Below are positions 1 to 64,000 of a stretch of DNA of 64,000 bases, piece after piece. This DNA is from Chiloscyllium plagiosum (taxonomy: Eukaryota), in assembly GCF_004010195.1 (NCBI RefSeq), contig NC_057718.1, positions 9,029,664-9,093,663 of the forward strand. The letters run 5' to 3'. How positions within the stretch are numbered: position 1 is the stretch's first letter; each line of letters begins with the position of its first letter. The translations under genes were made by a program, and so were the position numbers. The notes below the pieces were generated by a model. That model made no database searches, had not been told where the DNA came from, and saw nothing but the letters and a program-made list of their open reading frames with translations.

Positions 1-280
1 GTCAAATCCATCGAATTCAGCACCGCCTTCCTAACCTGCAATCTTCTTCCCGACCTCTCCGCCCCCCCCCCAGTCTGACCTATCATCCTCACCTTGACCT
101 CTTTCCACCTATCACATTTCCGACACCCCTCCCCCAAGTCCCTCCTCCCTATCTTTTATCTTAGCCTGCTGGACCAACTGTCCTCATTCCTGAAGAAGGG
201 CTAATGCCCGAAACGTCGATTCTCCTGTTCCCTAGATGCTGCCTGACCTGCTGCGCTTTTCCAGCAACACATTTCCATCT
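1..280 (+). mobile_element. PLE terminal repeat (pLTR), family A, window-truncated
   Basis: C/T-rich tract, then hammerhead motif and GATGCTGCCTGACCTGCTGCGCTTTTCCAGCAAC. The same sequence recurs about 10 times in the window, several times with TSDs. No family-A coding region was seen, so the PLE assignment is by analogy to families B, C and E. Confidence 0.75.
186..221 (+). ncRNA. Minimal type-I hammerhead ribozyme motif (family A)
   Basis: CUGAAGA 190-196; stem II GGGC-UAAU-GCCC 198-209; GAAA 210-213; CG-UC 214-217; short stem I (UC/GA). Confidence 0.7.
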
Positions 281-427
281 CTCCCTCTTTATGGGCATTT
301 AAACGGGCATTGGATAGGCATATGGAGGATAGTGGGCTAGTGTAGGTTAGGTGGGCTTGGATCGGCGCAACATCGAGGGCCAATGGGCCTGTACTGTGCT
401 GTATTCTTCTATGTTCTATGTTCTATA
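281..427 (+). mobile_element. CR1 LINE 3' end, (TATGTTC)n-tailed family
   Basis: AFKRALDRHME-type RT C-terminus and CTATGTT tandem tail. Near-identical to 5293-5565 (-). Confidence 0.8.
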
Positions 428-2034
428 AGTTAGGACCTTTTTCAAAATAGCTGATACACATTAAAAGCAATAAGTCCCAACACACCTTCCACAGATTGGT
501 GAGGTTAATGAGTTTCACTTGTATATACACATGGTTGCACTATTTTAACCAGATTCTTACAATCCTTTTACAGCTTTAATCTCAGACTTAAGTGTAACAA
601 TCGATTGCAACACAGTTTATTGCAATAGCATCAAATACATTTTCCCCAGGTGGTAACTCCTGAACATATGCAGTCATAAACTCCACATTAGAGTTCGCTA
701 TCACAGTGATTTCAAGTGTTCCTAGTTAACTGAGCATGGGCAGACACTGATTTATGAAAATGTAACTTATGAATGCTAATACTTACAAATGAGATCCCAT
801 GCAGGGGTGTATGGATATTAGCTTTAAAAATCTGACATGCTAACCTTTCCTTGTACTTACCACCAACTATTTGATATTGTCCTGCATTGTGTTCTGACTT
901 GCGCACAAATCGACTTATGAACACACTCAAGAATGCAACCCAATTGCAAGGTGGGGACTGCCTGTGTACTTTTACTGACAAGCCATAGAATCAGAAGGGA
1001 AAAGCAGAAGTGAGCCGTTCAGCCCATTGATTTGATGAGCTCATGACTGATATGATAATCCTCAATCCCACTTTCCTGCCTTTTCCCTATAACCCTTGAT
1101 TCCTTTACTGCTTAAAAATCCATCTATTTCAGCTTTGAATTTATTTAACGACACAGCCTTGCTAGCCCTCTGTGGTAGAAAATTCCACAGATAAAGTTTA
1201 CCTCAGTTTCTACACTGACAATCTTTGTTGCTTCCCTCCCTCTAAGTCAGCTGACCTCACATCTCCCATATCTTGCAGTCTCCTTGTAGTTTGCGTCCCT
1301 TTCACAATGTGTAAGTTATAATACTGCTTTCCCTTAATCCTCTTTGTAAAACAAGACTATATTGTTGTACTCTGTAAGATTTCTACTTGTACCTAAGATG
1401 GCACCAGTGTAAGGCAGCCATTATAAAAGACTTTTCACTGTGCTTCTGTACTTCTGAACTGGAGAACAAGTGACGATAAAGTATATTCTAACGTATTCTA
1501 TTCTCTCCCCATACATCCCTGCAGTCTTCCTGCATTACTATGCAACTTCCTCCTCTCTCTGCTCCCTTTTGAAACTTCTTCCTTCTCCTATCATCTTTGC
1601 TTCCTCTTTCTTTATTTCCACCTCCTTTAAGAACTCTTTCTCCACCCCAGTGTACACCCACATCCCGAAAGGTGGTCTCCCTGCCTCCCCACCTCCCAGC
1701 ATCCCCCACAAACTCCCCCTCCACATTTCTCTCCGCTGGGACAGGCTGTTTCTCTCCCTGCTGACAGGTTCATAACAAACTAATGACCCAAGGAGTCCAA
1801 ACAAGGGGTCACAGTCTGAGAGTGCGAGTAAACCATTTAGGAATGAGCTGAGGAGAAATGTCTTCACCCAGAAAGTGGCAAGCCTGTGGATTTCTCTGCC
1901 ACAAGGCCGAAATATTGTATGATTTCAAGAAGGAGTGAGGTATAACACTGAAGGGATCAATGGAGACTGGAGGAGAACCAGGAAGAGGCTATTGAATTGG
2001 ATGATGGACAATCATCATAAGATTTATACAATTA

Positions 2035-2342
2035 AGATTAGATTACTTACAGTGTGGAAACAGGCCCTCGGCCCAACAAGTCCACACCGACACGCAACCC
2101 ACCCAGACCCATTCCCCTACATTTATCCCTTCACCTAACACTATGGGCAATTTAGCATGGCCAATTCACCTAACCTGCACATTTTTGGTCTGTGGGAGGA
2201 AACCGGAGCACCTGGAGGAAACCCACACAGACACGGGGACAATGTGCAAACTCCACACAATCAGTCGCCTGAGGCGGGAATTGAACCCAGGTCTCTGGTG
2301 CTGTGAGGCAACAATGCTAACCACTGTGCCACCGTGCCGCCC
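2035..2342 (-). mobile_element. HE1-like V-SINE
   Basis: tRNA-like head GGCGGCACGGTGGCACAGTGGTTAGCA, V-domain GGAGTTTGCACATT, CR1-like 3' end with (TAATC)n tail. Confidence 0.9.
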
Positions 2343-3098
2343 CTTGGGGAAGAGTAGCACCTTGGGGAATGCTGTAGAATAAAGAAACCCAGGGGTTCAA
2401 GTAAATAATGCTTTGAAGTTTATATTACATTTAGACGAGGCGGTTAAGAAGGCATTTAGCACACTTGCCTTCATTGTTCACACCTTTGAGTATAGGAGTT
2501 GGGCCGTTATCTTCAGGCTGTACAGGACGTTGGTGAGGCCTCTTCTGGAATACTGTGTCCAGTTTTGGTCGCCCTGTTATAGGAAGGCTATTACTACGCT
2601 CAAGAGGGGTCAGAAGAAATTTACCCGAATGTTGTATGGAAGCCTTATAAAGAAAGGCTGGATAGGCCGGGACTTTTTCACTGGAGTGTAGTAGGTTGAC
2701 AGGCAACCTTATAGAGGTTTATAAAATAATGAGGGGTTTAGACAGAGTTAATAGTCTTTTCCCCAGGATGGGGGATTTCAAGACTAGGGGACACATGTTT
2801 AAGGTGAGAGGAGAAAGATTTAAAAAAAAACATGAGGGGCAAATGTTTTAGACAGAGAGTGGTTCGTGTGTGGAATGAACATCTGGAGGAAGTGGCGGAT
2901 GTAAGTACACTTACAACGTTTAAGAGACATTTGAATAAGTACATGATTAAGAAATGTTTGGAGAGATATAGGCCAACCTCACTTTCTCCTCGGAGATATA
3001 GGCCAAGCACAGGGGGCAGGTGGGTCTTGTTCAGTTTGGGATTATGGTTTGTATGGACAGTTTAGACCGTAGGGTCTGTTTCCATGCTGTATGACTCT
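2343..3098 (+). mobile_element. CR1 LINE 3' fragment (RT C-terminal region)
   Basis: Frameshifted LYRTLVRPLLEYCVQFWSPC and QRVVRVWNE motifs; ATGACTCT tail. Confidence 0.9.
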
Positions 3099-3645
3099 GT
3101 TAGGAATGGTAGTGCAGGCTGGAAGGTCTCCTCCTGCTCCTATTTTCTGTTTCCATGTGATGCAGCAGCTCGAATGAGTGGTAATGAAGAAACAAAGGTT
3201 GTGTTGAATTGAGGTGTGGTTTATGACATAAAAATAACTTGAATGTGACAGGGATGGGATAAAATAAGAGACAAGACAAAAGACCATATCAGAAAAGAAA
3301 AGACAAAGGGAAAATAAATATAAATCAAACAAATGGAGGCAACAACTATAATCCAAAGTTGTTAAATGCTCTCAAGAGTGATTAGGGTGGACAGTAATTA
3401 TTGGCCTTGTCAGAGATATCAGAGATACTCACAAATAAGTAAACAAGAAAATACATTTTTAATTGTAAAATTATTCATTTATATTTCATTTTGTCTTCAA
3501 TCTGCTCCAGCCACCAGGAACCCATTATAGTGAAATGAGGCATCTTCCCTAGTTAATTTTCAGGATTCTCCCATTGATTCCTGGTGTCCATATTGCAGGA
3601 TATGAATGGAAAAGAAAGCCCTGGTGTGACCTTAGGACCCTCACT

Positions 3646-3647
<2 letters not shown>

Positions 3648-3676
<29 letters not shown>
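3648..3676. repeat. (CT)n microsatellite
   Basis: Direct observation. Confidence 0.95.
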
Positions 3677-3679
<3 letters not shown>

Positions 3680-3703
3680 CCACTCTCAGGCACTTTTCCC
3701 CTT

Positions 3704-3791
3704 GATTTGGAGGTGTCGGTGTTGGACTGGGGTGTACAAAGTTAAAAAAATCACACAACACCAGGTTATAGTCCAACAGGTTTATTTAGAA
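3704..3791 (-). mobile_element. PLE pLTR family B 3' fragment with 14-bp TSD
   Basis: TSD GCACTTTTCCCCTT at 3690-3703 and 3792-3805; insert matches the family B tail. Confidence 0.85.
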
Positions 3792-4121
3792 GCACTTTTC
3801 CCCTTCCATCTATGTCTCAGTTCCCAGCTTCTGACAAAAGAGGCATCAACTAGTACTCGATGTTTAAAAATCTCCTAATCAGCCCACCCTTGTAAAATAA
3901 GAGAAAAACATGTTTGTGTTGGCAGTGGAATAATATTTAGCTTTGAGCAGTTTCCAACAATTTAATTCGCAAATAGATTTAGCTTCAGAGAGAAGCAGCG
4001 TTATTACAGCTCTGACACTTGAGCTGATTCACCAGTGCCCTCAATGATGGGATGTGTCATTCCAATTAAGGGTCGTTTACATTTCCACACATCAGTGGAT
4101 GGGACATTTGGCGTTCCAAGC

Positions 4122-4230
4122 ACAAACACACACATAGACACACACAAACACAGACATATACACACACAAACTACACACACATACACACACACACGACACA
4201 CATACACACACGACACACATACACACACAA
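4122..4230. repeat. Degenerate (CA)n low-complexity tract
   Basis: Direct observation. Confidence 0.9.
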
Positions 4231-4498
4231 ACATCCGAAACGTTTTGCGAACTTGACGAGGCACTTTGCAGTAAGAGTGAGGGAGAATCCAGCTGTGACT
4301 TTATTAAGATTTTGTTTAGGTTCACCGCAAGATTCAAACCACAGACTCAAAGCCCAGCAATACTCAGATTCCAGGCTGTTTTGTGTTGGGGAGAGCTGTT
4401 GCCTGAGTGTACTGCCTCTGTAGTGGGATGAGTGTGTATGGACTACACAGGAGGCCATTCAACCCATCATATTCCTATGCTGGTCTTTTTTCCATGTA

Positions 4499-4672
4499 CA
4501 GAGAAACCTCGATTATCCGGCATTTGATTGTCCGAATATTGGATTATCCGGCAAGATCGCAAGGTGCCGATCTCGGATAAACTATGTTATCCGGCATTCG
4601 ATTATCCAGAATTTGATTAACCAAATAAAATAATCCCTGCCCATGTCCTTCGGGATAATTGAGATTCCTCTG
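4499..4672. mobile_element. Tc1/mariner-superfamily (pogo/Tigger-like) MITE
   Basis: Terminal inverted repeats CAGAGAAACCTCGATTATCCG / CGGGATAATTGAGATTCCTCTG. TA flanks at 4497-4498 and 4673-4674. Internal GATTATCCG repeats. Confidence 0.8.
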
Positions 4673-5292
4673 TATTCACAAACTTTCCTTTTCAAGTATT
4701 AACCGCTGTCAAAAATTCCTCTTAAATCTCCTTCCACTGCCCCGTCAGGCAGCAATTTAGCTTCAGAGAGAAACACTTGGTTGTAACCCTGACACTCAAG
4801 ATGATTTGCTCTTGCTTGCAATGATGGGACAGCAACGTGGTTGATTCTTAACAGCTCTCTGGGCAATTAGGGATGGGCAATAAATGCTGGCCTAGCCAGT
4901 CATGTCCATGAATGTATTAAAATAAACTCTATGAGATTATAAAACTTAGGAGAAGAAGTAAGCCATTCAGCCCATCAAAGTTGACCTGCCACACAGTGAG
5001 GTCACAGTTGATCTGTTTATCCTCAACTCCACTTTCCTGCTTTCCCTTTGTGTAACTTGATTCACTTCCTGATTAAAAATCTCCCTCTCTCAGCCTTGAA
5101 TGCACTCAGTCTCCGCGGCAGAAGTTGTTTTTTTCAAGTCACCTCTGATTCATTTGCCAAACACCTTCAATCTGTTGGCCAGGAGTTTGTCGTCAGCTAG
5201 ATCCTGGATCTGAATGGAGGTCAGGTAGGTCACAAATCAGCCATGATCTTGTTGCCACGCAGAAAGAAACAGCACTTCAGGGGTTTAAGTTA

Positions 5293-5565
5293 CATAGAAC
5301 ATAGAACATAGAAGAATACAGCGCAGTACAGGCCCTCTGGCCCTCGATGTTGCGCCGATCCAAGCCCACCTAACCTACACTAGCCCACTATCCTCCATAT
5401 GCCTATCCAATGCACGTTTAAATGCCCATAATGAAGGAGTGTCCACCACTGCTACTGGCAGGGCATTCCATGAACTCACGACTCGCTGAGTAAAGAATCT
5501 ACCCCTAACATCTGTCCTATACCTACCCCCCCTTAATTTAAAGCTATGCCCCCTTGTAATAGCTG
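5293..5565 (-). mobile_element. CR1 LINE 3' end
   Basis: TRGHSFKLRGGRYRTDVRGRFFTQRVVSSWNALP motif; (CATAGAA)n tail on + strand. Confidence 0.9.
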
Positions 5566-5644
5566 AAGTTAGGGAAAGATTCCACAAATTCGGCCTGTTT
5601 TCTCCAGAATTTAGAATATTAAGGGGCAATCTTATCAAAGTCAG

Positions 5645-6582
5645 TGAAGAAGGTTACCTTGATCAGATGGGAAAAAGTGAGGACTGCAGATGCTGGAGAC
5701 CAGAGTTGAAAAGTGTGGTGCTGGAAAAACACAGCAGGCCAGGCAGCATCCGAGGAGCAGGAGAATCGACGTTTCGGGCATAAGCTTGGATCAGATGGAC
5801 CAGTGGGCCGAATATTGGCAGATCGAGTTTAATTCAGATAAATGTGAGAAGTTGCATTTTGGTAAGACGAACCAGGGCAGGACTTATACAGTTAACGGTC
5901 GGGCCCTGGGAATGTTGTTGAACACAGAGACCTGAGGGTGCAGATATACATAGTTCCTAGAAAGTGGCATCACAGGTAAACAGGGTGGTGCAGAAGGCAT
6001 TTGGTACACTTGCCTTCATTGGTCAGAACATTGAGTATAGGAGGTGGGACAGCTATACAAAACATTGATAATGGGACACGTGAAATACTGCACATAATTC
6101 TGGTCACCTTGCTGTAGAAAGCTGTTATTAAACTGGAAAGGGTGCAAAGAAAGACTTACAAAACTGTTACAAAGACTGAAAGGAGAAGCTGGATTGGCTG
6201 GGACTTTTTTTCCCTGGAACGGAGGAAGCTGAGGGGTGACCTGATAGAGATTTATACAATCATGACGGCATACATAAAGTGAATACCCTTTTCCGCAGGG
6301 TAGGATAGTCCAAGCATAGAGGGCATAGGTTTAAGGTGAAAGGGGAAAGATTTAAAAGGGACCTAAAGGGCAACGTTTTCTCACAGATGGTGGTGCATGT
6401 ATGGAATGAGCTGCCAGAAGAAGTGGTAGAGACGGGTACAATTACAACATTTAAAACGCATCTGAATGGGTATATGGTAGGAAGGGTTAAAGGGATACGG
6501 GCCAAATGCAACCCAGTTCAGTTTAGGACATCTGTTCGGCATGGATGAGTTGGGCCAAAGGGACTGCTGTATGACTCTATGA
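5645..6582 (+). mobile_element. CR1 LINE 3' fragment interrupted by a family A pLTR fragment (about 5671-5785, -)
   Basis: WQIEFNSDKCEKLHFG and VWNELPEEVVE motifs; GATCAGATGG duplicated around the insert. Confidence 0.88.
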
Positions 6583-6807
6583 CCCTTCAAGATATTAAAA
6601 GTAAAAAGCAGGGTAGATAAAGTTAACCCTTTCCACTGATGAGGGATTCTAGAACTAGGGGAAAGAGCTTGAGAATTAGGGCCATTATCTCTCAGCAACA
6701 ATCTTACAACTACATTTGTATTTGGAATATGGAAGACCAATCAGACCAAAGCTTGGGCCAATATAATAACCCAAACAGTCACATCGCAGGACCTTATTCT
6801 GAATGTA

Positions 6808-6939
6808 GGAGAAAGTGAGGACGGCAGATGCTGGAGATTAGAGTCAAGAGTACGGTGCTGGAAAAGCACAGCAGGTCAGGCAGCATCTGAGGAGCAGGAG
6901 AGTCAACATTTTGGACAAAAGCCCTTCATTAGAAATGTT
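6808..6939 (-). mobile_element. PLE pLTR family A insertion with 15-bp TSD
   Basis: TSD CTTATTCTGAATGTA at 6793-6807 and 6940-6954; hammerhead core decayed. Confidence 0.85.
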
Positions 6940-7804
6940 CTTATTCTGAATGTACCAACTAACTAAGCATCTAGAACTCCTCAGGGTACAAGGATTTGCA
7001 AGATTCTTCACCCTTCAGGTGTAGAAATATCTCCACATCAGAGTCCAAATGGATATGCATCCGACCCCCCACCACTCTTGTCCTGAGACCATGCCCCAAG
7101 TGGTAGACTTCCCAGTGATACAGAAACAGCCTCCCAACATCTAGCCTGTCAGAATCATAAAGAATTTTTTATCAGTCATTCATATTGAAATTGACCCTAT
7201 TTGAGATTACTCTATTCCACAAATTCCATTTCAGAATTCCAATCAGAGTACTTTCTCCTCAGCCAAAGCAGAATGATATACTTTACACTCGGTCCGATAT
7301 GAAGAATCAGTAAGGGACCTTTGCACACGTAAAATAGCATCATTGTAAACAATCTGTACATGTTATGAATTAAAGACTGACAGCTATGTGTGCTTTTTTC
7401 AAAATAACTGTTGATGCCCTAATTCAAGGAATTATAATATTGAACCAAGACATTCTTTATATCACCAGAACAATTAGCTTTCCTCTCTTTTTTAAATTCT
7501 ACCCATTTTATGGCAATTTTGGACATTCTGTAATGCTAAAAACACTGCCTGGAGTGAACTGGTGTTGCCCTGGGAGCTAAATGGATACCCTGCATGTTCC
7601 AACACTGTTTCTCATTTCTATTGAGTATTCTATGTTTGTTCATGTAACCTCCTGCAAATCCCAGTGCATATTTTCTTAAGATTAAGGAGCAAGCGTAGAC
7701 AATCGAGCCCCTCACTCATGCTCTGCCATCTAACACAATAATGGTTGATCTCTTCACACTTCAACTCCACTTCCCTGCCCATTCCTCATTGATCTTTAAC
7801 TCAT

Positions 7805-8235
7805 AAGGAGGAGTTGGATAGGCTGGGACTTTTTTTCCCTGGCGCGTAGGAGATTGAGCGGTGACCTTATGGAAATCTACAAAATCATGAGAGGCATTGA
7901 TACGGTAGATAGTCAATAGCTTTTCCCTGTGGTAGGGGAGTCTAAAACTAGAGGGCATAGGTTTAAGGGAAGAGCTACAATAGAGTCCAGACGGACACCT
8001 ATTTTCACACAGAGGTCAATGAGTGTCTGGAACAGGCTGCTGGAGGTAGTGGTGGAAGCGAATACAATTTGATTATTTAAGACACTTGGACAGGTACATG
8101 GATGGGATAGATATGGAGGTATATGGACAAAATGCAGGCAAATAGGACTAGTTGAAATTGTGAAAACTGGGCAGCAATGGCAGGTTGAGTCACAAGACCT
8201 GTTTCCAGGCAGCAGACCTCTATTACTATGACTCT
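7805..8235 (+). mobile_element. CR1 LINE 3' fragment
   Basis: RGDLMEIYKIMRGID and TRGHRFK motifs; ATGACTCT tail. Confidence 0.85.
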
Positions 8236-8539
8236 ACACTCATTACTAATTAAGAATCTCCTCCTTAAGTTTCCATAGCTTCCCGGCAGCCTCCATACTC
8301 TAGGGTAGGAAATTCCACAGATTCACGACCCTTTTGACAACCATTACTGGTACAACTGAAGACTCACAGAACCTCCGCAAAGTCTTTCCCCTCTGCCAAC
8401 ACAAGCTATTTGTTATTTGCACTTTTTAGTACAGAATATAGTGCCAGGGGCTAACACGTACACAAGTTACAACCCCTCAGATGATCTCATCAGCTCTAAG
8501 CCACATAAAGATGGCACAGTTTCATTGTCATTCTAATGC

Positions 8540-9270
8540 TCAGGCAATGTCTATCTCCACCAAGAGAGAAACCAACCACTACCTCTTGACATTCAAAGGC
8601 ATTACCATCACTGAATCCATCTCTATTAACATCCTGGAGGTTACCATTGACCCGAAATTGAATAAAGACTATCCATATAAATACTTCAAAGGCAGGTCAG
8701 AGGCTGGAAGTTTAGTGACGGGTTTTCACTTACTGACCCTTCAAAGTCTGTCATAGAGTCATGTAGAACGGAAACAGACCCTTTAATCCAAGCTGTCCAC
8801 GCTGACCGTGTTTCCCAAACTAAACTAGTCCCATTTACCTGCTTTTGGCCCATATCTCTTTAAATCTTTCTTATTCATGTACCAGTCCAAATGTCTTTTA
8901 AATGCACAAATTAAGAGTGCAATGGAATATTCTCCACTTCCCTGGAGGGATGGAATTGCAATAACGTGCAAGGATCTTGGCAGAATTAGGACAATGCAGC
9001 CAACATGAATCCACCATCTTTAACATCCACTCCTTCCACCATCAACGCTCAGTAGCTGCACTGTGTACCATCTCCAAGATGCAGTGCAGAAATTCATCCA
9101 AGGTGTTGAGTCAACACTTTTCAAACCCATGACCACTTCCATCTAGAAGGACGAGGGCAGCAGAAACATGGGAACACCACCACCCTCAGGTTCCCATTCA
9201 AGCCACTCACCCTCCCTGACTTGGAAATATATCGCCATTACTTCACTGACGCTAGGTCAAAATCCTGGAA
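8540..9270 (+). mobile_element. Older CR1/L2-superclade LINE fragment with nested CR1 3' end (about 8752-8903, -)
   Basis: INILEVTIDPKL-type RT C-terminal motif. Same family at about 12535-13150 (-), 20780-21200, 29460-29900 (-) and 43630-44155. Confidence 0.7.
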
Positions 9271-9284
9271 CAGAAAGGCAACTT

Positions 9285-10540
9285 GTCATCTAAATGGAGA
9301 GAAACTCCAGAGTGCTTTAGAGCAGAGGGACAAAAACAAAAGTTGCTGGAAAAGCTCAGCAGGTCTGGCAGCATCTGTGGAGAGAAATCAGAGTTGACGT
9401 TTCAAGTCCAGTGACTCTTGTTTAGAACTGATGGTAGCTCGAAAAATGCTGGTTTATACGCGGAAAATCGGGTTGGGGGAGGGGTTAAGGAGTGAATGAT
9501 AGGTGGGGATAGAGCCCAAAGAGAGAGAACAGCAGTTAGACAGACAAAGGAGTGGAGAACAATCCAGCTAGGAGGGTGAATAACTACAAGTGGGGACAGT
9601 AGCTATTCACCTTCCTAGCCTGATACTAATTCACTCCTTTGTCTGTCTAACTGTTCCTCTATCTCTCTTTGGGCTCCATCCCCACCTATCGTTCACTCCT
9701 TAATCCCTCCCCCAACCCGACCTTCTGCATATAAACTGGCATTTTCCTGGCCACCATCAGTTAAAGTGACTTGACCCAAAGCGTTAACTCTGATTTCTCT
9801 CCACAGATGCTTTTCCAGCAATTTCTGTTTTTGTTCCCGATTGGCAGCATCTGCAGTTCTTTAGAGAAGAGTGATCTGAATGTCCCTTTGCATGAATCAC
9901 AGAAAGCTAGTTCTCAGGTCCAGCAGGTAATAAGGAGAGCAAAGGGAAGTTTGACATTTATTGCCATGGGAATAGAGTATTAAAGCAGGGAGGTGTTGCT
10001 GCAACTGTACAAGGCAGCAGTGAGACCATACCTGGAGTATTGTGTACAAATTTGGTCTCCTTACTGGAGGAAGGATGTAGTTGTATTGAAAGTAGTTCAG
10101 AGGAGGTTCAATAGTTTGATTCCAGAGATGAGGGGTTTGTCTTATGAAGAGCAATTGAGCAGTTTAAGCCCCTACTCTCTGGAGTTTAGCCAAATGAGCG
10201 GCTGGAAGTTCAGTGAATGCACAAGCTACAACCCCTCAGATGATCTCATCATCTCTAAGCCACACAAAGATGGCACAGTTTCTTAGTCATTCTAATGTTC
10301 AGGCAATGTCCATCTCCACCAGGAGAGGTACATAACTTGCTAAAGGGGATTGACAAAGTAGACATAGAGAGGATATTTCTTCATTTGGAACAATCTAGAA
10401 CGAGAGGTCATAGTTTTAGGATAAGGGGTATCTGACTTAAAACAGAGAGGAGGAGAAATTCCTTTTCTCAAAGGGTCCCTTATCCTCAAAGGGAATGTGG
10501 AGTTCATTCCCCGGAGTGTAGAGGATGCTGGGGCACTGGC
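9285..10540 (+). mobile_element. CR1 LINE RT fragment interrupted by two insertions
   Basis: LLQLYKAAVRPYLEYCVQIWSPY motif; sequence continuous across the inserts at 9331-9858 and 10200-10327. Confidence 0.85.
9331..9858. mobile_element. Palindromic PLE pLTR insertion (family E), about 530 bp
   Basis: Two inverted arms meeting near 9590-9600. TSD CTTTAGAGCAGAGGGA 9315-9330 / CTTTAGAGAAGAGTGA 9859-9874. Arms match the pLTR downstream of the GIY-YIG remnant at 21203-22165. Confidence 0.85.
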
Positions 10541-10559
10541 ATTGACAATAAAGCTTAAT

Positions 10560-10766
10560 AAATCACACAACACCAGGTTAGAGTCCAACAGGTCTATCTG
10601 GAAGGACTAGTTTTCGGAGCACTGCTCCTTCGTCAGGTAGCTAACTGACAAAGGAACAGTGCTCTGAAAGCTAGTGCCTCCAAATAAACCTGTCGGACTA
10701 TAACCTGGTATTGAGTGATTTTTAACTTTGTCCACCCCAGTCCAACACCAGCACCTCCACATCATC
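10560..10766. mobile_element. Palindromic PLE pLTR family B insertion
   Basis: Inverted arms ATCACACAACACCAGGTT...AACCTGGTATTGAGTGAT. Minus strand reads CUGACGA-GGAGC/GCUCC-GAAA. Flanks ACAATAAAGCT / ACAATAAAAGCT. Confidence 0.85.
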
Positions 10767-10975
10767 AACAATAAAAGCTATCTTAGCCCACATCCCATCA
10801 GAACAGAAGGCACAGGAACAGAAGTAGGCCATTCAGCCCATCAAGTCTGCTCTGTCATTTAGTGAGATCACAGCTGATCTGATCATCCTCAATTCCATTT
10901 TCCTGCCTTTTCCCCATAACCCTTAATTACTGCTTCAAGGCTGGAATAGAACCTGAATCCCTGGTAATGGAAGAG

Positions 10976-11140
10976 ACAAAACAAACTGTAGACGCTGGAA
11001 TCTAAAGTAGACAAGCAGCAGGCAGCAGCAAGTGGCGGAGAAGTCAATGTTTCTGAAGAAGGATGACATCTGAAACGTTGACATCTCCACCTCCTGATGC
11101 TACCTGGCCTGCTGTGTTCTTCCAGCCTCCTGCTTGTCTC
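10976..11140. mobile_element. Short inverted-repeat pLTR-like insertion (family D) with hammerhead-like core
   Basis: AGACAAGCAG...CTGCTTGTCT inverted arms; CUGAAGA 11053-11059, GAAA-CG-UU 11072-11079; degenerate TSD CCCTGGT. Confidence 0.6.
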
Positions 11141-12534
11141 CCCTGGTGAAAGGGAGGGCAGCAGTGCTAACCACCAAGCCACCAGGAACAGAAACAGCCA
11201 CAGGTCAATGTCATCATTGGAAAACGTATTGAACAAATGTTGGAGGCAAATAGTTAATGGGTGCTTTGCCCTTTTCTGTCCGGCCCTGTCCCTGTCCATC
11301 CTCAGGTTCTGTTTAGGCCCCCCCACCGCCGACTCAAGAGACAATAAGCCCTACAGTATGAAGCAGATACAACAAACACCCCACAATGTGCTCTTCCAGC
11401 ATTTTCATTAACGAAATAATGATGTAATCCCCCCATCTGCTTATAATTACTTTCACAGTAGGGAACCTGGCAGGGGGAAGTGATGTCAGTGAGGCTGAAC
11501 CTATGGCTGAGGAGATCATAAGCGATTCTTTCAGCTGCTTGATTGATTGCATGCTTCTCGTTGCAATAATAACAGCTTTTGTTCGAGAGAGAGAGAGAGA
11601 GAGAGAGAAAGAGTGGTGTTGGTGGAGAGGGGGGTTGGTGGGAAGAAGAAAAATCTCGATAAACCCATTTCAGTCCAAAGCAAGTCCTTGGGGGATGGTG
11701 TCAATTCACAAGTGGTTGTAAGATAACACTCTGTGTTAAAGAGCAGTGCCTGATCGGGCCAGTGATTATATTCCAGGTGCTGCCAGCGATACTTTTGCTC
11801 TTTGTCAGAAACCCCAGACACTGGGGGTACTGGGAACAGCTGTGATTACCCATCAGATAATGCAGCAGCCCATCATTAGATTATCGCAGGGATTCAATGC
11901 TTGTGGTAGTCATCTTATTACTTGAGTTTAAACTGGCAGTTTGTCAGCATGCCACATCCCAGGATAGAACTTCAGTGTCTCTTTGTCTGCACTTATTACA
12001 AACAGCACTCTGATGGAGACCCATGGGAAATGATGCCTGTTTGAATCGATGATACATTTAATGAATGACAATTCTTTGGAACAACACATGTATAAAAGTA
12101 GCTCGCCTGAAAAATGATTTTAATTTTGGGCTGCATTTATCACTTTTTTTAAAAAAGCTATGTTTCTTGGCCATACTTGTGCAGTGCATTTTTTAAAATT
12201 TATAGCTTGGGAAGGAAGTACCATTTAACACATAATCTTCCTCTGCTATTAGTCCCAGTGCTGATTAAGAAAGTAATATGTAGATCTCTGGGTACTAAAG
12301 GGACATGAGAAGAGAACAGGAGTATGGAGTTGAATGGTGGGGCAGCCTCTGTGGGCTGAATGGCTTATTCATCTTATCTTTTATTCTATTTTTGGTGTTA
12401 AACATCCATTGTGGACACATTTCTAAGGTGTTGAAGATGAGAGAAAGTCTCATCAAAGTGGGACGGAAGCTAACTCACTCATATCAACTCATGAATATGA
12501 CAGAGAGAGAAACACATTTCTCTACGTCCAAAGT

Positions 12535-13150
12535 TACTTTTCCTTGGCTGGTCCAGCATTTATTGCCCGTTCCCTAATTGCCCCTTGACAAGGTGGGGGT
12601 GAGCTGCCTTCTTGAACCCCTGCAGTCCACCTGCTGTGGGTTGACTCACAATGCCACTAAGGAGGGAATTCCACGACTTTGACCCAGCCACAGCGAAGGA
12701 ACTGCGATATATTTCCAAGTCAGAATAGCGAGTGACTTGGAGTGGAATTTGCAGGGGGTGGTGTTCCCATTGTACCTGCTACCTTTGTCCTTCTAGTGGC
12801 TTTGAGTTTGGAAAGTGCTGTCTTAGAACTTTGGTGAATTTCTTTAATCTTGTACATGGTGCACATTGCTGCTACTGAGCATCGGTGATGGAGGGAGTGA
12901 ATGTTTGCGGATCTGGTGCCAATCAAGTGGGCTGCTTTATCCTGGATGGTGTTGAATTTCTTGAGTGTTGTTGGAGCTGCCCCCATCTAGGCAAGTGGGG
13001 AGCATTCCATCTCACTCCTGACATGTGCCTTGTAGATGGTAGACAGGTTTTGGGTGAATTACTCGCCGCTGTATTCCTAGCCTCTGACCTGCTCTTGTGG
13101 CCACAGTATTTATAGGGTGAGTCCAGTTGAGCTTCTGGTCAATGGATCCA
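12535..13150 (-). mobile_element. Older CR1/L2-superclade LINE 3' fragment
   Basis: TTLKKFNTIQDKAAHLIG...SLHHRCSVAA motif; matches 29460-29900. Confidence 0.75.
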
Positions 13151-13941
13151 GGATATAGATATCACAGTCTCTTAGATATTTTCTCAACAAGCTGCTGAGG
13201 GATTTTATTACACATCTCTGGACAGGTAGGACTTGAACCCAGTCCTCCTGGTCCATGGGTAATGATGCTACCACGGTGCCACAAGCCTTTGATTCAGAGG
13301 CAAACTGGCCCTGGAGAAGTCAATCTGCTCCACCAAGTTCTCGAACAGGTCCACCCTGAGGTACTGCCCTCAATGAGTCTTACCCCTCTGGATTTCAGAG
13401 GGTGCTGGTGGAAACCAATGGTTCCCACCCAATACTTTCTCTGGGAAAGTGTGGGAGTGGGAGTTTCAAATTGGTCTTGTCTGTCAGAAGAATATGGCTC
13501 CAGTTCCCAAGGCCCTCAACATTTTAGCTGGCCTGATGTTTCAGAACACATTTGAGGGAGTATTGTCATGTTCAAGATTCTGTCGCTCAGGTGCATGCCA
13601 GCTGGAATCGCGATCAGCCTCTTTGAACAAGTTGTGAACGATCCCAGGGCACTGTGCAAGTTGTCCTGATTGACATAATGGCACGTGGTGACATTGGAGA
13701 GCCATTGGCAAGGTTGCCCTTTCTGCCCAGCCCTAGCCCAACATGTCTCATTGCTGTTTGGGATCTTGCTTTGCATAGGCCTCACTGTTTCTTTACTCCT
13801 TCATAAAGAAAGAATCACTTGCTTTTAAATAGCATCTTCCATGACTACAGGCACTTCACAACCAGCTGAGGTACAGCAAACTGATGGGCACCTTAGAAAC
13901 CACCACTCTCAATACACTGGCAAAAATTGCACATGTCAAAA

Positions 13942-16900
13942 AGAGTCATAAAGCACGGGAAGCAGACCCTTCGGTCCAACTCATCCATGCTGATCAGATA
14001 TACCAACCTCATCTAGTCCCACTTGCCAGCACCCGGCCCATATCCCTCCAAACCCTTTCTATTCATATACCCATCCAGATGCCTTTTAAATGCTGCAATT
14101 GTACCAGCCTCCACCACTTCCTCTGGTAGCTCATTCCATACACGTACCACCCTCTGCATGAAAAAGTTGCCCCTCAGGTTCAATTTATATCTTCCCCCTC
14201 TCACCCTAAACCCATGCCTTCTAGTTCTGGACTCCCCGACCCCAGGGAAAAGACTTTACCCATTTATCCTATCCATGCCCCTCATGATTTTGTAAACCTC
14301 TGTAAGATCATCCCTCAGCCTCCGACGCTCCAGGGAAAACAGCTCCAGCCTATTCAGCCTCTCCCTGTAGCTCAGATCCTCCAACTCTGGCAAAATTCTT
14401 GTAAATCTTTTCTGAATCCTTTCAAGTTTCACAACATCCTTCCAATAGAAAGGAGATCAGAGTTGCAAGCAATATTCCAAAAGTGGCTGAACCAGTGTCC
14501 TGTATAGCCACAACATGACCTTCTAACTTCTATGCTCAATGCTCTGACCAATAAAGGAAAGCATACAAACACTTTCTTCACTATCCTATCTACCTGCGAC
14601 TCCACTTTCAAGGAGCTATACACCTGCACTCCTAGGTCTCTGTTCAGCAACACTCCATAGGCCTGTTATACCATTAAGTGTATAAGTCCTGCTCTGATTT
14701 GGTTTTCCAAAATGCAGCACTTCACATTTATCTAAACTAAACTCCATCTGCCACACCTCAGCCCATTGGCCCATCTGGTCAAGATCCTGTTGTACTATCA
14801 GGTAACTATCTTCGCTGTTCACTACACCTCTAATTTTGGTGTCATCTGCAAACTTACTAACTATACTTCCTATGTTCACAATCAAATAATTTATGTACAT
14901 GACAAAAAACAGTGGACTCAGCACCGATCCTTGTTGTACACACTGGTCACAGGCCTCCAGTCTGATAAACAACCCTCCACCACCACCCTCTGTTTTCTAC
15001 CTTTGAGTCAGTTCTGTGTTCAAATGGCTCATTCTCCCTGTATTCCATGAGATCTAACCTTGCTAGCCAATCTATCATGGGGAACCTTGTTGAATGCCTT
15101 ACTGATGTCCATATAGATCATGTCCACCCTCATCAATCCTCTCTGTAATTTCTTCAAAAAACTCAATCAAGTTTGTGAGACATGATTTCGCATGCACAAA
15201 GCCATGTTGACTATCCCTAATCAGTCCTTGCCGTTCCAAATACATGTAAATTCTGTCCCTCAGGATTCCCTCCAACAAATTGCCCACCACCGAAGTCAGG
15301 CTCACCGGTCTATAGTTCCCTGGCTTGTCCTTACCACCTTTCTTAAATAATGGTGCCATGTTAGTCAACCTCCAGTCTTGTGGCATGTTACCTGTGACTA
15401 TTGCTAATACAAATATCTCAGCAAGGGGCCCAGCAATCACTTCCCTAGCTTCCCACAGAGTTCTCGGGTACACCTGATCAGGTCCTGGGGATTTATCCAC
15501 CTTTACCCATTTCAAGACATCCAACACTTCCTCCTCTGTAATATGGATGTTTTTCAAGATGTCACCATCCATCTCCTTGCATCCTATATCTTCCATATCC
15601 ATCTCCATAGTAACACTGATGCAAAATACTCGTTTAGTATCTCCCCCACGTCCTGCCGTTCTACACAAAGGCTGCCTTGCTGATCTTTGAGGGGCCCTAT
15701 TCTCTTCCCAGTTACCCTCTTGTCCTTAATGTATTTATGAAAACCCCTTGGGTTCTCCTTAACTCTATTTGTCAAAGCTATCTCATGTCCCCTTTTTGCC
15801 CTCCTGAGTTCTCTCTTAAGTATACTCCTACTGCCTTTATACTCTTTTAAGGATTCTCTAGCTCTCTCCTGTCTATAGCTATGCTTCCTTCTTTTTCTTA
15901 ACCAAACCCTCAATTTCTTTAGTCATCCAGCATTCCCTATACCTACCAGCCTTTCCCTTCACCCTGACAGGAGTATACTTTCTCTGGACCCTCATTATCT
16001 CATTTCTGAAGGCTCCCCATTTTCCAGCCGTCCCTTTACCTGCGAACATCTGCGCCCAATCAGCTTTTGAAAGTTCTTGCCCAATACCATCAAAATACAC
16101 CTTCCTCCAATTTAGAACTTCAACTTTTAGATCTCGTCAATCGTTTTCCATCACTATTTTAAATCTAATAGGGTTATGGTCGCTGGCCCCAAAGTGCTCC
16201 CCCACTGACACCTCAGTCACCGTCCTGCCTTATTTCCCAAGAGTAGGTCAAGTTTTGCACCTTCTCTGGTAGGTACATCCACATACTGAATCAGAACATT
16301 TTCTTGTACACACTTAACAAGTTCCTCTCCATCTAAACCCTTAACACTATGGCAGTCCCAGTCTGTGTTTGGAAAGTTAAAATCCCTGACCATAATCTCC
16401 CTATTATTCTTACAGGTAACTGAAACCTCCTCACAAATGTATTTCTCAATTTCCCTCTGACTATGAGGGGGTCTATTATACAATCCCAAAAAGATGATCA
16501 CCCCCTTCAGTTCCACCCAAATAACTTCCCTCAATGTATTTCCAGGAATATCCTCCCTCAGCACAGCTGTAATGCTATCCCTTATCACTCCCCCTCCTCT
16601 TTTGCCTCCCTTTCTGTCCTTCCTGTAACATTTGTATCCTGGAACATTAAGCTGCCAGTCCTGTCCATCCCTGAGACAGGTTTCTGTAATTGCTATGATA
16701 TCCCAGTCCCATGTTCCTAACCATGCCCTGAGTTCATCTGCCTTCCCTGTTAGGCTCCTTGTATTGAAATAAATGCAGTTTAATTTATTAGTCCTACCTT
16801 GTCTCTGCCTGCCCTGACTGTTTGACTCTCTTCTGTTCTCAACTGTACCAGTGTCAGATTGATCTTTTCCCTCACTATCTCCCTGGGTCCCACCACCATC

Positions 16901-17282
16901 CCCCCCACCTTACTAGTTTAAATCCTCCCAAGCAGTTCTATCAAAATCTCCCTCCCAGTATATTAGTTTCTTTCCAATTTGGGTGCAATCCGTCCTTCTT
17001 GTACAGCTCACTTCTACCTCAGAAAAGATTCCAATGATCCAAAAATGTGAACCCTTCACCCATACACCACACACATTCATCTGCTCTATCCTCCTATTCC
17101 TGCCCTCACTAGCTTGCAGCACCGGGAGTAATCCAGATATTACTACTCTCGAGGAATTCCTTTTTAAATTCCTACCTAACTTTCATTATTCTTCCTTCAG
17201 AATCTCATCCTTTTCCCTTCCTATGTCATTGGTTCCAATGTGTACATTGACCTCCTGCTGGTCCCTCTCCCCCTTGAGAACA
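13942..17282 (-). mobile_element. Long decayed CR1 LINE (ORF1 esterase C-terminal part, ORF2 EN+RT, 3' UTR)
   Basis: Fragmented ORFs: DFNFPNTDW (EN), KSPGPDQVYPR, NYRPVSLTSV, QHGF, QGSVLSP, KFADDTKI; many frameshifts and stops. Confidence 0.95.
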
Positions 17283-17744
17283 GTCTGTGAAGTTTACTGT
17301 ATATATCGCAATCTCCTAGTTGTCGGTTGAGGATGAGAGTAAGAAGGCTGTCTGCTGCTAAGTTTTATTTCAGGCAAAGTTGCATGATTATTTATTGATT
17401 AATTGATTGATTGATTTATTATCATGTGTATTGAAATACAGTGAAAAGCTTTGTTTGTGAGCCATACAGGCAGATCATAGGAAGCAAGGATGTACAGATC
17501 AGAAAGACTAGGACATACAAACAGGTTATATCGGAAAGAATGTGCACTAGGGCAGAGTAACACTAACAAATTTAAGTGATTGATGGTGTAAATAAAATAT
17601 GACAGTAATGTGTATACACCTGCATTATGTTTGTGTGTGTTTTAACATTGATTATATGGCCCTCTTGATTAACCGGAATATTTGATCAACCTGTACATTC
17701 CTGTTCCATAGATGCCAGTAAGTAAAAGGTTTACAGTATTTCTG

Positions 17745-18060
17745 ATGTATAGTAACTGATGTAACATTGGAGACAGAGCAACCAATTTGTAAACAGCAAG
17801 TTCCCGCAAATTGCGATGTGATAATCACGTGTTTCTGTGATGTTGGACAAATATTGGCCAAGTCACTGAGGGTAACTCTACTGCTCTCCTCCAACCAAAC
17901 CGTTTATATTCACCTGAGAGACCAGCTGGGGGCCTGAAAGACAGTGCCGCTGAATGTGTAACACTGCCTCACCGTGCTGCAGGCAGGCGCCAGCCTTGAT
18001 CTTTGTCCAGAGTGAGATCTGGACTCTGATACCAAGACTGTGACCAACCGAGCTGCAGCT
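17745..18060 (-). mobile_element. DeuSINE (SacSINE1/AmnSINE-like) remnant
   Basis: Resembles, from memory, the Deu domain in reverse (CAGCAAGTTCCCGCAAA...AAATATTGGCCA...TTCACCTGAGAG). Related fragments at about 36980-37085 and 63680-63760. Confidence 0.55.
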
Positions 18061-18828
18061 AAAACAGAAAGACATCTCCACGGCAGCAACACTTCAAACG
18101 TAAGGCTTCAGCTGGAAAGTTCATAAGAACAACCTGTTCGAATTAAATTGTACTTTAGGAAGGCAAGCACTTCCGAAGGGTTGACAAGTGAGTGAACAGA
18201 AAAAAGCATTTGAGACATCCTGTTGGAAATATATGCAAGGGAAGAGTGGGATGAATAATTCAGGGAGGGATTTCCAACCCAGAGTAAAAGAATTGGACTG
18301 ACAGCACCTGCAGAGAGAGAAACCGGGTTCACATTACAACTCCACTCCTTCAGAACTCCAGCTTTCTTGCAAATCTGAAGAAGAGTCATACCTGTTGAGA
18401 CATTAACTCTGTATTTCTCTCTCCACAAATACTGCCAGGCCTGCTGAGTTTCTCTGTGTTTGTTAAAGATCAGGGCTGTCTGTAGAGCATTTAATTGTCA
18501 GGATTCGATAATGACCCGAAAGCATCATTTTTCACAATGCTCACACTCGCAAGGCTTTGAAGTTTCGATGCTGCCTTCATTGCATTTTACTTCAGGCTGC
18601 TTTGAAGTTGTTGCGATGTTAATTATATGAGACACGCAGATGTTAGGTAGGATACAGGGGAAGGGGGAGAGAGCTCAGCAGGAAATACTGTGATCTTACA
18701 GGACTTTGGCAACAATGGTAGCAGAAATCGTTTGTTCTGTTCTTTCACAGATGGTTGCATCGTTGGCAAGGCCTGTGTTTGTTACCCATCTCTCATTTAC
18801 CCTTACGAAGATGATGGTGGGTCACCTC

Positions 18829-19463
18829 TGCTATGGACCAGGCCAGACCCCCTCAAAACATTTCAAGAAAGTAGCCCGGACTCTAACTTTGCTAGTTGTT
18901 TTAAACAGGTGTAACGCAAATATTCCAGGTGGGATACAGTTGGTGAAATTTTAAACAAAACAGAATTTATTTACAAGATTACCGAATGAAACACAAAGAG
19001 AATAGAATACAGAATAACTTAACCAATCCGAAAACCCGACAGATTATCCTGCATTAATGATGCTGGCCCAAATACTTGCAACAATGCCCATAAACACCCG
19101 TTGGCACAATAAGAAAAATCAATCCCAGGGTCTTACAGGAGACATGTCAGAGAGAGAGAGAGAGAGAGATAGTACGAACCTGGACGTGCTTCTGAGCGAC
19201 CAGCAGCTTTTCCCACACTACTGTTCAAAACCAAACCAAACCCGAACCAGAGAAAAGCTGAGCTGCAAGAACTGGCCATTCCCCTCTCATTGTACAGGTT
19301 TTTTTTACTTAAAAGCCCGTTGCCTGAGGCAGTATCTGTTAGCTATTATCAGACTGGCCCTAAAACCCTTCAATCCCAGACGTTTCGAAGTCTGTGCCTT
19401 TTACGATCTTTCTGAAAAAAATCAAAGACGATGTCACCTTGTTAAAGGAGCAGCATCATCACA
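18829..19463 (-). mobile_element. Solo LTR (Gypsy-like or ERV), 635 bp
   Basis: TG...CA termini; perfect 4-bp TSD CCTC (18825-18828, 19464-19467); end homologous to 51700-52312. Confidence 0.85.
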
Positions 19464-19584
19464 CCTCCCCCCATTGGACTGCTGCAGTGTCAGAATCTCA
19501 TTAATGTTCCTTAAGGAGCCCTGTGAGATTGTTCATGCTAATGCTTTAAGATCTCCTCTGAAAGGCCCAGTCTCTGGCAAACGA

Positions 19585-20310
19585 GAGGTGGTAGTGTAGT
19601 GGTAATGTTGTTGGGCTTGTAAACCCAAACCATCCAAGGCTAAGGTTTTGGGGACACAGGTTTGAATCCCACCATGGCAGAAATTTGAATTCATTAAAAA
19701 TCTGGAATTACAGATAGACAAAAGCAGCTAAAGGTGACCATGTAACCATCTGAGCGGGGGTCAACCAATCACTGTAATCATGACTGATTTGGACAGCAAG
19801 GTGACTCAGTAGTTAACTCTGCTGCCTCATGGCGCCAGGGACCTGGGTTCAATTCCAGCCTTGGGAAACTGTCTGTGCAGAGTTTGCACGTTTTCGCTGT
19901 GTCTGCGTGGGTTTCCTCCCACAATCTAAAAATGTGCAAGTTAGGTGGATTGGCCATGCTAAATTGCCCATAGTGTTCAGGGATGTGAGCAGTAGTCAGG
20001 GGTAAATGAAGAGTAATAGGGTAGGGGAATGGGTCTGGGTGGGTTACTCTTTGGAATGTTGGTGTGGTCTTGTTGGGTCAAACAGCCTGTTTCCACACTG
20101 TGTGGTTTCTATAACTGCTCATCCAACTCAGTACCCTGTTCGTGGCTCCTATCCTTTAATTCCTTTAGCCCTGATTATTGCAAAACCCCATTTCAGTCAC
20201 CAATGTATTTCAGGGAAGGAACTCTGCCTTTTATCCGGTCTGAGTCTACATTAACCTCCACACTCACAGCAATGGGGTTGTCTCTTCGCTGCTCTCTGCG
20301 CAATAAGTGA
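19585..20310 (+). mobile_element. tRNA-derived SINE remnant interrupted by a diverged HE1 SINE (about 19790-20110)
   Basis: A/B-box-like head (GTAGTGGTAATG...GGTTTGAATCCC); related copy at about 49275-49500; nested HE1 V-domain and tail. Confidence 0.6.
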
Positions 20311-20969
20311 ATAATGGCCTAACCACCGACAGCAACACTCCTTCTACCCTGCAGTGAAATGTCAGTCTGGATTGTGTGTGTAAGAACTGGGATTTGTAAT
20401 CTGCTGACTCCAAGACAATATCATCGCTTGAACATTTTCCCCACTCTGAAGTTATTCTTATAAATTGCAACCATCGGCTTTACACAAACTGTGCCAAGTT
20501 GAATAGGGTTCTCTTTTCAGTCTAATTGTTATGACCAAATGCTGCCATTACCAGTCTCCTCCAGTGCCAAGTCGAGAACTCTACAGATGTAGAACTTTTC
20601 CAATTGCAGCTGTTTACTTTTTAACAAAAAGCTAGTGCTTCCAATTAAACCTGTTAGACTATAACCTAGTGTTGTGTGATTTTTAATTTTTTAACACATG
20701 TGCCAGTCCAGAGGTACAGACATTTGTTGGCAATTGAATGTAGGGTAGATAGTTTCCCATCAGTCAGAAGTTGGAACCACCTTCACTGCTTCATCAATGG
20801 CCTTCCCTCTGTCATAAGGTCAGAAGTGGGGATGTTCACCGATGATTGCAGAATGTTCGGTACCATCCGCGACTCCTCAGATATTGAAGCAGCCCATGTT
20901 CAAATGCAACAAGATCTGAACAATATCCAGACCTGGGCAAGTAACATTCACGCCAAGTAAACGTCAGGG

Positions 20970-21103
20970 GATTCCTGATGAAGGGCTTTTGCCCGAAATG
21001 TCGATTTTTCTGCTCCTCGAATGCTGCCTGAACTGCTGTGCTTTTCTAGCACCACTCTAATCTTGACTCTAACCTCCAGCATCTGCGATATCCACCTCCA
21101 CCT
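20970..21103 (+). mobile_element. PLE pLTR family A with hammerhead motif
   Basis: CUGAUGA 20975-20981, GGGC-UUUU-GCCC, GAAA 20995-20998, UG-UC; inserted in a LINE fragment. Confidence 0.8.
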
Positions 21104-21202
21104 AAATGCCATGGAATGACTATTTCAATAAGAAGCGATCTAACCGCTCCCCCTTGATATTTTATGGTGTTACCATTTCTGAATTCCTCACTATCGACAT
21201 CA

Positions 21203-22165
21203 TTAGCTGCAATTTCCACCCCTCCAGCAGGATGCCACTACTAGACACTTATTCCCCTCCCCTCCTTTGTCAGCCTTCCACTCCCTCCAGTACACCCTGG
21301 TCCACTCCCCTTTCCCTCCAACAGCCACTCCCGCCTCACCCCACAGCCCGACAGCACCTTCCCCTGCAATGCAGAAGATGTAACACCTGCCCGTTTAACT
21401 TCCTCCCTCCTCAGTATCCAAGGGCCCAAACACACCTTCCAGGTGAAGCAGCACTTTACCTGCACTTCCTTCAATCTATTTACTGATTCACTGCTCGCAA
21501 CATGGTCTCCTCTCCACTGGGGAAATGAAGCTCAGACTGGGTGACTGTTTTGCAGAACAGCTGTGTTCTGCCCACAAAAAAAAAGACCCTGAGCTTCCAG
21601 TTGCCTGCCACTTTAACATCCCACACTGTTCCCCAGCCAATATCCCTGTCTGAGGCTTGTTGCAGTGTTCCAGTGAAGCTCAGCACAAGCTGGAAGAACA
21701 GCACCTTATTTTCCACTTGGGGAATCTCCAGCCTTCTGCACTCAATATCGAGTTCAACAATGTTAGGGCTTGAGACACCTTCTCCCATGCCCTTAATCTA
21801 ACCCTGATACACCAGGCTTCATTATCACATGGGCTGCTATCACATACAACCCATTGTTAGCCACTAACAGTTCCCATTAGTCACTATTCATTCTCCCAGC
21901 CTGATCATTACCCACTCCTTTGTCTGTCCAACTGTTCTTCTCTCTCATTGGGCTCTATCCCTACCTATTGTTTATTCCTTATCTCCTATCTTCTGTTTAA
22001 AAACCAACCTTTTCCGAGCTGCCATCAGTTATGAAAGAGGGTCACTGGACGCGAGACGTTGACTCTGATTTTTCTCCATGGATGCTGCCCGACCTGCTGA
22101 GCTTTTCGAGCGATTTCTATTTTTGTTTCTGATTTACAGCATTCGCAATTCTTTCGGTTTTTTAC
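21203..22165 (+). mobile_element. Penelope-like element (Neptune-type) 3' remnant: Cys linker, GIY-YIG endonuclease, pLTR family E
   Basis: Frameshifted TFPCN-RRCNTCPF, FQVKQHFTCTS, HCSQHGLLSTGE-K-RLGD-FAE; pLTR with decayed hammerhead at about 22029-22062. Confidence 0.8.
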
Positions 22166-23320
22166 AAAAATGAGGCTATTTCATTTTGGGCTTACAGAAG
22201 CTGTTAGATTATTGTTTGCAAGGGAATTAAGTCCTGTGGATGTCCATCTAATAATGGCCTCCAATATTGTTTGAATGTGCTGTTCTTCAGAGTCATATCA
22301 TCTTGGCATTGGTTTGCTAAACATCTGGATATGAATTGCTCCATCACTGATGGTCAGCTGCCGAGATCCAAATCTTTGGAATTTCCTCCCTAAATATCCC
22401 TGCCTTTCTACTTCACTCTAAGGAGCATCGTAAAATCCAAAACTTTGTCCAGGTATTCCGCCTCTACCACAGTATCTCCGCATATAGCTCAATGTCAAAC
22501 TCTGATATTTAACACTCCCATAAAATCAATGTCTGTCACTTTGGCTTTGTAGCTAATGAGCAAGTGAGGAAACTGAGCCACTATATTACATCAAAGATAT
22601 CATATAAATGCAAGTTATGTAGTTGGATTCCTTCTGGAGTCACTCTATTGATATTAATTCCAGGCAAAGTAAAATAAAAGAGAAATTTGCTTACAGTGAC
22701 ACTATTCATCTCTGCTAGAATGAAAAGGATTGGGAGCTGCCCCACCAAACATACCAGGAAATCAGAAAATCTGGTGGCCTAAGACCTTTTTCTACAATTA
22801 GTTGTCTTATTTAGCAGTCATTCACTCATTGCTCTTTATCACTGGCCTTGCTGTAGAGTGAGTTGGGACTTCTGTTTGCTATAGTTCACAGGGATTAGTT
22901 TAAATACTTCTGTTGATTCTGCTTGGCTGGATGGGGAGGGAGGGTGGGGTCTGTGAGAATAAATTGATGCTGACCGCATGGGGCTTGCATTCTCTATTCT
23001 AGCTGGAGGAGGATCTGGGAGCTAGCTCCTTCCCTTGCCCTTGGTGGGAGTTATGTGCTACAGGTTGACCTGCTATTGGGCAGAGAACAGAGGAAGATAA
23101 TTTACTGCAATGCATTGTTTCAATAGACAAGGTAGATTGCTTGCTTTGGTGTGCTGTTTAAATAGACACTGTAGACAGTTTGGAGTTTAAATAGACAGTA
23201 TCGACAGTTTGGTGTTTAAATAGACTGTGTAGACTATTTGGTGTTTAGATTCTGTAGACTGTTTGGTATTTAAATATCACACAACACCAGGTTATAGTCC
23301 AACAAGTTTAATTGAAAACA

Positions 23321-23355
23321 CACTAGCTTTCGGAGCGTTGCTCCTTCATCAGGTG
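23321..23355 (-). ncRNA. Minimal hammerhead ribozyme motif (family B)
   Basis: CAC-CUGAUGA-A-GGAGC-AAC-GCUCC-GAAA-GC-UA-GUG; stems I and II fully paired. Confidence 0.8.
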
Positions 23356-23393
23356 ATAGTGGAGGGCTCAAAGTGGATTGAGTCCTCCACTAC

Positions 23394-23428
23394 CCCCTGA
23401 TGAAGGAGCGTCGCTCCGAAAGCTAGTG
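23394..23428 (+). ncRNA. Minimal hammerhead ribozyme motif (family B)
   Basis: CUGAUGA 23397-23403, GGAGC-GUC-GCUCC, GAAA 23418-23421, GC-UA-GUG; one stem I mismatch. Confidence 0.72.
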
Positions 23429-23900
23429 TGCTTCCAATTAAACCTGTTGGACTATAACCTGGTGTGGTGTGATTTTTAACTTTGTACACCCCAGTCCAAC
23501 ACCGGCATCTCCAAATCATGGTGTTTAAATAGGTTGTGTAGACTGTTTGGTGTTTAAGTAGACACTGTAGACTGTTTCGTTTTTAAATAGACTCCGTAGA
23601 CTGTTTGGTGTTTAAATAGACTGTGTAGACTTGTTCAAATAGACTGTTTAGACTGTTTGGTAAATTATGCTGTTTCAATAGACTCTGTTTAATTATACTC
23701 TGCAGATGGCTTTCTGTTCTGCACGGTTTAAATATATTCAGTAGACTGTAGCATGCTATTTAAATAGACCCTGCAGTCTGCAGTGTGCTGTTTGAATAGA
23801 CTCAGTAGACTGTTTCCCGTGTAATGCTGTTTAAATAGGCTCTGAGGATAGTTAGCTGTAGTGTACTATCTACGTGGACTCTATTGTAAGGTGTATTCAG

Positions 23901-24722
23901 TGATTTGATTTGATTTGATTTGATGTAGTGTCGTGTACCTAAGTACAGTGAAAAGTTTTGTTTTGTGAGTAGTCCAGGCAGATCATAACAAACAAGGACA
24001 TACAGATCACAGGGTGCTTAGACAGAATGAGGCATACAGGGTTACACCGCACAGGAGGTGCACAGAGCAAGACCGACTTTAATATGATCAACATTATTTG
24101 AAATTAGTGAGGTCCACTCAGCAGTCTAATAACTGCGGGGAAGAAGCTGTTCTTGAACCTGTGGGTGTGTGCATGTGTTCAAGCTTCTTTATCTTCTGCC
24201 AGATGGAAGAGGTTGGAACAGAGCATTACCAGAGTGGGAGGGGTCTATAATGATGTTGGCAGCCTTTCCGTGGCAACAAGATGGATAAGTGGAGTCCATG
24301 GATTGGAGGTTGGCTTCGCTGATGGTCTGGTTTGTGTGCACCACCTTCTGTAGTTTCCTGCGGTCCTGGGCAGAGCAGTTGCCATACCAGGCTGTGATGC
24401 GCCCTGATAGAATGCTTTCGATGGTGCATCTGTAAAAGTTGGTGAGGGTCCGTATGGAGATGCTGAACATCCTGAGCCTTCTGAGGATGTGCCTTCTTGA
24501 CCATCGCATCTACGTGGGAAGTCCACGACAGGATGTTGGTTATCGCCACTCTGAGGAACTTGACGCTCTCCACTCTCTCCACCTCTGCTCCGTTGATGTA
24601 GATGGGAGTGTGTTCGCCTCCTTTCTTCCTGAAGTCATTGATCAGTTCTTTTGTTATGCTGACATTGAGAGAGGGGTTGTTATCATTGCACAAGGACACC
24701 AAGCCCTCTATCTCCTTCCTCC
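23901..24722 (-). mobile_element. Rex1/Babar-like LINE 3' fragment
   Basis: LNVSITKELI-DFRK, VERVESVKFL, LRRLR...LTNFYRCTIESILSG-ITAWYGN motifs; (ATCAA)n tail at 23901-23924. Related tail at about 17395-17580. Confidence 0.82.
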
Positions 24723-25519
24723 TTACCTCACTGCTTTTGGGGAAAGTGGATAAAGAGAGCATTGTAAATGATGTATGTTTTAATAATGGCAATGAATAGC
24801 TTCCAACCATCCAAGGTTTTGATAAATATAATGCACATTGCAAGTTGAAATTCAATAAAATTTCAACTAAAACTGGAGAAATAGTTTGATAACTTACTAA
24901 ATAAATACGTAACATTTGGTGAAATGCCCTTTCTTATAAGTCGCTTTGGGTGAAGTTGGTTAAGGACAATATTCAGTACCACACTGCTCAATGTTATTGT
25001 TCTGTGTGTTACAAGGCCAACTGAGGAAGAGGGTGTTCAAGAACAACAACATCAGATCTGACACCAAGCTCATGGTTTACAGAGCATAGGTGGTCCCTTC
25101 CTTCCTATATGGCTCTGAGTCATGGACTGTCTATAGCAGATACCTCAAGGCACTGGAGCAGAATGACCAATGCTGCCCAAACAAGGTCCAGCACCTACTT
25201 TTTGATAGCGTTTTATAGCCCAGTTGCCATCCCCTTTGCCTTGCACTGCCACCCATTCAGCTTTTACATGCACTCTCTTCCATCTATCACAGACCCTCCC
25301 TTCTGTTCTGCCCCGCCCTTCAATCCCCCACCTCATCACTCACAGGTTAGCCTGTCACATTATTAACTCATTGCGGTTCTGACTCTGATGCTCTCTCCAT
25401 GGATGCGACATGACCTGTTGAGTGTTTCCAGCATTTTCTCCCTGTCTTTTTCTGATCTCCAGATTCTGCAGTGATTCAGGCTAATGTTAAGTGTCCACCA
25501 GGACTACCAGTGGATAAGA

Positions 25520-25741
25520 GTCAAAATTAGAGTGGTGCTGGAAAAGCACAGCAATTCAGGCACCATCTGAGGAGTAGGAGAAGTGACATTTTGGGCAAAA
25601 GCCCTTCATCAGGAAACCTGGACTTATGCCTGAAACATCAATTCCCTTGTTCCTCAGATGCTGCCTGACCTGTTATGCTTTTCCAGCACCACTCTAATCT
25701 TGGCTCTGATCTCCAGCATCTGGAGTCCTCACTTTCACCTG
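25520..25741. mobile_element. Palindromic pLTR family A insertion
   Basis: Inverted arms; TSD CCAGTGGATAAGA 25507-25519 / CCAGTGGAAAAGA 25742-25754. Confidence 0.85.
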
Positions 25742-25978
25742 CCAGTGGAAAAGACTGGTTCCCAGGCTAACCAAGGTAGAGTCATTACAACATGGAAAGA
25801 GGCCTTTCAGCCCATTGTACCCATGTTGGTCATCAAGCACCTGTCTATGCCAATCCTAGCATTTTGCACGTAGACTTGCAACATCATTAGAGTGGGATTT
25901 TGCTACGCCAGCTGTGTCTGCTGGCCTTCCTACATTAATATGAAGATTACAAGTCAAATGTACTTCACATTCTGCAAG

Positions 25979-26193
25979 TTGAGAGTGTGGTGCTGGAAAA
26001 ACACAGCAGGTCAGGCAGCATCTGAGGAACAGGAGAATCAACGTTTCGGCCATAAGCCCTTCATCAGGAAACCTCGACTTATGCCCGAAACGTCAATTCT
26101 CCTGCTCCTCAGATGCTGCCTGACCAGCTGTGCTTTTCCAGCACCCCACTCACGACTCTAATCTCCAGCATCTGCAGTCCTCACTTTCTCCTA
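25979..26193. mobile_element. Palindromic pLTR family A insertion
   Basis: Perfect TSD CACATTCTGCAAG 25966-25978 / 26194-26206; minus-strand CUGAUGA...GAAACGUU at about 26037-26070. Confidence 0.9.
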
Positions 26194-26341
26194 CACATTC
26201 TGCAAGGTGCTTTTCCATTTAATGAGATTGTAATAGGTGTTAGATCAAAGCAAGCTCTGTCAAAGAGCTCACACGTAATGTACATTTGATGGTCTCCTCT
26301 TGTGATTCAACAATTTAATGAATTTCTTTCTTTCAGCAATT

Positions 26342-26664
26342 GGGGGTGGCACAGTGGCTCAGTGGTAAGCACTGCTGCCTCACAGCGCCACTGACCCAGG
26401 TTCGATTCCAACCTCGGGCGACTGTCTGTGTGAAGTTTGCACATTCTCCCCGTGTCTGCGTGGGGGTGCTCCGGTCTCCTCTCACAGTCACAAACATGTG
26501 CAGGTCAGGTGAACTGGCCATGCTAAATTGCCCGTAGTGTTAGGTGCATTAGTCATGGGTAAATAAAGGGTATGGTAATGGGTCTGGGTGGGTCACTCTT
26601 CGGAGGGTCGGTGTGGATTGTAGGGCCGAAGGGCCGGTTTCCGCACTGTAGGGGAATCTAATCT
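26342..26664 (+). mobile_element. HE1-like V-SINE
   Basis: Head, V-domain and (TAATC) tail. Confidence 0.9.
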
Positions 26665-26751
26665 TTAAAAAAAAGGTGACAGAATGGGAAATGGGAGAAT
26701 TCCCTGTTCTTATTCCAACACAAGCAGCTAACATCCAAGCTCAACTGGTAA

Positions 26752-27064
26752 TAGATTAGATTACTTACAGTGTGGAAACAGGCCCTTCGGCCCAACAAGT
26801 CCACACCGACCCATCGAAGTGCAACGCACCCAGACCCATTCCCCTACATTTACCCCTTCACCTAACACTGTGGGCAATTTAGCATGGCCAATTCACCTAA
26901 CCTGCACATCTTTGGACTGTGGGAGGAAACCGGAGCACCCAGAGGAAACCCACGCAGACACGGGGAGAATGTGCAAACTCCACACAGTCGCCTGAGGCGG
27001 GAAATGAACCCGGGTCTCTGGCGCTGTGAGGCAGCAGTGCTAACCACTGTGCCACTGTGCCGCC
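26752..27064 (-). mobile_element. HE1-like V-SINE
   Basis: Full-length reverse copy. Confidence 0.9.
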
Positions 27065-27228
27065 AGGAGATGGTGAGGTCTGCAGATGCTGGAGATCAGA
27101 GTCGAGAGTGTAGTGCTGGAAAAGCACAGCAGGTCAGGCAGCCCTGATGAAGGGTTTATGCCCGAAACATCGATTCTCCTGCTCCTCGCGTGCTGTCTGA
27201 CCTGCTGTGCTTTTCCAGTGCCACACTA
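27065..27228. mobile_element. Palindromic pLTR family A insertion
   Basis: Inverted arms; + strand CUGAUGA 27144-27150, GAAA 27164-27167. Confidence 0.8.
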
Positions 27229-27229
27229 T

Positions 27230-28730
27230 CAGCTGGTAATAGGGAGGGCAAATGAATAGTGGCCTTTGTTTCAAAGAGAAAAGCGTATAACATTCGGGAG
27301 GTCTTGCTAAAATCATACACAGTCACTAGTCAGACCACGGATGCAACACAATGAACAGGTTTGAAAAATATATAGTGCCATTGGAGGCAGCCCAGAGAAG
27401 GTTCATATGGCTGATGCCAGGTATGGAGGAACTGTCTGGTGAAGGGAGGTTGGGTTGGGCCTGTACTCATTGGAATATATAAGAACGAGAGGAAATCTCA
27501 TTGAAATACACAAGACTCTTAGGGGCCTTGATAGGCGAGATGCGGAGAGGCTCACTGAGTTCCGAGGAGCAGGACAATCAATGTTTCAGGCAAAAGCCCT
27601 TCATCAGGAATGGAGGCAGGGAGCCTACTCTTTGCTACCTTCCCCCACCCTCCTCTCTGATCTATCACCTCCATCCCCACCCCCATTCATCTATTATACT
27701 CTTTGCTACCTTCTTCCCAGCCTCACTCCCCCATTTATCTCTCCACCCTGCAGGCACCCTGCCTCTATTGCTGATGAAGGGCTTTTGCTCGAAATGTCGA
27801 TTTTCCTGCTCCTCGGATGCTGCCTGACCTGCTGTGCTTTTCCAGCGCACCACTGCGATCTACATGTGGAGAGGTTGTTTCTCCTTGCAGGAGAGAGTAG
27901 GACCAGAGGAGATCATCCTACAATAAGGGGGTCATAGGAACATAGGAACAAGAGGAGGCCATTCAGCCCCTCAAGTCTGTTCCACCATTCAATGTGATTA
28001 TGGCTGATATGTGGCCTATCTCCATATATCTGCCTTCATCTGGTATCCCTTAATACCTTTGTTTCACAAAGATTTATCTCTCTCAGATTTAAAAATAACA
28101 ACTGATCCAGCAGCCGCTGCCATTTGTGGAAAAGAGTTTGTGTGTCCTACCCTTTCTGTGTCGAAGTGCTTCCTAACATCTCTCCTGAATGGTCTTGCTC
28201 TAATTCTCAGACTATGTCCCTAATTCTAGAAACTCTTACCAGTGGAAATAGTATATATGCTACTCTGTCTTTTCCCTGTTGATACCTTGAAGACTTTGAT
28301 CAGGTAACCCTTTAACCTTCTGACGTCTTTAGAAAACAGGCCTAATTTGTATAATCTTTCCTCATAATTTAACCCTTGGAGTCCAGGTGCTATTCGTGTA
28401 AACCTATGTTGTACTCATTCCAAGGCCAATCTATCCTTCCTAAGGTATGGTGCCCAGATCTGCTCACAGTACTTTTTAATGGAGTAGTCCATTTAAGACA
28501 GAGATAGGGAAGATCTTCTTCCCTCAGAGGATAATGAGTGGAATTCTTTACCACACAGACTGGGCCTTTAAGTATATTCGAGGCTGAGACAGGTGTTTAA
28601 TCAGGAGTGGAATCAAGGGTCTTGGGGGAAAGGCAGGAAAGTGAAGTTGAGGATAATCAGATCAGCCATGCTCTCACTGAATGGCAGAGCAGACTGAATG
28701 GTCTACCTCTGTTCCTGTACCTTATGGTAC
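27230..28730 (+). mobile_element. Decayed CR1 LINE with nested family A palindrome (about 27553-27861) and nested reverse CR1 3' fragment (about 27933-28470)
   Basis: GLYSLEY-R-RGNLIE-HKTLRGLDR motif; ATG(C/T)GGAGAGG duplicated around the PLE insert; hammerhead CUGAUGA 27771-27777, GAAA 27791-27794. Confidence 0.78.
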
Positions 28731-29459
28731 AGATCAGTTAATACTCCGATAGGTCAGGGGTCCATCACTGTTTAACCCGAATCTTGTTGGAAGCAGCTGC
28801 GTATTGCGTGTACATGAATTAAGGAGATGAAACGTACTGTCTCCCTACACAGCACTTAGCATGAGTCCTTGCAAATCAAGCACAGCTAACACAGATGAAG
28901 TCTCTTAAACACCAGCCAACTCTCCCGACGGATCGCACATTCTTTCAAACCAATTATGATCTTAATAAATATCTTAATTGTTAAATAAAAAGACAGGCTC
29001 CAAATGATAATTGAAACCAGACTGACTGGTGTCCAGTTTTATTTTGTAGGAAAGAATTTTGCTTTGGGAATGTTTCCAGATTTCAGAGGAGAGACAGAGT
29101 TAGCAGACTTTGAAATTCTGACCTTTACACTATCTCCGAGACTAAAGCACAATGTTCCAGTACTTCGAGACTGTGGAATTCCTGGACTTGGGCTGGATTG
29201 TGGGACTTGCATGATACTTTTAAAAGGGGTGACAGCCACACTTCAAATCTCTCCATGTTTTTATCCGGCAGTGACTTACAGAACTGGAACTCAATGCATC
29301 CACATGCTGATTATCACAGCCACTCCCTCTGAGCAGCCACGGTCCATGTAGCTTAAAGAGAACACTGTTCCTCACTTGGGCCAAGCCTGGTTCCCTTACT
29401 ATGCCTGGACTCACTAACCTCCCATTGAAACACCATCTTGGTCTTAATTTTGTTTTTAG

Positions 29460-29900
29460 TTATTCCCAGAACGTGGGCATCCCTGGCTGTACCCATGTTT
29501 ATTGCCCATCCCTAGTTGCCCTTGAGAAGGTGGGGGTGAGCTGCCTTCTCGAACCGCTGCAGTCCACCTGCTGTGGGTTGACCCACAATGCCCTTAGGGA
29601 GGGAATTCCAGGATTTTGACCCAGTGACAGTGAAGGAACATCGCTATTTTTCCAAGTCAGGATTGTGAGTGACTTGGAGAGGAACTTGCAGGGGGTAGTG
29701 TTCCCATGTATCTGCTGCCCTTGTTCTTCTGGATGGAAGTGGTTTTGGGTTTGGAAGGGGCTGTCTAAGGATCTTTGGTGAATTTCTGCAATGCATCTTG
29801 TGGATGGTACACACTGCTGCTACTGAGTGTCAGTGATGGAGGGCTACTTTGTCTTGGATGGTGTCAAACTCCTTGAGTGTTATTTGGAGCTGCACTCATC
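29460..29900 (-). mobile_element. Older CR1/L2-superclade LINE fragment; continues at about 33911-34270
   Basis: Matches 12535-13150; resumes after the long CR1 with GCTGCAC...ATCCAGGCAAG. Confidence 0.75.
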
Positions 29901-31193
29901 ATACCAGGGGGAAGCCATAGTTGTCAGGTCTCTGGCACTGAGCCTGGCACTGTGGCTCAGAAGGGAAGGGGGGAGATTAGAAAAGTGCTAGTAGTTGGAG
30001 GCTCAATAGTTAGCCGGATTGACAGGAGATTTTGTGGTCAAGAACGGGACTCCGGGAAGGTATGTTGCCTCCCTGGTGCCAGGGTCTGGGCTGTTACCGA
30101 TCAGGTTTACAGGATTTTGAAGGGGGAAGGGGAGCAGCCAGAAATCGTGGTACATATTGGCACGAATGATATAGCCTGGAAAGGGATTGAGGATCTGAAA
30201 AGTGACTACAGAGAGGTTAGGTTGGAAGCTGAAGAGCAGGATGAGTAGAGTAGTGATCTCAGGTTTGCTACCGGTGCCACGAGATAGTGAGGTGAGGAAC
30301 AGTCAGTAAATGTAGCTTAACATGTGGCTGCAGGAGGAAGGGCTTCAGATACCGAGACCATTGGGATACCTTCTGGGGAAGGTCGGACTTGTACATGAAG
30401 GACGGGTTGCACCTGAACTGGAGGGGCACAAAAGTGGGAGATTTGCTCATGTGGTTCAGGAAGGTTAAAACTAGTTTGGCAGGGGGGTGGGAATCAGAGC
30501 TACATATCTGAGAGGGGGACAGTTGTAGATGGGACAGTGACAGGATGTAGTGAATCTATCGGAAAGGTTTCTCACATGATGAAACAAAGGGATCGGTTAA
30601 AGTGTGTCCACTTTAACGCAAGGAGTGCCAGAAATAAGAGCGATGGACTTAGAGCATGGATCAGTACTTGGGGCTACGATGTTGTGGCCATAACCGAGAC
30701 AGGAGTTTCACGCGGGCAGGAATGCTTGCTAGATGTTCCAGGGTTTAGAACGTTTAAAAAGAACAGGGAGGGTGGAAAAACAGGAGGGAGTGTAGCACTG
30801 CTAATCAGAGAATGCATCACAGCTATAGAAACAAAGGTTGTTGAGGGAGATTTGTCTACTGAGTCAGTGTGGGTGGGAGTTAGGAACAGCAAGGGAACAG
30901 CCACCGCATTGGGGGGTTTCTACTGACCCCCTAATAACAGTAGGGAGATTGAAGATCTCATAGGCCAGCAGATTTTGGAAAAATGCAGGCGTAACAGGGT
31001 TGTTGTTATGGGTGACTTCAACTTTCCCAATATCGACCGGAACCTCCTTAATGCAGATAGTTTGGATGGAGCCGTTTTGTCAGGTGTGTTCAGGAGGGTT
31101 TCCTTACTCAGTATGTAGACAGGTTGACAAGAGGAGAGGCCATTTTGGATTTGGTGCTCGGCAATGAGCCAGGAAGGTGTCAGATCTCACGGT

Positions 31194-31920
31194 GATACAT
31201 CAAGAACATCTCTGAAATGACAGCCAGACTACTGCGACCACTAGGACTTATAACAGCACACAAACCAACAGCCACACTCAGACAACAACTCACCAGAACG
31301 AAGGACCCGATACCCAGCATGAGCAAAACCAATGTAGTGTACAAAATCCCATGCAAAGACTGCACAAAACACTATATAGGACAAACAGGAAAAATTGGAT
31401 GTGCAATCCTTTGGCAAATGTAGGATCACTGATTGGCCACATTTTAACAGCCAGAAGGAGAGAAACGAGTACAGACACAAAGAGAATTCACAGACATTGA
31501 GATGGCCAAGCTGGTCACAATACCGACTGCAGCAGCTAGTCATCGAGACAGAGATGTACAGCACAGAAACAGACCCTTCGGTCCAACCCGTCCATGCCGA
31601 CCAGATATCCCAACCCAATCTAGTCCCACCTGCCAGCACCCGGCCCATATCCCTCCAAACCCTTCCTATTCATATACCCATCCAAATGCCTCTTAAATGT
31701 TGCAATTGTACCAGCCTCCACCACATCCTCTGGCAGCTCATCCCATACACATACAACCTGAAACTGACAACCGGAAGCGGCAGGGACAGGCCACTATAAA
31801 TGCTGGAGGAAACACCACAGAAGCGCTTCACAGGAGGGTCCCAAGCACTGAGGATGTCACCTAGACAGGGGACGAAATGTTTGCAACAAAAACTTCCAGT
31901 TCGGCGAACAGAACCACAGC
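31194..31920 (+). mobile_element. Penelope/Poseidon-type PLE 3' remnant (GIY-YIG + pLTR family C) with nested CR1 3' end (about 31538-31752, -)
   Basis: KTNVVYKIPCKDCTKHYIGQTG GIY-YIG motif followed by a hammerhead-bearing terminus. Confidence 0.88.
31845..31884 (+). ncRNA. Minimal hammerhead ribozyme motif (family C variant)
   Basis: GCA-CUGAGGA-U-GUCACC-UAGACA-GGGGAC-GAAA-UG-UU-UGC. Confidence 0.75.
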
Positions 31921-34454
31921 AGGATTACAGGCTTGCTAGAAAGGAGCTTGGAAATAAACTGAGGAAAGCAAGGAGGGGGCACGAGAAAGGCTTGGCAGGA
32001 AGGATTAGGGAGAACCCAAAGGCATTTTACTCATATGTGAGGAACAACAGAATGATCAGGGAGAAGGTAGGGCTGATCAGGGATAGCGAAGGGAACTTGT
32101 GCATGGAGTCTGAGCGGATAGGGGAAGCCCTAAATGAGTTTCTTGCTTCGGTTATCACGGAGAAATGAGACCATGTCATGAATGAGAACTTTGAGGAGCC
32201 AGGAAACAGGCTTGAACAAATTGAGGTTGATGACGTTGTTGGGCTGGAAACTTTGGAAAACATTAAGATTGATAAGTCCCCATGGCCAGACCAGATTTAT
32301 CCTAGGCTGCTCCGGGAAATGAGAAGGGAGGTTGCTAAGCCGCTGGTGAAGGTCTTTGCTTCCTCACTCTCCACGGGAGTCGTACCAGAGGATTGGAAGG
32401 AGGTGAATGTTGTTCCTCTTTTAGCCCTGGCAACTACAGACCAGTCAGTCTTACATCGGTGGTCAGTAAGGTTTTGGAAAGAATTCTGAGGGATAGGATT
32501 TATGACTATTTGGAAAAGCATAGCGTGATTAAAGGCAGTCAGCATGGCTTTGTGAGGGGCAGGTCATGCCTCACAAATCTTATTGAGTTCTTTGAAAGGT
32601 GTCAAGACAGGTCAATGATGGTCGAGCAGTGGATGTAGTGTATATGGACTTCAGCAAGGCATTTGATAGGGTTCCCCATGGTAGGCTCATTCATAAAGTC
32701 AGGAGGGATACAGAGAGATTTGGCTATCTGGATTCAGAATTGGTTGGCTGATAGAAGACAGAGAGCGGTTGCAGATGGAAAGTATTCTGCCTGGAGGACA
32801 ATGTTGAGTGGTGCCCCGCAGGGCTCTGTTCTTGGGCCTCTGCTCTTTGTAGTTTTTATAAATAATTTGGATGAGGAGGTTGAGGGGTAGGTTAGTAAAT
32901 TTGCAGATGACACAAAGGTTGGAGGTACTGTCGATAGTATCGAGGGCTATTGCAGGTTGCAGCGCGACATAGACAGGATGCAGAGCTAGGCTGAGAAATG
33001 GCAGATGGACTTCAACCTGGATAAATGCGAAGTGATGCATTTTGGAAGGTCAAACTCGAATGCTGAATATAGGATTAAAGACAAGATTCTTGGCAGTGTG
33101 GAGGAACAGAGGGATCTGGGTGTGCAAGTACATAGATCCCTCAAAGTTGCCACCAAGTGGATAGGGTTGTTAAGAAAGCATATGGTGTTTTGGCTTTCAT
33201 TAACTGGGGGATCGAGTTTAAGAGCCATGAGGTTTTTCTACAGTTCTACAAGTCCCTGGTGAGACCACACTTGGAATATTGTGTCCAGTTCTGGTCGCCC
33301 TACTAGAGGAAAGATACAGAGGCTTTGGAGAGGGTGCAAAGAAGGTTTACCAGGATGCTTCCTGGACTGGAGGGCTTGTCTTATGAAGAAAGGTTGACAA
33401 AGCTCGGACCTTTCTCTCTGGAGAGAAGGAAGAACAGAGGTGACCTGATCGAGGTATACAAGGTAATGAGAGGCTTGGATAGAGTCAATAGCCAGAGATT
33501 ATTCCCCAGAGCAGGATTGACTGGCACGAGGGGTCACAGATTTAAGATATTAGGAGAAAGGTATAGAGGGGATTCAGAGGTAGGTTCTTTACACTGAGTG
33601 TTGTGAATGCATGGAATGCGTTGCCAGCTGTGTTGGTGGAAGCAGAGTCATTAGGGATATTTATGCGACTGCTGGACATGCACATGGACAGTAGTGAATT
33701 GAGGGGTGCATAGATTAAGTTATTTTATTTTACATTAGGATTAATCCTCGGCACAACATCATGCGCCAAAAGGCCTATTCTGTGCTGTATTTTTCTATCT
33801 TCTATGTTCAGGCAAAAGTGACGACTGCAGATGAAAGGCTTTTGCCTGAAAAATTAATTTTCCTGTTCCTCGGATATTGCCTGACCTGCTGTGCTTTTCC
33901 AGCACCACATGCTGCACATATCCAGGCAAGTTGGAAGCATTCCAACACACGCCTGCCTTGTAGATGGTGGACAGGCTTTAGGGAGACAAGAGGTGAGCTA
34001 CTCATTGCAAGGTTCCTAGCCTCTGGCCTGCCCTTGTGATCACTGTGTTTATTTGGCATATCCCACTCAGTCTCTGATCAATGATAATCCCTAAGGTGCT
34101 GATTGCGGGGGATTCAGTGATGTCATTGAATTCCACAGGTGACTGCTAGACACTCTCTTGTCAGAGATGGTCTTGAGTTGCGCGAATGTTACTTGTCACT
34201 CCAATCGTGGATAATATCCAGGTCTCGCTGCACTTTGGCCTGGACTACTCCAGTATCCGAGGAGTGACGAATAATTCTCATCATTCTTTTCAAATCCATC
34301 AATGGCCCCAGTTCTTCAGTGTTATTAGAGCCACACATTAGCAGGCACTCTATATAACATAATCTGCAATGTGGAATCTCCTAGAGCATCAGACATGTTC
34401 AGACTTGCTGAGCGTTGCCTTTATTACTTGTTCCTGCAATTAGGACTGGAACCA

Positions 34455-34776
34455 TAGAATCTCTACAGAGTGGAAGCAGGCCAATTGGCCCATCAAGTCA
34501 ACATCAATCCTAGAAGAGAATCCCACCCACTCCCTGTGTCTGCAATTCCACATTCCCCATAGCTAACCCACTTAATCTGCACACCCCTGGATCCTATGGG
34601 CAATTTTAGCATGACCAATCCACCTAACCTACACATCTTCGGACAGTGGGAGGAAATCCACACAGACACAGGGAGAATGTGCAAACTCCACACAGTCAGT
34701 TGCCCGAGGATGGAATTGAACCCAGATCCTGGCACTATGAGGTAGCAGTACTAACCACTGAGCCACGGTGCTGCCC
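34455..34776 (-). mobile_element. Diverged HE1-like V-SINE
   Basis: Reverse head and V-domain. Confidence 0.82.
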
Positions 34777-34827
34777 TAACCAGGGTGAGGACATTAGTTA
34801 CCTACATCCCAAGCTTTGGTCTCCCAA

Positions 34828-35075
34828 TGGGTAGGGGATGGAGTGACATTGGATGAGATGAGGTGAGATGGGGTGGGGAGATGTGGGTTGGAGTACATAA
34901 TGATGGGATTGGATGGGATAGGTATGGAATGGGGTTTGGATGGAATAGAGTGGAGTGTGTGGGATAGGATGAGATTGGGTGGGATGAGGTGGGATGGGAT
35001 GGACTGGTATGGTGTGGGGTGGATTAGGATGAGGTGGGATGGGATGAGGGGTGGAATGGAATGGGATGAGGCGGA
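34828..35075. repeat. Degenerate (GGGAT/GGATG)n purine-rich pentamer tract
   Basis: Direct observation. Confidence 0.9.
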
Positions 35076-36306
35076 GTAATGTGAGATTGGATGATTGGCA
35101 TTTTGAATAATCATCGTGGTGGCAGGTGCCAAATTCTGATCACAATAAAATATTAAATGATTCTTATACCATTGTATGGCTACAAATCAGACAATAATAA
35201 ATGAATTACATAATTACAATAATTTCAGCATATAAATAATTCCCACCTTGTCCTTGATTCAATCACAGAATTGAAAGCTCCCCAATTTACATTAAGGTAC
35301 GCAGTTCCTATGTCACCAGGTTAAGTTGACAGAGGTTTCAGTTATTTGCATACAATTTGTGAGTTTTATAAAATATAAACACAACCACCTGATGGAGGAG
35401 CAGCGCTCCAAAAGTTAGTGCTTCCAAATAAACCTGTTGCACTATAACCTGGTGTTGTGTGAATTTAACTTTATAAAAATGTGGATTGGGCTGACTCATA
35501 ATCTATTTTTCTGTTACGTACTATTGTTGTCTACTACCCCTGCTATCCACACCAATCCATTTGCCATATCCTTCGGCTTTGTGAGTGAGATCAAAATCAG
35601 CCCAGTGTGAGGAATGCTGCTCCGTAATCAAAAGCCTGATTGCTTTTCTATGAGATCATTATCTTTATTGTGTCGACACACACTGATGGCCTAGGTATTA
35701 ACTTGCTATTAACACAATCTCTTCACATTGGGATCTCCTGGTGCTTGTGGTAACACAGATAGTCAGAGATTATTACAGGGTCTTTATTTCAGGTTAAAAA
35801 AGAAATGCAACTTGTAACAACCCACAAGGATAAATGCATTATGAAGACCTCTCAACAGGTAGATGAACCTCGGTATTCACTCTTCCTCGGGGAGTTGTTC
35901 TGCTTGTTATGTGGGCTTTTATGCTCTTCATTCACTTGACACTAATTTGGAAATGGTTGATTTGAACTTAAAACCTTAAAAAAAAGGACGAGCTGAATGG
36001 GGAGAGATGATAAAACAAAAACAAACTGAAAATATTTTCTTTGCTGGCCATTTCACACAGTTATTATTACATGGTTACATTGAATTACAATTTTCATCAA
36101 CATTCCAAATCTTCACGTTCTCCCCTTGATGTGAAGTAAAGGCAAGATTCGTAAGATGATGAATAGGCTGATGGGCTGCAATACTTTCTACTCAACGGAA
36201 GAAAACTTAAATCAGATTAAACAGCCCCTAATCGGGCCCTGTAACAAAAATACACCACTAAGGGCTCAAAGGCAATTTATAAAATTAATCAAACCAGAAT
36301 AACGTT

Positions 36307-36475
36307 CATGATTTGGAGATACCGATGTTGGACTGGGGTGTATAAAGTTATAAATCACACAACACCAGGTTATAGTCCAACAGGTTTAATTGGAAGCACT
36401 AGCTTTCGGAGCATCACTCCTTCATCCTGATGAAGGACCGGCGCTCCGAAAGCTAGTGCTTCCAATTAAACCTGT
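36307..36475. mobile_element. Palindromic pLTR family B insertion
   Basis: TSD CAGAATAAC(G/A)TT 36295-36306 / 36476-36487; + strand CUGAUGA 36427-36433, GAAA 36448-36451. Confidence 0.88.
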
Positions 36476-38569
36476 CAGAATAACATTGACTGGGATGGGC
36501 CCCCCGCCTCTATGATACCGACTAGTCTCTATAGACCTCAATCATCCCAATGGAAAACGCATACTGGCTGTTGATGAAGATCCGAGCACAGACATAACCA
36601 GGAAAGAGGGGCACAATGACACCTTCTGCAGTCTACTGCCTGGAACTGTTAGTAACTACAGAATGAAAATCCATTGCTGGAGAAACTCAGCAGTCTGGCA
36701 GTATCTGTGAAGTGAAAGCAGAGCCTATGTTTTGGGTCTGGTAACCCTCCTTCAGAACTGGCCACTGGCTACTTTGGCCAAGCCCAGGAATAGCCCGACG
36801 AGGAGACCCTCTGACCTGCCAGCACCTCCCTGCTCCAACTCATCTACTCTCCCCTCACATAGGCTTGAAAGCTCCCTTCGAACAAGGTGGAGGGAAACGG
36901 TGTTCACCTCACTACACTCCTCCTTCCCCACCCCACTATACTGGCCAACATTTACCCCTCAACAAAAACAGACTGAACACTACCAAATTGCTGCTGTGGG
37001 ATCTTGCTGTGCTGCCTTTTCCAATACTGCAGCAGCGACTGGATTTTGACGGCACTTTGTGAGGTACTGAGGCACTGTGGAAAAAGCAGGTTTTCTATCA
37101 GGTTTAAATGGACAGTAAGTGTCATCACCCTGAGTGCTGTTGGATTCTTTAAGAACGGCAAGTTCTGTCCACTGCCATCATGGGTCAGTTTATATTGAAG
37201 GGTCCGCTGTGTGCCCAGAATCCACACGGCAGGAAAATGCCAAGAAACCTGAAATCAAATCATGTGGGCATTTTGTCTCACAGAGCTCATGCAATTCTGC
37301 TCTCCCCAGGTCCTCTTAAAACCTTCCTATGTTCCTAAGGTTGTCTTTGGCTCAATTTTCACCAACTTGTTAAAAGGTTTGCTTTATCATCTAGGCTCAG
37401 ATTTCGTTGCGGTGTTGCAGGAGTACTGCGTTGCCAGAGATGCTTTATTGTAGGTGCCTGATCAGCTTGACTGGGAGGAAGCAAGGATAGCAGGATAAGA
37501 CCAAATGGGCTGAAAAGCCAGCCTTGTCATCCTTAGGCATTCGCAAAGCTGGCGCATCATCGACATAGCAGACGCAATCCTTCCAGATTGTTCTGAAAGC
37601 TGCCATTATCATAATTAGGTTGTAATATAATCTTCCTTTTTTATGCAGCTTCGCATACTCTGCAGCCAGCAGTGTACCTGGCTAAGAACAAAACATCATG
37701 AACGCCTGATAATTTAATTCACAGCAGTCAGCATCTGTGTGCTTTGAAATCTTTCAGGACACACATTATAAAGGCGAGAGAAACATTCAGTGGCTTGTGG
37801 CAGTCCTTATGGATTTCCCCACTTCCTCCATCAGCCCCAGACATTCAGGGTGTCTGAACACTGTGCATGAGGCAACTGTCCAGGCAGTTGTGACATACAC
37901 CCAGCTTTACAACAAAGATAAATCTCTGCAGAGGTTTCACACACTCACTGGCAGCTCTGTGGGAAGCATCCTCACATCCCATCCCTCTCGAGGACCCAAT
38001 TACTGTGACGCTGACTGATCCATCGACTGACATTTTATTCCATGGATCTGTGCAGGAATAGAGTCATAGGGCCCCTACAGCACAGAGACAGGCCCTTCGG
38101 CCCATCTGACCAAACTGTCCGCCCGCACTAACCCCATTTCCCTGAACTTGGCCCACATCCATTTCAACCTTTCCTAGAATGGCTTCATGTAAATGTGAAT
38201 GAATTCCTGGGTTATGCTGTGATGTAGCTGTGATCGAAATAGTCATGTGATGGGTCTCTGCTAGAAAGTTGGAACCAGCGCACCTCGGAGAAGTGAGCTA
38301 TTATCAGGTACATGCTGTTAATCAGTATTGTTTAAAACATACGAAACATTCTAATTCAAGCTTGTACGAAAAACAGAAGAACCAAAATTAAAGAAATGTG
38401 GGGAATATTTTACTTATAACACAGTATATAGGAGTGTTCACCCTGTCAAGTCTGCGCTACCATTCAATGAGATCATGACTGATCTGATAACCCTTACTCC
38501 ACATTCCCGCCTTTTCCCCATAAACCTTGATCCCTTTACTGATTAAAAATCTGTCTATCTCAACCTTTG

Positions 38570-38885
38570 TGGGCGGCACGGTGGCACAGTGGTTAGCACT
38601 GCTGCCTTACAGCGCCAGAGACCCGGGTTCAATTCCCACCTCAGGCGACTGACTGTGTGGAGTTTGCACGTTCTCCCCGTGTCTGCGTGGGTTTCCTCCG
38701 GGTGCTCCGGTTTCCTCCCACCATCCAAAGATGTGCAGGGTCAGGTGAATTGGTCATACTAAATTGCCTGTAGTATTAGGTAAGGGGTAAATGTAGGGGT
38801 AGGGCTATGGGTGGGTTTCGCTTCGGCGGGTCGGTGTGCACTTGTTGGGCCGAAGGGCCTGTTTCCACACTGTAATCTAATCTAA
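38570..38885 (+). mobile_element. HE1-like V-SINE (young) inserted in a CR1 3' UTR fragment
   Basis: Full head-to-tail copy with CpGs retained. Confidence 0.92.
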
Positions 38886-39411
38886 AAAAAACTTCAATAC
38901 AATTAACGACCCAGCCTCGACAGCCCTTTGTGGTAAAGAATTCCACAGATTCACTACTGGGGAAGGGGCAGAGTCGTTGTGTATACTTAAGGCTGAGATG
39001 GATAGATTCTTGATCAGTAACAGGATCCAGGGTTAAAGGGAAAGGGCAGGGATGCGGATGTGAGGAATGCCAGATCAGCCTTGATCCTATTGGATGGTGG
39101 AGGGGCCGAATGGCCGACTCCTGATCCAATTTCTTTGGGCTTTCTGATCTGAAAGGAGCCCTGTGATGCAGCAGTAGTGTCCTTAACTCTGGGCCAGAAG
39201 ATCCTGTTTCAAGTCACACCTGCCTCATTCGAATGTCAAAACATGTCTAAATGGGATGATTACATCGTCTCACAAGATGACACAATCAAAGTCTCCAAAA
39301 AGGAGAGCCAGTAAAGTTACTGAACAACATATACTGGTCGAACCTATCTCATATACTTCAACAGGAGGTCCAGACTTTTTATTTCCAGGAATGATTAGTT
39401 TCCAAACTCAG

Positions 39412-39652
39412 TCAACCGTCTGTGTGGAGTTTGCACATTCTCCCCGTGTGTGCGTGGGTTTCCTCTGGGTGCTCTGGTTTCCTCCCACAATCCAAAGATG
39501 TGCAGGTTAGGTGAATCAGCCATGCTAAATTGCCCACGATGTGTAAGTCAGTTGCGTTAAGTCGGGGAATGGGTCTGGGTGGGTTACTCTTTGGAGGGTT
39601 GGTGTGGACTTGGGCCAAAGGGCCTGCTTCCACACTGCAGGGATTCTATAAT
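39412..39652 (+). mobile_element. 5'-truncated HE1-like SINE
   Basis: V-domain and tail. Confidence 0.85.
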
Positions 39653-40569
39653 CTTACTGAAAGAAAGAACAGGGTCAGGGCTGAATGGCCTCCTCCCAAT
39701 CTTATATTCACCCAGAAACAATAAATGGACAGCTGGCTGGATGAGAACTCTGGAACTAGATGTGAATACCCTTCTTGATTGGTCATTTAGAGAATGCAGC
39801 GTTAGATATCCCTGCCTTCTACCAGTAATCTCCCTTTACACTCTTTCAGCTGAACTCAACTGCTCCTTACAGCAGCATTGTAACAGAAGCAGGCATTTCA
39901 ATGCAAACTAAACTAAAATGCTATTCCCAAGGCAAACAATGCCCTATAGCAGTCCCTCTTTATATGTGCTCAAGATAGTTCATTAATCAATACCTTCCCA
40001 CCAGTTTATCCTTAAATTTAATGACTCAGTTGACATAATCATAACATGGTAGGCAGCAGAAAAGCAGAGGGAATATTTTAATTTTGATATTGACACAAGA
40101 CTAGGTGGGAATTCAGGTTCGAAGGAGGGCACAACAAGGCTTCAAGAGAGTTTGAACAGGCTACTCAAATGGGCTAGAACACAGCAGATGGAATATAATG
40201 TAAGTGAGAGTGAAGTTATGTTCTTTAGTAATCAAAAACCAAAAAAAAACACAGTGTTTATTGAACAGTGAAAGGTTTGGAAGTATCGGGGTCCAGAGGG
40301 ACCTGCATTGCCTTTGCTCATGAGTCACTGAAAGCTTAATGCAGATGCATCAAGCAATGAGGATGGCATATTGTCACAGGAGGAAAGGTGTTTTGCTACA
40401 GAACAGACATCACTGGAAAATCTCAGCAGATCTGGTAGCATCTGTGGAGAGAAATCACAAAATGACATCACCATAGGAAATGACCTCACCACAAGAAATG
40501 GAACAACCCAAGGAAACTTAAATACATTAATATAAAGCCAGCTACACCACCAGTGCTTCATCCGGAGGC

Positions 40570-40609
40570 TCACTGAAGATGTTACCTAGTATGGTGACGA
40601 AACATCTGA
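40570..40609 (+). ncRNA. Minimal hammerhead ribozyme motif (family C) in a pLTR fragment at about 40460-40650
   Basis: UCA-CUGAAGA-U-GUUACC-UAGUAU-GGUGAC-GAAA-CA-UC-UGA. Confidence 0.78.
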
Positions 40610-41577
40610 AAACAACCTTTCCAGCTCAACAAGCAAACCTATATCTAGAAGTCAGAGTTGACTCTTCCTCAGAACTGATGTCTTGTTACAGTTGTATAAA
40701 GCCTTGGTGGGAATGCACTTCCTTATTTAAGGAAGGATTGAAATTTCCTAATTAACATGTTCAGAGATGTTATGACACACCTTGATAGCAGGTAGGGCTT
40801 GAACCCAGGTTCCTGTTTCAGATGGGGGGACACTAGCACTGCAGCACAAGAGTCCCTTCCAAAGAAGGGTAGACTTGACCTTGAGGGAATGCAACAGAAA
40901 TTACCTTGGGGAATAGAGGGACAGTCTTCTGGGGAGAGATTGAAGAAACACACAGGACGTGACATGGTGGACAAGGATATGATATTTCCCCTGGTTGGTG
41001 AGTGTAGAGTTTCAGAAGAAGGGATAGGTGATTGGGCACATAAATAAGGAGGAGGAATTTCTTCACTCTGAGGGTGGTAAGTCTTTGGGAATTCTCTGTC
41101 GCAGATATCTGAGAACCTTGGTCACTGATATATTTTCAAGGCAAAAAACAAATGAGAAGGCGCACTGGAGATATGGGGATAATGCAGGGAAGTCACCTTG
41201 AGGTCAGTGATCAACCCTAATATTCTGGAATACTAGGTTCAAGGGGCTGAATGACCTATTCCTGCTCCTATTCTTGATGTTCCCACATTCTCATGATTGG
41301 AGCTATAATCAACTATTAAAGCTCAGATCAATATTGAACCTGCAGCCTTCCTTAGTCTATGAGCACCAACCACTCAACAGCAGCCTGCATGCATATTGCA
41401 TTTTTAATCTAGGAAGAGCAAATCCTGAGGGACTTTGCTGCATTGTAATCAGGCAACGTTCACTCAGAAATGTAAAGATATGTCAAGACAGCCTGGTAAA
41501 AGAGGTAGGAAGGTGTGCCTTACAAGAGGAAGATGAGGCAGAAAGAAGAAAAGGTTTGGTCCCTGAGCTGGGACCGT

Positions 41578-41891
41578 GGGCGGCACGGTGGCACAGTGGT
41601 TAGCACTGCTGCCTCACAGCGCCAGAGACCCGGGTTCAATTCCCGCCTCAGGAGACCGACTGCGTGGAGTTTGCACATTCTCCCCGTGTCTGCGTGGGTT
41701 TCCTCCGGGTGCTCCGGTTTCCTCCCACAGTGCAAAAATGTGCAGGTTAGGTGAATTGGCCATACTAAATTGCCTGTAAGTGTTAGGTGCAGGGGTAAAT
41801 GTAGGGGAATGGGTCTGGGTGGGTGCGCTTCGGCGGGTCGGTGTGGACTTGTTGGGCCGAAGGGCCTGTTTCCACACTGTAAGTAATCTAA
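41578..41891 (+). mobile_element. HE1-like V-SINE (young)
   Basis: Full-length copy. Confidence 0.92.
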
Positions 41892-42009
41892 AAAGCTGGG
41901 GATGTGGCCACCAATGGTAGAGAAATGGAAGTGGGGAATAAAATGTGAAGTGCTTTAACCAACTGAGTCTCTGGGGAATTGACGATGTTCCCCTTTCGTC
42001 TAGGACTTG

Positions 42010-42483
42010 AGATGTTGTGAAACTTGAAAGGATGAAGAAAACATTTGCAAGGATGTTGCCAGGGTTGGAGGGTTTGAACAACAGGGAGAGGCTGAACAGG
42101 CTGGGACTGTTTTCACTGGAGTGCCGAAGGCTGAGGGGTGACCTTATGGAGGTTTATAAATCATGACGGGCATGGATAGGGTAAATAGACAAGGTCTTTT
42201 CCCCAGGATGGGGGAGTCCAAAATTAGAGGCCATAGGTTGAAGGGGAGAGGGAAAGGATTTTAAAATGACCTTTTTCAAACAGAGGGTGGTGCGTGTATG
42301 GGACAAGCTGCCAGAGAAAGTGGTGGAGGCTGGTACAATTACAACAGTTAAAAGGTGTCTGGATGGGTATCTGAATAGGAAGGGTTTAGAGGGATATGGG
42401 CTAAGTGCTGGCAAACGGAATTAGCTCAGACTATCCGCAAGGATGAGGTGGACTGAAGGGTCTGTTTCTGTGCTGTATGATTC
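42010..42483 (+). mobile_element. CR1 LINE 3' fragment
   Basis: RMLPGLEG, LRGDLMEVYK motifs and 3' UTR. Confidence 0.88.
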
Positions 42484-43629
42484 TAGGAGTCAACAAAGGC
42501 AGTCTCTGAGTGACAGCAGCTTTTGTCTTGATACTGTTCCGTGTATGCATGTCTACAGCACTGTTGCATCTTGGTTTTCATATCCTTTAAAGTTGCAGCC
42601 TTCTGCTGAAGGCAAACCATGCAGAAGCACTTATTTGCTGAACCAAGCTGCACTACATGAGGAATAATTTTGTTGGTAGCATTGCCTGATGTCATGTCAT
42701 ACGCGTTGCAATGTAAATGCCCAGAGGATGTGTAATATGAGTAATCAGTGGCCTCTGGTACTCCCTAACTATATGACTACAATGCATTTACGTCAAGTGT
42801 GGCAAGTGAGGTTGCAGTGTAACTGAAAATTGAATCGGGCAGGGAAATAGAACCAGAGGCTGCTTTAAATTAAGAGTTTGAGAGCAGTTTTCTTGATTGT
42901 TTTCAGCACTATTCTGAGCACGTAGATACCAACAGGTCCCAAGTTTAATCCCTATTCAGAGCTGATCTCTGCCAAGGAAAGCTAATAATTGTTCGCAACA
43001 CTCCCAGCCATGGGCGAGGGAATCTGTGGAGTGTGGCCAGATTATTAGACAATTGATTAGATAAAGGATTTATTGAAAATCATCGTGGTGTCAGGTGCTG
43101 GACGATACAAATAAAACAATGCATGTAATTCACATTAACATAAAGTTTGAAACAGTCAAAGAATTGCGCAATTATGCAAACGTACATGTGACTATAATTA
43201 CATCATGTTGCAAAATTTGGTCTCTTTAATTTACAGAATAAAAATAACAAAATTCAGTTGCTCGCTGACGTCCACAAATCAGATGTTGTTGGTTTGGGTT
43301 AATCAAATTCTCAATCATGTGCATACTGTTTATGAATTTTGAACAGTTGGGGTGTGGACTTCGTCTGCTTTATTTATTCCATATCTTATTTATGGAACAC
43401 TGATTTTTCTCCTGACTCACACCACAGAATTACTTCCAGTAGCTGTGACAAGAGATAGTAGGCAATGAGACATGGGATTCAAGAGTTTTCTACTGAAGTC
43501 CAGATAGAGTTTCCTCCATCTTTCAGTGAGAGTACATATGTTTAGTTGTTTAACATTGATACACGTTACCTCAGATCAGTTTCAAATGTTTGTTTCTGAA
43601 CTTGTTGACAAGCACTTCAATATGTTGCT

Positions 43630-44155
43630 AGGTCCAGCCATCTTCACCTCCTTCATCACTGAACTTCCCTCCACTATTAGGTCAGAAGTGAGGATGCTTG
43701 CTGATGATTACACAATGTTCAGCACCATTCGCGACTTCTCAGACAGTGAAGCAGTTCATGTTCAAATGCAGTAAGACCCGGGCAATATCCAGGCTTGGGC
43801 TGACCAGCAGCAAGGAACATGCGCCCCAAACAAACAAAGCAATAATTAGCTCCAATAAGAGACAACCTAACCATTATCCCTTGACATTCAATGGGTTTGC
43901 TGTCACTGAATCCCCTGCTATGAATGTCCTGGGAGTTACTGCTGACCAGAAACTGAACTGGACTCATCACATAAACGCAAGAGCAGGTCAGAGGCAAGAA
44001 ATACTGTGACGAGTAACTCACCTCCTGACTCCCCAAAGCCTCTCCACCATCTACAAGGCAGAAGTCAGAAGTGTGATGGAATACTCCCCACTTACCTGGA
44101 TGGGGGCAGCTCTAACAACATTCAAAAAGCTCGACACCATCTAGGACAAAGTAGC
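43630..44155 (+). mobile_element. Older CR1/L2-superclade LINE RT fragment
   Basis: LGPAIFTSFITELPSTIRSEVRMLADDYTMF (RT catalytic region). Confidence 0.8.
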
Positions 44156-44612
44156 CTTCAGCCAAAGGCTGATAGCACAGATGCAGTGAAGGAGAAGTTA
44201 AATAAACACAAAGGAGAAAAACAACAGGCTTGCATTTCCATAGCACCTTGTGCAAGCGCCAGGCATTCCAAACACCAGCAGCAGCACACAGCAGGCACTG
44301 GAAATCTGAACCAACCACAGAAACTGCTGGAGAAGCTCAGCAGGTATCAGTGGAGAGAGAAAAACGGAGTTCACATTTCGAGTCCAACGTGGGTCTTCAT
44401 TATGAAGAATGGCTTGTAAATGAAGACAAATCGGGTCAGTAGAAGACTGAAGTGAAGCAGAAAGCTCAGCATGGCTGAGATGGGCTGAATGGGCTCTGGC
44501 TGTGTCAGAACCCTCAGAAAATGCATTGGCATCGCAGTCTATCTGGTATCGTTTTACAGAAGGGGAGGGAATGATTGGCCTGGCTATCAACTTTTAACCT
44601 CTCGACTGGAGT

Positions 44613-45220
44613 GGAAGGCATTTTTGGTCAGTGCATTGAGTATTGGTGTCGAGAGGTCCTGTTGCAGCTGTACAGGACATTGGTTGGGCCATCTTTGGAA
44701 TACTGCATTCATATCTGGTCTCCCTGCTATAGGAAAGTTGTCATTAAAAAGTTCAAAAAAGATTTACAAGGATGTTGCCAGAGTTGGAGGGTTTGAGCGA
44801 CAGGGAGAGACTGTAGGCTGGGGCTATTTTCTCTGGAGCATCAGAGGCTGAGGGGTGACCTGAAAGACGTTTATACAATCATGAGGGGCATAGGTAGGGT
44901 GAATAGACAAGGTCATTTCCCTAGGGTAATGGAGTCCAGACTAGAGGGCATAGGTTTAAGGTGAGAGAGGAAAGATTTAAAAGGGACCTAAGGGGTAAAC
45001 GTTTTCACACAGAGAGTGGTACATGTATGGAATGAGCTGCCAGAGCCAGTGGTGGAGGCGGGTACAATTACAGCATATAAAAGGCATCTGGATAGGTATA
45101 GAGATAGGAAGGGGTTAGAGGGGCATGGGCCAAATGTTGGCAAATGGGCTCGATTAATTTAGGAATCTGGTCAGCATGGACAAGTTGGACCGAAGGGTCT
45201 GTTTCCGTGCTGTATGACTC
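44613..45220 (+). mobile_element. CR1 LINE 3' fragment
   Basis: LLQLYRTLVGPSLEYCIHIWSPCYRK motif; ATGACTCT tail. Confidence 0.9.
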
Positions 45221-45737
45221 TGTGAGCCTATCTGTGAATTTCTCAAACCCCACTACCAGTCCCCCAGCCCCTCCTGAGCTCCCCACCCACACCCACTCCC
45301 TAAATGTGGAAGCTGGGTCATTGAATATATACAAGACTCAGTTAGATAGATTTTTGATTGACAAGGAAGCTCAGGGGGAGGAAGTGGGGGTAGGTACAGA
45401 CCGGAGAACGGAGCTAGAGCTACAATTAGGAATGCCAACTTTCCTGGGATGGATGGGGGTCGACTCGACTCATTGCCAGGTGGAAATTCGCAACAATTGG
45501 GAGATTGTCAAACGAAAGGGTATATGGACAGCATGGTGCAGGAAGAGCAGTCAGGATCCTCATCGCTACCTGTTGCTGAGCCTTGGATCACCTTGGACTG
45601 GATAGGACTGAGAGAGAGAGAGAGAGAGAGAGAGAGTTGGAATGAAGGTGTCGGAAGGTGCCACCAACAAAGACGGCAATTGTCTGGGACCACATTCAAC
45701 CTTCTATCAGACCATAAGTGATAGCAACATTTCCTAT

Positions 45738-47050
45738 TGAGGCCATTCAGCCCCTCGAGCCTGCTTCATCATTCAGTAGGATCGTGGCTGTTCCAGCACT
45801 CCTCATGTCCACTTTCCTGTCCTTTCCCTGTAACCTTTGATTCCCTGACTGATCAATAATCTCTCGATCACAGTCTTCAATGTACGCAAGGACTCTTATC
45901 TCACAGCTCTCTCTGCGGCAAGGAGTTCTGTAGACTCACAACCCTCTGAGAGAAGAAATTCCTGCTCATCTCAATCTGAAATTGGAGCCCCTTTATTCTG
46001 AGACTGTGCCCCCTGGCCCTGGACTCTCCCATGAGGGGAAACATCCTCTCAGCATTGACCCTGTCAAGCCCCCTGAGAAGGGATAGGCCATTTGGCCTGC
46101 TGAGTCTGCTCTGCCATTCATTAAAATCGAGGCTGATCTATCCATCGTCTCAGCTCCTCCTACCTTCATTAACCCTTCATTCCCCTACCATGCAAAAACC
46201 CATCCAACTGTGTCTTGAATATATTTAATGAGGTTGCCTCTGCTGCTTCCTTGGGCAGAGAATTCCATAGATTCCTACTCTCTGGGAAAACCAGCTCCTC
46301 CTCATCTCTGTCCTAAATTTTCCCCTCCCTAACCTTGAGGCCATGTCCCCTAGTTCTAATCTCACCCACCAGTGGAAACAATTTGCCTGCCTTGATCTTA
46401 TCTATCCCTTTCACAATTTTATATGTTTCTATAAGGTCCCCTCTCATTCTTCTAAATTCTAGCAATTACAGCCTCTGGCAGCTCAACCTCTCCTCAAAGG
46501 GTAACCCCCTCATCTCCAGAATCAACCTGGTGAACCTCCTCCGCACTGCGTCCAAAGCCAGTATATCCTTAGAGTCAGAAGACCAGAACTGCACCCAATA
46601 CTCCAGATGCAGCCTCACCAACACCTTGTACAATTGCAGCAGAACCTCCCTACTCTTCAGTTCAATCCCTCGCGCAATGAAAGTCAATATTCCATTTGCC
46701 TTCCTGATTACCTGTTGCATCTGTAAATCAACAAATCTGTAAATCTGTAAATCAAATTCATGTACGAACACTCCTACGTCCCTCTGCACAACAGCATGCT
46801 GCAATCTTTCACCATTTAAATAATGCTCCGACCTACTAGCTTTATTTCCAAAGTGGATAACCTCTCATTTACCAACATCTGCCAGACCCTTGCCCATTCA
46901 CTTAACCTATCTAAATCTCTCTGCAGATCCTCCACATCCTCTGCACAGTTTGACTTTCCATTCAATTTAGTGTCATCAGCAAATGTGATCCCCTCTCATT
47001 CTTCTAAACTCCAGTGAGTTGAGTCCCAACCTGTTTGGACTTTGCTCCTA
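45738..47050 (-). mobile_element. Stacked/nested CR1 3' fragments
   Basis: LLQLYKVLVRLHLEYWVQFWS motif; two 3' UTRs (about 45738 and 46085). Confidence 0.8.
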
Positions 47051-48383
47051 AGAAAATCTCACCATCTCACCATCGCTGCTGGGAAATATGAGTGCCAGCA
47101 TTGAAAGCTGTGGAAAACCTTCACTCTCCTGAATCCCCTCAACAACACCCCCCTTCCCCTACACACACCATCCAACACCCCTCCCCCACAAGCCCTGGCC
47201 TATGGAAAGCCCCAGGAACCATGGTGTGATGCTAATGGGCTGTAACAAAGGCCTCAGTTTTATTGGCTAAAGGACCATCAAGACTGAGAAATCGTTCCAC
47301 TGAAACCTTCCTTGTTTGTTGTTCTTTCTACATTACACGAAATGATAGGCACTGGCAGAGTAAGCGTTCTCCTTCCAACCTTCAGCTCCCACTTAAATAT
47401 TAACAAAACAATGGCCTTATAGTACATGGATTTAGAAATGGCAGATCAATGGTTAATAGCAACAAGACCATAGTCTGAGGGAAAATTCACTCTGAGTCAT
47501 CAACATGAGGTACAGTCAGATCAGCCATGACCTCACTGAGTGACAAGGCAGGATCAATAGGGTGAATGACTTGCTTCTATTTCTCACGCTGCTGTGATCT
47601 GGTATCTACACTCCTCCCTACACCCCTCCCCTTGTCACCAACTCTACACCCTCCATTTTAACCATTGCACCATGGTGGGTGCGGGATCTGGTGGAGCCCA
47701 GAGTGCTGGGCTTGCCTCCCTCAACCCCTGCACCTCTCTCTCCCTCTTTCTCTCGCCTCCTTTAAAGCCTTCTTGAAAAACTCATCACTTTTTCAAAACG
47801 CTTGGTTAGCATTGCCTCATTAAGTGGCTGGGTGTCAGATCTTTAACGAACATAAGGCGCCCTGGGGCATTTTGCTCAGTTAGTGGTGATTTTTCAATGC
47901 AATCTGCTCTGGTTGTTATATGGAATTCCAAAGATCCCAATGATGGATCCACACATGTAGTAATCAAGACCATAAAACACAGGAGCAAATGTAGGCCACT
48001 CAGCCCATCGAGTCTGCTCTGCTATTCAGTGAGATCATGGCAGATCTGATAATCCTGAACTCTGCTTTCCTGCCTTTTCCCCATTACCCTTGATTCCCTT
48101 TCTAATTAAAAATCTGCCTTGAATATACCTAATGATTCAGCCTTGACACCTTCCATGGTAAAGAATTCCAGATATTTATTACCCTTGAGAAAAGAGATTC
48201 TTCCTCATCTCTGTTTTAAATGGGCGACCGTTTATTCTGAGATTCAGTCCATGGTTCCTGGACTCTCCCACAAGGGGAAGCAATCTTTTAAATGTATTAA
48301 CCTCTCAGAAGTGATATCACCCACCATAGCAGACAAAGACAGATAAACAGCAGACAAGACAGAACATCAGTGCTTCCGGAGGC

Positions 48384-48423
48384 TCACTGATGATGTTACC
48401 CAGCATGGTGACGAAACGTCTGA
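48384..48423 (+). ncRNA. Minimal hammerhead ribozyme motif (family C), best-preserved copy
   Basis: UCA-CUGAUGA(48387-48393)-U-GUUACC-CAGCAU-GGUGAC-GAAA(48413-48416)-CG-UC-UGA; predicted cleavage after C48420 (GUC triplet). Confidence 0.82.
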
Positions 48424-49500
48424 AAACAAACCTTCCAGCTCAGCGAGCAAACCTACAACCTGAACTACAAATCTTCTCCAAAATTGCATGCAACCACAAC
48501 CGCATCTTCCCTACTTAATTAGTTGGGTTCTTTAGATAGATCTGCTCATCTAAGACTGGAGAGGCCACAGAGGACAAAAAGGTCATATTCAGTTTAAGGT
48601 ACATGGAAAGACTTTCCATTTTAATATTTCTGACAAAATCACACCTGGAAACCTGTTGCAGGTAGAAAACCACTGTTAAGCTGGGAGAATAGAAGGTTTG
48701 GAAATTTATAAAAAGCTTGTCTCAATCCCCACTTCTGACGTTATGATATAGGGAAGGTCATTGATGAAGAGGGTGAAGATGGTTAGGTCTAGGAGGCTAC
48801 CCTGAGGAGCTCCTGCTTGGATGGTCTGGAGCTGAGATGACCTGGGTATAAACTTGTGACCAGAGGCTACAGTTATTCTGCACATTAGCACCCTAGACAA
48901 TGGCTGTGTCTGGGCTTCACTCTGCAATGCCTGTACTAGTTTACCTGCTCATAAAACCACCAGATGGCTATAAGGAAATAGTATCCATTCACTTCGGTTG
49001 TACTGCCTTCAGATAGAACAAGAGCATCATTACAGCACGTCTCATCTTGTTTTCATGTTCCATAGTATCTTGTCTTTGTGCCCGCTCCTCCTTGATGGTC
49101 TCTCAAACTTACCGTCTCCTTTCTTTCATGGTTACACCAACAGCATCCAACAGAGGGCGCTGTTGCATTGCAGACCACACACCAGAGCCGGCCATCCTGA
49201 GGCTCCCTCTCCCATTGCCACCAACTCCCTGTCACCAAAATGCCCGTTTTCCTGGGCACGAGGGAAATGGAGAGATGATGTTGTGCTAATGGCACTGGGT
49301 GAATAATCCAGGGGCAATCCAGGCTGATGTTCTGGAGGCCAGGTGTTGAGGGAATATTGAGACATTTGAATATAATGAAAATATGGAATTAAAAGCTAGC
49401 CTAATGGCAACCATTGTTCATTGTCATAAAACTCATCTGTTTAACAAATGGCCTCTAGGGAAGGAAATTTGTCATCCTTACCAGGTCTGGGCCTACATGT

Positions 49501-49649
49501 TGGGGTGGCATGGTAGCTCAGTGGTTAGTACTGCTGCCTCACAGCTCCAGAGACCTCAGGCGACTGTCTGTGTGGAGCTTGCACATTCTCCCCCTTGTGA
49601 CTGCGTGGGTTTCCTCCGGGTGCTCCGGTTTCCTCCCACAGATGTGCAG
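49501..49649 (+). mobile_element. HE1-like SINE truncated by assembly gap
   Basis: Head and V-domain run into Ns. Confidence 0.8.
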
Positions 49650-50149
49650 NNNNNNNNNNNNNNNNNNNNNNNNNNNNNNNNNNNNNNNNNNNNNNNNNNN
49701 NNNNNNNNNNNNNNNNNNNNNNNNNNNNNNNNNNNNNNNNNNNNNNNNNNNNNNNNNNNNNNNNNNNNNNNNNNNNNNNNNNNNNNNNNNNNNNNNNNNN
49801 NNNNNNNNNNNNNNNNNNNNNNNNNNNNNNNNNNNNNNNNNNNNNNNNNNNNNNNNNNNNNNNNNNNNNNNNNNNNNNNNNNNNNNNNNNNNNNNNNNNN
49901 NNNNNNNNNNNNNNNNNNNNNNNNNNNNNNNNNNNNNNNNNNNNNNNNNNNNNNNNNNNNNNNNNNNNNNNNNNNNNNNNNNNNNNNNNNNNNNNNNNNN
50001 NNNNNNNNNNNNNNNNNNNNNNNNNNNNNNNNNNNNNNNNNNNNNNNNNNNNNNNNNNNNNNNNNNNNNNNNNNNNNNNNNNNNNNNNNNNNNNNNNNNN
50101 NNNNNNNNNNNNNNNNNNNNNNNNNNNNNNNNNNNNNNNNNNNNNNNNN
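49650..50149. other. Assembly gap (500 N)
   Basis: Run of N. Other gaps at 55041-55287 and 56459-56555. Confidence 1.
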
Positions 50150-50897
50150 GAATTGATTGACAGATAATCATTTGATTGTGATGCTGCTTTTTTTTTGCCC
50201 GATGAGTGCAAAGGCTGCTCTGCAAAAAGTTACGCTGGGGAGGGAACTGCAAAGTCTTCCCTCCCCTTTACCTTATGAGCCGATAGTGCGGCAATACAAC
50301 ATGACTGTGGGCTGCGGTGGAGCAATGGGGGACTGGGGGTGTTCACTGTCACCTCAGCCTGCTCCTGAGCTCTCAGCTTTACCGACACTCTTTTCCCTAG
50401 TGCGGGAGAACACTTCATCAGCAACAAAGCGCAGTGGGCTGCCAGGAGGTTGTCGAAGGTGCTATGCGAATGCCAATTCTGCTCCACTTCTCTTTCACAG
50501 CAAGGCTGGCACTGCCCCAATGTGGGATGATTTGCTGGCATACAGTGGCCCCTTTAATTGGTTATTTGGTTGTTATGGTGATCTGGTGTAATGGGACTGG
50601 TAGCTGTCTTTTGCCTGACAGCTACCATGAGTGTTGACACTTGGCAAACTGGGTCATACCTGCTGCTTGTACAGATGACATGCTATTTTTTGCTCTGGCG
50701 AATAATAAGACAACCAGAGCGCAATGTACTTTGAGCCAGTCACAGGAAATGGATAAAGGAGGATAAAGCAACGAGATTAAAAAAATAACTGCTCCAAGTG
50801 AAAGAGGCGAGAGACCAGGTGAGAGCCTGCATGGTGTTTCTTTAAGAACAAGTGAGTAAAGAGTCACGTCTACCTTGTCAAAAAGAAATTGACTCAC

Positions 50898-51138
50898 CTT
50901 CGGAAAAGGTTACAGCTTCTATTTTTGTGTTTCACTCGTGGGGGAGCGAGGGTATGAGTCAGTTGCTCCCATGAAGACAGATCAATGGATTTGGCTTCAT
51001 AAGGAGGCGTGGTGACTGGTGACAATCCACGGGGGTCTGTGCCAGGCATCCTGCAGTCCACACGGCTCATAGATAACACGGAGAGGGGGAGGAACCCACA
51101 GAAATAACTGGGCTGATGATGCTGTGCTGTGTGGCCAG
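50898..51138 (-). CDS. Candidate exon of an unidentified host gene
   Basis: Pyrimidine-rich acceptor ...CCCCCTTGGATTTTCAG; consensus donor AAG|GTGAGT; one frame open throughout (…MSRVDCRMPGTDPRGLSPVTTPPYEAKSIDLSSWEQLTHTLAPPRVKHKNRSCNLFR); CpG-retaining and repeat-free. Peptide not recognised. Confidence 0.4.
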
Positions 51139-51249
51139 CTGAAAATCCAAGGGGGATTGAGAACATTCAAAGGGACAGGGTAAATGACTGCAGGAGTGGA
51201 ACAGAAAGAGTTTCATTTGCATAACACTGTTTGCAAACTTTTGCGATAA

Positions 51250-51404
51250 AGTCTGTGTCTTATGATCTTATACTCCACAACCACCTGATGAAGGGGCGGC
51301 GCTCCGAAAGCTAGTGCTTCCAAATAAACCTGTTGGATTATAACCTGGTGTCGTGTGATTTTTAACTTTGCCCACCCCAGTCCAATACTAGCTCCTCCAC
51401 ATCA
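51250..51404 (+). mobile_element. PLE pLTR family B with hammerhead motif (51282-51316)
   Basis: CAC-CUGAUGA(51285-51291)-A-GGGGC-GGC-GCUCC-GAAA(51306-51309)-GC-UA-GUG. Confidence 0.85.
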
Positions 51405-51489
51405 TGTTCACAATGTGCCAGAGTACTTTACAACAGACAAGATACTTTCCAAAGTGTCGGCTCTCCTGTTGTGTAGGAAACACAGCTAT

Positions 51490-52625
51490 CTCGTGGTGTC
51501 TCATGGTATGTGGTCCAACATGGACAACGAAACCTCCAGCTGGTTATCACATACCATCCTCCCTCACCTGATGAATCAGGGCTCCTCCAAATTGAACTCC
51601 ACTTGAAGGAAGCACTGATGGCACCTAGAACACAGAATGTCGTTTGGCTGGGGGATTTCAATGACCCCATCACCAGGAGTAACATGGTTGGACCATTACT
51701 GTGATGAAACTATAGAATTAAGAGATTATTTGGTCCTTTTATTTTAGGGAGAGGCTTTAATACAGAGGTACTGAGTAGTCTACCAGAACAGCTAGAATAA
51801 TCAGCTTGTGAAGCCTGGGTTTTTTTTTTAAAAGTTAGAACAATAGAAGCAGCCTGAATGGGTGTGGTCGAACTCCCACAGAACCAGGATTTTTGGTTTT
51901 AGCTTTCAGCTGTTGGTGCTGGGGTCCTGAAGAAATGAAGCTAATTTTTCTCTCTTTCGGTTACAGTCAAAAAAAGCTGGGGATTCTCTGGCTGCTTCAG
52001 GAGTTACATGTGAGACAATGTGTGTCTGAAGTTGCCTTTTGTCAAGGGTCTGTTACTATATTGGTTAATTAGAAACAGTTAGTATATTTATTATTCTGTT
52101 AAACTTTCCAATTGAATTAAGTTATTCCAATTCCTTCATTCTTTTGTTGCATTTTGTGGATGAATAAAGTATGTTTTTCTTTAAATCTGATAGTTTGACC
52201 AATTGAATTTCATCTGGAATGCAACACCTTATATTTACCTTTCAAATAAGAAAAACATTAGAGTCTAAACTATATTCAGAATATTTTGAGGGGTTTGGTC
52301 TGGTCCATAACACAACAGACTGAATTGGTTGCGTCCCAAAGGACACCACTGCTAGATGGGGTTTGTGGAAAATGGTTGTCCTTTCCAATCCACTGGTCAC
52401 AGATACATTGATCCATGATAGAATCAGTAGAAGCAACTACAAGACAGTTATAGTGGTGGTGAAGTTCCAACTTTAATATCGAGGATAGTCTCTATTGTGA
52501 TGTGTGGCACTATCACCGTGCTAACTGAAATTGGTTGCAATCAGATCTGGCAACTCAAAACTGGACAACCATAATGCGATGTGGGCCATTAATAGCAGCA
52601 ACAGAATTCCATGCAATCCCTATCT
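51490..52625 (+). mobile_element. LINE endonuclease remnant split by a solo LTR
   Basis: ITYHPPS...VVWLGDFN APE-type motif; appears to resume after 52312. Confidence 0.65.
51700..52312 (+). mobile_element. Solo LTR, related to 18829-19463
   Basis: TGTGATG...CATAACA termini; AATAAA near 52163; 3' end GAGGGGTTTGGTCTGGTCCATAACA homologous to the other LTR; degenerate 4-bp flanks TTAC/CAAC. Confidence 0.75.
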
Positions 52626-52769
52626 GTAAGGTCTATTTGTGTAGAGAGGTCAGAAAATTAGACAGAATGGTAGGAAACAGCAAAGACTGATCTAGTTTTA
52701 AATTATGCACCTGTCTTCACTATCAAGCATACAAGTCTTGCTACAACTGGATAGGGCATTGGTTTGATA

Positions 52770-53210
52770 TCATCATCATTGTCACTCACTCACTAATGAG
52801 TATGACTGTCCACCTCAGAAATCCCGTGTCACCAGTCACAGGTTCTGCGGTCCTTGCGTGGATGTTAAGCCCAATCCTACAGCCACATCGGCAACCACAC
52901 ATTTGTGTTTCCCAGAAGTGGAATTAGACTTTAGGCTTGAGATTCCAGGCATTCCTTTCTCCAGTTCCTTTTCCATATTTTCTCTTGCCGCTGGGTACTC
53001 TGGAAGAATTGTGTCATATTGTACAGAATCTTTGTCCAAGTCAGGTTCTTCTGAATTAGGGTCTCCCATGAATCGACATCCATGTTGCATTTCTTGAAGG
53101 AAACCATCAGGGTGTCTTTGAAATACTTCCTTTGTCCTCCGCTCATTTGAGTGCCTTACGTGAGCTGGGTGAAGAGGATTTACTTTGGCAGTTGGGACTC
53201 AGACATCCTG
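52770..53210 (-). mobile_element. RTE-clade LINE 3' remnant
   Basis: GGQRKYFKDTLMVSFKKCNMDVDSWETL resembles the RTE C-terminal motif; short tandem tail. Confidence 0.7.
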
Positions 53211-53664
53211 AGATCAACCTAGAAGTACCATGTGCAATCCTGGTCTCATTATTTATTTCCTTGCATTAGAACCAGCTCAGAGAAGGTGCACCAGGGATTG
53301 GGTGGTCTTTCTGGGATTACGGTCGAATTCAAAATGTGCCGAAGAACTTCAGAAACCTAGAGACTTTGAATAATTCAGAGGAGACCTAACTGAGGTCAGA
53401 AGCACAGTATAGTTTCAGCTTGAAAGGAGAAAAGATACGGAAATTAGTTAATTTAGCAAACTAACATATTGTGTAGCTTGTAAACAGCAGGAGTTTTTGC
53501 TTAGAAACTTGCACATAATTGGAAGCTGAGAAAGTCTAAGCTCTGAGCTTTGTGAGTATTCATGTGCAGAGAATTCACAGTCCATGTCAAAGAACTAAGA
53601 AGACTCAGTTGAGTCAAACTCAAAGATGTGAGATGTCGGAATAATCTCTGGATTTGATGCTGTA

Positions 53665-53852
53665 AAGATTAGATTCTCTAGAGTATGGAAACAGGCCCTT
53701 TGGCCCAACAAGTCGACACCAACCCTCTGAAGAGCAACGCACTCAGACCCCCTCACATACCCTATATTTACCCCTGACTAATGCACCTAATGCTGTGGAC
53801 AATTAAGCATGGCCGATTCACCTGACCTGCTCATCTTTGGATTGTGGGAGGA
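53665..53852 (-). mobile_element. HE1-like SINE 3' fragment
   Basis: Tail and partial V-domain. Confidence 0.8.
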
Positions 53853-54533
53853 AAAAATTAAGGGTTTGGGAAATAATTGAGAATTTGTTTTGTAGCATGT
53901 TTTAAGATTTTTCTAGACTGTTTTGTATTTTTAGATGGTGTGTTTTTTTTCGTTTCATGCAATAACCCTGTTTTATTTAACGACAATCTGCAGGCTTGAG
54001 TGATTAAGTTTCAGTGATCACCACTTAAAGTGTTTGTTAAAAATATGATCTATCAGCCACGACCATAAGTCATAATCATCAGAAATAGGAACAGGAAAGG
54101 GCTGTTCGGCCCATCGAGCCCGCTCCCCCACCATTCAACATTCCTCATGTCCACCTCTCTGCCCTTTCCCCATGACCCTTGATTCCCCAATCATAGAGTC
54201 ATAGAGATGTACAGCACAGAAACAGACGCTTCGGTCCAACCCGACCATGCCGTCTATCCCAACCCAATCTAGTCCCACCTGCCAGCACCCGGCCCATATC
54301 CCTTCAAACCCTTCCTATTCATGTACCCATCCAGATGCCTTTTAAACGTTGTCATTGTACCAGCTTCCACCACTTCCTCTGGCAGCTCATTCCATACACA
54401 CACCACCCTCTGCGTGAAAGAATTGCTCCTTAGGTCTCTTTTATATCTTTCCCCTCTCACCCTAAATCTATGCCCTCTAGTTCTGGACTGCCCCACCCCA
54501 GGGAAAACACTTTGTCTATTTATCCTATCCATG

Positions 54534-57042
54534 GTTAAAAATCACACAACACCAGGTCATAATCCAACAGGTTTAACTGGAAGCTTTCAGAGTGACGGTC
54601 CTTCATCAGGTGATAGTGGAGGGCTCAATCCTAACTCAGAATTTATAGCAAAAATTTACAGTGTGATGTAACTGAAATTATACATTGAAAAATTGATTGT
54701 CTGTTAAGCCTTTCATCTGTCAGAATACAGTATTAGTTTCACTTCTTTCATGTGTAAATCACAAAACCTTTTTTTTAAAAAGTTGCATTCTCGGGTTAGC
54801 TGTTAACAATGGTGATAGCTAGACAATATGTTGAAGGTGTTGGCCCCCTGTGTTCTCTGTCTATGACCTGATGTTTAGATTGATTCTAATCTAAAAAGTG
54901 AGATAACAGTTTTACATAAATTCATCCAGTTTTTGAGCTCAGAGTTCTACATGAATGCATGCAGTTTTTGAGCAAAGTACAATGTAACCCTGCAAGTACA
55001 AATTCACCCCACAAAATATATGTGTGCATGTGGGTCTTTGNNNNNNNNNNNNNNNNNNNNNNNNNNNNNNNNNNNNNNNNNNNNNNNNNNNNNNNNNNNN
55101 NNNNNNNNNNNNNNNNNNNNNNNNNNNNNNNNNNNNNNNNNNNNNNNNNNNNNNNNNNNNNNNNNNNNNNNNNNNNNNNNNNNNNNNNNNNNNNNNNNNN
55201 NNNNNNNNNNNNNNNNNNNNNNNNNNNNNNNNNNNNNNNNNNNNNNNNNNNNNNNNNNNNNNNNNNNNNNNNNNNNNNNNNNNNNNNTGTGTACCTGTGT
55301 CCGTGTGTATGTGAGAGTGTGTGTGTGTAGGAATATCGGTGTGTGTGTGTAGTGCAATGGTGATCACCTGTAATGTGACATGAGCCCAAGGTCCCGGTTG
55401 AGGCCCTCCCTATGGGTACCGAACTTAGCTATCAGCCTCTGCTCGGCCACTTTTCTCTGCTGCCTGTCCCAAAGTCCACCTTGGAGGATGGTCACCCAAA
55501 GGTCTGAGGCTGAATGTCCTGGACCAACTGGGAGGGAACCCTCCTGTCTGTTTATTGTTGTGCGGTGCCCATTCATCCGTTGTAGCCTTTGCTCGGTTTC
55601 CCCAATGTACCATGCCTCCGGGCATCCTTGCCTGCAACGTATAAGATAGACAACGTTGGCTGAGTCACATGAGTACCTGCCATGTACAAGGTGGGAGGTA
55701 TCCCCACACGTAATGGTGGTATCTATGACCACACTCTGACATGTCTTGCAGAGAGAAAGTGCGGGCTGCAGAAGCTGGAGATCAGAGCTGAAAATGTGTT
55801 GCTGGAAAAGCGCAGCAGGTCAGGCAGCATCCAAGGAACAGGAGAATCGACGTTTCGGGCATAAGCCTGAAGAAGGGCTTATGCCCGAAACGTCAATTCT
55901 CCTGTTCCTTGGATGCTGCCTAACCTGCTGCACTTTTCCAGCAACACATTTTCAGCTCATGTCTTGCAGAGCCTACCGTGACAGGGGTGCATGTAGTTGT
56001 CCTGAGAGCCGGGCAGCTTGCTACAAACAACGATCTGTTTGAGGTCTGGTGGTTGTTTAAAGGCAAGTAGTGGAGGTGTGGGGAAGGTCTTGGTGAGGTG
56101 CTTGTCCTCATTGATAATGTGTTGCAGGTCACGAAGAACATGGCGTAATGTTTCAACTCCTGGGAAATACTGAACAACAAAAGGTACCCTGTCGAATGCA
56201 GCACGTGTCTGTCTCCTGAGGAAGTCATTACAGTTCCTAGCTGTGGCACATCAGAACTGGAGGTCGATGAGTTGGGCATCGTACCCCGTTCTTGTGAGGG
56301 CATCCCTGAGTACTTTCAGGTGTCCGTCACATTCCTCCTCATCTGAGCAGATCCAGTGTATGTGTAGGGCTTGTCCATAGGGGATGGCTGTTTTAATATG
56401 TTTTGGGTGGAAGCTGGAGAAGTGTAGCATTGTGAGGTTGTCTGTGGGTTTGCGGTAGNNNNNNNNNNNNNNNNNNNNNNNNNNNNNNNNNNNNNNNNNN
56501 NNNNNNNNNNNNNNNNNNNNNNNNNNNNNNNNNNNNNNNNNNNNNNNNNNNNNNNAGTCGAGAGTAGTCCATGGTGAGTTTGATGGTGGGATGAAACTTG
56601 TTGATGTCACTGTGTAGTTTTATCAGTGACTCCTCGCCATGGGTCCAGAGGAAGAAAATGTCATCAATGTACCTGGTGTACAATGTCGGTTGGAGATCCT
56701 GCATAGAGAAGAAATCTTGTTCGAACCTGTGCATGAAGATGTTGGCATATTGCGGTGCAAATTTGGTCCCCATGGCTGTTCCGTGTGTCTGGATGAAGAA
56801 CTGGTTGTCAAAGGTGAAGACGTAGTGATCAAGGATAAAGCGGATGAGTTGTAGGATGGTGTTTGGAGACTGGCAGTTGTTGGTGTTGAGTACTGAGGCT
56901 GTTGCCGCGATGCCATCATTGTGGGGGATGCTGGTGTAGAGCGCGGAAACATCCATTGTGACGAGGAATGTTCCCGGTTCGACTGGTCCATGGGTGTAAG
57001 AAATCCGTCGTGTCGCAACAGAACACCGGTATCTCCAAATCA
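54534..57042 (-). mobile_element. 5'-truncated Neptune-type Penelope-like element (RT, Cys linker, GIY-YIG, (CA)n-containing UTR, pLTR family B)
   Basis: RT: TMDVSALYTSIPH, GTAMGTKFAPQYANIFM, RYIDDIFFLW. Linker PCHGRLCKTC. GIY-YIG: NVVYLIRCRQGCPEAWYIGET. 13-bp TSD TATCCTATCCATG 54521-54533 / 57043-57055. Confidence 0.93.
55754..55957. mobile_element. Palindromic pLTR family A insertion inside the Neptune PLE
   Basis: 14-bp TSD CATGTCTTGCAGAG 55740-55753 / 55958-55971; CUGAAGA 55867-55873, GAAA-CG-UC 55887-55894. Confidence 0.9.
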
Positions 57043-58000
57043 TATCCTATCCATGCCCCTCATGATTTTGTAAACCTCTATAAAGTCACCCCTCAGCCTC
57101 CGATGCTCCAGGGAAAACAACCCCAGCTTGTTCAGCCTCTTCCTATAGCTCAAATCCTCCAACCCTGGTGACATCCTTGTAAATCTTTTCTGAACCCTTT
57201 CAAGTTTCACAACATCTTTCCGATAGCAAGGAGACCAGACTTGCACGCAATATTCCAACAGTGGCATAGCCAATGTTCTGTACATCTGGAACATGACCTC
57301 CCAACTCCTTTACTCAATACTCTGACCGATAAAGGAAAGCATACCAAATGCCTTCTTCACTATCCTATCTACCTGCGACTCCACTTTAAAGGAGCAACAC
57401 TCCCTAGGACCTTACCATTAAGTGTATAAGTCATGCTAAGATTTGCTTTCCCAAAATGCAGCACCTCGCATTTATCTGAATTAAACTCCATCTGCCACTT
57501 CTTGGCCCATTGGCCCATCTGGTCAAGATCCTGTCGTAATCTGAGGTAATCCTCTTCTTCAAAGAGGATTACATCTCCAATTTTGGTGTCATCTGCAAAC
57601 TTACTAACGATATCTCTTATGCTCGCATCCAAATCATTTATGTAAATGACAAAAAGTATTGGACCCAGCACCGATCCTTGTGGCACTCCACTGGTCACAG
57701 GCCTCCAGTCTGAAAAACAACCCTCCGTCACCACCCTCTGTCTTCGACCTTTGAGCCAGTTCTGTATCCAAATGGCTAGTTCTCCCTGTATTCCATAAGA
57801 TCTAACCTTGCTAACCAGTCTCCCATGGGGAACCTTGTTGAACGCCTTCCTGATGTCCATATAGATCACATCTACTGCTCTGCCCTCATCAATCCTCTTT
57901 GTTACTTCTTCAAAAAACTCAATCATGTTTGTGAGACATGATTGTGAGACAGAAAGTCATGTTGACGATCCCTAATCAGTCCTTGCCTTTCCAAATATAT

Positions 58001-58851
58001 GAGGTAAAAACAATGACTGCAGATGCTGGAAACCAGATTCTGGATTAGAGTGGTGCTGGAAAAGCACAGCAGTTCAGGCAGCATCCGAGGAGCAGGAAAA
58101 TGGACATTTCAGGCAAAAGCCCCTCTAGTCCTTTCCAAATAGGGAATAAAATCTAATCTAATCTTTAAATGGGCAGCACGGTGGCACAGTGGTTAGCACT
58201 GTTGCCTCACAGCGCCAGAGACCCGGGTTCAATTCCCACCTCAGGCGATTGACTGTGTGGAGTTTGCACATTCTCCTGTGTCTATGTGGGTTTCCTCCCA
58301 CAGTCCAAAGATGCGCATGTTAGGTGAATTGGCTGTGCTAAATTACCATTCAGGGATGGGTAGGTGAGGTACGTTAGTTATGAGGTAAAAACAAGGACTG
58401 CAGATGCTGGAAACCAGATTCTGGATTAGAGTGGTGCTGGAAAAGCACAGCAGTTCAGGCAGCATCCGAGGAGCAGGAAAATCGACGTTTCGGGCAAAAG
58501 CCCCTCTAGTCCTTTCCAAATAGGGAATAAAATCTAATCTAATCTTTAAATGGGCAGCACGGTGGCACAGTGGTTAGCACTGTTGCCTCACAGTGCCAGA
58601 GACCCGGATTCAATTCCCGCCTCAGGCGATTGATTGTGTGGAGTTTGCACATTCTCCCCGTGTTTGCGTGGGTTTCCTCCCACAGTCCAAAAATGTGCAG
58701 GTTAGGTGAATTGACCATGCTAAATTTCCCATAGTGTTAGGTGAATGGGTGAAATGTAGAGGAATGGGTCTGGGTGGGTTGCGCTTCGGCGGGTCGGTGT
58801 GGACTTGTTGGGCCGAAGGGCCTGTGTCCACACTGTAAGTAATCTAATCTA
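58001..58851. repeat. Tandem duplication (period 381 bp) of [family A pLTR fragment + spacer + HE1 SINE]
   Basis: GAGGTAAAAACAA at 58001 and 58382; HE1 heads at about 58170 and 58552. Confidence 0.88.
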
Positions 58852-61380
58852 AGAAAAATGTACATCCTGTCTCTCAGGATTCCCTCCAACAACTTGCCCA
58901 CCACCGAGGTCAGGCTCACTGGTCTATAGTTCCCTGGCTTGTCCTTAGCGTCCTTCTTAAACAGTGGCACCATGTTAGCCAACCTCCAGTCTTCCGGCAC
59001 CACACCTGTGACTATCGATGATACAAATATCTCAGCAAGAGGCCCAGCAATCACTTCCCTAGCTTCCCACAGAGTTCTAGGGTACACCTGATCAGGTCCT
59101 GGGGATTTATCCACCTTTACCCGTTTCAAGATATCCAGCACTTCCTCCTCTGTAAAATGGACATTTTGCAAGGTGTCACCATCTATTTCCCTACAGTCTA
59201 TAACTTCCATATCCTTTTCCACAGTAAATACTGATGCAAAATACTCATTTGGTATCTCCCCCATTTTCTGCGGCTCCACACAAAGGCCACCTTACTGATC
59301 TTCGAGGGGCCCTATTCTCTCTCTAGTTATCCTTTTGTCATTAATGTATTGGTAAAAACTCTTTGGATTCTCCTTAATTTTATTTGCCAAAACTATCTCA
59401 TGTTCCCTCTTTGCCCTCCTGATTTCCCTCTTAAGTATACTCCTACTGCCTTTATACTCTTCTAAGGATTCACTCGATCTATCCTGCCTATACCTTACAT
59501 CTGCTTCCTTCTTTTTCTTAAACAAACCCTCAATTTCTTTAGTCATCCAGCATTCCCTGTACCTACCAGCCTTTCGTTTTACCCTGACAGGAATATACTT
59601 TCTCTGGATTCTCGTTATCCCATTTCTGAAGGCTTCCCATTTTCCAGCCGTCTCTTTACCTGCAAACCCAATCAGCTTTTGAAAGTTCTTGCCTCATACC
59701 ATCAAAATTGGCCTGTCTCCAATTTAGAACTTCAACTTTTAGATCTGGTCTATCCTTTTCCTTCACTATTTTAAATCTAATAGGGTTTTGGTCGCTGGCC
59801 CCAAAGTGCTCCCCCACTGACACCTCAGTCACCTGCCCTGCCTTATTTCCCAAGAGTAGGTCAAGTTTTGCACTTTCTCTGGTAGGTACCTCCACATACT
59901 GAATCAGAACATTTTCTTGTACACACTTAACAAATTCTCTCCATCTATATCCTTAACACTATGGCAGTCCCAGTTGATGTTTGGAAAGTTAAAATCCCCT
60001 ACCATAACCACCCTATTATTCTTACAGATAGCTGGGATCCCATTACAAATTTGTTTCTCAATTTCTCTCTGACTATTAGAGGGTCTAGAATACAATCCTA
60101 ATAAGGTGATCATCCCTTTCTTATTCCTCAGTTCCATCCAAATAACTTCCCTGGATGTATTTCCAGGAATATCCTCCCTCACCACAGCCGTAATGCTATC
60201 CCTTGTCAAAATCTCCACTCCCCCTCCTCTCTTGCCTCCCTTTCTATCCTTCCTGTAGCATTTGTATCCTGGAACATTAGGATACTGCCCATCCCTGAGC
60301 CACGTTTCTGTAATTGCTAAGATATCCAAGTCCCATGTTCCTAACCATGCCATGAGTTCATCTGCCTTCCCTGTTAGGCCCCTTGCATTGAAATAAATGC
60401 AGTTTAATTTATTAGTCCTACCTTCTCCCTGCCTGCCCTGACTCTTTGACTCACTTCTGTTCTCAACTGTACCTGTCTCAGATCGATCTCTTTCCTCACT
60501 ATCTCCCTGGGTATCACCTCCCACCCACCCCCACCTTACTAGCTTAAATCCTCCTGAGCAGCTCTAGCAAATCTCCCTGCCAGTATGTTAGTCCCCTTCC
60601 ACTTTAGGTGCAAACCGTCCTTCTTGTACAGGTCACTTCTACCCCAAAAGAGATTGCTATGATCCAAAAATGTGATTCCTTCTTCCATACACCAGCTCCT
60701 CAGCCATGCATTCATCTGGCTATCATGCTATCCTCACTAGCTCGTAGCACTGGGAGTAATCCAGATATTACTACTCTTGAGGACCTCCTTTTTAAATTCC
60801 TGCCTTACTCTCTGTAATCTCCCTTCAGAATCTCAACCTTTTCCCTTCCTATGTCATTTGTTCCAATGTGGACAATGACCTGCTGCTGGCCCCTCTCCCC
60901 CATGAGAACATTCTGCACCCTCTCTGATACATTCTTGATTGTGGCACCAGGGAAACAACAGACCATTCTGCTTTTTCGCTGCTGGCCACAGAAATGTCTG
61001 TCTGTACCTTGGACTAGAGAATCCCTAATACAATAGATCTCTTGGATGCCGACGTACCCCCATTGCATTAGAGCCAGTCTCAATACCAGAAACTTGGCTG
61101 TTCGTGCTAAATTTCCCTGAGAATCCATCACCTCCTACATTTTCCAAAACAGCATACCGGTTTGAAATGGGGATAGCCACAGAAGATTCCTGCACTAACT
61201 GCCTACCTCTCATATCTTTCCTGGAATTAACCCATCTATGTGACTGTATCTGAGACTTCCCCCCCCCCCCCTTCCTATAACTGCCATCCATTGAGGTCAC
61301 AATCAAGTCGACCATAACTTAATTGAATGGCGGAGCAGGCTGGAGGGACTGAATGGCCCACACCTTTCTCCTCTCCACCT

Positions 61381-61730
61381 TGGGACAGTATGGTGACTCA
61401 GTGGTTAGCACTGTTGCCTCACAGCGCTAGGGACCTGGGTTCAATTCCAGCCTCTGGTGACTGTGTGGAGTTTACACGTTCTCCGTGTGTGTGTGTGTGC
61501 GTGTGTGTGTTTCCTCTGGGTGCTCCGATTTCCTCCCACAGTCCAAAGATGTGCACACTAGGTGAATTGGCCATGCTAAACTGCCTATATTGTTCAGGAA
61601 TGTGTAGGTTAGGTACATTAGTCAGGGATAAATATAAGATAATAAGGTAGGGGAATGGATCTGGATGTGTTACTCTTTAGAGGGTCAGTGTGAACTTGTT
61701 AGCCAAAGAGCCTGTTTCCACACTGGGATT
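61381..61730 (+). mobile_element. Diverged HE1-like SINE with internal (GT)n expansion
   Basis: Head, V-domain, tail; (GT)n at about 61485-61510. Confidence 0.82.
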
Positions 61731-63139
61731 CTTCCTCTTGCATTCTCATTGAACCAAGGGTGAGATCAGGAGACTTTCATTTTAATGTGGTGAGTTGTGT
61801 TGGTCTGGAATGCGCTGTGTGAAACGATGGTGGAAGCATATTCACCAGGAGCTTTCAGAAGGGAATTGGTTAGATAGTTGAAAAGAAAACCATTGTAGGG
61901 CAATGAAAGAAAAGGTGAGTGACTTTAATTGAACAGGTCTCACAAGAAATGGAGTTCTTCTGAACTGCAATCTTGTTAATTAATTAGACCTGTGAGACAG
62001 TGTAATTCCAAAACCAAACTAACAAGCCCCTGTCGAGATTAGACATCACAAGAAATCATTTTCAGGCTGGCAGTGAAAGATCCTCATAAAACTCTTGTGA
62101 TCTGCCTACAGAAATGGTCCTAGGATGATGAACGGTGTTATTGTATAACATACAAGGGAAGACAAGTGTTCTAACATACTGTGAGACTGGGGTAACTCCC
62201 GGTGGATGTTGTGGGTTAGGGAGCTGACACCGGTTCTCTTTCTGAAGCCAGGTTAAGGGGCTGTTTCTACACCTCACTGAGGCCACGCGCTGGAAAGCAA
62301 ACCCCACCAGTCCCAGAATCGTCACAACACTTAAAGATTTTGTCGAAATCTGCAAAATTCTGCAGTTTACTTGTCTTTCAGACCCAGGTTGACAGAAATC
62401 ATGGAACAGGTTCTGTACTTACCAAACATTACAATTTATTATAAGCAAGTAGACCCTAGTGATAGTAAACAGATAGGAACCATTGACATATTGCGCTAAT
62501 CCCCTTATAAATTCATCCCTACACACAAACACGCACACACTAACTCTCAGGTACACACACAAACACACACTCACACGCACACACACACACTCTCTGTTGG
62601 GAAAGGTTAAGGTGGATCAGGGACTGTGCTTTCATCACTGTTGCACCAGGTAACTAGAGTATGCTAACACGAATAACTCCTCGGCTATATCCTACAAAGG
62701 AAGCACATTATGTTACAGGGTCCCCATCCCCTATCCCTCCAAGGCCCAGTGCGTGCTCCGCTCTCCAGTCCTGTGTTCAGCTCTTGGAGGGATTGAACAA
62801 ACGTATCACAATACATTAAGATTTGATCGAAAGCAGACAGTGTCCAGAAATTGGACCTGTCCTATTACAAAGGTTCAGGCATAAGCAACAGTCTTTAAAG
62901 CTGAGATGCTTCAAATTCTCAAAGTTTGAACCGAATAGGAAGCAATTTCAGAGCTGGCCTACTTTCTGTCACTCAGGATTTACCAGAGAAATTCACTGTG
63001 GGCAGAATTTTCAGGGCTATCTCTGATGTACCTGCTCAATGTTCAGCTGTTATGGAGAACTGAACATCAGCCACAGCAGCTGGTACAGAATCTTAGCCCT
63101 TTGAAATTATTCATTTTATTTAAGGAAGTATATCATTTC

Positions 63140-63625
63140 ATTGGAGACAGTTCAGAGAAGGTCCACGAGGATGATCCCTGCTATGGAGGGATCGTCTTAA
63201 GAGGTAAGATTAAACAGGGTTGGGACTCTACCTACTGGAGCTTAGAAGAATGAGAGGTGATCTCATTGAAACATAACAGATTCTCAAGGGACTTGACAGG
63301 GTCAATGCTGAGAGGATGTTTCTCCTCATGGAAGAGTCTGGGACCAGGGGGCATAATCTCAGAATATGAGATGAGGAGGAATTTCTTCTCTCAGAGGGTT
63401 GAGAGTCTTTGGAGCTCCTTGCCACAGATAGAGCTGTGGGCGTTGAGTCCTTATGTATATTTAAGGCTGAGATAGAGAGATTCTTGATCAGTCAGGGGAT
63501 CAAGGGTTCCAGAGAAAAGGCAGGAAAGTGGACGGGAGGAATGTAGGATCAGCCACGATCCTATTGAATGGTGGAGCAGGCGTGAGGTGCCAAACGGCCT
63601 ATTCCTGTTTCTATTTCTCATTGTC
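63140..63625 (+). mobile_element. CR1 LINE 3' fragment
   Basis: RMRGDLIET, RRNFFSQRV-SLW motifs and a 3' UTR shared with about 990-1190, 4950-5110, 10805-10930 and 47980-48290 (all -). Confidence 0.85.
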
Positions 63626-64000
63626 TCCTGGTCTTAAATAATGCAGTAAAATCTTTAACCTAATGGTCAGATATAGCCTAGGTTTACAGTATCATCTGAA
63701 GCACAGGACCTCTGACAATGCAGCACTCCTTGAGTACTGCCCTGGAGTGTCAGCTTAGACATTGTCTCTCTAACCCTGCATTTAGTCTATAAAATATGCA
63801 GATATGGTCCCATTCACTTTTACGTGAGAAGAAGCAGGAAATCTCCACCTTCGCTCCAAAAACCCTAAAAGAGGCCGGTAGCCACTAAGTCAGTCATTAG
63901 GAAAGATAGGAAAGCCCAGCAAGCAGTACAGAGGTTCAATATAACATAGATACCAGATTTTTTTAAAAATTAAAAGCAGGAAATCACAGCAACCAGTAAT

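What the first reader, a model, noticed from the sequence alone, without database searches (positions are those of the whole stretch)
186..58503. Window-wide set of hammerhead ribozymes carried by several Penelope-like terminal-repeat families
Seen: about a dozen copies keep the catalytic core CUGANGA...GAAA-NN-UH, and more are decayed. They fall in otherwise dissimilar repeat families: A (190, 20975, 26037-26070 minus, 27144, 27771, 55867), B (about 10606-10637 minus, 23321 minus, 23397, 36427, 51285), C (31848, 40573, 48387), D (11053) and decayed E (about 22029). The core is conserved while stems change and stay paired (stem I UCA/UGA, GCA/UGC, CAC/GUG; stem II GGGC/GCCC, GGAGC/GCUCC, GUUACC/GGUGAC). 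Families B, C and E sit directly 3' of GIY-YIG remnants. Established: Penelope-like elements encode minimal type-I hammerheads in their pLTRs. Inference: this lineage has several co-existing ribozyme-bearing PLE families at high density, likely invisible to ordinary annotation.
Basis: partly seen in the sequence, partly recalled or inferred. Interest (0 to 1): 0.8.

Follow-up and report, generated by a model that had tools for sequence, protein, structure and literature searches.

The report
Hammerhead ribozymes in Penelope-like retrotransposon tails
The window is littered with small hammerhead ribozyme motifs that sit near the 3' ends of several families of Penelope-like retrotransposons, a known association that here reaches an unusually high copy number.

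Summary
Confirmed. A strict descriptor finds 8 against 0 in 300 shuffles. They show the published hallmarks of the minimal hammerhead of Penelope-like elements (PLEs): one unpaired base after A9, a G10.1-C11.1 pair, a 2-4 bp open helix I, and a palindromic ACGU or AGCU in place of helix III.

Stems covary between families while the core stays fixed. Each family lies 40-62 nt from the element's 3' end and downstream of a GIY-YIG (and, for family B, reverse transcriptase) reading frame. Insertions are 5'-truncated, often carry an inverted 5' arm, and have a 35-38 nt tail at one end. All of these are PLE traits.

Genome-wide counts are A 175,382, B 57,241, C 45,214 and E 8,100. Rfam sees none of them.

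Corrections: A, D and E are one superfamily, not dissimilar families. Most copies are dead solo or head-to-head fragments, so they are poorly placed to dimerise. Cleavage was not tested.

Side observation: about 70% of family A copies begin 1-7 nt upstream of the ribozyme.

This is a known kind with new members.

The parts
181..226 (+). Family A minimal hammerhead, intact core (helix II GGGC/GCCC, GAAA-CG-UC)
   Evidence: model R1 70.1 bits
20966..21011 (+). Family A hammerhead, intact core; copy begins 4 nt upstream of C3
27135..27180 (+). Family A hammerhead, intact core, joined to a short inverted arm (hairpin 27107-27225)
27571..27616 (-).
27762..27807 (+). Family A hammerhead, intact core
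55858..55903 (+). Family A hammerhead, intact core; with the truncated inverted arm 55840-55877(-) it forms hairpin 55817-55926
10599..10645 (-). Family B hammerhead (helix II GGAGC/GCUCC; 15.2 changed to A)
23315..23361 (-). Family B hammerhead, intact (helix I CAC/GUG, GAAA-GC-UA)
23388..23434 (+). Family B hammerhead, intact core; head-to-head with 23315-23361, together a 106-nt near-perfect hairpin (23322-23427)
36418..36464 (+). Family B hammerhead, helix II weakened, with an inverted arm upstream
51276..51322 (+). Family B hammerhead, intact core
54572..54618 (-).
31839..31890 (+). Family C2 hammerhead (helix II GUCACC/GGGGAC with one A.G mismatch, helix I GCA/UGC)
40564..40615 (+). Family C1 hammerhead (helix II GUUACC/GGUGAC, helix I UCA/UGA)
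48378..48429 (+). Family C1 hammerhead, fully intact
11044..11088 (+). Family D hammerhead (a diverged relative of A; helix II GGAU/AUCU), preceded by an inverted arm
25576..25648 (.). Head-to-head pair of decayed family A copies (G12 changed to A in the minus arm; plus arm starts inside helix II)
26031..26103 (.). Head-to-head pair of family A copies (minus arm has a complete core with one helix II mismatch)
5759..5797 (-). Family A copy, 5'-truncated inside helix II
6896..6941 (-). Decayed family A hammerhead (G5 and G12 lost)
33819..33864 (+). Decayed family A hammerhead
58094..58134 (-). Family A copy truncated within box 1; one of two copies 381 bp apart
58475..58515 (-). Family A copy truncated within box 1; second of the two copies
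9387..9434 (-). Family E hammerhead remnant (box 1 decayed; helix II GAGUC/GACUU)
22020..22075 (+). Family E hammerhead remnant (box 1 and GAAA decayed)
36717..36764 (-). Decayed D/E-like hammerhead remnant
55367..55819 (-). C-terminal end of a PLE reading frame (CxxC linker and GIY-YIG-like domain), upstream of B copy 54609(-)
31196..31420 (+). GIY-YIG-region remnant of the family C PLE frame, 428 nt upstream of C 31848
21447..21770 (+). Decayed GIY-YIG remnant (one in-frame stop) upstream of E 22036

Best explanation
These are minimal type-I hammerhead ribozyme motifs of the kind carried by endonuclease-positive Penelope-like retrotransposons. At least three PLE lineages in this genome (A/D/E, B and C1/C2) each keep one such motif in the untranslated 3' region. 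It lies downstream of the RT/GIY-YIG reading frame and 40-62 nt upstream of the element's 3' end. The window copies are mostly dead insertions: 5'-truncated 3' ends, often with an inverted 5' arm.

Inferred, not shown: the motif acts only in the RNA of active source elements. Two copies would pair through the palindromic ACGU or AGCU to build helix III, and the RNA would cut itself after H17, probably slowly and with help from the element's own protein. Selection on source elements would then explain why the core is fixed while the stems covary between lineages.

Solo and head-to-head genomic copies are poorly placed to form the sense-sense dimer (inferred). I therefore do not expect most of the roughly 286,000 genomic copies to be active ribozymes.
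For: Core and architecture:
- 16 family copies have the intact core.
- The strict descriptor gives 8 against 0 of 300 shuffles.

Features the first search did not ask for but that emerged:
- One unpaired A or U after A9 in 15 of 16 copies.
- G10.1-C11.1 in 13 of 16.
- 15.2/16.2 reads CG or GC in 10 of 16; the other six read UG, CA or AC.
- These match the four hallmarks listed in PMC4209133.

Covariation between families (96 motifs from the window and 73 loci; lists):
- 10.2-11.2 is G-C or U-A.
- 10.3-11.3 is G-C, A-U, C-G or U.G.
- 10.4-11.4 is C-G, G-C, A-U or U-A.
- Helix I 1.1-2.1 is G-C, U-A or A-U.
- 1.3-2.3 switches between A-U and G-C within C1.
- Flanks between A, B and C align no better than random sequence.

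Link to PLEs:
- Pfam GIY-YIG scores 23.2 bits (cut-off 22.6) 159 nt upstream of an A copy.
- RVT_1 scores 35.2 bits (cut-off 29.6) in a 479-aa frame whose end matches the window's endonuclease remnant, upstream of a B copy.
- The nearest Atlas clusters carry RVT_1, GIY-YIG and HTH_animal, score 0.97.

Insertion anatomy as described for PLEs in PMC8557442:
- Target-site duplications of 8-15 bp.
- 5' truncation.
- An inverted 5' arm.
- A 35-38 nt tail on exactly one end in 12 of 12 evaluable palindromic A loci (read by eye).
- 9 of 9 close pairs are head-to-head.

Copy numbers, with reversed-pattern controls of 0.
Against: - No cleavage or RNA evidence was obtained.
- Rfam's hammerhead models do not match, even on 91-161 nt stretches at E up to 10.
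- Core identity between families is partly an artefact of searching with the core.
- Family A has only 2 contiguous helix I pairs (G-C, A-U, then U.U).
- The commonest C subfamily has an A.G mismatch in helix II (21 of 23 copies).
- Nearest-neighbour folding predicts helix II in 3 of 3 monomers. It predicts intermolecular pairs at the helix III C and G in only 1 of 3 homodimers.
- Published work found low in-vitro activity for such motifs (PMC4209133). It also found that the ribozyme of an Anolis PLE is not needed for insertion in vitro (PMC11167929, passages).
- PLE clades without the motif still proliferate (PMC8557442, passages).
Confidence: 0.85

Rival explanations
1. The conserved module is kept mainly as a protein-binding or template-recognition element for the PLE reverse transcriptase, or as a passenger that parasitises PLEs. 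The hammerhead-like core is retained but self-cleavage plays no part in the life cycle.
For: - The motif lies only 40-62 nt from the 3' end, where PLE reverse transcription starts (PMC11167929, passages).
- Inserted copies contain the uncut site: forward arms run through C17 into box 1 in all 30 A loci. This sample was chosen by a pattern that spans the site, so it could not have shown cut templates.
- Catalytic mutants did not affect insertion in vitro, and no reads ended at the cut site, in the Anolis element (PMC11167929).
- Craig et al. raise the 'HHRs simply parasitize PLEs' idea (PMC8557442).
Against: - A binding site alone does not explain why exactly the 11 catalytic-core nucleotides, the G10.1-C11.1 pair and a cleavable H17 are kept. 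They are kept in three lineages whose stems and flanks have all changed.
- Related PLE hammerheads do cleave, weakly or with protein help (PMC4209133, PMC11167929).
Confidence: 0.1
2. The short family A units are not truncated PLEs but a separate non-autonomous element (a retrozyme- or SINE-like parasite) that borrowed the PLE 3' module.
For: - 19 of 29 evaluable A loci end 1-7 nt upstream of C3 (corrected by eye).
- The pattern extended 10 nt upstream matches 48,559 places; the pattern extended 10 nt downstream matches 175,382.
- A 2026 preprint argues that animal retrozymes derive from PLE terminal repeats (10.64898/2026.07.22.740005; abstract and results read).
Against: - The short units are identical in sequence to the 3' end of the longer copies that carry the GIY-YIG frame.
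- No head-to-tail arrays were seen: 0 close same-strand pairs among 100 listed places and 0 of 100.
- This rival concerns how the copies spread, not what the motif is.
Confidence: 0.04
3. Chance resemblance: a repeat family that happens to contain CTGANGA and GAAA at a suitable spacing.
For: The core boxes are short. Two isolated hits in the window (51113+, 7262-) are probably chance.
Against: - 0 strict hits in 300 shuffles.
- The same architecture recurs in three lineages with unrelated flanks, compensatory stem changes, and the same place relative to the GIY-YIG frame and the 3' end.
Confidence: 0.01

Closest known systems
Minimal hammerheads (min-HHR) of metazoan Penelope-like elements (Cervera & de la Pena 2014, PMC4209133)
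   Same: - Type I topology with a short open helix I.
- An unpaired base between A9 and 10.1.
- G10.1-C11.1.
- Helix III reduced to a palindromic 15.2-16.2 step, which implies dimers.
- Several consensus families per genome with covariation.
- Many solo copies and opposite-strand pairs.
- A location in PLE terminal regions.
   Different: - Helix II is 4-6 bp here, against 7-8 bp in the Schistosoma families.
- Copy number is far higher: about 286,000 summed over four families, against about 4,000 (coelacanth) and 9,000 (Xenopus) in that paper.
- Family A helix I is only 2 contiguous pairs, as in the D. virilis variant.
Hammerhead of the Poseidon element PAc of Anolis (PMC11167929, passages read)
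   Same: A PLE-borne minimal hammerhead close to the site where reverse transcription starts. That paper documents the tail signature at insertion ends.
   Different: In PAc the motif overlaps the start codon. Here it lies downstream of the stop codon, in the 3' untranslated region. Protein-assisted cleavage was shown there and is untested here.
Animal non-LTR retrozymes (PMC7229834, passages; bioRxiv 10.64898/2026.07.22.740005, abstract and results)
   Same: Non-coding units with a type I hammerhead, thought to be moved by PLEs, with high copy numbers (up to 120,000 in axolotl).
   Different: Retrozymes are head-to-tail tandem repeats of 150-450 bp with canonical loop-loop hammerheads, expressed as circular RNA. 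Here the copies are dispersed solo units or head-to-head palindromes with minimal hammerheads. Tandem arrays were not seen in the lists examined.
HDV-like ribozymes at the 5' end of non-LTR retrotransposons (recalled; cited in the closing paragraph of PMC4209133)
   Same: A self-cleaving ribozyme built into a retrotransposon transcript. If the family A 5'-end observation reflects a transcript start, the ribozyme would sit at the very 5' end, as in R2.
   Different: A different ribozyme class and element class. 5' processing is not shown here.

Membership tests
Hammerhead ribozyme, PLE minimal type I variant | Catalytic core C3 U4 G5 A6 N7 G8 A9 ... G12 A13 A14 A15.1 / U16.1 H17 | tested here: met
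   16 family copies in the window. The core was the search key, so this alone is weak. The strict descriptor gives 8 against 0 of 300 shuffles.
Hammerhead ribozyme, PLE minimal type I variant | Helix II hairpin closed by G10.1-C11.1, with compensatory changes between families | tested here: met
   G-C in 13 of 16 window copies (not required by that search). Pair types at 10.2, 10.3 and 10.4 differ between A, B, C1, C2, D and E while mostly staying paired. C2 has an A.G mismatch at 10.4 (lists).
Hammerhead ribozyme, PLE minimal type I variant | One unpaired nucleotide between A9 and 10.1 | tested here: met
   15 of 16 window copies. It is A in 68 of 68 parsed A and B motifs, and U in 26 of 27 C motifs.
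Hammerhead ribozyme, PLE minimal type I variant | Helix III reduced to A15.1-U16.1 plus a palindromic 15.2-16.2 (dimer-forming) | tested here: met
   CG (ACGU) or GC (AGCU) in 10 of 16 window copies, and in 87 of 95 parsed motifs of families A, B, C1 and C2. The remainder read UG, CA or AC.
Hammerhead ribozyme, PLE minimal type I variant | Short open helix I flanking the core | tested here: met
   B has CAC/GUG, C1 has UCA/UGA, C2 has GCA/UGC. E has 4 bp, judged from the decayed window copies. A has only 2 contiguous pairs.
Hammerhead ribozyme, PLE minimal type I variant | Site-specific self-cleavage after H17 | not testable with these tools
   This needs in-vitro transcription or RNA-end mapping.
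Rfam hammerhead families (Hammerhead_1, _3, _II, HH9, HH10; names recalled) | Match to a curated covariance model | tested here: not met
   No hammerhead hit at gathering score or at E up to 10, on 64 kb and on 161-nt and 91-nt stretches. Those models expect a real helix III (inference).
Penelope-like element, endonuclease-positive | Reverse transcriptase domain | tested here: met
   RVT_1 scores 35.2 bits (cut-off 29.6) in L032:3898-5334(-), upstream of a B hammerhead. It is not present beside the window copies, which are truncated.
Penelope-like element, endonuclease-positive | C-terminal GIY-YIG endonuclease in the same frame | tested here: met
   L062:935-1342 scores 23.2 bits (cut-off 22.6) for family A. 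Window 55367-55819(-) scores 15.5 bits, E 0.022, below the cut-off. The L032 place matches this remnant at 85% identity over residues 15-151, with one in-frame TAG in the match. The nearest Atlas clusters carry RVT_1 and GIY-YIG.
Penelope-like element, endonuclease-positive | 5'-truncated insertions, an adjacent inverted 5'-truncated copy, and a 30-40 bp tail at one end | tested here: met
   The tail is on one end only in 12 of 12 evaluable palindromic A loci, and 9 of 9 close pairs are head-to-head. Description in PMC8557442.
Penelope-like element, endonuclease-positive | Telomerase-like placement of the RT in a phylogeny; assignment to the Neptune, Poseidon or Nematis clade | not tested
   No reference PLE proteins were at hand, and many frames read N in the loci. 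A CxxC motif ahead of the GIY-YIG domain in the window remnant hints at the Neptune/Nematis type only.
Non-LTR retrozyme | Head-to-tail tandem arrays of 150-450 bp units, each with a canonical type I hammerhead | tested here: not met
   0 close same-strand pairs among 100 listed places and 0 of 100. One pair 355 bp apart appears among the 100 places. None was seen in the window.

The most novel reading that the evidence does not exclude
Family A spreads mainly as a unit of about 100-135 nt that starts 1-7 nt (most often 4) upstream of the hammerhead and ends at the PLE tail. That would put the ribozyme at the extreme 5' end of the template RNA.

The start falls on the A of TCATTCC, which fits the initiator consensus as I recall it. 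Each solo copy might therefore carry its own transcription start as well as the internal site where the PLE reverse transcriptase begins. That would make it a self-sufficient, SINE-like amplifier.

Snap-back at the helix II hairpin would then explain the tens of thousands of head-to-head palindromes. This could account for what may be one of the highest hammerhead densities reported for a genome: about 80 per Mb, against about 4 per Mb for axolotl retrozymes. The axolotl figure is my arithmetic from 120,000 copies (PMC7229834) in 28.21 Gbp (bioRxiv 10.64898/2026.07.22.740005).
Probability: 0.3. Interest if true: 0.55.

Novelty: new member of a known kind. Interest (0 to 1): 0.35.

Why it matters
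- **Annotation.** Rfam-based annotation misses every one of these motifs, so a genome with some 286,000 ribozyme-like sites would be reported as having none.
- **A natural experiment.** The families show which hammerhead positions tolerate change: three lineages with fixed cores and swapped stems.
- **Material for an open question.** They offer abundant material for asking what PLE hammerheads are for.
- **Hairpins.** The head-to-head insertions create very many near-perfect hairpins of 100-250 bp that score as microRNA-like. These could confuse small-RNA annotation or feed silencing pathways.
- **No new principle.** The association itself has been known since 2014.

Tried and rejected
- **Rfam.** Searches at gathering score and at E up to 10 gave no hammerhead family, only microRNA-like hits caused by inverted repeats.
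- **Alignment of all 16 motifs.** MAFFT misplaced GAAA in family B, so I parsed motifs by anchors in a script instead.
- **Covariance model.** A model built from 10 family A copies was too family-specific. It found B and D only at E 0.4-9 and C not at all. No general model was built.
- **Apparent strand bias.** The one search list showed 94 plus against 6 minus in the first 11 Mb of contig 1. This is a listing artefact: one search lists both strands in the same region, and the whole-genome totals are equal.
- **RNA evidence.** No RNA holder was listed. Nothing can be said on expression or cleavage.
- **Direct terminal repeats.** A pair of E copies 3,255 bp apart (L075) has no reading frame between them and looks like a duplication, so it is no example.
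- **Solved structures.** No hit for the 479-aa frame.
- **Long open frames.** Those reported are runs of withheld N. I did not pursue them.
- **Thermodynamic folding of dimers** was not informative.
- **Earlier findings of this scan.** None.
- **Literature hunch.** A search for 'hammerhead ribozyme' with 'shark', made because the tail motif looked familiar, found nothing relevant. I do not name the organism.
- **Pfam on the E remnant.** The call failed because of an in-frame stop. A pairwise comparison of the piece before the stop was used instead.


Full report
**Observation**

A plain search for CTGANGA, a helix II of at least 3 bp and GAAA gives 18 hits in the window. Sixteen belong to repeat families.

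| Family | Plus strand | Minus strand |
|---|---|---|
| A | 190, 20975, 27144, 27771, 55867 | 27607 |
| B | 23397, 36427, 51285 | 54609, 23352, 10636 |
| C | 31848, 40573, 48387 | none |
| D | 11053 | none |

- The other two hits (51113+, 7262-) have no family and look like chance.
Copies 27607(-) and 54609(-) were missed.
- A stricter descriptor asks for one bulged base, G10.1-C11.1, a helix II of 4 bp or more, a pairable 15.2/16.2 and U-H. It finds 8 hits, against 0 in each of 300 dinucleotide-preserving shuffles and 0 in the reversed sequence.
- The bare core pattern finds 17 against a shuffle mean of 0.86.
- blastn with one copy per family, inspection and a covariance model built on ten family A copies (14 matches at E below 1e-4) add about 13 decayed or truncated copies.
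- These include the E-type remnants at 9387-9434(-), about 22020-22075(+) and 36717-36764(-).

**What the motif looks like**

All families share one plan:

- a 2-4 bp open helix I;
- CUGANGA;
- one unpaired base (A in families A, B, D and E; U in C);
- a helix II that starts with G10.1-C11.1;
- GAAA, then two bases that read CG or GC;
- U and a cleavable H.

A15.1 to U16.1 therefore spell ACGU or AGCU. These are self-complementary, so helix III can only be built by two molecules pairing.

The first search did not ask for the bulge, the G-C closing pair or the palindrome, yet they emerged. They are the features that Cervera & de la Pena list as arguing against chance in PLE minimal hammerheads (PMC4209133, main text read, supplements not). 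That paper also describes short helix I, long helix II, dual motifs on opposite strands, and low in-vitro activity as dimers.

**Covariation**

I parsed 96 motifs from the window and 73 loci by anchoring on the core (the two loci that are the window's own region were left out). I added the E and D-like matches listed. The E column for helix I was read by eye from the two decayed window copies printed.

| Pair | A | B | C1 | C2 | D and E |
|---|---|---|---|---|---|
| 10.2-11.2 | G-C | G-C | U-A | U-A | G-C |
| 10.3-11.3 | G-C | A-U | U.G | C-G | G-C |
| 10.4-11.4 | C-G | G-C | A-U | A.G mismatch | U-A |
| 1.1-2.1 | G-C | G-C | U-A | U-A | A-U (E) |
| 1.2-2.2 | A-U | U-A | G-C | G-C | A-U (E) |
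| 1.3-2.3 | U.U | G-C | A-U or G-C | C-G | C-G (E) |

Points against:

- Family A has only two contiguous helix I pairs.
- The commonest C subfamily carries the A.G mismatch in 21 of 23 copies.
- Copies within a family are not independent, so the count that matters is the five or six lineages.

Between A, B and C the 56-60 nt flanks align at 0.40-0.57 identity. Random 60-mers from the window give a mean of 0.52 and a 95th percentile of 0.58. A-D (0.67 downstream) and C1-C2 (0.62-0.68) are related.

**What carries them**

*In the window:*

- A frame at 55367-55819(-) has a CxxC linker and a GIY-YIG-like domain (Pfam E 0.022, below the cut-off). It lies 758 nt upstream of B 54609(-), with an N run between them.
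- The piece 31196-31420(+) lies 428 nt upstream of C 31848.
- A decayed frame at 21447-21770(+) lies about 270 nt upstream of E 22036. It matches a family A endonuclease frame at 36% identity, E 2e-7.

*In the genome:*

- The two window peptides have 93,049 and 34,128 first-look candidates. 150 were scored in each case, all at E of 1e-36 or better.
- B hammerheads lie 302 and 726 nt downstream of frames of 421 and 479 aa. The longer frame has RVT_1 at 35.2 bits.
- A family A hammerhead lies 159 nt downstream of a frame that passes the Pfam GIY-YIG cut-off.
- C hammerheads lie about 60 nt downstream of long frames that read N, with an inverted hammerhead copy on the 5' side.
- The nearest Atlas clusters of the 479-aa frame carry RVT_1, GIY-YIG and HTH_animal (score 0.97).

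*Insertion anatomy.* It matches the PLE description in PMC8557442 (passages read), as seen:

- target-site duplications of 8-15 bp;
- variable 5' truncation;
- an inverted 5' arm in about half of the A loci;
- two alternative 3' ends that differ by a 35-38 nt tail.

The cleavage site lies 62 nt (A), 53 nt (B) or 40 nt (C2) from the short end. These distances are my count from the sequences printed in those calls. By eye, the tail is on exactly one end in 12 of 12 evaluable palindromic A loci. All 9 close pairs among the 100 places are head-to-head.

**Abundance**

Patterns of 29 or so specified bases, allowing up to 2 mismatches, match as follows. The reversed-pattern control gave 0 each time.

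| Family | Matches |
|---|---|
| A | 175,382 |
| B | 57,241 |
| C | 45,214 |
| E | 8,100 |
| D-like (up to 3 mismatches) | 35 |

The four larger families sum to 285,937 in 3.56 Gb. For comparison:

- PMC4209133 reports about 4,000 (coelacanth) and 9,000 (Xenopus).
- PMC7229834 (passages) reports up to 120,000 retrozyme copies in axolotl.
- The 2026 preprint gives 28.21 Gbp as the size of the axolotl genome.

I searched 'hammerhead' with 'Penelope-like' (37 papers) and did not see a higher figure in the papers I opened. That is not proof that none exists.

**How it most likely works**

*Shown here:*

- the motif architecture;
- its fixed place in the 3' region of three PLE lineages;
- covariation between lineages;
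- the dead, truncated state of most copies.

*Inferred from the literature:*

- In the RNA of active source elements two motifs pair through ACGU or AGCU, and the RNA cuts after H17.
- The cut is weak and probably protein-assisted (PMC4209133; PMC11167929).
- It may serve to process longer-than-unit transcripts.

*Against a needed role:*

- Catalytic mutants of the Anolis element still insert in vitro (PMC11167929).
- Clades that lack the motif thrive (PMC8557442).
- All 30 family A loci contain the uncut site. That sample was chosen by a pattern spanning the site, so it could not show otherwise.

Solo and head-to-head copies are poorly placed to give a sense-sense dimer on one transcript (inferred). 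A head-to-head pair instead folds into a long hairpin. Rfam reports these as microRNA-like.

**Side observation**

- Among 29 evaluable hammerhead-anchored A loci, 19 end 1-7 nt upstream of C3, most often at 4 nt. I corrected two loci by eye.
- Of the superfamily's forward arms in the window, found by their tails, 8 end at -5 to 0, 5 or 6 run further upstream and 3 end inside the ribozyme (by eye).
- Genome-wide, the pattern extended 10 nt upstream matches 48,559 places. The pattern extended 10 nt downstream matches 175,382 places.
- About 70% of A copies therefore stop just 5' of the ribozyme. Subfamily variation in the upstream ten bases may inflate this figure.
- C shows no such pile-up (0 of 12 loci). 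B shows 2 of 8 (by eye).
- A discrete RNA 5' end is the simplest cause. The site TCATTCC fits the initiator consensus as I recall it. This is a hypothesis only.

**Verdict**

This is a well-described kind of element (known since 2014) represented by new families at very high copy number. No evidence on catalysis was obtained.

Noticed in passing
window 20966-21011, 27135-27180, 55858-55903, 25576-25621(-), 26031-26076(-); loci L033-L062: The 5' ends of family A copies pile up 1-7 nt upstream of the hammerhead. This holds for 19 of 29 loci, and genome-wide 48,559 upstream-extended matches stand against 175,382 downstream-extended ones. The commonest unit is therefore a hammerhead-headed piece of about 100-135 nt. 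The start falls in TCATTCC, which looks initiator-like (consensus recalled).
   Followed up: partly
window 23322-23427, 55817-55926, 27107-27225, 9510-9675: Head-to-head retroelement arms form near-perfect hairpins of 100-170 nt. Rfam scores them as microRNA precursors below the gathering threshold (for example MIR2084 at 51 bits, E 3e-11, on the short stretch). The hairpin at 9510-9675 was not examined.
   Followed up: partly
window 14619-16909(-), 57372-60563(-), 30417-31115(+): LINE-type retrotransposon remnants with an AP-endonuclease (Exo_endo_phos) and RVT_1. They are unrelated to the PLE families.
   Followed up: no
window 58094-58134(-) and 58475-58515(-): Two family A copies, truncated at the same point and with the same upstream flank, lie 381 bp apart. 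They sit inside the LINE remnant, which suggests a local tandem duplication.
   Followed up: no
window 49650-50149, 55041-55287, 56459-56555; many loci (L029, L030, L042, L050, L058): Runs of N. In the loci they cover the PLE reading frames, which makes 'open frames' of over 1,000 aa in search tables an artefact.
   Followed up: yes
L006 (about 60 nt after the B hammerhead); L004, L074: Nested insertions: a tRNA-like SINE sequence cuts a B copy; an inverted A arm follows a B copy; a B copy follows a C copy at its short end.
   Followed up: no
The genome search list: The first 100 exact matches were 94 plus and 6 minus. This is a listing artefact and not a strand bias.
   Followed up: yes
The look-up of sequencing runs: Runs labelled with three other coded organisms hold 5-9% of the sampled words of window 20500-28500. 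This may mean related species share these repeat families.
   Followed up: no
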